Assembly: GCF_008000775.2 (NCBI RefSeq)
Contig: NZ_CP042905.2
Coordinates: 960,001 to 992,000 of the forward strand
Length of the DNA stretch: 32,000 nucleotides
Direction of reading: 5' to 3'
Source: Promethearchaeum syntrophicum
GTDB lineage: Archaea > Asgardarchaeota > Lokiarchaeia > Sigyniarchaeales > Promethearchaeaceae
Shown: piece by piece, positions 1-32,000 of the stretch
Layout: each line of letters starts with the position of its first letter
Numbering within the stretch: the stretch's first letter is position 1
Notes under the pieces: model-generated
Database searches by the model: none
The model's input: the letters and a program-made list of their open reading frames with translations, nothing else
Told to the model about the DNA's origin: nothing
Position numbers and translations under genes: made by a program

Positions 1-1
1 T

Positions 2-262
2 GAATTAAAAGATGAAAATTCAAATCTAGTTGTTGATGTGAGAGGACGTGGATTGATGTGGGGCGTGGAATTTGTTAATGATCGATACGGCATCGGTTAT
101 ACCCTTCAAATGATTCAGAATGGAATTTGGGCAGATTATTGTGGTAATCGAGAAAATACAATCAAATTGATGCCTCCGTTAATTGTGAACGAAATTGAGA
201 TGAGAGAAATAATGGTTCGATTAAAAAAAGCTATGAATAAGCTACCACAACCAAAGGAATAA
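2..262 (+). CDS. class-III PLP-dependent aminotransferase, C-terminal fragment (gene starts upstream of the window)
   Basis: The frame is open from base 2. The translation ELKDENSNLVVDVRGRGLMWGVEF...NTIKLMPPLIV matches the C-terminal signature of acetylornithine/GABA-type aminotransferases (VRGxGLMxGxEF ... PPL). The GTG at 38 in the ORF track is internal. Confidence 0.7.
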   Translation, partial: ELKDENSNLVVDVRGRGLMWGVEFVNDRYGIGYTLQMIQNGIWADYCGNRENTIKLMPPLIVNEIEMREIMVRLKKAMNKLPQPKE

Positions 263-294
263 TATAATAATTCGTTAAATGAGGAGATAATAAG

Positions 295-1320
295 ATGGAA
301 ATGAAAGGAAAGTTAGGAGTATTTTTAAGTAAAATTAAGAATGAAAGTGGAGAGTACGAAATTCTACAACTACTTGAAAAATCGTTAGATACAACCAATC
401 CAGAAAAAGGAGAAGTTCCAATAAAATTGCTTGGGTTTGGAGAAATTAGTTTAGTTTTTGAAATTTTGTCAGATAAAACAAAAAATCTTGCCTTCAAACG
501 CCTTCCTATCTTTGATAGTGAAGAACAAGTTAATAAACATATTAACGGTTATAATGAATACAATCGATTACTTAATGATGATCTTCAAATCGAAGTCCCA
601 CCTAGTGACGCTGCTTGGGTTTATGCTGACAAGAAAATGAAAAAAATTTCTCTCTACTGTATTCAAGATAAAATCTCTCAACCCGAATCAATTGGAAATA
701 AGATTATCCATCAAGTCGGGATAGATGATGTTAAAAATTTGATATTAATTATCATGCGCGAAACCAAAAAAGTCTGGAAATTTAATAAAAGTAATGTAGA
801 TAATGGAAAGCAAATTGGTTTAGATGGACAAATATCTAATTGGGTTGTAAAGAATTTTGATCCCAAGGATCCCCATGTCACGATTGATAGTAAACTTGTT
901 TATATTGACACGTCAACTCCTATGTTTAGAATCAATGGAGAAGATGCGATGGAAGGAATTTTATTCTTAAAAAGTGCCCCTTTTTTTCTGCGATGGATTT
1001 TGAAATTGTTCTTTTTAGATGAAGTTTTAGATCGCTATTATGATTGGCGCGAAGTAATAATCGATTTAATCGCTAATTTTCACAAAGAACAATTACCTGA
1101 AATGATTCCAGACTTACTCAATGTAGTTAATGAATTTTTTGTATCGGAAGCCAAAGAATTTAATATTGAACCGATAACTTTGAAGGAAATTGATAAATAT
1201 TATAAAAATGATAAGATGATTTGGGTTTTGTTTCAAAATTTCAGACGGTTTGACCGTTTCCTAAAGAAGATATTTAGAAAGAAATATGACTTCTATCTAC
1301 CTGATAAAATTAAAAGATAA
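295..1320 (+). CDS. hypothetical protein with protein-kinase-like motifs
   Basis: 341-aa ORF with GAGGAG 8-13 nt upstream of the ATG. Motifs read by eye: GFGEISLVFE...LAFKRLP (Gly-rich loop plus Lys), LDGQISNW (DxxxxN catalytic-loop-like) and YIDTS (Asp at the DFG position). Confidence 0.45.
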   Translation: MEMKGKLGVFLSKIKNESGEYEILQLLEKSLDTTNPEKGEVPIKLLGFGEISLVFEILSDKTKNLAFKRLPIFDSEEQVNKHINGYNEYNRLLNDDLQIEVPPSDAAWVYADKKMKKISLYCIQDKISQPESIGNKIIHQVGIDDVKNLILIIMRETKKVWKFNKSNVDNGKQIGLDGQISNWVVKNFDPKDPHVTIDSKLVYIDTSTPMFRINGEDAMEGILFLKSAPFFLRWILKLFFLDEVLDRYYDWREVIIDLIANFHKEQLPEMIPDLLNVVNEFFVSEAKEFNIEPITLKEIDKYYKNDKMIWVLFQNFRRFDRFLKKIFRKKYDFYLPDKIKR

Positions 1321-1330
1321 TTAAAGCTTC

Positions 1331-1948
1331 TCAAAGATCTTTTCGCATTGTGTGAATTGCATCAATATCTAAAAATATTTTTGCTAACCAGATTTTTTTA
1401 GTTGAAATTATTTTAAAGCCATATGATTTATACAAGGAAATCGCACCTTGATTTCGGCTTAAAACCGATAATTCTAAATGTTTCATATTTTTTTTTCTTG
1501 CTAAATCCTCAGAAAATTGCAATAGTTTATACCCAATCCCTTTTTTTCTATAAGTTTGATCTACTCCTAAAGCTTTTATTTCTAAGGTATTTGGTTTAAC
1601 TTTTTCATAATCTTCAATAGACGTAATAATACTAGTTCGAAAAGCATACCATACTTTCATTTTTTGCCGGAGAGTTTTAAAAATGAATCTAAATGATTCT
1701 GGTTTCATTTTCATGTAAATTAAATTTAAAGCAGCCACATATTTCCCATCATATTCTAAGATATAAATTCCGTGGAAATCCTCTTTTTTCATGCGATTTA
1801 ATTTCAATAGTTTTACCAATTCAATATAATCTTCTTCAGGAATGCTTTTAAAGAAAAATGGAAATTTATCATTAAAAGCTTGTGAAATTATTCGAGAAAA
1901 CTCACCTATGTTGGTAGGATCGCATTTTCTGATTGAAATATTAACCAT
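1331..1948 (-). CDS. GNAT-family N-acetyltransferase
   Basis: The acetyl-CoA motif A is present in LGVDQTYRKKGIGYKLL (R-x-x-G-x-G). The length of 205 aa is typical for the family. Confidence 0.75.
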   Translation of the reverse strand: MVNISIRKCDPTNIGEFSRIISQAFNDKFPFFFKSIPEEDYIELVKLLKLNRMKKEDFHGIYILEYDGKYVAALNLIYMKMKPESFRFIFKTLRQKMKVWYAFRTSIITSIEDYEKVKPNTLEIKALGVDQTYRKKGIGYKLLQFSEDLARKKNMKHLELSVLSRNQGAISLYKSYGFKIISTKKIWLAKIFLDIDAIHTMRKDL

Positions 1949-1957
1949 TTTAATTCT

Positions 1958-2365
1958 CTAATCCAGTAGTTTTTTAAGTAAATGTTCTACTTTTTCTTTA
2001 ATGTTATCTCTTGTTTTTCTGAAAAATTGAATATCCTTTCCCCAAGGATCTTCTAGATCCCAATCTTCAACATTTGGAACCCCAATCGGCACTGGACAAG
2101 ATTCTTGAACTCCACGTCCCATAGATATAAAATGTGTAGAGACTCTTAACATATCAACAGTAATTAATTTTGGTTTTTGATGTGAAATATCAATTCCAAG
2201 TTCTTTCATTACCTGAACTGCAAAAGGGGTTACTTTTTCTTCTGGTTTTGTTCCAGCGGATTGTATGGATGCTTTTCCTTTACTCAAATGTTTAGCAATT
2301 CCTTCAGCCATTTGGGATCGACATGAATTACCAATACAAGCAAAAAGAATAGAAAACTTTTCCAT
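1958..2365 (-). CDS. low-molecular-weight phosphotyrosine phosphatase / ArsC-family arsenate reductase
   Basis: The N-terminal P-loop ILFACIGNSCRSQMAEG fits C-x5-R-S. The length is 135 aa, and a DPWG-like region lies near the C-terminus. Confidence 0.8.
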   Translation of the reverse strand: MEKFSILFACIGNSCRSQMAEGIAKHLSKGKASIQSAGTKPEEKVTPFAVQVMKELGIDISHQKPKLITVDMLRVSTHFISMGRGVQESCPVPIGVPNVEDWDLEDPWGKDIQFFRKTRDNIKEKVEHLLKKLLD

Positions 2366-2378
2366 TAATAATCACAAG

Positions 2379-2648
2379 TTAGAGTTTATTATCAAAAAGA
2401 ACAACATCAGCTATTTTATATTCTTCTGAATAAAATTGTTTAATTTTTTCTCTCTGCTTATCAGATAAATTCTCCGAATATGCTTTAAATAAGCGCGCTA
2501 AAGCTTCCTTTATTTTTGGACCATCTAAATCATTGAGTTGAACGAATCTTTGATTGACGCTGATTTTAATTTCTGTGAGTTTAATTTGTTCACGCATTGT
2601 TTTTTCTAAGATTTTTTTTAATTGTTCGGATGAATTATTTGAATCCAT
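2379..2648 (-). CDS. hypothetical protein (helical, 89 aa)
   Basis: This is a clean ORF packed tightly between same-strand genes. I recognised no motif. Confidence 0.5.
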   Translation of the reverse strand: MDSNNSSEQLKKILEKTMREQIKLTEIKISVNQRFVQLNDLDGPKIKEALARLFKAYSENLSDKQREKIKQFYSEEYKIADVVLFDNKL

Positions 2649-2679
2649 AATTTTACTGTAATTTTTTTCATTTATAGAT

Positions 2680-3144
2680 TTATATTTTTTTCCACATTTC
2701 AGTTCCGTGTTTAAATCCTAGTTCTTGATAAAGAGGTAATCCCATATCGGAAGCATGTAGTGTTACTTTCTCAATATGTTCTGTTTTAAGCCATTTGATT
2801 ATAGTTTCCATAATCATTTTTCCGATACCTTGCCTCCTATATTCCTCTATTACAACTAAATTCATAACATACCCTTGTTTTCCTGACATATTTGAAGAAC
2901 TAGGAGGATGTTGATCTATTACTAGCCCTCCTGAGGCTATGCCTATCTGGGATGGCGAATCAACGATCCATCCTTTGAATTCACCGGTTGGAATCGTTTT
3001 TCGAAAATAGTTTTTTGCTTTGACAAGGCTTTTTTCTAATAATTCACCACTATCTTCCATGGATTCAAACATAATACGGCGTAAATTTAAAAAATCACTA
3101 ATGTCTTTTAGTGATACTTCTCTAATTATAAATTTCTCTTGCAT
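2680..3144 (-). CDS. GNAT-family N-acetyltransferase
   Basis: Motif A is present in VVIEEYRRQGIGKMIM. I trimmed the start to Met22 (MQEKFIIREV), which removes the 56-nt overlap with the TatD gene that the longest ORF (to 3207) would create. Confidence 0.75.
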   Translation of the reverse strand: MQEKFIIREVSLKDISDFLNLRRIMFESMEDSGELLEKSLVKAKNYFRKTIPTGEFKGWIVDSPSQIGIASGGLVIDQHPPSSSNMSGKQGYVMNLVVIEEYRRQGIGKMIMETIIKWLKTEHIEKVTLHASDMGLPLYQELGFKHGTEMWKKI

Positions 3145-3151
3145 ATATTTG

Positions 3152-4069
3152 TCAACCCTGCATAATTTTAAAAAAATTTTTGGCATTGTCAAATACAATT
3201 TTAGCAACTTCCTGTTGTTCCATTAAATGAGAAAAAGCCAGAGCGGTAATTGCATATTTTACGTTTCTAGGGGTATTTGATACACCATATTGATACGGGT
3301 GTTGATAAGGTGCATCAGTTTCAGTTACAATATTTGAAATGGGAACTTCAGATGAAAAATTTCTCATTTTTTTATTTCCATAAGCAGAACTTATTACAGA
3401 TATTATGAAACCTTGTGATGCAATTTTGTTACCCCATTCTTTAGTTGGACCAGAAAAACAATGCCACATTACTCTTGAAGGCTCAATTTCTTCCTCCTCT
3501 AAGATTTTTAAGATAATTTTATTCACGCTATCAAAATCATTAAACTCATGGTTAGGATTATCAGTGTCTACATCATTTTGGGTAGGATTTCTAACATGAA
3601 GGATGTAGGGTTTATTCAAGGTTTTTGTCTCTTGAATGATTTTTTTAAATATTTCGATTTGATGATTCCTTTTATCCAGTTTCTTAGCATGGTGAAAATC
3701 TAAACCGATTTCTCCAATTCCTAAGTAATTACTATAATTATGTGGGTTTTTAATATAATCCATCCATTGGGAAAAGTCTTCATCGTGTTTCTTCTTATTT
3801 GTAAAAGTAACAGTCTGAGGTGCCCACCCTGATGTGAATCCCATATGTTCATGACTTTCTACAAAATCTCGGATAAATTGGAGGGATTCCCAATCAACTG
3901 AACTCGAAATAATATATTTTCCCCCTTCTTTAAAAAATAAATCATACTGATTTTCATACGTTTCATCCATTCTGGCTGGATTTTGATTCCATGGAATATG
4001 ACAATGACAATCTATAAATTGTAAAAATGATTCCGGTTCTATTGGGACAATTCCCCTTTTTTTCTTCAT
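3152..4069 (-). CDS. TatD-family metal-dependent hydrolase
   Basis: The ordered TatD/amidohydrolase metal-ligand motifs are all present: DCHCHIPW (HxH), GEIGLDFHH, ILHVRN, WHCFSG and TETDAPY. The start codon lies inside the attL core. Confidence 0.75.
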   Translation of the reverse strand: MKKKRGIVPIEPESFLQFIDCHCHIPWNQNPARMDETYENQYDLFFKEGGKYIISSSVDWESLQFIRDFVESHEHMGFTSGWAPQTVTFTNKKKHDEDFSQWMDYIKNPHNYSNYLGIGEIGLDFHHAKKLDKRNHQIEIFKKIIQETKTLNKPYILHVRNPTQNDVDTDNPNHEFNDFDSVNKIILKILEEEEIEPSRVMWHCFSGPTKEWGNKIASQGFIISVISSAYGNKKMRNFSSEVPISNIVTETDAPYQHPYQYGVSNTPRNVKYAITALAFSHLMEQQEVAKIVFDNAKNFFKIMQG

Positions 4070-4073
4070 AAAA
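4060..4073. repeat. attL core (direct repeat, crossover region CTTCAT 4064-4069)
   Basis: This is an exact 14-mer copy of 18320-18333. The element-side flank AAAACACCTT (4070-4079) is the reverse complement of AAGGTGTTTT (18314-18323). Confidence 0.7.
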
Positions 4074-4258
4074 CACCTTTATCTGAAGTTTTTTTATAAA
4101 CTTTTCTAAAAGACCTATTTACTAAAAGAAATAATATTTTATAAACAAATTAAAAGAAATATATGCTCTTTGAAATACTTTTTTCAATTTATTTTTATGA
4201 TTTTTATTCCATTTTATGATATATAAATATTTACTCTTTAAACAGATAGACTTTCCAG

Positions 4259-4298
4259 CGTATTACGTTAAAAAAAAACGTATTACGAACGTATTACG
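4259..4298. promoter_or_regulatory. three copies of the 9-bp palindrome CGTATTACG (operator-like) upstream of the RHH operon
   Basis: Exact copies lie at 4259-4267, 4279-4287 and 4290-4298. The last two are 11 bp apart start to start. An AT-rich TATA-like TTTAAATTT follows at 4306-4314. Confidence 0.6.
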
Positions 4299-4368
4299 CA
4301 ATAGATTTAAATTTATCAGATAGGTTAGTTAATTATATTAATTAAATAAAAATAAAATTGATTAAATT

Positions 4369-4608
4369 ATGCCAAAAAATAAAAAAATTGAAACAGGTTC
4401 TCAAATAACATTTGGATTATTACCATCACAAAAAGAACAGTTTGAATTAGAAGCATCTGAACAACAAATTTCATTAGGTCAATTATTACGAAACAAACTA
4501 TTCGGATATGAAAAATTAACAAAAGAAAGGGAAGAAATTGGAAAGGAAATTACTGATTATTTAAAAAAGAATCTAACTAAAGAATATCTTATTAAAATCT
4601 TAAAATAA
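4369..4608 (+). CDS. ribbon-helix-helix (CopG/Arc-like) DNA-binding protein, putative
   Basis: SQITFGLLPSQKEQFELEASEQQISLGQLLRNKL reads as a beta strand, helix, turn and helix. It is the first gene after the palindrome cluster. Confidence 0.5.
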   Translation: MPKNKKIETGSQITFGLLPSQKEQFELEASEQQISLGQLLRNKLFGYEKLTKEREEIGKEITDYLKKNLTKEYLIKILK

Positions 4609-4627
4609 TACTCAGTTTGATTAAGAG

Positions 4628-4840
4628 TTGACTAATTTGGTGATATTCAAAAAGAAACATAAAGAAAATGAAGAAATTGAAAATCTATATAAAAGAGATA
4701 TTAATAAGTTAAAAACAATCAAGAAACGTGCTCTCGTAAAAAAAATTAACCAAGATTATGATATTCGAAAATTCTATGAAAATTATATGAGTATTATTAA
4801 AAATGGATTTATAAAAAAACCAAAAATGAGCAGAAAATAG
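4628..4840 (+). CDS. hypothetical Lys-rich small protein
   Basis: 70-codon ORF with a non-ATG (TTG) start. Its stop overlaps the next start (TAGTG). Support is weak. Confidence 0.35.
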   Translation: MTNLVIFKKKHKENEEIENLYKRDINKLKTIKKRALVKKINQDYDIRKFYENYMSIIKNGFIKKPKMSRK

Positions 4841-5280
4841 TGGTAAAGAAAACAAAAAAGGAAAGTAAAATGAGTAAAACAAAATACGTATATTGGGAAA
4901 CATTAGAAAATAGAAAAAAGGTCAAGAAAAAAAAGTGGATGAAGAAATTCATGAAAAATAAAATTACAACATTGACACTTGAAGAAATTTTAAAAGAGGT
5001 CAATAGACATCAGGATTATTTTTTATCAATAGTAGACGAAAATCATAGTATTCATTACCTTAATGGTTTTGTCGGTGTGGGTGCCTTAAAAGAACCTCGA
5101 GACCATCTTGGTTATCTCAATACAATAGTTATGTATAGTTGTGGATATAATCTTGATGGCAGCGAAATTAAGAAACTAAGCGAACAGGAATTCACTCTTG
5201 AAGAGGCTGAAGATATGGTAGAAGTTCTAAAAATTTGTATTGAGCGGTATAAAGAGCGTGAACATAGAAAAAAGGATTGA
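4840..5280 (+). CDS. hypothetical protein (146 aa, Lys-rich N-terminus)
   Basis: The ORF has a GTG start coupled to the upstream stop. I recognised no motif. Confidence 0.5.
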   Translation: MVKKTKKESKMSKTKYVYWETLENRKKVKKKKWMKKFMKNKITTLTLEEILKEVNRHQDYFLSIVDENHSIHYLNGFVGVGALKEPRDHLGYLNTIVMYSCGYNLDGSEIKKLSEQEFTLEEAEDMVEVLKICIERYKEREHRKKD

Positions 5281-5285
5281 AAATA

Positions 5286-5561
5286 ATGGCAAAGAAAAAT
5301 ACAATTACGAAAAAACCAACAACTCTTGACATGTTGCATGAATTTGCTGAATATACTGGAAAAGAATTTGCAGAAGTTAAAAATCTCTATGAAAAGATGT
5401 TAATTAAGGAAAAAGAAAAAAATTTCAATAAATGGGATGGTAAAATTCTTGATAAGCGAGTTCTTGTGAAGTTAAGAAATTTATATGATGAAAGTCAATT
5501 TGTATTATATTCTAAAAAATTTAATTCAATGTGGTTTCTTTATTTTTCTAAGAATGTATGA
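5286..5561 (+). CDS. hypothetical protein (91 aa)
   Basis: I chose the first ATG, giving MAKKNTITKK. The ORF track instead starts at TTG 5277, which overlaps the upstream stop. Confidence 0.5.
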   Translation: MAKKNTITKKPTTLDMLHEFAEYTGKEFAEVKNLYEKMLIKEKEKNFNKWDGKILDKRVLVKLRNLYDESQFVLYSKKFNSMWFLYFSKNV

Positions 5562-5643
5562 ATAAGATTCTTTTTTTAGATACAATAGAAGGTTGTAAAA
5601 AGGAAAATGGAATTATTAATTTTTTTATATAGTTTTATACTAT

Positions 5644-5955
5644 TTAACTAACCAAAGATTCAATATCCATACCCATATTTTGCATTATTTTTATCATACA
5701 TTCATCAATTGGTCTCAAACCATTTTTATCCAAATCTCCAGACAGGTGTTTCATTAACAAATTCATAGGTAATTCGAGATCATCAGGGATTGGAATTTCT
5801 TCTTGATAAAGTAATAATCAATTAATAATTATTTTGAAGTTGTTTTTCACAAGAGTAGGTTCTTTATCGTAAATTGATATAAAATATCCACTAAAATTGT
5901 TAATTGTTATTATTTTCTGTTGTTTTTTGACTGTTTCAGTAAATTTTACTTTCAT
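5644..5955 (-). pseudogene. 104-codon reading frame interrupted by a single in-frame TGA (5818-5820)
   Basis: My translation is MKVKFTETVKKQQKIITINNFSGYFISIYDKEPTLVKNNFKIIIN*LLLYQEEIPIPDDLELPMNLLMKHLSGDLDKNGLRPIDECMIKIMQNMGMDIESLVS*. Each half is under 60 aa, so neither appears in the ORF track. Confidence 0.4.
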
Positions 5956-6197
5956 AGATTTCACCTAAATACTCGTTAATTAATACAGATTAAAACATAT
6001 ATTTACAAAAACGTGTTTTAAATTAATATAGTATAAAAATATCCTAATCTTTTTTTGTGATTTTTTTCTTAATTTTAAACTCCTACAGAGTTTTAAAAAT
6101 TAGGAAAATTCTAATTATAAGTGAATAAAATGAAATATAAAATCATTTAAATTGACTAATTATAATTTCAGTTGAGAATTAAAAAATGATGAAAAAA

Positions 6198-6851
6198 CTA
6201 TAATTCTACATAGGGCAAATCTTCATCAGGAACACGACCATAATAATGTGAAAGTTTCAACCTTAATTGATGTCTTATATCAACTGAAAGCTGCAAAATT
6301 TTGATTTTCTCAAAATTTTTTTTAATCTTACCATTTCCTTTAAGATTCTTACTTTCTACATAAAATACTCGAGTGAAATCAATCATGTAATCGTAAATAT
6401 TTGATTTGTTTCTAATGTATGATTTAAAAAAGGGATTTCCTTTAAAAATAAAGAAGTTTTTAAATGAATAAGTCGGAGATGCTCTATCATATTTTGCCTT
6501 TTCTTCATTCGTTAATGAAAGATAATTGGCTTTAGTAATCGCATTTTTTGGTGCAACTAAGCGATTAATTCTTGTAAGATCTTCATAAAAATAGGGATTA
6601 TTAAAAATTGTTGAATGGATTTCAAATAATGGAGCTAATGAAAAAAATTGAGGTCCTATAGAACAACATGGAGTCAGTATTACTAAAAATTCAGAATTTG
6701 AAATTTCCAATTTGAAATTTGAATTCTCTTGAATTGACAAAAACGGAGTGTTTATAATTGGATGTGTATGAGCAATTCCCTTAACTATGTCACCCAAACG
6801 GAGATTTCTTTCCATTTGTTCTTCGTAAAAATCTTCAATGATCATCATCAT
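6198..6851 (-). CDS. hypothetical protein, third gene of the three-gene cassette
   Basis: 227-aa ORF. The likely start is one of the ATG triplet at 6851/6848/6845, which overlaps the upstream stop (6835-6837) by 11-17 nt. Motifs noted: LGDIVKG, FLVILTPCCSI and a C-terminal LSVDIRHQLRLKLSHYYGRVP. Confidence 0.6.
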   Translation of the reverse strand: MMMIIEDFYEEQMERNLRLGDIVKGIAHTHPIINTPFLSIQENSNFKLEISNSEFLVILTPCCSIGPQFFSLAPLFEIHSTIFNNPYFYEDLTRINRLVAPKNAITKANYLSLTNEEKAKYDRASPTYSFKNFFIFKGNPFFKSYIRNKSNIYDYMIDFTRVFYVESKNLKGNGKIKKNFEKIKILQLSVDIRHQLRLKLSHYYGRVPDEDLPYVEL

Positions 6852-7092
6852 TATCTTCTGGGTTAAAATAAAATTGTTCAATATTTACTTCTGAAGATTT
6901 TATTTTCAACTTTTCATAATTAATAAAATCTTGATTTATTTCAATTTCAGTGATTCCAAGAAATTTTCCTTCCACATCAGTTTTAATTGAAACTAAATAC
7001 TTTTCAAATGGATATTTTACAATTAGAAAAGTTTCAGGATTTTCATGCTTAAAATGACCTATTTGATCAAAAATATCATCTTCATTACTCAT
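6835..7092 (-). CDS. small acidic hypothetical protein, second gene of the cassette
   Basis: 85 aa with acidic termini (MSNEDDIFD... and ...PEDNDDDH). The ATG at 7092 overlaps the upstream TAA (7085-7087) by 8 nt, giving the string ATGAGTAA. Confidence 0.6.
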   Translation of the reverse strand: MSNEDDIFDQIGHFKHENPETFLIVKYPFEKYLVSIKTDVEGKFLGITEIEINQDFINYEKLKIKSSEVNIEQFYFNPEDNDDDH

Positions 7093-7852
7093 CTAATTTA
7101 CCAGTCTCCATATATTTTATAATTGGATCTTTAATCGAATTTCCATATTCCTCAGTAATTAATTCATGTAATTCATCTAAAACATTAAGATAATCACTTG
7201 CATTGACATCTTGTGCGTATCCATCAAAATCCAAATACAATTTTTCAACGCCATCAATAATTTTCACTTTTTCTCCAAATCTTAGATAATTTTCTTCTCT
7301 TTTTACATCTGCAAAAAAAGCAATTTCTTTAGCATCATTTAAACCAAATCTACTTAGTGGAAAAGTAGAATTATATAATTTTAGAAAATTATTTTTATCT
7401 TTTGGCATTGGACATTCATCAATATACCTTAAACCAATTCGTTCAAAAACTAAAATTGGAATATATTCAAGAAAAACTTTCATAACTTCTATTATAACTT
7501 CTCTTAGACTATTATCTGGATCTCTTTGATAAGATTTATACTTAGTTGATGAAATCGATAGAGTATTTGAGGATATCTCTAATAAATAATTGCTAGATGA
7601 TTCAAATCTCCATATGGTATTACCAATTGGTTGATCAGAAATACTTGGGATTTTGGTATCAGGAGTAATGTTAGCAAATAAGATGTTGTGTTTTATAACT
7701 TTGGATGATTTAGGGAATTCTTTCATTAATTTTAATTGAATATCCCCAATTTTAGATCCGATCATAAAGAGATTAGAATACCTAATTTGAAATATAACTT
7801 GCTTTGCAGTAGCATATTTATAGGATTTAGTAATTTTAACCATTAAGATCAC
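7085..7852 (-). CDS. TIGR04255-like hypothetical protein, first gene of the cassette
   Basis: The length is about 255 aa. The N-terminal YKYATAKQVIFQIRYS...IQLKLMKEFPK resembles, from memory, the N-terminal signature of the uncharacterised TIGR04255 family. Start is GTG at 7852 or, more likely, ATG at 7843. Confidence 0.5.
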   Translation of the reverse strand: MILMVKITKSYKYATAKQVIFQIRYSNLFMIGSKIGDIQLKLMKEFPKSSKVIKHNILFANITPDTKIPSISDQPIGNTIWRFESSSNYLLEISSNTLSISSTKYKSYQRDPDNSLREVIIEVMKVFLEYIPILVFERIGLRYIDECPMPKDKNNFLKLYNSTFPLSRFGLNDAKEIAFFADVKREENYLRFGEKVKIIDGVEKLYLDFDGYAQDVNASDYLNVLDELHELITEEYGNSIKDPIIKYMETGKLDE

Positions 7853-7921
7853 TTTGTTAGATATTCAATATATTTTTACTTATTAAAAAAAATATAATGA
7901 TCTAATAAAATTTGAATACTA

Positions 7922-7981
7922 TTATAAAGAAGATAATGAAAATATTAAAATAAAAATTGGCAAAATCATCTCTTTTGTCAT
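7922..7981 (-). CDS. 19-aa hydrophobic micro-ORF (MTKEMILPIFILIFSLSSL)
   Basis: AGGAGGA lies 9-10 nt upstream of ATG 7981, and the TAA stop is at 7922-7924. The ORF sits between the RM gene terminator tract and the cassette. Confidence 0.3.
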   Translation of the reverse strand: MTKEMILPIFILIFSLSSL

Positions 7982-8020
7982 AATTTATATTCCTCCTAAT
8001 TGATTATTTGAAAAGGTCAT

Positions 8021-8053
8021 AAAAAAAAAAAAAAGAAGAAAAAAAAAAAAGAA
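8021..8053 (-). terminator. oligo-T tract on the coding strand directly after the RM gene stop
   Basis: The plus strand reads A14-GAAG-A12-GAA at 8021-8053, which is T-rich on the minus strand 13 nt after the stop at 8066. Archaeal termination uses oligo-T. Confidence 0.45.
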
Positions 8054-8065
8054 TTAAATAATTTT

Positions 8066-11000
8066 TCAGTAACGAACTATTTTTTCTATTTCTTTTACGA
8101 TTTTCTCATCTAAACCATATAATTCATATACCAAATTATCAATGGTTCTATAATTCTTTGATATTTGGTTTTTAAAATCCCTTAACTCTTTGAAATATGA
8201 TATAATGTTTTCAAAAATATCTTTCTTCTCAATATTTAATTTCTGTTTTTTTAGAATATTAAAGAAATTATCTTTTGATTCCTGTTCGATTTCTAAATTC
8301 AATGTTTTATGTATTTTGAAATAAATATCTGAGATTGAAATTGAATATTGAAGAGAAAGATAGTCCATGAAATTATTATATTTAATGGAAAATTTGTTCC
8401 CAAATTCAATTGTTTCAATACTTAATTTTTCAATCATTTCTACTTTTGATTTATTGTTTTCAGTAATTATAGGAATTAACATATCTTTAAGATCATTAGA
8501 ATTTAATTTTGGAAAGTTCTTTTTTATTGCGTTTGCATGTTTTTTTAAATGAGTATATGTAAAGAACTTTGAATTAATTAAACTCAGTAATAATTCTAAG
8601 GAATATTCATCCTCAATTTGATTTATAACTGCACATGTATTTTTAACAATAATTTCTTCCTCGGTTATTGTTGCTAAAATTGTTTTATTAACAATCTGTT
8701 GAATAATTATTTTCTTTTGATTGAATATCGTCAGATTTCTTGGTTCTGCTAAATGTCTTCCATAGTTAATAAAGGAATCATTATTTCCACTTTTCCATAT
8801 ATTATAATATTTTGATATATTCTTTCCAGAATAAAATTTATTAGTATGTTCATGAGTTTGTAAATTGCTCAAATAAACATTTTCATCTTTGTCTCTTTGA
8901 ATTTGGGATGATTCTGCATTAAAATAAGATATTCCCTTTCCTTTTTGGTAAACCTTGACGCCAAATATTGTAAAGTATTTCTCTTTTAGTTTTAATGTAT
9001 TTTTTTCCAGAAATTCCAAAGAATTTATTCTAAATCTAAATTTTTCATCAAGTTTTTCAATTGGTAATTGATTAAATTCATCCTTCTCTAGCTCAAAAAC
9101 ATTTAATTCTGATCGAGGGATTAATTTTAAATCTTTTAGTTCTATGATTTCTGAGCTATTTATTGTATTCGGGAAAGTAATTATGGCTGAAGGATAATCC
9201 ACATCTTCAAAAACATTATCTCCTAAATCAATTACTTTTAGTTTTTTGGAAAAATGTAATAATTCTCTTCTTACATCAAAATAATCTGGCATTTCTATTA
9301 TTCCATTGGGTACGATATAACCAAAAGCTCCATTAGGTGAAAGTAATGATAAAGCTTTTTTTATAAACATTTTAAAGGAATTTACAACTCGGAAACATAC
9401 ATCCTCGTATTCTTTCTTTAAAAATTTCAATGAATCTGCATTAAATTCAGCACCCCAAGGAGGATTACCAATTATTATATCAAATTTCTTTTTTGGAAGA
9501 ATATTTGGATAATTCTCTTCCCAATTAAATGCAGAAGTTTTATCAATGGAACTATCATTGATTAAAGAATTTCCACATTTAATTATGTTTGATAAATTCA
9601 TTAATTTTTCATTACGTTGTAGAATCTTAAAGAATATTGACAATTTAGTTAGTTCTACAGATTCTTCATTAATATCAACACCAAAAATATTATTTTTAAT
9701 AATAGGAATAGCTTCTTTAATTTCTTGAAATTTTTCAAGTTTAAAATAAGTTGGAACTTTCTTATCTTTCGATTTAATCTTTTTATTTTTATTTTTAGTT
9801 ATATATTTACCTTGCATTTCTTTGAAATCCATTATTTCTCTTTTTATATCTAATAGAATATCGACTGTTTTAATTAAAAATGCGCCTGAACCACAAGAAA
9901 GATCTAAAATTTTGACATTTAGTAATTTTTCATCTAATTCTTCTATGTTTTCTTCATATTCAGCAATTAGATTTGGTATTGATGGAATTCCCCCCTTTTT
10001 AGATAAAAATGGAATAATTGTATTTCTACATAAATATTCTGTGATAAATTCAGGAGTGTAAAAAATACCTTCCTTTTTACGAATCTTTATATCATCCCCT
10101 TTCAATTTCTCAATATCTGAAATAGATTGTTCAAATATATGTCCTAAAATTAGTATACTTATTTCACTCGTAAAATCAAACCTACCCATGAGAATTATAT
10201 TTAGGATTAATTCATTAAGCTCTCCACTGAAAATTTTAATAATTTCTTGTAAATATTCATTTATATCTTGTCTCTCCCTCAATTTAGAATTTAGATAAAT
10301 TTCTTTGTAATAATTCTTTCTTCTTAGGTCTCTAAACGAAATTTCTGGAGGAAAATCTTCTTCAAATAACCCACCATTGAAACCAAAAATTTTTATTGGA
10401 GATTCACTGCCTGAATTAAATTTATTAAATAAAACATTAATTCCTTGATATACAAATGTAGATTTCTCATTAATAACTAATGGGTTTTTAAGAATCGGTA
10501 ATATTGAGTTTTCAAGAATATTTTTACTTATTTTATTTGTACTCTCTGCAAAATATATAAATAATATTCTGTTAAGGAAAATTTGTGCGTATTTTATTGA
10601 AAGGTTTACACCTAAACCTGAAAATTGAAATTCCTTTATCAGCATCAATCGAGTTTCATGATATATTTTGTAGAATTCAGAAGAAAATGATTTTTCCTCT
10701 TTATCAGATTCTAAATAGAGTGTTTCTAAGAATTTTTCATCAATAATCCGTCTTTTAGAAAAAATTCCAATGAATTCTTTGATTTTTGATTCATCTTTCA
10801 GAATGTCTCTAAATTTAAATTGGTAATAACGCTGATTACCTTTAGTATAATCTAACAATATAAATACATCATAATTAGTACATACACCATAAGGTATTGG
10901 ATATTCGCTCATTTTAGTCCATGTTTGGGAAACTGGAGTCTCATAACCTATTTTTTTACGATATTGTTTTCCAAATAAATCCTTTTGTTTGAGCCCTTTA

Positions 11001-11281
11001 CATTCGAAATAAACGGCTATTTTATCTTTATTAGGGTTTAATATAGGAAACTCCATATTTCCTCTTTCATGTTGCAAGTATTCTATTCCTATTTCATAAT
11101 CCAAAATATCATGTAAAATTGTGTTAGCAAATTCAATATAGGCTTTTTTCTCGTCTTTTAATTGCCCCGTGTCTAATAGATTCAACCATCTGCTAATAGC
11201 TTCTTTTTGAACTTTATTTACTTCTACATTTTCACATAAACGCTTAATAGTGGTTTCTTTGAATAATGCACCATTTACCAT
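8066..11281 (-). CDS. Type IIG/IIL single-polypeptide restriction-modification enzyme (Eco57I/MmeI-like, N6-adenine methyltransferase fused to an N-terminal PD-ExK nuclease)
   Basis: Motifs read in order: N-terminal MEF(77)...YFECK(93-95) nuclease-like E...ExK, FNGGLF, GIFYTPEFI, SAM motif I ILDLSCGSGAFL, FGVDIN, and catalytic motif IV IIGNPPWG (DNA 9455-9466). About 460 aa follow as a target-recognition-sized C-terminus. Confidence 0.8.
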   Translation of the reverse strand: MVNGALFKETTIKRLCENVEVNKVQKEAISRWLNLLDTGQLKDEKKAYIEFANTILHDILDYEIGIEYLQHERGNMEFPILNPNKDKIAVYFECKGLKQKDLFGKQYRKKIGYETPVSQTWTKMSEYPIPYGVCTNYDVFILLDYTKGNQRYYQFKFRDILKDESKIKEFIGIFSKRRIIDEKFLETLYLESDKEEKSFSSEFYKIYHETRLMLIKEFQFSGLGVNLSIKYAQIFLNRILFIYFAESTNKISKNILENSILPILKNPLVINEKSTFVYQGINVLFNKFNSGSESPIKIFGFNGGLFEEDFPPEISFRDLRRKNYYKEIYLNSKLRERQDINEYLQEIIKIFSGELNELILNIILMGRFDFTSEISILILGHIFEQSISDIEKLKGDDIKIRKKEGIFYTPEFITEYLCRNTIIPFLSKKGGIPSIPNLIAEYEENIEELDEKLLNVKILDLSCGSGAFLIKTVDILLDIKREIMDFKEMQGKYITKNKNKKIKSKDKKVPTYFKLEKFQEIKEAIPIIKNNIFGVDINEESVELTKLSIFFKILQRNEKLMNLSNIIKCGNSLINDSSIDKTSAFNWEENYPNILPKKKFDIIIGNPPWGAEFNADSLKFLKKEYEDVCFRVVNSFKMFIKKALSLLSPNGAFGYIVPNGIIEMPDYFDVRRELLHFSKKLKVIDLGDNVFEDVDYPSAIITFPNTINSSEIIELKDLKLIPRSELNVFELEKDEFNQLPIEKLDEKFRFRINSLEFLEKNTLKLKEKYFTIFGVKVYQKGKGISYFNAESSQIQRDKDENVYLSNLQTHEHTNKFYSGKNISKYYNIWKSGNNDSFINYGRHLAEPRNLTIFNQKKIIIQQIVNKTILATITEEEIIVKNTCAVINQIEDEYSLELLLSLINSKFFTYTHLKKHANAIKKNFPKLNSNDLKDMLIPIITENNKSKVEMIEKLSIETIEFGNKFSIKYNNFMDYLSLQYSISISDIYFKIHKTLNLEIEQESKDNFFNILKKQKLNIEKKDIFENIISYFKELRDFKNQISKNYRTIDNLVYELYGLDEKIVKEIEKIVRY

Positions 11282-11385
11282 AATTACAATATTGAATGAT
11301 CCTAATAAAAAATCTCTATTAATGACATAATTACTTTCAGTTATTTAATTCAAAATTCTAAAAATTATTTTATTAAAGTCTGGTA

Positions 11386-11412
11386 TTCTTCTTCTTCTTT
11401 TTTTTTTTTTTT
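11386..11412. repeat. (TTC)4-T15 low-complexity tract upstream of the RM gene
   Basis: Read directly from the sequence. It is the inverted counterpart of the A-rich tract at 8021-8053. Confidence 0.8.
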
Positions 11413-11439
11413 ATTTTCCATTTTTAAAAATGTTAAAAA

Positions 11440-11718
11440 TTAGGAAAGTATTTCTTGTTTTCTTTTCTCTAATTCTTGGATAATCACATTAATAGCATTC
11501 AACTCAGTCCCACGAACAGATTTACCTTTTAATAATTCTGCAGTTCCTCTGTACCATGATGTCATTGGTTCAAATTTTGATTTACCATCTTGAATTGGTT
11601 TTTTTACATCTTGTTTTTTTACAACTTTATTCTCAGGAGTAATTTTTCTCTTAGGTTCTGATTTTGGAATATCTATTGTTTTTTCATCCAATAAATCTCC
11701 CATATTAAATTTGGCCAT
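11440..11718 (-). CDS. hypothetical protein (92 aa; basic N-terminal half, helical C-terminus)
   Basis: I moved the start to ATG 11718 (MAKFNMGDLL) because GAGGAGGT (11727-11734) lies 8 nt upstream. The longest ORF, to 11763, has no such signal. Confidence 0.6.
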   Translation of the reverse strand: MAKFNMGDLLDEKTIDIPKSEPKRKITPENKVVKKQDVKKPIQDGKSKFEPMTSWYRGTAELLKGKSVRGTELNAINVIIQELEKRKQEILS

Positions 11719-12013
11719 TTGATTTAACCTCCTCGAATAAAAATTTGATTCTTTCTTTTTCATTTGGTTCTAAATCGACTTCAACACCTAATTTCGCAAA
11801 TGGAACTATAAATTTCTTTAAAATATTATTATCCAAAATCCTATTTTCAATCATTTCTTTACGTAATTCCACTAATTTCTTTCGACTTATTCCAGAATCA
11901 AATTTAATATTCTTTTTAATTTGCGCAACAATATTGTCGAAGGTTAAGCCCTCGGCTAATAATTTTCGTGCTAAATTATTTTTTTTTTCATTTTTTGCCT
12001 TCATAATTTTCAC
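11705..12013 (-). CDS. hypothetical small protein, first gene after the iteron region
   Basis: 102-codon ORF starting at GTG 12013 or ATG 12004 (MKAKNEKK). The NLARKLLAEGLTFDNIVAQI segment could be a helix-turn-helix. Confidence 0.5.
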   Translation of the reverse strand: MKIMKAKNEKKNNLARKLLAEGLTFDNIVAQIKKNIKFDSGISRKKLVELRKEMIENRILDNNILKKFIVPFAKLGVEVDLEPNEKERIKFLFEEVKSNGQI

Positions 12014-12021
12014 TTAATTGA

Positions 12022-12100
12022 CATAAGAAACTATTAGTATTTAAATAATTCTCATAAGAAACTATTAGTATCTAAAAACTTTATAAGAAACTAATAGTAT
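12022..12100. repeat. three 19-bp direct repeats (iteron-like): CATAAGAAACTATTAGTAT x2, TATAAGAAACTAATAGTAT x1
   Basis: Copies lie at 12022-12040, 12053-12071 and 12082-12100, with a period of 29-31 bp. Each contains the 9-bp palindrome ACTA-W-TAGT. Confidence 0.85.
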
Positions 12101-12294
12101 TTAATAATAAAATAGAAGGATTATAAATATATACAAATATTTCTAAAATTAATTTTAAGAATAAGTTTCACTATAAAATTAGTATTTTTATTGATATAAA
12201 GAATTGAGAGTATTAAATTAATAATAGAAAAAATCAAAAAAAATATTTTTTTTGGTTAAATATATAGAAGATAAAATATTCCCGAAGAGTGGAA

Positions 12295-12357
12295 AATAGT
12301 TTTTTACCAAAATCGGTTTAAGTACATTAATATAACCAATATAGGTAAAAAACTATT
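12295..12357. repeat. perfect 14-bp inverted repeat AATAGTTTTTTACC / GGTAAAAAACTATT with a 35-nt spacer
   Basis: The arms are at 12295-12308 and 12344-12357, read directly. They lie in the 470-bp non-coding gap downstream of the helicase-like gene. Confidence 0.8.
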
Positions 12358-12485
12358 ATCATGGGAACAGAATGAGTTTCAAAAATATTATTTAAAGAAA
12401 GAGACTTTTTTGATTAGTAGAATTTAAGAGATTAAATTAAACATTAAATTATTTGTTATTTGAAGGTTTTTGAGAATTCAAAAAA

Positions 12486-14465
12486 TTAAGTTAAATCTGC
12501 TAAATTGTCTACTACTTTGTAGTATGATTTAGGTCTACTTGCTTTCTTAACTAAAGGTTTTTTCTTGATTTTTTCTACAATACCTTCTTTGATTAAGTTA
12601 TTAAGGATAGAATAAATTTGTTTTATTGTAGAAATTTTTCTAATTTCACAACTATTGTAAATTTCTAAACATTCTTCTACACTCCCCAATCCTTTATCTT
12701 TTAATTTTTTGATAAACTTATTGTATTTTTCTTCAGGTATACAATTGAAATTATGAATTTGACTTTCTGGAAATTTAGAATTTTTTACATCAAAATTACT
12801 CATAATATATAATATTTTTTCAAAAGGATGGTGTAGAGTTCTTAGTCTTTCACCCATTTGTAGTGATTGAATTGGACCATAAAGTTCTGTTAATATCTCT
12901 AAAGGAATATTCAAGCATCTACTTATTAATTTACGAATATTAACAGGATACTGACAAGAACCAAATTGAATACCAACATCAAAATCCTTAAATTTATTTT
13001 TACCATCAGTATTGTAAAAGTGCTCAAACTCTACTTGTATATTATATTTTTTAATAAATTCTTTTAAGTCGAATTTTAGTTGATTTTTTATTCTCTTGAA
13101 TGCTGTTATGAAAATTTTTTCGTTTTTATGTTTTAAAAGAATCTGTTTTAACTTCTTTAACAAATTATAATATTTAGAAGTAAATTGGTTAGTTTTTGTA
13201 CTGATTAGAGTATATTTTGCGTAATTTCCAGATGTGAGTTTATTTACACGTTTGAATTGTGGTATTATATTAGGATCATATATGATATCTACCTTATCTT
13301 TAAATTCAGGCATAATTTCATAAAACATTTCTTCTGACATCCCAGAGGCTGGGATTGTTGTATGATTGCTTTTTTCTATTATCTCAACAACATTTTTACG
13401 TGTGTTTTTCAAATAGTTAAATAATAGATTTTTATCAATATCTATCCTATCTTTTAGAGGAATATCATTTTCTTTAATATTGTAAACATCAATAAAAATT
13501 TTAAAAAGATTAGGAAATTGATTATATTCTAATTTTATTTTATTATGTTTATTTTCTATTATACAACTTTTAAAATAATCACTCCATTCTTCAATTTCTT
13601 TTAAAGTATAGATCTTAGTTAGGTTTTCAAGTAGTTCTATTATTTTATTTTTCTTTTTACGAATAGAGTAGATCTTCTTATCTTTATTTATTATACACTT
13701 CAAAATTTCTTTCAACAATAACCATATTTCTTCTTGATCTGGATTATTATATTCAAAGAAAACCTTGTCTACTAATTTTATATAATCCTTTATTTTCAAA
13801 GACTTAGGAAAACTTATTAACTCAAACAACAAACCCATAAATCCTTCATCGAAAACAAGATCCATATCTTTGTGTTTTTCAACTAAATCACCTGGAAAAT
13901 TCGTATTAAGATAGGAAATATTTAGAAAAATTTCCTTTCCGAAACCAATTTCGTCTGTTTGAGATGCTATATTTTTCAAATCCATATATAAACAACCATT
14001 ACTTCTAAATTCACAAATATCTCTACAATATGTTTTTGTTAAATATCCTTTTCTAACCATGTTAAGAAAATCCTTGTCTTTACAACATTTATTACAAGTA
14101 TAATTTTGTTTTATTTTTTCTTTTATATCTTGAACAAATAAAATATGACTAATAATGTCTTTTTGTGATTCTGTTAAAGGATATGTTCTTGAAGTTAGAA
14201 ACGAAAACTCTTTATCTTTGTTTTTTACATCTTGAATAATCTCAGACTCTATTTCATGATTTTGAGTAAAAATTATCACAGTCTTATCATTTTCAGAATA
14301 ATATTTTACTATTGTATAGGTTTTTCCAGATCCTTGTGTATCTCGAAGCAATGTAATTCGTTTATCTGTATTCTCTAATCTATATTCAATTTTTCCTGAA
14401 TGATAGTTTAGAAAATCAAGAATTTTAAAATCATTAGAAACTGATATTGTATTTTCTAACGACAT
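12486..14465 (-). CDS. SF2-helicase-like P-loop NTPase with a Cys-rich insertion and a C-terminal winged-helix-like region (candidate replication protein of the element)
   Basis: Motifs read: Walker A TQGSGKTY (DNA 14319-14333), Ia-like VIIFTQNHE, Walker B/motif II DLVFDEGF, and VI-like LQMGERLR. Six Cys residues lie between motifs I and II (CNKCC...CRDIC...C). The C-terminal IKQIYSILNNLIKEGIVEK looks like a winged helix. Confidence 0.5.
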   Translation of the reverse strand: MSLENTISVSNDFKILDFLNYHSGKIEYRLENTDKRITLLRDTQGSGKTYTIVKYYSENDKTVIIFTQNHEIESEIIQDVKNKDKEFSFLTSRTYPLTESQKDIISHILFVQDIKEKIKQNYTCNKCCKDKDFLNMVRKGYLTKTYCRDICEFRSNGCLYMDLKNIASQTDEIGFGKEIFLNISYLNTNFPGDLVEKHKDMDLVFDEGFMGLLFELISFPKSLKIKDYIKLVDKVFFEYNNPDQEEIWLLLKEILKCIINKDKKIYSIRKKKNKIIELLENLTKIYTLKEIEEWSDYFKSCIIENKHNKIKLEYNQFPNLFKIFIDVYNIKENDIPLKDRIDIDKNLLFNYLKNTRKNVVEIIEKSNHTTIPASGMSEEMFYEIMPEFKDKVDIIYDPNIIPQFKRVNKLTSGNYAKYTLISTKTNQFTSKYYNLLKKLKQILLKHKNEKIFITAFKRIKNQLKFDLKEFIKKYNIQVEFEHFYNTDGKNKFKDFDVGIQFGSCQYPVNIRKLISRCLNIPLEILTELYGPIQSLQMGERLRTLHHPFEKILYIMSNFDVKNSKFPESQIHNFNCIPEEKYNKFIKKLKDKGLGSVEECLEIYNSCEIRKISTIKQIYSILNNLIKEGIVEKIKKKPLVKKASRPKSYYKVVDNLADLT

Positions 14466-14648
14466 TTTTTACTCAACCTATTTTCTGCCATATATCTCGT
14501 ATATTTTTTAAATATTTAAAACTTTGTATGGAAATTTGCCAGAATAGGGTTTTTGGTTGATATATTTAAAGATATACCATTTAAACCATAAATATTTATA
14601 TATCCTCAAATACCATACACTTAAAAGTCTCAAATTTGTATTATATAT

Positions 14649-14762
14649 GTGGATAAGAAAGAAATATCTGATAAAGTATTGATAAAACTCACCTGTTGCT
14701 GCCATGCTTCGATGTTTTTTATTTTAGTCAATTCTTAAAAAATATTTCTTTTTCTTATCCAC
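14649..14762. repeat. imperfect inverted repeat GTGGATAAGAAAGAAATAT / ATATTTCTTTTTCTTATCCAC
   Basis: The arms are at 14649-14667 and 14742-14762. The outer 9 bp are perfect and there is a 2-nt bulge. The repeat lies in the 550-bp divergent intergenic region. Confidence 0.6.
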
Positions 14763-15017
14763 GTTTTTTTCTCTATTTTCAGATAAGACATTTTACCAAA
14801 ACCATTACCTTTACAAAGCAAATTTTAACATTTTACAAATATCGTAAAATCTACTTAATTTACATAAAAAATTCAAAACTCATTTTTCCTATTCAAATGC
14901 TACAAAAATGATTTTTTCCTATATTAAATCGTATTTCCCACAAGATTTTTACTAATCCATATAATAAATTTTATGCTTATTGAAAAATATTAAAAATTAA
15001 TTTGGAAAATTGTTCAT

Positions 15018-15599
15018 TTGAGTAATTTAACCCATAGTATTAAATCCTCAAATTTATTTTATATATATAACGAAGTAATTCAAAATGGAGTGTTAAAAAT
15101 AATGATATTAAGGTCTAAAAGATATAGAAATGCTGAACTACTAAGTTCCTTCAATTTAAGTACAACATATAGAATACTAAGACATAAAATGAATGATATT
15201 CCTCCACTACATACTTGTAATTATCCAACAATTAATTGTAAAAATCGATTAGAAAATGGTTTATGTAGAAATTTACAGTGTTGTTATGAAATAGATCGTT
15301 GTTGGGATAACATTCCAATCAAAAGTAGAGGGTTTATCGCATGTAGTGTGATGGATATAAATATAAATAAGGTTAAAGAAGTAAAAATGATAAAGAAGAA
15401 GAAAAGAAAAAAAAGGTCTAAAAAGAAACTTGAAAGCAGTATTGTTGTAAAGAAAGGTAAACACAAATGCGAATATTGTGATAAAATGACCCATAGACAA
15501 ATCATCCACTCAAACAGATTTCAAAATAAAATATATTTTTTTTGTTCGATGAAATGTAAAGAAAATTGGATCTATAAAATACACGAAAAGGTGAAATAA
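15018..15599 (+). CDS. Cys-rich zinc-finger protein (C-terminal FCS/TRASH-like CxxC...CxxxC)
   Basis: HKCEYCDKMTH...YFFCSMKCKENW is present, along with an earlier cluster CNYPTINCKN...CRNLQCCYEIDRC and a KKKKRKKRSKKK linker. Start is TTG 15018 or ATG 15102 (MILRSK). Confidence 0.5.
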   Translation: MSNLTHSIKSSNLFYIYNEVIQNGVLKIMILRSKRYRNAELLSSFNLSTTYRILRHKMNDIPPLHTCNYPTINCKNRLENGLCRNLQCCYEIDRCWDNIPIKSRGFIACSVMDININKVKEVKMIKKKKRKKRSKKKLESSIVVKKGKHKCEYCDKMTHRQIIHSNRFQNKIYFFCSMKCKENWIYKIHEKVK

Positions 15600-15603
15600 A
15601 GAA

Positions 15604-16476
15604 ATGGAAATAACAAAATCAGACATTCAGATGGGTTTGGAGAAGTATTTGAAAGAATCTAATAATCCAGATAAGTTGTTAAATGCGGAAATATATGAGA
15701 AAAAAATAATCAATCAACAAATGACAAATCAAGAAATTATGAAATTTTATCGCAATTTTGATAAAGTTATTTCTCCTTATGATATTGATATGGCAATAAA
15801 ATCTATTAATGATTTTATCAATCACAATATAAATCCAAAAGAAATTGTGTTCAAATATGATATCCCTGCAATTTTTGAATATTATAAAAAATCTTCTAAA
15901 CACCAAGATATTTTGAAAAGATTAAAAAAATATGACAAAATATTCAATGGAGATATGACAGTCCAGAAAATTATTGAATATTATCCAGACCTTCATTCTC
16001 GGTATGATATTGATGTTATCAAAAAATCTCTTGATGGGTTTATTACTTATTCGATAGGAATTATGTATGAAGAATTTCGTTATAAAATTCTCAAAAAACA
16101 TTTCCCAAAGGTTATTTGGGGAAAAGGTGGAAAATCTGTTCCCGATTTTAAAATAACACAAAAAAATGGAGATGTTATTTTTGAATCTACGAAAATATTG
16201 GATTTTTCAAATAAAATAAAAATATTGTTTAAACACCATAACAGAGAAATTCAAAGTGCCAAAGAATACATGGACGAAACAGGCTTTGAGCCAAAAGTTC
16301 GTGTACACATTTTCAACAAGTACAATAATAAAATATATGTAGAGTATATCCCACAAGAGGTGATTGTGTCAGACATCACGTTGACGAATGAGAATTACCA
16401 TATCTTTAAAGTTGATGAGTTTTATGATGAACATTCGTTGAGGACATGGATAAAGAATTACAAACTATCATGTTAG
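15604..16476 (+). CDS. hypothetical protein with an internal tandem duplication and a possible nuclease-like C-terminal half
   Basis: AGGTGA lies 9 nt upstream of the ATG. Residues 40-72 (MTNQEIMKFY..YDIDMAIKSINDFI) repeat at 118-147 (MTVQKIIEYY..YDIDVIKKSLDGFI). VPDF...DVIFESTK is only loosely PD-(D/E)xK-like. Confidence 0.55.
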   Translation: MEITKSDIQMGLEKYLKESNNPDKLLNAEIYEKKIINQQMTNQEIMKFYRNFDKVISPYDIDMAIKSINDFINHNINPKEIVFKYDIPAIFEYYKKSSKHQDILKRLKKYDKIFNGDMTVQKIIEYYPDLHSRYDIDVIKKSLDGFITYSIGIMYEEFRYKILKKHFPKVIWGKGGKSVPDFKITQKNGDVIFESTKILDFSNKIKILFKHHNREIQSAKEYMDETGFEPKVRVHIFNKYNNKIYVEYIPQEVIVSDITLTNENYHIFKVDEFYDEHSLRTWIKNYKLSC

Positions 16477-16900
16477 AACATCTGAATTGTCGCCCATTTA
16501 AACCTAACACAGAATCACCAAATAGATTAAAAACTATTTAAATTTGAAAAAAAAGTGAAATGACCTCTTAAAATATGCTTTTGGATATTTTTAGAACGAA
16601 AATGTCCTTTTTTTATTATTTTTTTAACACAAAAACGTACCTATATTTAGAACGTTTTCGTACCTTTTTTTGAAAAGAAAAGGGACGTTTTTACACCTTT
16701 TATAATATGAAATAATTTTGAGAATTTATCAATTTGTTAGAATTAATCTATTTTTATATATCGAATTACAGATGTTTTTGAAGGCGATAGTCGAACAAAT
16801 GTTTTCAATAAAGATAATAACCTATTTGAAGAAAAAAGTATAGTAGACCCACAAAACTACTGTTTTTTTGGTATAAATCATTAAAAAACAATATATTTAT

Positions 16901-16921
16901 CGTAATACGTTTCGTAATACG
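16901..16921. promoter_or_regulatory. two copies of CGTAATACG (same palindrome as 4259-4298, central base flipped)
   Basis: Copies lie at 16901-16909 and 16913-16921, 12 bp apart start to start. They are 38 bp beyond the integrase stop codon. Confidence 0.6.
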
Positions 16922-16958
16922 GAACTTTTCTTAAAGAACAGACAAAAATAGGAAAAAA

Positions 16959-18269
16959 TTAGTCTTCTTTCAGAGGATCTATGATTTTCTTTTTATTAAG
17001 AGATTTTACAATGAATTGGAAGTGTTTGTTTAATTCATCCAATTGTTTTTTCAAATTTATATTGGTTTCTTCTATTTTAGAATATTTTTGTATTATTTCT
17101 TGATTTATATTTTCTAACATAGTTATTTTAGTCGCTTGTGAAGTTATTGTATCAGTAATTTTCTCCATTTTGACATTCGTTTCTTTAATATACTCATTTC
17201 TCCCCAATATTAAAATTTTAGATTCAATATTTTCTTTATACCAATTTACGAAGGATTCTTGATCATGTGAAATTTCTTGATAAGCACCAACTAAAACAGC
17301 TGAGTGCCCCATAGTTAATTTGAAAAGATCGCTCCCTTGAGCATCTAAATCTTTAGATCCATTTGATTCATACCACCTCCTTAATGATTTTGGAGTTATG
17401 TTTTTAAGATCTAAAAGATTGCATGTTTCTAATAATTGGTCGTAAAACAAATTTCTACTCATTTTTGAATAATTATCATTAAATCTTTTATCAACTACAA
17501 AAAGCCAAGATCTTTCGGTTAAATTCTCACCCTTTCTTTCTCGATCTTTTAAATAAGTGTGAATAGAATCACATGCTTCAGAACTAAAACAAGTTTGAAA
17601 ACGAGCTTGAGTTTTTTGTCGATTACCCTCTATATAGCACATATTTATTTTTTTGAAATAACCTCGATTGAAATCTTGAATTTTCAGATTGAATAAATCA
17701 GTATCATCCAATCCTGAACTAATTTTACATAATAATATCGTTTTATTTTTAATTGAACTAAATTGGTTATATATCTTCTTTAACCAGTCCTTTCGTTGTT
17801 CTGATGATATACGTTCATTATCATCTCCATTTCGCCATATTTTTTCATTTTTTCCCTTTTTATTCTGGATTGATTCTTTTTTGTTTATTATAACAGGAAC
17901 TTTATTCCTCTTATAAAATGAAGCAATTTTGGAAAAAGCATATTGCTTTGCTGAATTCCAACTCAGTGGTTTTTCAATTTTCTTATTATTGATATTATTC
18001 TTTTTACCGATTAGATAATAGAAGAAACCAAATAATTGTTTTTTAGCAATTTCAGCTTGATTTATTGGATCAATTAATAAATCTTGGTGATGTTCTTTTA
18101 TCAATTCTTCAGGAGTTTTATCTAGAAACTTACAATATTTTTCCAGATTTCCATATCTTGCACGTTTAGATTTTACTCCTTCAACCCATTTTTGAACGTA
18201 TCTATCCTTTGAATATTTAGAAAAATCTCTTTTTCCTTTAATAAATTTTTTTGAAGTTGTTTTTTTCAT
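16959..18269 (-). CDS. tyrosine recombinase / integrase with a C-terminal coiled-coil extension
   Basis: Integrase-like features read: N-terminal SAM-like segment (SAKQYAFSKIASFYKRNKV), YIEGNRQKTQARFQTCFS (beta-hairpin Lys), PKSLRRWYES (Arg-II box) and TMGHSAVLVGAY (His...Tyr nucleophile). About 100 extra heptad-rich residues follow the Tyr. Confidence 0.7.
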   Translation of the reverse strand: MKKTTSKKFIKGKRDFSKYSKDRYVQKWVEGVKSKRARYGNLEKYCKFLDKTPEELIKEHHQDLLIDPINQAEIAKKQLFGFFYYLIGKKNNINNKKIEKPLSWNSAKQYAFSKIASFYKRNKVPVIINKKESIQNKKGKNEKIWRNGDDNERISSEQRKDWLKKIYNQFSSIKNKTILLCKISSGLDDTDLFNLKIQDFNRGYFKKINMCYIEGNRQKTQARFQTCFSSEACDSIHTYLKDRERKGENLTERSWLFVVDKRFNDNYSKMSRNLFYDQLLETCNLLDLKNITPKSLRRWYESNGSKDLDAQGSDLFKLTMGHSAVLVGAYQEISHDQESFVNWYKENIESKILILGRNEYIKETNVKMEKITDTITSQATKITMLENINQEIIQKYSKIEETNINLKKQLDELNKHFQFIVKSLNKKKIIDPLKED

Positions 18270-18319
18270 ATTTATATATATAATTTTAAATTTATAAATA
18301 ATTACTATATTTTAAGGTG

Positions 18320-18333
18320 TTTTCTTCATAAAA
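18320..18333. repeat. attR core (direct repeat, crossover region CTTCAT 18324-18329)
   Basis: This is an exact 14-mer copy of 4060-4073. It is preceded by the element-side arm AAGGTGTTTT (18314-18323). Confidence 0.7.
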
Positions 18334-18396
18334 AAAAATATATATAATGTCAAAAAGATTTTTTGGATATGAAGATACAATTCTTAATAGAGTCGT

Positions 18397-18978
18397 ATGA
18401 GAAGAAAATTTCAAGGCAAACTCCTTTTTATATTACTGATCGTTGGAATGCTGATAAATAATTTCGACGATCCTATTATACTTGCAAACGCTGAAGATAA
18501 TATTTATGAGGATCAATATCAATTACAGCAGGGTGCTACCCGGTTTTATGTAGTTAATTTGTCTTTAAATGCAAATTTACAAATTAATTGTACTGCTTAT
18601 TACAAAGGAGTTTTTCACGTCTATATTTTTGATGAAAGACCCACAGATAATCATGTTTTAAACGATGGCTCAATAGACGCTTCGATAACGGATCAAGCAG
18701 TAGCTTATAATGAAACTCCTTCACAGATTTTCTCACCTAATATAAATAATACAGTAAATTCGGTTACTTTAAACTATACTGCTCCATCTTTTCAATTATA
18801 TTATTTAGAGATCATTGTGGTTGAAAATGGTCCAGATACATTTAAATTGGAAAGTAACTTTGCATTGCAAGCCTATTATATCCCTTTTATACCAGGTTAT
18901 AAGTTAGAGATCTTCGCTAGTTGCGCAGTTTTTATTGTATTTTTTATATACTTTAAAATTAAAAAATATAAAAGTTAA
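18397..18978 (+). CDS. membrane-anchored surface protein (signal/anchor N-terminus, C-terminal TM)
   Basis: The N-terminal hydrophobic segment is KLLFILLIVGMLI and the C-terminal TM plus basic tail is IFASCAVFIVFFIYFKIKKYKS. Five N-x-S/T sequons are present. Confidence 0.6.
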   Translation: MRRKFQGKLLFILLIVGMLINNFDDPIILANAEDNIYEDQYQLQQGATRFYVVNLSLNANLQINCTAYYKGVFHVYIFDERPTDNHVLNDGSIDASITDQAVAYNETPSQIFSPNINNTVNSVTLNYTAPSFQLYYLEIIVVENGPDTFKLESNFALQAYYIPFIPGYKLEIFASCAVFIVFFIYFKIKKYKS

Positions 18979-18979
18979 A

Positions 18980-21745
18980 TCATTTCTTTGGTTTTTTCTT
19001 CTGTTTTTTGGTTGATTTCTTAACAGAACTTCTCTTTCTTGTAGTTTTCTTATTTAATTTTTCCTTTTCCACTTTTTTGAGAAATTTTCTTTTAGATTCT
19101 TGTTTCATTAAAATTTGTTCGCGAAAATTTTTTAATTTTAATTCCAAATCTTTCATTTGATCTCGAATAGATTCTATCTCACTATCAATTTTTTGAATCT
19201 CTGGATATACAATAATTTTTTTAGGTTTATAGGTCGCAACTTTTATTGATTGCGCAGTTTTACCTTCTAATTCAAGTTCAGGAGTTTCAATAAGATTATC
19301 CAAAATCACCCGGCTTTCTCGATCATATTCATACACAAGTTGTAATGTAAAATTCGTTTTAATCAATAATCGGGGTGGATCAAACCTAGAATTTAACGTA
19401 AAATTATGTCTATAATCCATTTTTGGCCTTAATTTCTCATTTGGTTTCGTCTTAATAACAGATTTCATAGTTTTATTTGGTCTATACAACTCAATTGAAT
19501 TTAAGTGAATTAAAAAATCAGAAATATTTTCAAAAAATACTTCACATTGATATTCATTAATTTTTTCTTTAGATCTTTGAAGATTTAATCCAATTTCATG
19601 TTTTGTCTCACAAATAAAATTTATCGGTTTAAGTGCTCCCGCTTTCTTATAAAAGTATTTTTTTGTAAAAGTATCTTGAGGTTTTAATCCTTTAATTAGT
19701 GAGTTTGGAATATTAATTATATCTGAAGTTTTTTCAAATTGAATTGAAATATTCCATATTCTATTTTTTTCACTTAAGTTTGTTAGTATTATCGCTCCTT
19801 CGCCATCTCTTTCAATAATTTTTAAAGAGACTGGTTTTGCAATATTTCTAAAACGAAATGACTTAGGAGTTGAGATATTGTTTAAAGGAATCGTGGTTTT
19901 TTTTCGAGCTATTGAAAATCCGTTAATACTATACTGTATTTCAGTTGAATCTTGTTTATTGAGTTTTTTAATATTCCATTCGATAATCTTTTCTAGATTA
20001 CTTGTTTCAATTGTTTTAAATTTAATGGTGGCATCTGATTCTATTATATTTTTTGGAATATGATCTGATATCGTGAAATCTTCAAACGGAACAATCCCTG
20101 CATTTGATACTTTCCAATTAATTCTTTGTGAGAGTAGTTCATCCCCTTCTAATATAGATTTTCTAATTTTTAGAACCTTACGTCTTTTTAGATCAGTTTT
20201 TCCTTTATCAGAATATAATTTGATTTCATTTTCTACACCTTGGATCTGCTTTTTAATAAAATCCAGTCTAGTGTTTAAAGCTAATAATTCTAATTCGGAT
20301 TTGAGGAGATTTTGCCTACCCTTTATCTGATCATCGCTAAGGTTTGATAATTCTCCAATCAAGCTTCCTGAACTTGTTAATGTAATTGCAGATACAGCAT
20401 CTTGAATAATATGAAACTTATCTTTAAAATTCTCAATAAAAGAATCAAATTCCCCAAAGGATTCATCGATTGCTTTAATATTTGAATTTTTAACCTGCTT
20501 TGATAATTTCTTTACAATTTTACTGATCTTTTCAATATAAATTTTGGATTTGCCATTAATTACTTTAATTCCTTTCTGCATATTGCTTAAATTTGTTGTT
20601 TTTTCGATCTTTTTTATAATACCTACCATCTTACCAAACGTATTCGCATAAGTTGTAAACTCGTTAATGATTATTATGATCTCTCTTTCGCTTGCATTTC
20701 TTATATCGGCTTTTATAAAATTAATTGTAGAATCAATACTATCCAGTGTTGCAAACATTTCATTATATGTATCTGTTGCTATATTCTGCTGTGATATTAC
20801 TTCATCGGTTAAAGCTTCAAACCAATCTCTAATGGTTTCTTTTTCTTGAACTGTAAATTCATATTTTTCGCTTAATTTTGCATATTCAACATCAGAATTA
20901 TTATATTTTGATTGGATTTCATCGAATCTTTGTTTTAAAAAATCTTTTCTGGAATTTAATTCATCCAAATTCTTTGACATTCCAAATTTCTCTAAATAAT
21001 TTAGTTCTTCCTTTCGGTTTTCTTGATGTATTTGAATATTCATTTTTTTTTTTTGAATTTCTTCAAGATTATCTAAAATTTGATTCGATTCACTATATAT
21101 CTCTTCAAGATCCAAATATTTCTTAATAGAATTTACCAATTTTAATTGTTGAAGTATGTTATTGAATGTATTGAAAATTTTTTGAACGCTTAGGAGAAAA
21201 TCATCAAAATCCTTTGAAGATTTTTGCAAAGCATCTGCATTTGCTTTCTGGATTAACTCGCTCATTGATTCAATTGAATCTTCAATATTTTCTGAAAGCA
21301 TTTCTAGTGTCATGGCAATACCAATAACTGTCTGAGATAACTGCTCTTGATTTTTAATTGATTTAGACTCTCCGAGTGGGGACATAATATCTTGGAGATC
21401 ATTTACATAACTTTGAAAATCAGAGATATTTTCTTCTATTGCAATTTCTGAGTTTTTAATCATTTTTTCTTGTAACTCAGTGACGTGTATATCAATTGAA
21501 TCAATTAAAGATTTTAACAAATCAATATTTTTATCGATTTTACCTTTAGATTGAGATTCAACCCGCGCCATTTTCTTAATATTTTTAGTAATCTCTTGAA
21601 TTTCTTTTGATTTTTCTTTTAAAAACTTTTTAAGTTTCAGTTCTTTTCTATTTTGCTCTTTTAATTGCTTTTCTAAATCACTTAGTTCTTCTTCCAATTT
21701 TTGTCGAGCATTTAATAGTAATTGCTGATCCCGATTCTTTTCCAA
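18980..21745 (-). CDS. large coiled-coil protein with C-terminal beta-rich domains and a poly-Lys tail
   Basis: 921-codon ORF with no in-frame ATG near the 5' end (TTG at 21745). About 530 aa are heptad-rich and about 300 aa are beta-rich (INWKVSNAGIVPFEDFTISDHIP...). A second coiled coil and KKSTKKQKKKPKK follow. Confidence 0.6.
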   Translation of the reverse strand: MEKNRDQQLLLNARQKLEEELSDLEKQLKEQNRKELKLKKFLKEKSKEIQEITKNIKKMARVESQSKGKIDKNIDLLKSLIDSIDIHVTELQEKMIKNSEIAIEENISDFQSYVNDLQDIMSPLGESKSIKNQEQLSQTVIGIAMTLEMLSENIEDSIESMSELIQKANADALQKSSKDFDDFLLSVQKIFNTFNNILQQLKLVNSIKKYLDLEEIYSESNQILDNLEEIQKKKMNIQIHQENRKEELNYLEKFGMSKNLDELNSRKDFLKQRFDEIQSKYNNSDVEYAKLSEKYEFTVQEKETIRDWFEALTDEVISQQNIATDTYNEMFATLDSIDSTINFIKADIRNASEREIIIIINEFTTYANTFGKMVGIIKKIEKTTNLSNMQKGIKVINGKSKIYIEKISKIVKKLSKQVKNSNIKAIDESFGEFDSFIENFKDKFHIIQDAVSAITLTSSGSLIGELSNLSDDQIKGRQNLLKSELELLALNTRLDFIKKQIQGVENEIKLYSDKGKTDLKRRKVLKIRKSILEGDELLSQRINWKVSNAGIVPFEDFTISDHIPKNIIESDATIKFKTIETSNLEKIIEWNIKKLNKQDSTEIQYSINGFSIARKKTTIPLNNISTPKSFRFRNIAKPVSLKIIERDGEGAIILTNLSEKNRIWNISIQFEKTSDIINIPNSLIKGLKPQDTFTKKYFYKKAGALKPINFICETKHEIGLNLQRSKEKINEYQCEVFFENISDFLIHLNSIELYRPNKTMKSVIKTKPNEKLRPKMDYRHNFTLNSRFDPPRLLIKTNFTLQLVYEYDRESRVILDNLIETPELELEGKTAQSIKVATYKPKKIIVYPEIQKIDSEIESIRDQMKDLELKLKNFREQILMKQESKRKFLKKVEKEKLNKKTTRKRSSVKKSTKKQKKKPKK

Positions 21746-21872
21746 CAGAAATTCATCCTAATTCTTTTAATATTGTTATGAGTTGTTTTCTTGTTTAAAA
21801 TCTTTACTTTACGATCTTATTTCGTAATTGTAATAATAAAGACTTATTACATATTTCATTTTAATTTCTTTT

Positions 21873-22793
21873 ATGCAGAGCTCAACATTCACTTTTAAGG
21901 ATAAAGATGATATAGAAATTTTTGTGTATAAATGGCAACCTGAAGGCGTTCCCAAAGCAGCTGTTCAAATTGCTCACGGAATGGCAGAACATGCTTTAAG
22001 ATATGAAAGAGTGGCAGAAGCGTTAACAAAATCGGGATATATTTGTTATGCGAATGATCACCGTGGTCACGGAAAAACTGCAGGAGATCTTGAAAAAACT
22101 GGTTCTCTTGGTCAAGGTGGTTGGGATAGTACCGTCGAAGATTTGAAAGAGTTAACAGATTATATTAAAAAGGAAAACCCTGATATCCCATTTTTCTTTT
22201 TAGGACACTCTTGGGGATCTTTAATGGGTCAAGACTATATTCAACAATGGGGAAAAGAGATAAAAGGCGTAATTCTTAGCGGAACTAATGGGTCCCAAAG
22301 TAAATTACTTCTCTTTTTGGGAATGTTAATTGCTAAGTCGCAATTAAAGAAAGGACCTGAAAAAAGAAATGAAAAGTTAGATGATATGACTTTTGGTGCA
22401 TTTAATAAACCGTACGAACCTGCTGAAACTAAATTTCAATGGTTATCCCGCGATCAAGATGAAGTAAATAAATACGTTGAAGATCCTTATTGTGGTTTTG
22501 TATGCACAACAAGTTACTTTGTAGAAGTTCTTAAAGGACTTAAAAAAATCTGGAAAAAAAAAAATGAAATAAAAATTCCTAAGGATCTACCAATTTTGAT
22601 CCTTGCTGGGGATAAAGATCCTTCAAGCAATATGGGAAAAGCTCTTGATATTTTAATCAAACGCTATGAAAAATATGGCATTAAGAACATCACTAAAAAG
22701 ATCTATAAAGATGCTCGACATGAAGTGTTTAATGAAATTAATCGAGATGAAGTAATTCAAGATCTTGTAAAATGGCTTGATGAGCATATCTAA
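21873..22793 (+). CDS. alpha/beta hydrolase, lysophospholipase / monoacylglycerol-lipase-like
   Basis: The catalytic features are present: HGMAEH...DHRGHGKT, the nucleophile elbow GHSWGS, AGDKDP (Asp) and ARHEVFNE (His). Confidence 0.8.
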   Translation: MQSSTFTFKDKDDIEIFVYKWQPEGVPKAAVQIAHGMAEHALRYERVAEALTKSGYICYANDHRGHGKTAGDLEKTGSLGQGGWDSTVEDLKELTDYIKKENPDIPFFFLGHSWGSLMGQDYIQQWGKEIKGVILSGTNGSQSKLLLFLGMLIAKSQLKKGPEKRNEKLDDMTFGAFNKPYEPAETKFQWLSRDQDEVNKYVEDPYCGFVCTTSYFVEVLKGLKKIWKKKNEIKIPKDLPILILAGDKDPSSNMGKALDILIKRYEKYGIKNITKKIYKDARHEVFNEINRDEVIQDLVKWLDEHI

Positions 22794-22823
22794 TATGTTC
22801 ATTTTTTAATTTTTAATTCTTTT

Positions 22824-24239
22824 TTACCATTCTCTTGAGTGAATCATATAGTATGCTTTCAATTCTCGATTTTTTTCAACTGCACCGCTTTCTAAAACGT
22901 TTGTGATATAACTTACAGGAGTCTTTATTTTAAGTCTCTTATAATGATATCTAATTATTTTATTCAATATTAAATTGAAAGCTTTTTCAGAATTCAAAAT
23001 TAAAAATCTAGCGATGATAGGATTACCGTTGGCATTCTCAATTTGAGTTTTTTTTAAATTTTCGGGTTTTAAATTCTCTTCTAATTGGTTTTTGGCTTTT
23101 TGCAGACGAGTTTCCTTTTTCTCTTTTGATAATTGGTCATTCTTTTTAATTTTCTCAATTTTTTGTTGAGTTTTAGCCTTTAATAGTAATTCTGTGGTCA
23201 TTTCTAAAGAATTTGCAATCATTTTCAGCTCATAACTTCTAAAATGGTATTGAAGTCGAACTACGAAATCGGTACGTGATCCTGTTTTAGCTTGTGATAC
23301 CATAAACCTACTTTTGTCAAATGGGAGTATTCTCGTAAACCAATTTGTAAATATGTATTCTGAATTATCCATTATATATTTTGCAATATTAGGTATTAAA
23401 TTTGACTTTTCTGACTGATTGATGTCATTTATCATTCTTTTAGAGATCTGATCAATATCTCGTTTAGCTAACCCCAAAATATATTTTTGAATGCTTTTTG
23501 TAAGTCTATCATTTAAAGTTTGGAATTGACAATCATCACCAACAAAATTAACAAAATATTTGAATTGAATCGGTTGTGAAGCTGCTTTTTCTATTTGAGA
23601 TTTATAAGTTTTAACTGTGTGAAGTAAATATTCTTTTTTATATTTGAAAAGAGGTTGATATTTCATTAAATATGATCCCTTTGAAAAAGTAAAATAAGAT
23701 ACTGTTGAATTTTTCTTTAACTCTTGATAAAATTGCTTTAATGTAGATTCGTTTAGAGAAGAGATATCAAAAACTGGATTCAGTAGATTTTTAAAATCAG
23801 ATAATTTATCTTTCGGTGGTATTTGTTTATATTTCCAAGTTGGAATTAAATTATCAATTAATTCTGGTTTTATTGCATGAATATTTTTAATTTCTAAATT
23901 AAATTTCTGTGAAACTGCCTCAATCCCTTTTGTAATTGCTTTTACACGGATATCGTTGATTATTCCATCGATTTCTCCCTCTTCAAGCAAAAAAAATGTT
24001 AGAGGTGTCATCATTTCATTTAATCTAATTAAATCTTGAACTCTTTTCCGACGAATTTTTGTGTATTGTTTTTTTTCTTTAAGGAATCTGATGTATTTTT
24101 CCATCTTGGTAATCATTTCACGGTGAACTTGTTCTTTATTATAACATCCTACGCAATATTTCTGTTTTATATGAACTGATTGATCAAGATTCTGTTCGAG
24201 GCCACAAGATTTGCATATAAAAAATTTTTTATTAGCCAT
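22824..24239 (-). CDS. hypothetical protein with an N-terminal zinc ribbon
   Basis: CKSCG...x19...CVGCYN lies at the N-terminus. I recognised nothing in the remaining 430 aa or so. The gene lies 62 nt downstream of the JAB gene on the same strand. Confidence 0.55.
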   Translation of the reverse strand: MANKKFFICKSCGLEQNLDQSVHIKQKYCVGCYNKEQVHREMITKMEKYIRFLKEKKQYTKIRRKRVQDLIRLNEMMTPLTFFLLEEGEIDGIINDIRVKAITKGIEAVSQKFNLEIKNIHAIKPELIDNLIPTWKYKQIPPKDKLSDFKNLLNPVFDISSLNESTLKQFYQELKKNSTVSYFTFSKGSYLMKYQPLFKYKKEYLLHTVKTYKSQIEKAASQPIQFKYFVNFVGDDCQFQTLNDRLTKSIQKYILGLAKRDIDQISKRMINDINQSEKSNLIPNIAKYIMDNSEYIFTNWFTRILPFDKSRFMVSQAKTGSRTDFVVRLQYHFRSYELKMIANSLEMTTELLLKAKTQQKIEKIKKNDQLSKEKKETRLQKAKNQLEENLKPENLKKTQIENANGNPIIARFLILNSEKAFNLILNKIIRYHYKRLKIKTPVSYITNVLESGAVEKNRELKAYYMIHSREW

Positions 24240-24301
24240 GTTTTTTCCTCTATTATTTTAAACTACTGAAATTCATTTTATAATTATCGATGTTATACCA
24301 A

Positions 24302-25456
24302 TCATATATCATCACTAAATTTATTAATTGATTTTAACAATTTTTCAGAAATAGAATTAAAAGTTTCCTCTGTAGAATCAAGAATTAACATATCATATCT
24401 TTGCAATATAGTCTGAATTTGGTGAAAATTTTCTCCAATATCATCCTCCGGTAATTCATCAATTAGTAAATTTTTAGATTTCCTCAATTTACGGGTGAAT
24501 TCTATTTCTAATTCGTCTCTAAGGTCTGCTATTGTATCTTCCAGAGATTTATTAGGAGTTGGGGGAGTTATTACTGTTCTTGATTCTAAAAGTTTTTTTA
24601 TTTCGGCATAACGTTGTAATTTTTGAGCAGTACTATATTCTTCGCCCTGAATATCAAAATTCTGATCAACTCTATGAATTTTATTTCCACAGGGATATTG
24701 TGTAATTATCACCCCATATTTTTCTGAATTGGCATTAATTGTAATCCCATAAACATACTTTAAATTAAAATTTTTAATCTTTATGATATTAGACGTATCA
24801 TTTAAAAGAGTTTCATGATTAATTTCATCGGTTTTTGAGCTGTATACTTTAAAGTGTCCATGACTATGAGCCCAACCTAACAATATCTTATTATTTTCCT
24901 TAATATATTGTTGAACTTCTAATACCCCTTCTTCAGATACTTTTACACTCGTTTCAGATAAGGAATGAAAAGGAATATATATTTCAGTAATACGAGCGGG
25001 AGTTTTTGGCGTTAGTCTATTAAAATCTGTTAGAACATAACAATATACTTCTAATTTCTTTGAATCATGTCCAAATTTTTCAATGCTAATTTCATTAATC
25101 GCCTTTGCCATTAAGATTACATCTGAAAAAGCTTTTTCTGTCCAAGGAATAGCATCAATAGCGGGAGGACATTCAATTTCAAATCCCCTATTATCAGAAT
25201 TTTCTGTCAAAATTTTAAAAGATTTTGGATTTTCTCTTGAAGACTGAATTAACGGGTCTTTTTTTATTAAATCATCTAGCGATCGCTCCAGAGTGATGTC
25301 CTTTTGATCTCTATCTGGGAATTTTGAACTTTTTTCTTTGTTATCTTGATCGCTTATAATAGATTTTTCTTTCTCTTTAGAAATTTTATCATCCGAAAGT
25401 AAATCTTCCAGTGAATCGGAGACATATGTTTTTTTTTCTTTTTTTTCCTCTTCCAT
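24302..25456 (-). CDS. JAB/MPN+ (JAMM) metalloprotease-domain protein
   Basis: The complete JAMM motif is present: E136 (KKLEVYCY) followed by H197-S-H199-x7-S207-x2-D210 (WAHSHGHFKVYSSKTD, DNA 24827-24868). The N-terminal 90 aa are acidic/Lys-rich and low in complexity. Confidence 0.75.
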   Translation of the reverse strand: MEEEKKEKKTYVSDSLEDLLSDDKISKEKEKSIISDQDNKEKSSKFPDRDQKDITLERSLDDLIKKDPLIQSSRENPKSFKILTENSDNRGFEIECPPAIDAIPWTEKAFSDVILMAKAINEISIEKFGHDSKKLEVYCYVLTDFNRLTPKTPARITEIYIPFHSLSETSVKVSEEGVLEVQQYIKENNKILLGWAHSHGHFKVYSSKTDEINHETLLNDTSNIIKIKNFNLKYVYGITINANSEKYGVIITQYPCGNKIHRVDQNFDIQGEEYSTAQKLQRYAEIKKLLESRTVITPPTPNKSLEDTIADLRDELEIEFTRKLRKSKNLLIDELPEDDIGENFHQIQTILQRYDMLILDSTEETFNSISEKLLKSINKFSDDI

Positions 25457-25478
25457 TCGTTTATCAATTTCCTTAAAA

Positions 25479-25515
25479 GAAACTAAATATAAAAAAAGAA
25501 ACTAAATATAAAAAA
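25479..25515. repeat. tandem duplication GAAACTAAATATAAAAAA(A) x2 in a divergent promoter region
   Basis: Units lie at 25479-25497 and 25498-25515, read directly. Each contains a TATA-like AAATATAAAA. They sit 23-60 nt upstream of the JAB ATG. Confidence 0.8.
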
Positions 25516-25589
25516 GTCTTAAAATAGGTATAATAATTAAAAAATAGATATAAAAATTAGAAAATATCTTTCCTCTTGGAGATTAAAAA

Positions 25590-26561
25590 ATGGCAGAAAA
25601 CGATTCAAATAAGTCAGAAAGCGATAATCTTTTAAAAAAATTGGATGATGAAGATATTCTCGAGAAAAAGAAAGCCATCTTTAAAATTGGCGAGAAAAAA
25701 ATCGTTAAAGCTGTCCCTACCTTAATCTCTCTATTAAAAAATGATGAAGATTCCGTTGTCAGAAATTCCGCTGCACGAGCTATTGGGAAAATTGGAGATC
25801 GCGAACATTTAGATCAAATTGTTGAAGCACTAATCGAAGCTCTAGGTGATGCAGATTATTACGTAAGAGTAAATGCATGCTGGGGTTTAGGAAAGATTAA
25901 AGATAGTCGTGCTATTCCGCATTTAATAGAAATGGTAGATCCTGATCAACGAGTATATACTATGGGAGACGAAATTCTCGAATCAACAACCGAAGAACAA
26001 GCATCCACTAAGTTAAAAGAAGAGGGAATGAAATTTTCAGATGTAATTGTGGAAGCGATCAAATCTCTTGGCAAAATTAAAGACCCAAAAGCCCTCCCCG
26101 CGCTAATAGAAGCGCTCAAAGACGAATCAGATGGTACTGTTCGATGTGCTGCAGCATTAGCTATGGGTCAAATTAAAGATGAAGCTGCTGTACCTTATTT
26201 GATTAGTGCCCTTGATGATAAATATTGGTATGTGAGAAGAGATGCAGCAAAAGCTCTATCCAAATTGAAAGCAAAATCAGTAAAAGCTGCACCGATGCTT
26301 GCACGAAAAATGACCGACATGTATGATGAAGTCAGGGAATTCGCGCTTAAAGCATTACTCGCAATTGGCAAGCCGGCAGGAACAGAGATATTCAAACTTT
26401 TCTTGAATAATCCTCAAGATACCAAACTCCAAAAATTCATCTCGAGTAATTTAACCAAACAAGATATGGGAAGTATTTTAAAGGATTTAATTGAAACTGA
26501 AAGGAATCCAACTAAAAAGCAAATATATGAAGAATATTTAGTAAAAATAGCGAATAATTAA
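25590..26561 (+). CDS. HEAT-repeat (PBS-lyase-type) protein
   Basis: The motif 'VR..AA.ALG.I.D..A.P.LI.AL.D' recurs at least five times, for example VRNSAARAIGKIGD and VRCAAALAMGQIKDEAAVPYLISALDD. Confidence 0.8.
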   Translation: MAENDSNKSESDNLLKKLDDEDILEKKKAIFKIGEKKIVKAVPTLISLLKNDEDSVVRNSAARAIGKIGDREHLDQIVEALIEALGDADYYVRVNACWGLGKIKDSRAIPHLIEMVDPDQRVYTMGDEILESTTEEQASTKLKEEGMKFSDVIVEAIKSLGKIKDPKALPALIEALKDESDGTVRCAAALAMGQIKDEAAVPYLISALDDKYWYVRRDAAKALSKLKAKSVKAAPMLARKMTDMYDEVREFALKALLAIGKPAGTEIFKLFLNNPQDTKLQKFISSNLTKQDMGSILKDLIETERNPTKKQIYEEYLVKIANN

Positions 26562-26652
26562 TTAAAAATCGTATTTTTTTATTACTGAATTATTTCACAT
26601 TTAATGAATTCAAAAACCTTAGTATTAACAATTATTTTATAAAGACATTAAG

Positions 26653-28212
26653 ATGGATCTTATAATTGTTTTAGATTTCGGGGGACAGTATACTCATTTA
26701 ATAGCAAGGCGCATTCGGGAGCTAGGGATTTATTCAGAAATTTTACCATATAATGCCCCATTAGAAAAAATTGCAAATTTAAACCCCAAAGGAATAATCC
26801 TTTCAGGAGGACCATCATCAGTTTATGAAAAGGATGCACCTTATCTTAAACAAGAATTTTATGAATATGCTAAAGGGAACATTCCTTTATTAGGCCTTTG
26901 TTATGGTCATCACCTTATTGGGCAATATTTTAAAGGAAAAGTGGTTGCCCATAAGGAAAAAGAATTTGGAAAAACTGAATTCATTGTAAAACGCCACGAT
27001 TACATTTTTAAGAATACAAACCCAAAAGAAATTGTTTGGATGTCGCACGGAGATCAAGTAGAACGTTTACCTCCTGATTTTGAAATATTTGGTTCAACGG
27101 CTACTTGCCCAATTGCAGCCATGGGTAACATCAATCAAAAAATTTATGGATTTCAATTTCACCCAGAAGTATACCATACAATTCATGGAAAGGAAATACT
27201 CCGGAATTTTATTATAGATATCTGTCAAGCACAACAAAATTGGAAAATTGATGATTGGATTGAAGGAGCAATTAAAGATATTCAGAAAGAAGTTGGAGAA
27301 AAACAAATAATTTTGGGATTATCTGGTGGCGTTGATTCATCGGTTGTAGCTTTGCTTCTTAAAAAAGCCATCGGCAATAATGTTCATCCAATTTTTGTAA
27401 ATAATGGTGTTTTACGGAAAAATGAGGTTGAACAAGTTTGCGATTGGTTTCAAAATCAATTGAAATTCGAAAATTTTCATTATGTTGATGCTGAAACTGA
27501 ATTTCTCGAAGCATTGAAGGGTATAGAAGATCCTGAAGAAAAAAGAAAAATAATCGGTCACCAATTCATTAAAGTTTTTGAAAAAACAGCACTAAAACTA
27601 GAAGAAATCCATCCAAACATTGAATATCTTGCTCAAGGAACTATCTATCCAGATCGCGTAGAATCTCAAGCTGGACAAGGTGGTAAAATTTCAAGCAAAA
27701 TCAAATCTCATCATAATTTAACGCTTCCCGATGATATGAAATTAAAAATTCTAGAGCCATTGAAAGATTTGTATAAAGATGAGGTGAGAAAATTGGGATT
27801 TCTCCTTGGATTGCCCCAAGAATTAATTGGTCGGCATCCATTTCCAGGTCCAGGATTAGCTGTTAGATGCATAGGTGATATTACAAAGGAAAAACTCGAT
27901 ACTCTTAGAGATGCTGATGCAATAGTAATTGAGGAAATTAAAAAAGCAGGACTCTATGATCAAATTTGGCAAGCTTTTGCTGTTTTTTTACCTGTAAAGT
28001 CTGTAGGTGTTATGGGTGATTATCGAACATATGAATATTTATGCGCACTTCGCATTGTTGAATCGATTGATGCTATGACTGCAAATTTCGCAAAACTCGA
28101 TTGGAGTATCTTAGAGCAAATTAGTTCTCGGATTATCAATGAAGTGATAGGAATCAATCGCGTTGTTTATGATATTTCTAATAAACCTCCTGCAACAATT
28201 GAATTTGAATAA
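26653..28212 (+). CDS. guaA: GMP synthase (glutamine-hydrolysing), fused GATase and ATP-pyrophosphatase
   Basis: The diagnostic motifs are present: LDFGGQYTHLIARR, LGLCYGHHL (Cys nucleophile), FHPEV, the PP-loop LSGGVDSSV, and the C-terminal dimerisation end PPATIEFE. Confidence 0.95.
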   Translation: MDLIIVLDFGGQYTHLIARRIRELGIYSEILPYNAPLEKIANLNPKGIILSGGPSSVYEKDAPYLKQEFYEYAKGNIPLLGLCYGHHLIGQYFKGKVVAHKEKEFGKTEFIVKRHDYIFKNTNPKEIVWMSHGDQVERLPPDFEIFGSTATCPIAAMGNINQKIYGFQFHPEVYHTIHGKEILRNFIIDICQAQQNWKIDDWIEGAIKDIQKEVGEKQIILGLSGGVDSSVVALLLKKAIGNNVHPIFVNNGVLRKNEVEQVCDWFQNQLKFENFHYVDAETEFLEALKGIEDPEEKRKIIGHQFIKVFEKTALKLEEIHPNIEYLAQGTIYPDRVESQAGQGGKISSKIKSHHNLTLPDDMKLKILEPLKDLYKDEVRKLGFLLGLPQELIGRHPFPGPGLAVRCIGDITKEKLDTLRDADAIVIEEIKKAGLYDQIWQAFAVFLPVKSVGVMGDYRTYEYLCALRIVESIDAMTANFAKLDWSILEQISSRIINEVIGINRVVYDISNKPPATIEFE

Positions 28213-28380
28213 ATCCAAATGAATAAAATAACTCATACAGCGTGTAATATTTTTCGTAGGTTCTTTTCTTTCATAATGATCATTACAATCATGTAAATTA
28301 CTAGTAAAAAAAGAAAAATTGAAGTGTATATGGCTATCGAATTGTCTGGGGTCGAAATAGTCCCATTTTGGATTAGTGAA

Positions 28381-28626
28381 CTAAAAATTATAATTCCAAC
28401 CAGAAAAAAAAGGGATTACTAAACCAAAAACGAAAAAATGGTTAAGATTTGATTTGATCTTCTGTTTTTGATCAAAATTTAATTCGTTATAATGGTTTAA
28501 ACATAATTCATCTTTTGAACAATTATGACATGCTTTAGCTTTACACACTCTACAAGTAATAAAATTCTTGAATTTTCCACCGTGGATTAATTTACCACAA
28601 AATTGACAAGTTTCATTTAATTTCAT
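28381..28626 (-). CDS. zinc-ribbon membrane protein, probably frameshifted at a T8 run
   Basis: CQFCG...CRVCKAKACHNC is followed by a hydrophobic segment that stops abruptly. A one-base shift at 28404-28411 continues the frame to 28233 and completes two TM helices (see findings). Confidence 0.5.
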   Translation of the reverse strand: MKLNETCQFCGKLIHGGKFKNFITCRVCKAKACHNCSKDELCLNHYNELNFDQKQKIKSNLNHFFVFGLVIPFFSGWNYNF

Positions 28627-28730
28627 ATCACTATTTGTGAAATTTTATGATTAAAAATGTTTTTAAATTCTGTAGAGAATAGAAAAAACTACAAAGAGAT
28701 AAGAAAAAAAAATATCATAATCCGATACTA

Positions 28731-29270
28731 CTATAGCCTATTTTCCATAAGAATTTCATTAACATAATTTCCATTGATAAAATATTGTTTTTCATAGGTT
28801 CCAACGATTTTGAAGCCACATTTCTTATAAAGTTTTATACCTTGCTTGTTTGTATCAAAAGTTGAGAGAATTAATTTCTTTTTCCCACGTTCCTTGGCTA
28901 TTTCCTTTCCTAATTCAATTAGAAAATACCCCAAACCCAAATTTCGATATTTTTTTTGAACAATAATCCCCAAAATCCCTACATGCTTAGCCGCTTCCCA
29001 TTGTGTATGTTCAATTGTCAATTGCCCAACGATTTTTTTTGGCGAAGAAAGTTTGATATCCACCGCTACTATACAGAAATTATTAATTTGAATCAAATCT
29101 TTATACCAAGAATTTTTCTCCCATTGGTTTAAAACGGGAGTGTATACAGGGAGATAGATTTTTTCTTCAACTACTTCATTAAAATTACTCCAAATTCCTT
29201 CAAGATCGTCTTTTTCAATCAATCGTAGATAGATTTCCTTCCCATTTTTTAGGATAATTTTTTTTGACAT
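28731..29270 (-). CDS. GNAT-family N-acetyltransferase
   Basis: Motif A is present in IIVQKKYRNLGLGYFLIELG. The length is 179 aa. Confidence 0.8.
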   Translation of the reverse strand: MSKKIILKNGKEIYLRLIEKDDLEGIWSNFNEVVEEKIYLPVYTPVLNQWEKNSWYKDLIQINNFCIVAVDIKLSSPKKIVGQLTIEHTQWEAAKHVGILGIIVQKKYRNLGLGYFLIELGKEIAKERGKKKLILSTFDTNKQGIKLYKKCGFKIVGTYEKQYFINGNYVNEILMENRL

Positions 29271-29337
29271 TCAATATTATAAATTTTGATTTTGATGTAT
29301 TTAATAAGTATTATTTTATTATTTTACGGGGATAATT

Positions 29338-29760
29338 ATGTTTAAGAAGAAAGGTAAAGAAGAAAAGAAGAAAAAAAAGTCTAAATTAGCCAAGGATTTT
29401 GTTAATTTAACCCACGTTGAGACAAAAAAGCAAAAAGTAGACTATAAGGGAATGGTAGATATTCTATCTCAAAAAGAAAAATATGATGAACAACAACAAT
29501 TCAGAAAAAAACTCACAACCGATGAACAAGCAATCTTGACATCTTTTCAAAAAAATCGTATGCTACTGGACAGAATATGGATCATAACTAATCAAAGTAG
29601 GATTCAAATGGGAATGGATGGTTATAAATTGGAAAAACTGAAAGCAATCTTGGATAATCTAGTAGAAATGGGTTATTTAAAGTACGAAGCTGTTGAATAC
29701 GAATCAAAATTTAATGATGTTTATATTTTAACCGAACTCGGAAAAGAACAAGTATTTTAG
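29338..29760 (+). CDS. hypothetical protein, possible C-terminal winged-helix domain
   Basis: The N-terminus is Lys-rich. LKAILDNLVEMGYLKYE...VYILTELGKE resembles a wHTH recognition helix plus wing. Confidence 0.4.
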   Translation: MFKKKGKEEKKKKKSKLAKDFVNLTHVETKKQKVDYKGMVDILSQKEKYDEQQQFRKKLTTDEQAILTSFQKNRMLLDRIWIITNQSRIQMGMDGYKLEKLKAILDNLVEMGYLKYEAVEYESKFNDVYILTELGKEQVF

Positions 29761-29803
29761 TATTAAGATTTTTTGAAAAGAATAGCTATTTGAATTTAAA
29801 TTT

Positions 29804-30232
29804 TTATTCTTTTAAAGATAAACTCATAGTAGATAAATCATCGCGAATATTCCACCCAATTTTTTTATAGAAATCGATCACTCCAATATTTGATTTAAGA
29901 ATCTCTATTTTTAATTTCACTACATTTCTTTCTTTAAATCTTCTTATGATTTCATTCATCAAAATAGTACCATATTTCATTCCTTGAATTGAGCTATGTA
30001 TCGCTAAATGATGAATCCATCCCCTTCGACCATCATAACCCCCTAGAACTGCTCCGAGAATTTTATTTTTTACAGTATCCTTCATAACCAAACATAATCC
30101 TGGATTATGCTTTAACATTCTCACCAATTCTTCGTGTTTATCTGAATAGGTTAATTCGATCTTAACTAAACGCCACAAATCTAGAACTTGAGATAAATCT
30201 CTCTCTACCATTTCGTGAATAACAAATTCCAT
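29804..30232 (-). CDS. GNAT-family N-acetyltransferase
   Basis: IHHLAIHSSIQGMKYGTILMNEII is motif-A-like. The length is 142 aa. Confidence 0.75.
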   Translation of the reverse strand: MEFVIHEMVERDLSQVLDLWRLVKIELTYSDKHEELVRMLKHNPGLCLVMKDTVKNKILGAVLGGYDGRRGWIHHLAIHSSIQGMKYGTILMNEIIRRFKERNVVKLKIEILKSNIGVIDFYKKIGWNIRDDLSTMSLSLKE

Positions 30233-30315
30233 TGAGAGTTAGAAGGATTTGTTTTTTTTAAAATTTAAGAATGTAAGCAAAAGATTGTAAAGAAAATAAG
30301 AAAATATAATATGTA

Positions 30316-30738
30316 TCAAACTTGAAAATCAAATACATCATCGGGAACCATTAAATTATCTACAATATGTATTACTCCATTTGTACCTAAAATATCTTTT
30401 ATGAGAATATTCGCTGATCCAATTTTTTCACCGTTCTGAAAAATCTCGATCATATTTCCTTCCAGTGTTGGTATTGATTTTCGGTGCGATAAATCGAAGG
30501 AGGAATGCTTTCCAGGCAAAATATGGTTGGAAAAGACTTTTCTTAATACTTCTTTATCATGAAACAATTTAAATATAGTTTTTTCAGGCAATTTTCTTAT
30601 TGCTTCTTCAACAGGCGCGATTATGGTAAACGGCCCCTTATCTTTCAAATCTTCGGTAAGTTTCACTGCTTCAATGCCTTCAAGGAATAAGTTAAATGCA
30701 TTCATATCCTTTAGGGTCTTATATATATTTGAGGGCAA
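30316..30738 (-). CDS. fasciclin (FAS1) domain protein
   Basis: GPFTIIAPVEEAI, VLRKVFSNHILPGK and TNGVIHIVDNLMVP match the H1, H2 and C-terminal FAS1 signatures. No signal peptide is visible. Confidence 0.8.
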   Translation of the reverse strand: MPSNIYKTLKDMNAFNLFLEGIEAVKLTEDLKDKGPFTIIAPVEEAIRKLPEKTIFKLFHDKEVLRKVFSNHILPGKHSSFDLSHRKSIPTLEGNMIEIFQNGEKIGSANILIKDILGTNGVIHIVDNLMVPDDVFDFQV

Positions 30739-30863
30739 AATAAAATCACTGACTTTTTTTTTTTACAAACAATAGTACTAAATCTACATTTTTAAAACTA
30801 TTGTAAAAATCACTACATTTTCATAAGACAAAAAAGGATAAAATTCGATTTTAAGAATAAAAA

Positions 30864-30936
30864 TAGGGACGAAGAGAGTTGAACTCTTGACATCCACGGT
30901 GTGAGCGTGGCGAAATAACCACTAGTCTACGCCCCT
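30864..30936 (-). tRNA. tRNA-Val (anticodon CAC), 73 nt without CCA
   Basis: Minus-strand read: AGGGGCG-TA-GACT-AGTGGTTA-TTTC-G-CCACG-CTCACAC-CGTGG-ATGTC-AAGAG-TTCAACT-CTCTT-CGTCCCT-A. The acceptor stem has 7 bp including G5.U68. The anticodon and T stems are 5 bp each, with T-loop TTCAACT. The D stem has only two canonical pairs. Confidence 0.75.
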
Positions 30937-30946
30937 TAAGAAATGT

Positions 30947-31240
30947 TTAATAATTTTCATTAATCAACCATTTTACAGGAACGTCTTGACTTGTTCCATT
31001 AGGTAAATGTCTCCTAATGGTGATTGGTAACATTTTATTCTCAAGCTCGTAGGTTGCGATTTCTAAAGGATCATTTACACCTTGAGGAATTTCTATGAAT
31101 GGACTGGCTTGAAACGCGAGTTGTAATGCGCGAGCACCGATAATTCTGCTCCGTTCATATCTGGTTATAAAAATTGAACCAATTTTAATTTTTTTTTCTG
31201 CTTCAATATATTTATCGTATCTTTTTAACGTTCTGCTCAT
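30947..31240 (-). CDS. rpoK: DNA-directed RNA polymerase subunit K (Rpo6 / Rpb6 homologue)
   Basis: ITRYERSRIIGARALQLAFQASPFIEI is the conserved Rpo6/omega core. The length is 97 aa. Confidence 0.85.
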   Translation of the reverse strand: MSRTLKRYDKYIEAEKKIKIGSIFITRYERSRIIGARALQLAFQASPFIEIPQGVNDPLEIATYELENKMLPITIRRHLPNGTSQDVPVKWLINENY

Positions 31241-31342
31241 AAAAGTTGTTCAACCTAAAAAATAGTAATTTGATCAATAATCCATTTAAAAAAAGTTTTT
31301 CGGTATATTGAAGAGTTGAATTACAGAGTGGAAGATGAGAAC

Positions 31343-31708
31343 TTAATCAAAATCTTCCATTGTAAATTCTTGGTCAGATTGTGTCTTCTTCTTATTTTTA
31401 TTTTTTTTTATTTTCTCTTTTTTTATTTTTAGTTTTTTTTTATAAGAGATATTGGCTTCGGGTTCTGAATAAGATTGGAAACTATGTTCAGATGATGATG
31501 CATCTGATTCCTTTTTTTTTTTCCTGTCTTTTTTGATACCAACGATGAGAAATATTAAACCTGGGATAAACAAAATCAAGGCAAAAATTAGTAAAAAGAT
31601 TCCTATTAAGACTCCTCTGAGGTCTCCTCTACTTAATATAATAACTAGGATACCTAACGATGCTGGTAGGATACATAAACACATTCCGAATTTTTTAGAA
31701 AAACTCAT
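31343..31708 (-). CDS. small membrane protein (two TM helices, charged C-terminal tail)
   Basis: FGMCLCILPASLGILVIILS and VLIGIFLLIFALILFIPGLIFLIVGI are followed by KKDRKKKKE and a Lys-rich tail. Confidence 0.55.
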   Translation of the reverse strand: MSFSKKFGMCLCILPASLGILVIILSRGDLRGVLIGIFLLIFALILFIPGLIFLIVGIKKDRKKKKESDASSSEHSFQSYSEPEANISYKKKLKIKKEKIKKNKNKKKTQSDQEFTMEDFD

Positions 31709-31714
31709 ATCAAA

Positions 31715-31966
31715 TCACTCTCTAGATGCCCATACAATGTCGTCAGCTGATAATCTCTTGCGCTTTTCATCCTTAACCAATGATAGTGCCTTTTTTGTAG
31801 TCCTTTTAGCTTGCATTTCTAATTGTTCTATTAATAATTCAATGGCTCCATCGCTGACTAATGATGCTCCTTGTTCTTTCATAAATCTTTTTATTGGTGC
31901 CTTAGACATAAAATTCGTTTGAGATTTTGAATTTATAATAATTTTTTTCGATTTTTTTTTAGCCAT
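31715..31966 (-). CDS. archaeal histone-fold protein with a 20-aa Lys-rich N-terminal extension
   Basis: KAPIKRFMKEQGASLVSDGAIELLIEQLEMQAKRTTKKALSLVKDEKRKRLSADDIVWA aligns by eye to HMf-type histones (…RVSDDA… / …GRKTIKAEDIELA…). It is preceded by MAKKKSKKIIINSKSQTNFM. Confidence 0.8.
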   Translation of the reverse strand: MAKKKSKKIIINSKSQTNFMSKAPIKRFMKEQGASLVSDGAIELLIEQLEMQAKRTTKKALSLVKDEKRKRLSADDIVWASRE

Positions 31967-32000
31967 GATATTTCATTTTATGTTTTCACTTAAATACGTT

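What the first reader, a model, noticed from the sequence alone, without database searches (positions are those of the whole stretch)
4060..18333. Integrated 14,260-bp element whose attP rebuilds as a perfect 10-6-10 recombinase core, inserted at the start codon of a TatD gene
TTTTCTTCATAAAA occurs in direct orientation at 4060-4073 and 18320-18333. Together the two copies bracket every element-like gene. Joining the two element-side flanks (18314-18329 plus 4070-4079) gives AAGGTGTTTT-CTTCAT-AAAACACCTT. This is a perfect 10-bp inverted repeat around a 6-bp spacer, the lox/FRT/dif-type architecture expected for a tyrosine-recombinase core. Joining the host-side flanks gives CCCTTTTTTT-CTTCAT-AAAAAAAAAT, a degenerate symmetric attB. 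CTTCAT is the complement of ATGAAG, the first two codons of the TatD-family gene, so the target is the 5' end of a protein gene rather than a tRNA. The element arm supplies TTTATAAAAA (4091-4100, minus strand) 22-31 nt upstream of that ATG. That box could replace the displaced TatD promoter for a leaderless transcript. The cargo has no recognisable capsid, portal, terminase or conjugation genes, so the element class (integrative plasmid or unknown virus) is open.
Basis: seen in the sequence. Interest (0 to 1): 0.7.

Follow-up and report, generated by a model that had tools for sequence, protein, structure and literature searches.

The report
Mobile integrated element in cultured Asgard archaeon
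A 14,260-bp mobile DNA element with its own unusual integrase sits exactly at the start codon of a TatD nuclease gene in the cultured Asgard archaeon Promethearchaeum syntrophicum, and an assembly from another culture sample of the same strain lacks it without a scar, so it has moved recently.

Summary

- **Repeats.** TTTTCTTCATAAAA occurs exactly twice, at 4060-4073 and 18320-18333. The 10-mer AAAACACCTT occurs only at the two inner flanks, inverted. The joined ends therefore rebuild AAGGTGTTTT-CTTCAT-AAAACACCTT.
- **Chance.** The 14-mer alone is at chance level: the window holds 28 such repeat pairs. The rebuilt palindrome is the best of 269 repeat pairs.
- **Empty sites.** Two congeneric MAGs carry the empty site. 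A Logan assembly of the MK-D1 run DRR199588 matches the window minus 4074-18333 at 100% over 10,069 bp. Its attB is the predicted CCCTTTTTTTCTTCATAAAAAAAAAT.
- **Integrase.** The 436-aa protein next to the right end has a tyrosine-recombinase fold, with XerA as the best match. It belongs to a family found only in Asgard archaea. The family has KxxR...H...Y, but Asp replaces the first catalytic Arg in 40 of 41 members.
- **Cargo.** A type IIG restriction-modification enzyme, an XPD/DinG-like helicase with a winged helix, a TIGR04255 protein, small ORFs and iteron-like repeats. No virion or conjugation genes were found.

This is a cryptic integrative element of a known general kind with an atypical integrase. 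Promoter replacement for TatD is plausible but untested. No circular form was seen.

The parts
4074..18333 (.). The integrated element, 14,260 bp. It can equally be written 4060-18319, because the crossover lies somewhere inside the 14-bp repeat.
   Evidence: This segment is absent from the same-strain contig L117 (100% identity over 10,069 bp once it is removed) and from L001 and L077. GC is 24.6% against 29.9% in the flanks.
4057..4079 (+). attL, the TatD-side junction: TTTTTTT-CTTCAT-AAAACACCTT. The layout is host arm, shared 6-bp centre, element arm. The 14-bp identity block is 4060-4073.
18314..18338 (+). attR, the integrase-side junction: AAGGTGTTTT-CTTCAT-AAAAAAAAA. The layout is element arm, shared centre, host arm. 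The 14-bp identity block is 18320-18333.
16959..18269 (-). Integrase, 436 aa, of a divergent family found only in Asgard archaea. It has a tyrosine-recombinase fold with K294-x-x-R297, H322 and Y330, but Asp188 where canonical enzymes have Arg-I. Residues 359-426 form a long C-terminal helix.
   Evidence: NCBIfam XerD-type hit at 7e-4. 43 homologues, many with a PF00589 hit. Residue-level alignment to XerA and XerD. AF2 model with pLDDT 86.6. Foldseek top hits are XerA, IntI, XerH, Tn1549 Int and Cre.
18291..18298 (-). TTTATAAA box at -29 to -22 from the integrase ATG. This is the likely integrase promoter for a leaderless or short-leader mRNA.
   Evidence: The paralogue's integrase in L081 has the same octamer at -30 to -23 (read from the sequence).
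4093..4100 (-). TTTATAAA box inside the element's left end, at -31 to -24 from the TatD ATG. It is the candidate replacement promoter for TatD. The att arm also places AGGTG at -10 to -6.
   Evidence: Function is inferred, not shown.
3152..4069 (-). Host TatD-family hydrolase gene. Its first four codons (ATG AAG AAA AAA) form the centre and left arm of attB. The ORF is intact after integration.
   Evidence: Pfam TatD_DNase 1e-41. Orthologues occur in 87 Asgard loci.
12486..14465 (-). XPD/DinG-like SF2 helicase, 659 aa. Four conserved Cys lie between Walker A and the DE motif, and a winged helix sits at the C-terminus. It is the candidate replication or maintenance protein.
   Evidence: Only 30 representatives in 1.8 billion proteins. 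Conserved G45/K48, C124/C147/C151/C158 and D206/E207. wHTH match to PadR. AF2 model with pLDDT 85.6. Foldseek top hits are DinG 6fwr and XPD 9p55/4a15/3crv.
8066..11281 (-). Type IIG restriction-modification enzyme of the Eco57I/MmeI type, with a TaqI_C specificity domain (1071 aa). This is defence cargo.
   Evidence: Pfam Eco57I 4e-29, N6_Mtase, TaqI_C and MmeI_Mtase. PADLOC REase_MTase_IIG 5e-37.
6198..7852 (-). Three co-oriented ORFs: a TIGR04255-family protein (7085-7852), an 85-aa ORF (6835-7092) and a 227-aa ORF (6198-6881). Function unknown.
   Evidence: NCBIfam TIGR04255 1e-21. No Pfam, PADLOC or PHROGs hits for the other two.
4369..5561 (+). Four small ORFs of 79, 70, 146 and 94 aa at the left end, with no detectable family.
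11440..12013 (-). Two small overlapping ORFs of 107 and 102 aa. The 107-aa product weakly resembles a 102-aa ORF of the L110 element.
   Evidence: tblastn 6e-4 in a small database
12021..12107 (.). Three iteron-like repeats, CATAAGAAACTAWTAGTAT, spaced about 30 bp apart. They lie in the 470-bp gap between the helicase gene and the 102-aa ORF, and may be an operator or a replication origin.
15018..16476 (+). A basic, Cys-rich (Zn-ribbon-like) ORF (15018-15599; its start is uncertain) and a 290-aa ORF with an internal duplication (15604-16476). Neither has a family match.
18397..18978 (+). Host 193-aa predicted membrane or secreted protein gene. It is the neighbour of TatD in the empty site.
   Evidence: Synteny in L001, L077 and L117

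Best explanation
The segment 4074-18333 is a 14,260-bp integrative mobile element of Promethearchaeum syntrophicum MK-D1. It is best classed as a cryptic, plasmid-like integrated element.

**How it integrated.** It entered the chromosome by conservative site-specific recombination. Its attP is AAGGTGTTTT-CTTCAT-AAAACACCTT. The chromosomal attB is TTTTTTT-CTTCAT-AAAAAAA, which spans the first four codons of TatD and the bases just upstream. Both sites are palindromes around the same 6-bp centre, and they share 14 bp.

**Likely chemistry.** The element's own recombinase, encoded 45 bp from attR, most likely binds one monomer per arm. It would cleave at the edges of the CTTCAT overlap and exchange strands through a Holliday junction, as XerA does at dif and Cre does at loxP.

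**Consequences.** The TatD ORF stays intact, but its native upstream region now lies 14 kb away. An element-borne TTTATAAA box at -31 to -24, and an AGGTG in the att arm, are placed to take over TatD expression.

**Shown:** the insertion, its exact boundaries, both att sequences, a scarless presence/absence difference within one strain, and the recombinase fold.

**Inferred:** that this protein is the catalyst, where it cleaves, whether the element replicates on its own, and the effect on TatD expression.
For: - **Sequence features.** Exact 14-nt direct repeats and exact inverted 10-mers sit at the ends. The junction palindrome is the best of 269 repeat pairs, and only 6 of 200 random windows equal it.
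- **Empty sites in relatives.** Two congeneric MAGs have the empty site with conserved flanking genes.
- **Empty site in the same strain.** Contig L117 is 100.000% identical over 10,069 bp to the window minus the element. Its two matches to the intact window overlap by exactly the 14-nt core.
- **Element genes missing from that assembly.** Four element proteins have no exact record in the collection. The host flanks and the paralogous element (L081) come from the same run.
- **Both hexamers match the ancestral target.** CTTCAT at both junctions equals the hexamer in the empty sites, as expected when attP and attB share the overlap.
- **Recombinase.** It aligns to XerA and XerD and its confident model matches XerA, IntI, XerH, Tn1549 Int and Cre. 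K294, R297 and Y330 are invariant, and H322 is kept in 38 of 41 members.
- **Family context.** Family members sit at the edge of different cargo next to host genes in other Asgard genomes.
- **Composition.** The element's GC is 5 points below the flanks.
- **Precedent.** Archaeal dif is 11-6-11 and is cleaved at the spacer edges (PMC8371274).
Against: - No circular attP junction was found in viral or metagenome contigs. Raw reads could not be searched.
- The integrase has Asp where all characterised tyrosine recombinases have the first catalytic Arg, in 40 of 41 family members. Catalysis by this protein is therefore not assured.
- No excisionase-like gene was recognised.
- The paralogous element in the same genome (L081) and the L109 element carry an unsplit palindrome upstream of the integrase gene. 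In L081 it lies right at the apparent host boundary; the L109 boundary was not mapped. The simple model does not predict this.
- DRR199588 is described as gene-expression data (PMC7015854), so the empty-site contig comes from cDNA and/or carried-over genomic DNA.
- The lack of exact protein records does not prove that the element was absent from that sample.
Confidence: 0.88

Rival explanations
1. A Tn916/Tn1549-type tyrosine-recombinase transposon. The enzyme would prefer any T-rich/6-bp/A-rich target that resembles its own end joint, make 6-bp staggered cuts, and need no homology in the crossover region. TatD's start would then be one of many possible sites.
For: - attB is T7-N6-A9, and the element arms end in TTTT and AAAA.
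- Family members lie at diverse non-tRNA sites, next to PfkB, guaA and a metallophosphatase gene.
- Tn1549 Int is among the structural matches.
- The T-rich/N6/A-rich target preference of Tn916 is from my own knowledge.
Against: - Both junction hexamers are CTTCAT, identical to the ancestral target in three empty sites. Tn916-type insertion normally leaves one foreign coupling sequence.
- The 14-bp identity is longer than a staggered cut needs.
- There are no conjugation genes.
Confidence: 0.07
2. A cut-and-paste or self-synthesising transposon with 10-bp terminal inverted repeats (AAAACACCTT...AAGGTGTTTT) and a 6-bp target-site duplication (CTTCAT). A DDE transposase or casposase would move it, and the tyrosine recombinase would be a passenger.
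For: The same bases can formally be read as TIR plus TSD.
Against: - No transposase, Cas1 or PolB domain was found in any ORF with Pfam, NCBIfam or PHROGs.
- The same-strain empty site is scarless. That fits conservative excision or a never-occupied site, not transposon footprints.
- A recombinase gene abuts the end in every family member examined.
Confidence: 0.03
3. The element is a provirus of an unknown Asgard virus whose structural proteins are too divergent to recognise. Integration would still be by the same att mechanism.
For: About half the ORFs have no detectable family. CRISPR-targeted Asgard mobile elements with no identifiable capsid homologue have been reported, and their authors could not say whether they are viruses or plasmids (bioRxiv 10.1101/2021.07.29.453957).
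Against: - No PHROGs hit for any of the ten ORFs tested.
- The integrase family is absent from IMG/VR and from GenBank phage records.
- The recognisable cargo is a helicase, an R-M enzyme and DNA-binding proteins.
Confidence: 0.12

Closest known systems
Cryptic integrated elements (CIEs) of Thaumarchaeota (Krupovic et al. 2019, PMC6563490)
   Same: A multigene archaeal element bounded by short att repeats. It encodes a tyrosine integrase, replication-type proteins and restriction-modification cargo, and has no virion or conjugation module. It was validated by comparing occupied and empty sites in relatives.
   Different: The host is an Asgard archaeon. The target is the 5' start codon of a protein gene, whereas the thaumarchaeal elements used tRNA genes (39), intergenic regions (15) or the 3'-distal parts of protein genes (14). 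The integrases there are XerC/D-type arCOGs, and this one belongs to a separate family found only in Asgard archaea.
Yucahu-i integrative plasmid of Atabeyarchaeia (Valentin-Alvarado et al. 2024, PMC11529989)
   Same: An Asgard host and an element of about 11-14 kb. A tyrosine integrase gene is the first gene, next to a short AT-rich att (11 bp, AATTAACTTAT), and the element carries a helicase. Occupied and empty genomes coexist.
   Different: No sequence relationship was found. Yucahu-i has an SF3 helicase and a Holliday-junction resolvase, and its circular form was observed. Here the helicase is XPD/DinG-like, the att core is a 10-6-10 palindrome, and no circular form has been seen.
XerA/dif of archaea, and Cre/loxP
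   Same: XerA is the best structural and sequence match for the integrase. The site architecture is the same: two inverted arms around a 6-bp centre (archaeal dif is 11-6-11 and is cleaved at the spacer edges). Both partner sites are palindromic.
   Different: The system here is carried by a mobile element and joins two different sites (attP and attB share only the inner 4 bp of each arm). The protein has 150 extra residues, a C-terminal coiled coil, KxxR in place of HxxR, and Asp in place of Arg-I.
SSV1-type and pNOB8-type archaeal integrases (She et al. 2004, as summarised in PMC8371274)
   Same: The KxxR box II matches the SSV1-type consensus R...KxxR...Y. The intact integrase gene with att outside it matches pNOB8-type organisation.
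   Different: The att site is not inside the integrase gene, so it is not SSV1-type. Box II is not YxxR, so it is not pNOB8-type. The first Arg of both consensus patterns is missing at the aligned position.
Tn916/Tn1549 conjugative transposon integrases
   Same: A tyrosine recombinase acts on end-joint inverted repeats around a 6-bp crossover, and the target has the form T-run/6 bp/A-run. There is a structural match to Tn1549 Int.
   Different: Both flanking hexamers here equal the target hexamer. There is no conjugation module, and a single conserved attB is used.

Membership tests
Tyrosine recombinase (integrase) superfamily | Two-domain fold (core-binding plus catalytic) like XerA, XerD or Cre | tested here: met
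   The AF2 model has pLDDT 86.6. Foldseek top hits are XerA 5hxy/4a8e, IntI 2a3v, XerH and Cre, at E from 2e-7 to 1e-3.
Tyrosine recombinase (integrase) superfamily | Conserved C-terminal nucleophilic Tyr preceded by a G-H motif | tested here: met
   Y330 in 41/41, G321 in 41/41 and H322 in 38/41 family members. Y330 aligns to the catalytic Tyr region of XerA.
Tyrosine recombinase (integrase) superfamily | Box II HxxR (KxxR in the SSV1 type) | tested here: met
   K294-S-L-R297, each in 41/41 members. It aligns to HQLRH of XerA and HVLRH of XerD.
Tyrosine recombinase (integrase) superfamily | First catalytic arginine (box I, GLRxxEL) | tested here: not met
   The family motif SSGLDDvDL aligns to GLRVSEL of XerA and XerD, so Asp188 occupies the Arg position in 40/41 members. 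An invariant R217 in the beta-hairpin might compensate, but I had no model coordinates to check this.
Tyrosine recombinase (integrase) superfamily | Pfam PF00589 above threshold for the window protein | tested here: not met
   There was no PF00589 hit at E<=0.01, and only NCBIfam XerD at 7e-4, far below its cut-off. Many homologues do carry precomputed PF00589 hits.
Tyrosine recombinase (integrase) superfamily | Forms a covalent 3'-phosphotyrosyl intermediate and recombines its att sites | not testable with these tools
   This needs biochemistry.
Site-specifically integrated mobile element (att-bounded) | Direct repeats at both ends and an empty site with one repeat copy in relatives | tested here: met
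Site-specifically integrated mobile element (att-bounded) | Excised circular form carrying attP | tested here: inconclusive
   The attP pattern gave 0 hits in viral contigs and 26 unrelated bacterial hairpins in JGI metagenome contigs. MK-D1 reads are not searchable here.
SSV1-type 'suicidal' integrase | attP lies inside the integrase gene, which is split on integration | tested here: not met
   The integrase ORF is intact and full length compared with its homologues. The att core lies 45-64 nt upstream of its ATG.
pNOB8-type integrase | R...YxxR...Y consensus | tested here: not met
   Box II is KxxR. The consensus is taken from PMC8371274.
Tn916/Tn1549-like tyrosine transposon | Non-homologous 6-bp coupling sequences at the two ends, and a conjugation module | tested here: not met
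   Both hexamers are CTTCAT and equal the target. No conjugation genes were found.
DDE transposon / casposon | Transposase or Cas1 plus PolB encoded between TIRs | tested here: not met
   No such domain was found with Pfam, NCBIfam or PHROGs.
Provirus | Capsid, portal, terminase or other virion genes | tested here: not met
   No PHROGs or Pfam hits. Remote folds of 8 small ORFs were not examined.
XPD/DinG (Rad3) family helicase (cargo protein, 12486-14465) | SF2 motor with a four-Cys (FeS) insertion between Walker A and B | tested here: met
   Foldseek top hits are DinG 6fwr at 9e-14 and XPD 9p55/4a15/3crv. G45/K48, C124/C147/C151/C158 and D206/E207 are conserved. FeS binding itself was not tested.

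The most novel reading that the evidence does not exclude
The 436-aa protein may represent a clade of tyrosine recombinases, found only in Asgard archaea, that has replaced the universally conserved first catalytic arginine with aspartate (D...KxxR...H...Y) and is still active in vivo. The scarless gain or loss of this element within MK-D1 cultures points that way. If so, its 26-bp attP and roughly 20-bp attB at the TatD start would form a natural, minimal integration system. That system could be the first site-specific genetic tool for a cultured Asgard archaeon.
Probability: 0.4. Interest if true: 0.75.

Novelty: new variant of a known kind. Interest (0 to 1): 0.62.

Why it matters
- **Direct evidence of mobility in a key organism.** P. 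syntrophicum MK-D1 is the reference cultured Asgard archaeon. No genetic system exists for this lineage (my own knowledge), and I found no report of mobile elements in this organism. Here the occupied and empty sites are both available at base resolution within one strain.
- **A candidate genetic tool.** The data give defined attP and attB sequences and a candidate recombinase that could be tested as an integration tool.
- **The reference genome and the culture differ.** The reference genome and the culture used for published expression data differ by 14 kb, including a type IIG restriction-modification enzyme. This matters for methylome, transcriptome and transformation work.
- **An atypical active site.** The integrase family departs from the R...HxxR...Y tetrad at a residue considered essential. 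This is of interest for recombinase mechanism.
- **An unusual target.** Insertion at a start codon, with an element-supplied TATA box at leaderless distance, is an uncommon target choice for archaeal integrative elements.

Tried and rejected
1. **The 14-mer as stand-alone evidence.** Rejected, because the window holds 28 equally long repeat pairs.
2. **Search for the circular junction** AAGGTGTTTTN6AAAACACCTT. There were no hits in IMG/VR. The 26 hits in JGI metagenomes were all unrelated bacterial terminator-like hairpins with other spacers and no element proteins nearby.
3. **Integrase against known mobile elements.** No match in GenBank phages or PLSDB plasmids, and no relative in IMG/VR.
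4. **PHROGs and PADLOC on cargo.** Only the type IIG enzyme was recognised.
5. **Shared cargo with other elements of the integrase family** (L081, L082, L109, L110). Only the integrase is shared, plus one weak small-ORF match.
6. **Aloposons** (PMC8813620). Giant-gene elements that target tRNA genes; not comparable.
7. **Ends of the paralogous element L081.** The host boundary was narrowed to about 9888-9916 using relatives L113 and L114. The far end was not found. The candidate 9-mer at 18120 is not significant, since L081 holds three copies in 21 kb, and the rest of the contig could not be fetched.
8. **Helicase-family search of IMG/VR.** It failed for lack of a conserved block.
9. **Rfam.** Only tRNA-Val at 30864-30936, outside the element.
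10. **Literature search** for a prior description of this element in MK-D1. None was found in the held library.

Full report
**Origin of the window.** The putative integrase is 100% identical to an NCBI protein of Promethearchaeum syntrophicum, on a 4,324,194-bp contig. The helicase-like ORF carries locus tag DSAG12_01456. The window is therefore chromosomal DNA of the cultured Asgard (Loki) archaeon MK-D1. It is AT-rich, with GC of 30% in the flanks.

**Checking the observation.**
- TTTTCTTCATAAAA is at 4060-4073 and 18320-18333, with no other copy even at one mismatch.
- The inner flanks, AAAACACCTT (4070-4079) and AAGGTGTTTT (18314-18323), are exact reverse complements. They are the only exact copies of that 10-mer in 32 kb.
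- Joining the element ends gives AAGGTGTTTT-CTTCAT-AAAACACCTT. Joining the host sides gives CCCTTTTTTT-CTTCAT-AAAAAAAAAT.
- CTTCAT is the complement of the first two codons of the TatD ORF at 3152-4069(-), which matches Pfam TatD_DNase at 1e-41.

**Statistics.**
- The repeat alone means little. The window has 28 pairs of exact direct repeats of 14 nt or more.
- I rebuilt the would-be junction for all 269 repeat pairs of 12 nt or more. This pair gives the longest perfect palindrome, with 10-nt arms. The next best has 8, and most have 2-4.
- Only 6 of 200 first-order Markov windows contain any 14-nt repeat pair whose junction reaches 10.
- The 14-mer occurs once in 817 kb of other Lokiarchaeial loci, at the TatD start of L077. 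Composition predicts about one copy per 4.3-Mb genome.

**Empty sites in relatives.**
- A search of one genome per species with the TatD protein returned two Promethearchaeum sp. MAGs, at 85% and 81% identity.
- In L001 the order is a 926-aa gene, a 193-aa gene, 67 bp of intergenic DNA, then TatD. L077 has the same order, a 925-aa gene, a 197-aa gene, a short intergenic spacer, then TatD.
- The window with the element removed aligns colinearly with L001 through both genes and the intergenic region.
- In window orientation the sites read CCCCTTTTTTTCTTCATAAATTAAAAAA (L001) and CCCCTTTTTTTTCTTCATAAAAAAAAAAAAGT (L077).

**Empty site in the same strain.**
- An exact-protein look-up of the window's TatD found a 37.6-kb contig, DRR199588_72, from the Logan assembly of run DRR199588. 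I hold 12.2 kb of it as L117. In it TatD is adjacent to the 193-aa and 921-aa genes.
- L117 is 100.000% identical, with 0 mismatches and 0 gaps over 10,069 bp, to the window with 4074-18333 deleted.
- Against the intact window it splits into 1-4073 and 18320-24329. The two matches overlap by exactly the 14-nt core.
- Imachi et al. list DRR199588 as the MK-D1 gene-expression data set (PMC7015854). A 37-kb contig that crosses divergent and convergent genes probably reflects carried-over genomic DNA. In any case no transcript can skip 14 kb, so chromosomes with an empty site existed in that culture.
- Four element proteins (436, 1071, 659 and 290 aa) have no exact record in the collection. The host flanks and the paralogous element (L081, contig DRR199588_165) come from the same run.
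- The element was therefore absent, or too rare to assemble, in that sample. Fragmented assembly cannot be excluded.
- The element has been gained or lost precisely at the 14-bp core within the history of one strain.

**The recombinase.**
- The 436-aa ORF at 16959-18269(-) starts 45 nt from the att core. Pfam does not recognise it, and NCBIfam gives only a weak XerD-type hit at 7e-4.
- It has 42 homologues, all from Promethearchaeota, Lokiarchaeota or Hermodarchaeota MAGs or unnamed metagenome contigs. Many carry precomputed PF00589 hits.
- A 20-sequence profile hits archaeal XerA (4a8e, 7e-5) and XerD.
- An AlphaFold model (pLDDT 86.6) matches XerA, IntI, XerH, Tn1549 Int, Cre and lambda Int.
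- The residue-level alignments place K294-x-x-R297 on HxxR, G321-H322 on the LGH motif, and Y330 on the nucleophile.
- The family's SSGLDDvDL lies on GLRVSEL. Asp188 therefore occupies the position of the first catalytic arginine.
- Counts across 41 full-length members are Asp 40/41, R217 41/41, K219 40/41, K294 41/41, R297 41/41, H322 38/41 and Y330 41/41.
- The review of archaeal tyrosine recombinases gives the consensus as R...HxxR...Y, with R...KxxR...Y for the SSV1 type and R...YxxR...Y for the pNOB8 type. It does not mention Asgard enzymes.
- This family therefore works like a tyrosine recombinase but fails one defining feature. I could not inspect model coordinates to see whether R217 fills the gap.
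- The family is absent from IMG/VR, GenBank phages and PLSDB plasmids.

**Family context.**
- Other members sit at the edge of unrelated cargo, next to ordinary host genes.
- L081 is a second element in MK-D1. Its integrase is 70% identical, it lies next to PfkB, and it carries a 1254-aa DnaG-type primase fusion.
- L082 is in Harpocratesius repetitus, next to guaA.
- L109 lies next to a metallophosphatase gene and carries a TFIIB gene.
- L110-L112 carry a pRN-like wHTH and a D5_N/DUF5906 primase-helicase.
- Only the integrase is shared with the window element.

**Cargo.**
- 8066-11281(-) is a type IIG restriction-modification enzyme. Evidence: Pfam Eco57I at 4e-29, N6_Mtase, TaqI_C and MmeI domains, and PADLOC REase_MTase_IIG at 5e-37.
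- 12486-14465(-) had only itself in the word-indexed search. An exhaustive HMMER search found a small family of 30 representatives.
- A model of that protein from a 17-sequence alignment (pLDDT 85.6, pTM 0.82) matches DinG and XPD helicases at E from 1e-13 to 1e-10.
- The Walker A motif, four conserved Cys between the Walker A and DE motifs, and a C-terminal winged helix are all conserved.
- 7085-7852(-) is a TIGR04255-family protein.
- The other ORFs have no family.
- Three iteron-like repeats lie at 12021-12107.
- No virion, conjugation, transposase or Cas1 gene was detected.
- The best label is the one Krupovic et al. use for such archaeal elements, 'cryptic integrated element' (PMC6563490). 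The nearest Asgard precedent is the Atabeyarchaeial integrative plasmid Yucahu-i (PMC11529989).

**Mechanism.**
- Two palindromic partner sites share the same 6-bp centre and the inner 4 bp of each arm. This is the geometry of simple tyrosine-recombinase systems.
- Archaeal dif is 11-6-11 and is cleaved at the spacer edges.
- Both junction hexamers equal the ancestral target hexamer in three independent empty sites. This argues for homology-dependent conservative recombination, not Tn916-like insertion, which normally leaves one foreign coupling sequence. That last point is from my own knowledge.
- The same bases can be read as a 10-bp TIR plus a 6-bp TSD, but no transposase is present.

**Effect on TatD.**
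- The native 67-bp region shared with the divergent 193-aa gene is now 14 kb away. It includes a block, AAAAAGATTTTTTG, conserved in all three species.
- The element supplies TTTATAAA at -31 to -24 from the TatD ATG.
- The same octamer lies at -29 to -22 before the integrase ATG. By my count on the sequence, it lies at -30 to -23 before the paralogous integrase.
- Of 28 ORF starts in the window, TTTAWAWA lies at -29 to -32 for five. Four of these are element genes or the rebuilt TatD upstream region.
- The att arm also puts AGGTG at -10 to -6.

**Unexplained.**
- In L081 a perfect palindrome, AACATTTTG-TTAAAG-CAAAATGTT, lies 61-84 nt upstream of the integrase. This is the position where the window element keeps only a half-site.
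- Its arms differ from the window's by four transitions (AAAACACC against AAAATGTT), so they look homologous.
- Homology to relatives' PfkB upstream regions ends only about 5-30 bp away. L109 also has an unsplit 12-7-12 palindrome.
- Three readings remain open: those attB sites share a whole arm, the palindrome doubles as an operator, or those copies are arranged differently. I could not reach the far end of L081.

**Verdict.** The element is an integrative element of a known general kind. It has a divergent integrase found only in Asgard archaea, an unusual start-codon target, and direct evidence of recent mobility in the model Asgard archaeon.

Noticed in passing
window 16959-18269(-); alignment A1: Asp replaces the canonical first catalytic Arg across the whole integrase family (40/41 members), while KxxR, H and Y are conserved. 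An invariant R217/K219 sits in the beta-hairpin. Residues 359-426 form one long predicted helix (a coiled coil) that XerA and Cre lack.
   Followed up: partly
L081 9917-9940 (second element in the same genome); L109 about 9942-9972: Unsplit palindromes lie just upstream of the integrase genes of related integrated elements: AACATTTTG-TTAAAG-CAAAATGTT in L081 and ATTAAATTCCAA-ATCGATA-TTGGAAATTAAT in L109. In L081 the palindrome is at the apparent host boundary; the L109 boundary was not mapped. A simple split-attP model does not predict this.
   Followed up: partly
L117 (Logan contig DRR199588_72) against window 4074-18333: The reference chromosome and the culture behind the published MK-D1 expression data differ by this 14-kb element, including its restriction-modification gene. 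A 37-kb contig from an 'RNA' run also implies substantial genomic DNA carry-over in that library.
   Followed up: partly
window 12021-12107: Three roughly 19-nt repeats, CATAAGAAACTAWTAGTAT, lie about 30 bp apart. Each contains the palindromic core ACTAWTAGT. They sit in a 470-bp non-coding gap downstream of the helicase gene and directly upstream of the 102-aa ORF, and may be an operator or an origin.
   Followed up: no
window 8007-8052 and 11386-11428: Long A-run/GAA and TTC/T-run tracts form a 43-nt imperfect inverted repeat (77% complementary) that brackets the type IIG R-M gene exactly. This may mark the gene as a separately acquired cassette.
   Followed up: no
window 12486-14465(-); P0045-P0073: The XPD/DinG-like helicase with a C-terminal winged helix belongs to a very small family: 30 representatives among 1.8 billion proteins. 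In L115 and L116 a family member follows a NikA-like RHH fragment and a 154-aa ORF.
   Followed up: partly
window, upstream of ORF starts: TTTAWAWA lies at -29 to -32 before five ORF starts. Three are element genes (integrase, 11705-12013 and the ORF at 4840), one is the rebuilt TatD upstream region, and one is the host ORF at 29804-30232. This suggests leaderless transcripts. Several host genes instead show GGAG/GGTG-like motifs close to the ATG.
   Followed up: partly
L110 9940-9985 against L112 about 7680-7700: Near-identical elements from different samples differ by an indel of about 16 bp that removes half of a long quasi-palindrome (centre TTTTTACGTAAAAA) just upstream of the integrase gene.
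   Followed up: no
window 15604-16476(+) and 15018-15599(+): The 290-aa ORF contains an internal duplication (15771-15818 against 15996-16043, 75% identical). The upstream ORF ends in a Cys-rich Zn-ribbon-like motif preceded by a run of Lys and Arg.
   Followed up: no
L081 13436-17200: The paralogous element encodes a 1254-aa protein with a CHC2 zinc finger and Toprim (DnaG-type primase) domains. The two integrase paralogues in MK-D1 therefore serve elements with different replication modules.
   Followed up: partly

What the first reader, a model, noticed from the sequence alone, without database searches (positions are those of the whole stretch)
6198..7852. Translationally coupled three-gene cassette of unknown function directly downstream of the Type IIG RM gene (candidate novel defence or toxin module)
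Three same-strand genes overlap start to stop. The 255-aa and 85-aa genes overlap by 8 nt through ATGAGTAA. The 85-aa and 227-aa genes overlap by 11-17 nt at an ATGATGATG start cluster. This implies fixed stoichiometry. The first protein resembles, by N-terminal signature and length, the uncharacterised TIGR04255 family. The second is a small, strongly acidic protein (DD/EE-rich termini), the profile of an antitoxin or inhibitor. The third has an LGDIV…VILTPCCSI…LSxxxRxxLxxKLxxYYGR layout that I cannot assign to a named domain. The cassette lies on a mobile element next to an RM enzyme and a tiny hydrophobic ORF, which is the usual genomic context of defence islands. I know of no described defence system with this composition.
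Basis: inference. Interest (0 to 1): 0.7.

Follow-up and report, generated by a model that had tools for sequence, protein, structure and literature searches.

The report
Conserved three-gene toxin-like cassette (TIGR04255-led)
Next to a restriction enzyme gene in the Asgard archaeon Promethearchaeum syntrophicum lie three overlapping genes that travel together as a fixed set through more than 50 bacterial and archaeal genomes; the set looks like an undescribed three-part toxin-antitoxin or abortive-infection module, but no experiment has tested it.

Summary
Three minus-strand genes, A (7085-7843/7852), B (6835-7092) and C (6198-6851), overlap by 8 nt and by 11-17 nt.

- **Gene identities.** A is a TIGR04255 protein (77.9 bits, cutoff 30). 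B is 85 aa with pI 4.4. C matches no Pfam, NCBIfam, PADLOC or PHROG model.
- **Conservation.** A-B-C recurs in the same order in every related locus with enough sequence (about 55 loci from many bacterial and archaeal phyla). B is intact even where A or C is broken.
- **Folds.** A confident model of C (pLDDT 92) matches only MazF/CcdB toxins, as a split barrel with a five-helix insert. A looks TBP-like/Bet v1-like and cannot be assigned a function.
- **Wider family.** More distant TIGR04255 genes also lead three-gene operons. Their middle gene is often an Xre/CI-type HTH protein. Their third gene is a C-like protein or, in Thermus, a HEPN domain protein.
- **Context.** Flanks are mostly housekeeping genes, with occasional toxin-antitoxin, integrase, TIR or restriction-modification neighbours. 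The cassette moves on its own and is not a strict defence-island resident.

Best reading: a tripartite toxin-antitoxin or abortive-infection module in which C is the effector, B the neutraliser and A a conserved sensor or enzyme. The roles are inferred, not tested. No paper mentions TIGR04255.

The parts
7085..7843 (-). Gene A: TIGR04255 family protein (252 aa from ATG 7843; an alternative GTG start at 7852 gives 255 aa). It is the first and most conserved gene of the cassette.
   Evidence: TIGR04255 E 1e-21, 77.9 bits (cutoff 30); 100% identical to the Promethearchaeum syntrophicum 'TIGR04255 family protein'; 46-sequence alignment with 51% mean column identity; invariant R135-G-L-R-Y-I-D142, D205-F-D207, E191 and E232; model pLDDT 90; only TBP-like/Bet v1-like/YwmB-type fold matches.
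6835..7092 (-). Gene B: small acidic protein (85 aa, pI 4.4), the candidate neutraliser or antitoxin. It overlaps the stop of A by 8 nt (ATGAGTAA).
   Evidence: Conserved in all 61 loci that carry C. No Pfam, PDB or PHROG match.
6198..6851 (-). Gene C: 216-217 aa protein with a split MazF/CcdB-like barrel and a five-helix insert, the candidate toxic effector. Its ATG cluster overlaps the end of B by 11-17 nt.
   Evidence: 139 homologues, none with a Pfam domain; invariant LRxGD, TPCCSI, TRIN and C-terminal R..L..K..YY.R motifs; model pLDDT 92.4, pTM 0.88; the top ~40 PDB matches are all MazF/CcdB (E 7e-3, prob up to 0.99, target-normalised TM 0.5-0.6); 386 clusters at 50% identity, the 150 best-scoring listed all 164-241 aa (mostly ~200-235) with one matched region over nearly the whole profile.
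7853..7921 (-). AT-rich upstream region of A. It holds a TATA-like box (AAAAATATATT, 7877-7867) about 29 nt before the ATG, and a 13-nt inverted repeat (7865-7877 / 7888-7900). It is a candidate promoter for a leaderless transcript, possibly with an operator.
   Evidence: Read; inverted repeat. This is inference only. The region is so AT-rich that both features could be chance.
8021..8052 (-). Long oligo-T tract (on the transcribed strand) just after the stop codon of the restriction-modification gene. It resembles an archaeal terminator and would separate the trio from that gene's transcript.
   Evidence: Its function is inferred.
6181..6197 (-). Two T6 runs immediately after the stop codon of C, a terminator-like end to the three-gene unit.
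   Evidence: Its function is inferred.

Best explanation
The trio is one lineage of a broad, undescribed class of three-gene modules led by a TIGR04255 gene. These modules behave like autonomous, horizontally mobile toxin-antitoxin or abortive-infection cassettes.

In this lineage the proposed roles are as follows.
- **C** is the growth-arresting effector. It has a split MazF/CcdB-type barrel with a five-helix insert and its own invariant polar set (R18, D21, C62, C63, S64, T93, N96, Y145, R193, K199, R206). Most likely it is a metal-independent nuclease, though not with MazF's catalytic residues.
- **B** is the small acidic protein made just before C by coupled translation. It binds and neutralises C.
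- **A** is the most conserved member. It has a TBP-like/Bet v1-like pseudo-dimer with a conserved charged surface (R135, R139, E191, D205, D207, E232). It would be the sensor or enzyme that decides when B stops protecting the cell.

**Shown:** gene order, overlaps, strict co-occurrence, horizontal spread, the folds, the swapping of parts among relatives, and the absence from current catalogues.

**Inferred:** toxicity of C, neutralisation by B, the role of A, and any anti-virus or addiction phenotype.
For: 1. **Strict linkage.** Every close homologue of A with enough downstream DNA is followed by B and C. The same holds when the search starts from C.
2. **Tight junctions everywhere.** -4 and -1 overlaps are the commonest.
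3. **Patchy spread.** Many bacterial phyla and the archaeal groups Methanosarcina, ANME-2, Methanophagales, Bathyarchaeia, Odinarchaeota and Thermoplasmata carry it. Flanks are unrelated, and one copy is inserted between leuCD and leuB.
4. **Fold of C.** A pLDDT 92 model matches only MazF/CcdB toxins.
5. **B resembles an antitoxin in position and charge.** It is acidic (family median pI 5.0) and sits immediately upstream of C. It is intact in all 61 loci that carry C, while A or C is fragmented in about ten of the loci examined.
6. **Modular swapping in the wider TIGR04255 family.** The middle gene becomes an Xre/CI-type HTH protein (Phage_CI_repr 4.5e-6, weak Xre antitoxin HTH). The third gene is a C-like protein with colinear GD[IV]...T-x-x-C-[DS]-[IL] motifs, or a HEPN domain in Thermus pTB1 (4.2e-6).
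7. **Occasional conflict-type neighbours.** These include the Type IIG enzyme here, type I restriction-modification plus serine recombinase in Actinomycetota, ParE/HTH, VapC/CopG, a TIR protein, an Abi-family protein and integrases.
8. **Published precedents.** A split MazF-like domain with a five-helix insert (GajC) is an essential component, and the proposed nuclease effector, of the validated abortive-infection system type II Gabija (PMC13069673). A sensor plus small protein plus nuclease three-part toxin-antitoxin system also exists (CapK/CapS-like with VapC, PMC13373217).
Against: - No experiment exists.
- The fold match of C is weak in E-value (7e-3 at best). Profile comparison to MazF sequences is not significant, and no Arg is conserved at the position that aligns with MazF R29.
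- B has no recognisable DNA-binding or antitoxin domain.
- The C family is not generally basic (median pI 6.1).
- Immediate neighbours are mostly housekeeping genes, so defence-island enrichment is weak.
- A is more conserved than C and has enzyme-like invariant residues, so A could itself be the effector.
- Homology between window-type C and the C-like proteins of other TIGR04255 trios is not statistically established (hhalign E 0.48; only motif-level matches).
- The absence of broken B genes is not significant, given how short B is.
Confidence: 0.55

Rival explanations
1. A (TIGR04255) is the real toxic or enzymatic effector. B is its inhibitor. C is an accessory protein, for example a regulator, an adaptor or a second effector, rather than the toxin.
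For: A is the most conserved gene (51% mean column identity against 41% for C and 37% for B). It carries family-wide invariant charged residues arranged on alternate positions of beta-strands (RxGLRYxD, LDxD, H...E), as in an active site. A is the constant partner while the second and third genes vary. Loci with a broken C but intact A and B exist (L014, L048).
Against: A's fold matches no known toxin or nuclease; it matches only TBP-like/Bet v1-like scaffolds. The third position is filled by classic toxin folds, MazF/CcdB-like here and HEPN in Thermus. Loci with a broken A but intact B and C also exist (L062, L063, L092). In type II systems the gene order antitoxin-then-toxin fits B then C.
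Confidence: 0.17
2. The trio has no conflict function. It would be a small stress-response, regulatory or metabolic complex that happens to be horizontally mobile.
For: Most immediate neighbours are housekeeping genes. No PADLOC model hits any of the three proteins. The C family lacks MazF's catalytic Arg at the position given by the sequence alignment.
Against: The distribution is patchy across two domains of life with unrelated flanks, and several copies are pseudogenised. The cassette is inserted inside a leu operon. The third-gene folds are toxin-type. The middle genes in relatives are Xre-type HTH proteins. It recurs beside restriction-modification, toxin-antitoxin, TIR and integrase genes.
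Confidence: 0.12
3. The trio is an accessory of the adjacent Type IIG restriction-modification gene, for example a controller, specificity or anti-restriction unit, and works only with it.
For: It lies 213 nt downstream on the same strand. Actinobacterial relatives lie beside type I hsdMSR genes.
Against: None of the other window-type loci examined has a conserved restriction-modification neighbour. A 32-nt oligo-T tract and an AT-rich promoter-like region separate the two units.
Confidence: 0.03
4. C is a CcdB-like poison of a protein target, such as gyrase or another enzyme, and not a nuclease. The rest of the model is unchanged.
For: CcdB chains are among the fold matches (ranks 34, 36, 39). 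MazF catalytic residues are not evident.
Against: MazF chains rank higher and in far greater number than CcdB. The invariant R/K/T/S/N/Y set is typical of metal-independent RNases; this is inference from general knowledge of MazF and ToxN chemistry.
Confidence: 0.1

Closest known systems
MazEF / Kid-Kis / CcdAB type II toxin-antitoxin systems (MazF/CcdB fold superfamily)
   Same: C has the same barrel fold, and the only solved structures it matches are of this kind. A small acidic protein is encoded immediately upstream with overlapping stop and start codons. The cassette is mobile, patchily distributed and often decayed.
   Different: There is no sequence-level match to PemK/MazF or CcdB. The barrel is split by a five-helix insert of about 45 residues. 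The invariant residues differ (CCS motif, no Arg at the MazF R29 position). B has no AbrB/RHH/HTH domain. A third, larger and more conserved gene (TIGR04255) leads the operon.
Type II Gabija GajC-GajB (Liu-DS1; PMC13069673, NAR 2026)
   Same: [quoted passage not shown] The model of C has exactly this layout, with five helices at residues 80-123 between barrel strands.
   Different: GajC works with a UvrD-type helicase (GajB). The window trio has no helicase and has A and B instead.
Tripartite toxin-antitoxin systems with a sensor or accessory third gene (CapK/CapS-like plus VapC, PMC13373217; toxin-antitoxin-chaperone systems with a SecB-like chaperone; paaR-paaA-parE)
   Same: Three co-oriented genes, in which a nuclease-type toxin is controlled by a small partner and a third protein sets the conditions for activation (for CapK/CapS-VapC).
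   Different: A is not a GHKL kinase, a STAS protein, a SecB-like protein or an HTH regulator (no Pfam hit; TBP-like fold). The biochemical link between A and B is unknown.
TIGR04255 family (NCBIfam 'sporadically distributed' uncharacterised family)
   Same: A is a full-length member.
   Different: The family has no assigned function and no paper in the library mentions it. This work adds that its members sampled here, in Actinomycetota, Pseudomonadota, Deinococcota, Thermoplasmata and the window-type clade, are nearly all the first gene of a three-gene operon with swappable second and third genes.

Membership tests
TIGR04255 (gene A) | Full-length match to the NCBIfam model above its curated cutoff | tested here: met
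   77.9 bits against a cutoff of 30, E 1e-21, profile positions 5-248 of 252.
MazF/PemK toxin family (gene C) | Sequence match to the PemK_toxin or CcdB models | tested here: not met
   no Pfam family at E<=1; no PDB sequence match; hhalign against B. subtilis and E. coli MazF, E 0.32 and 0.12.
MazF/PemK toxin family (gene C) | MazF/CcdB SH3-like barrel fold with a C-terminal helix | tested here: met
   a pLDDT 92 model whose top ~40 PDB matches are all MazF/CcdB, with prob up to 0.99 and target-normalised TM 0.5-0.6. E-values are only 7e-3 to 0.3, and the barrel is split by an insert.
MazF/PemK toxin family (gene C) | Catalytic Arg (EcMazF R29) and Thr (T52) in place | tested here: inconclusive
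   One search aligns VVLTPCCSI with MazF AVVLSP, which puts a non-conserved residue at the R29 position. No residue-level structural alignment was available.
Type II toxin-antitoxin system | Adjacent co-oriented genes with overlapping or near-overlapping stop and start codons, antitoxin upstream of toxin | tested here: met
Type II toxin-antitoxin system | Antitoxin carries a DNA-binding domain (HTH, RHH or AbrB) for autoregulation | tested here: not met
   Window-type B has no domain hit. The middle genes of other TIGR04255 trios do have Xre/CI-type HTH domains.
Type II toxin-antitoxin system | Toxin arrests growth and the antitoxin neutralises it by binding | not testable with these tools
   This needs expression and binding experiments.
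Type III toxin-antitoxin system (ToxIN/AbiQ, with a MazF-like toxin) | Tandem-repeat RNA antitoxin array upstream of the toxin gene | tested here: not met
   no relevant tandem array in 5900-8200; no Rfam hit.
Known anti-phage systems (PADLOC-DB v2.0.0) | Any component matches a defence-system model | tested here: not met
   no hit for A, B or C, nor any significant hit for their actinobacterial and Thermoplasmata counterparts. Only the neighbouring Type IIG gene matches.
Type II Gabija (GajC-GajB) | Split MazF-like protein encoded next to a GajB UvrD-type helicase | tested here: not met
   The architecture of C fits the published description of GajC. No helicase is part of or adjacent to the trio. 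Sequence homology to GajC could not be tested.
Toxin-antitoxin-chaperone systems | Third gene is a SecB-like chaperone | tested here: not met
   A has no SecB or other Pfam match, and its fold matches are TBP-like/Bet v1-like.

The most novel reading that the evidence does not exclude
TIGR04255 proteins are a new class of sensor or enzyme that gates interchangeable toxins (split MazF-like, HEPN) through interchangeable small partners (an acidic mini-protein or an Xre-HTH protein). This would define a previously unrecognised, trans-domain family of tripartite abortive-infection or addiction systems present from Asgard archaea to Acinetobacter.
Probability: 0.3. Interest if true: 0.78.

Novelty: new variant of a known kind. 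Interest (0 to 1): 0.62.

Why it matters
If the model holds, it gives a function to TIGR04255, an orphan NCBIfam family. It adds a new three-part architecture to the toxin-antitoxin and abortive-infection repertoire, one shared by bacteria and archaea, including an Asgard archaeon. It also offers a second, independent context for the split MazF-like effector recently validated in type II Gabija. Archaeal immunity beyond CRISPR and restriction-modification is poorly charted, so a cassette with cultivable hosts (Promethearchaeum, Methanosarcina, Acinetobacter, Rhizobium, Thermus) is directly testable. If it proves to be only a selfish addiction module, it is still a new toxin-antitoxin family, but of routine interest.

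Tried and rejected
- **Locus search with the C alignment.** It failed because no stretch was conserved enough. The A alignment was used instead.
- **Sequence-profile searches of PDB** for A, B and C found nothing.
- **hhalign of the C family** against MazF sequences and against the actinobacterial C-like family was not significant. Homology of the C-like proteins rests on synteny and colinear motifs only.
- **Type III toxin-antitoxin system (RNA repeats)** was rejected.
- **Accessory of the restriction-modification gene** was rejected, because the neighbourhood is not conserved.
- **A conserved fourth gene** was not found.
- **tblastn of window A and C against plasmids, and of A against phages,** gave no match. 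Only distant TIGR04255 members are on plasmids.
- **Integrase and att sites for the presumed island** were not confirmed.
- **The GajC sequence** was sought in the paper and in the preprint's tables but is not held.
Full report
**Source and observation**

The window is from the chromosome of the Asgard archaeon Promethearchaeum syntrophicum. C, A and B are 100% identical to DSAG12_01450, a 'TIGR04255 family protein' and DSAG12_01451.

Three minus-strand ORFs occupy 7085-7852, 6835-7092 and 6198-6881. The sequence shows ATGAGTAA at the A/B junction, an 8-nt overlap. It also shows an ATGATGATG cluster whose three ATGs lie 17, 14 and 11 nt upstream of the end of B's stop codon. Homologue alignments and the NCBI models favour ATG 7843 for A (252 aa) and one of the clustered ATGs for C (216-217 aa).

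The upstream gene 8066-11281 is a Type IIG restriction-modification enzyme. A 32-nt oligo-T tract follows its stop codon. An AT-rich region with a TATA-like box lies about 29 nt before A's ATG. T-runs follow C's stop codon. The trio therefore looks like its own transcription unit; this is inference.

**Database identity**

| Gene | Result |
|---|---|
| A | Full-length TIGR04255 member (77.9 bits, cutoff 30); no Pfam, PADLOC or PHROG match |
| B | 85 aa, pI 4.37, net charge -12; matches nothing |
| C | No match in Pfam, NCBIfam, PADLOC, PHROGs or PDB sequences |

**Is the trio a unit?**

Starting from C, three homologues on long contigs were each preceded by an A-like gene of about 254 aa and a gene of about 80 aa. 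These came from Methanosarcina, a Pirellulales MAG and a Zixibacteria MAG.

Starting from A, a scan of one genome per species gave 80 loci. HMMs of A, B and C showed that every locus with a close A homologue and enough downstream DNA carries B and C in the same order. That is about 55 loci.
- Bacterial hosts include Planctomycetota, Zixibacteria, Chloroflexota, Omnitrophota, KSB1, Ignavibacteria, Chlorobium, Nitrospirota and Desulfobacterota.
- Archaeal hosts include Methanosarcina, ANME-2, Methanophagales, Methanothrix, Methanocella, Methanomethylicia, Bathyarchaeia, Odinarchaeota and Thermoplasmata.

Junctions lie almost always between -14 and +12 nt, and -4 and -1 overlaps are the commonest. 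B is intact in all 61 loci that have C. This includes loci where A is fragmented (L059, L061-L063, L092) or C is fragmented (L014, L048, L059, L061). Given B's short length, this is suggestive but not significant.

The C family is small: 386 clusters at 50% identity among 1.84 billion representatives. The 150 best-scoring members listed are 164-241 aa (mostly about 200-235), each matched in one region over nearly the whole profile.

**Context**

No fourth gene is conserved. The two nearest neighbours on each side in 54 loci gave 150 proteins spread over 148 Pfam families. Most are housekeeping (SelA, NadA, tRNA synthetase and the like). A few are toxin-antitoxin or mobile-element genes (ParE x2, HipA, integrase x2, HTH_3 x3), and a few are PADLOC families (PDC-S02 x3, mad2 x2, PD-DExK x2).

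Individually annotated loci show the following:
- ParE/HTH beside the trio.
- A TIR protein upstream.
- An integrase upstream in an ORFan-rich region.
- Plain housekeeping flanks.
- In one case, insertion between leuCD and leuB.

This is the pattern of an autonomous, mobile, selfish cassette, as is typical of toxin-antitoxin modules. It is not that of a strict defence-island resident.

In the window, the surrounding 4-18 kb stretch is low in G+C and rich in ORFans. I could confirm neither an integrase nor att repeats.

**Folds**

*C.* The model has pLDDT 92.4 and pTM 0.88. Against PDB, its top ~40 matches are all MazF, with some CcdB. Probabilities reach 0.99, target-normalised TM is 0.5-0.6, and E-values run from 7e-3 upward. 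The secondary structure shows N-terminal strands, then five short helices at residues 80-123, then the remaining strands and a long C-terminal helix. This is a split MazF/CcdB barrel.

Sequence profiles do not link C to MazF. In the only alignment produced, the MazF R29 position is not a conserved Arg. C's invariant residues (R18, D21, C62-C63-S64, T93, N96, Y145, R193, K199, R206) form a different polar set.

*A.* The model has pLDDT 90 and two beta-alpha-beta(3-4)-alpha halves. PDB gives only low-TM matches to Bet v1/PYL, YwmB and CYTH-type proteins. BFVD gives one unnamed viral protein (E 2.8e-8, TM 0.47/0.56) and a putative TATA-box-binding protein (prob 0.87). I read this as a TBP-like fold, the class in which SCOP also places Bet v1-like proteins. 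Confidence is moderate and no functional assignment follows.

A's invariant charged residues (R135, R139, E191, D205, D207, E232) alternate along strands, as they would on one face of a sheet. This is inference from the alignment and the secondary structure.

**The wider TIGR04255 family**

Distant members also lead three-gene operons.

| Host or record | Second gene | Third gene |
|---|---|---|
| Actinomycetota, L067-L085 | ~220 aa, weak XRE-type HTH | ~240 aa, RPxFTGDVF...VVLQHPCSMR |
| Thermoplasmata, L065 | 136 aa | 210 aa, QGDII...IILSETCDL |
| Acinetobacter baumannii plasmid | CI/Xre HTH (Phage_CI_repr 4.5e-6) | 273 aa, ...VLVAASQSCDI |
| Rhizobium etli plasmid | 215 aa, weak HTH | 280 aa, QGDY...VVLTQTCDI |
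| Methylocystis plasmid | 70 aa | 192 aa, QGDIF...IIMTQDCDL |
| Thermus brockianus pTB1 | 192 aa | HEPN domain protein (4.2e-6) |

- The Methylocystis trio lies next to an Abi-family gene and a recombinase.
- The Thermus trio lies beside VapC/CopG, a methylase and cas6.
- Four actinobacterial copies sit beside type I hsdMSR genes and a serine recombinase.
- IS elements have disrupted two copies, in L067 and on the Rhodococcus plasmid.

Statistical homology between window-type C and these C-like proteins is not established (hhalign E 0.48). What links them is colinear motifs (FY...GD[IV]; hhh[LM]T-x-x-C-[DS]-[IL]...AP[L]; DF[KR]; R-[ED]-x-L-x-x-[KR]...R) and the identical operon position. A constant first gene, with an antitoxin-like second gene and a toxin-fold third gene that are both swappable, is the signature of modular conflict systems.

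**Mechanism proposed**

C is the effector, B its neutraliser, and A the conserved sensor or enzyme that controls release.

Two published precedents bear on this:
2. CapK/CapS-like proteins with VapC form a toxin-antitoxin system of sensor plus small protein plus nuclease (PMC13373217).

Shown: anatomy, linkage, mobility, folds and modularity. Inferred: toxicity, neutralisation, A's role and the biological trigger. The main rival is that A itself is the effector.

**Novelty**

No paper in the 8-million-paper library contains 'TIGR04255', 'CHP04255' or 'IPR026349'. PADLOC v2 has no model for any component. I classify the trio as a new variant of a known kind, a tripartite toxin-antitoxin or abortive-infection module.

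Scores: interest 0.62, confidence in the best explanation 0.55.

Noticed in passing
window 7922-7981 (-), with AGGAGG at 7992-7997: A 19-codon hydrophobic ORF (MTKEMILPIFILIFSLSSL) lies between the restriction-modification gene and gene A. A perfect AGGAGG sits 10 nt upstream of its ATG, which is striking in this AT-rich archaeal intergenic region. I did not look for it in other loci.
   Followed up: no
alignment A5 (B family); window B residues 10-13: The otherwise variable N-terminal part of B holds a nearly invariant T-G(-S) motif, present in at least 90% of sequences. In the Promethearchaeum copy and its one close relative it is I-G-H/N instead. This could be a modification or recognition site. 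It remains unexplained.
   Followed up: partly
B C-terminus (window 6838-6880 region) and C N-terminus (window about 6820-6851): B ends with a conserved ...(D/E)EFY(K/R)E, and C begins with a conserved MFY(E/Q) (F8 and Y9 are nearly invariant). The two termini therefore carry the same F-Y-acidic motif. B's tail might mimic C's own N-terminal segment.
   Followed up: no
L094 6431-9779: In one metagenomic contig the trio is inserted exactly between the aconitase-family leuC/leuD genes and the isopropylmalate-dehydrogenase-type gene. This is a clean example of cassette insertion into a housekeeping operon.
   Followed up: partly
L087 (Thermus brockianus pTB1) 4989-6683: Here the third gene after TIGR04255 is a HEPN domain protein instead of a C-like protein. 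The operon sits between a VapC/CopG pair with a DNA methylase and a cas6 gene.
   Followed up: partly
L067 11441-12367; L086 6767-9379: IS elements (IS4/5-type in L067; ISL3 and IS110 in the Rhodococcus plasmid) are inserted right after the HTH middle gene. They separate or remove the third gene, as expected if that gene is costly.
   Followed up: no
window 16959-18269 (-): This 436-aa ORF has sequence features reminiscent of a tyrosine recombinase (my own reading of ...LRRWY...GHS...Y...). It had no Pfam Phage_integrase hit and only a 0.59 E-value to XerC-like 4a8e. The 'integrated element' status of the low-GC stretch from about 4.1 to 18.3 kb is unproven.
   Followed up: partly
window 12486-14465 (-): This 659-aa ORFan has weak N-terminal SWI2/SNF2-ATPase similarity and a C-terminal TrmB-type winged-helix similarity. 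It may be a replication or helicase protein of the presumed element.
   Followed up: no
window 15771-15818 and 15996-16043: A 48-nt segment is repeated at 75% identity, 225 nt apart, inside ORF 15604-16476. This indicates an internal duplication of about 75 aa in that ORFan protein.
   Followed up: no
window 24302-25456 (-): A 384-aa protein carries a JAMM/MPN+-like motif (...GWAHSHGHFKVYSSKTD...). I read this by eye and did not test it. The window also holds a histone-fold protein (31715-31966) and an RpoK-like protein (30947-31240), consistent with an Asgard host.
   Followed up: no
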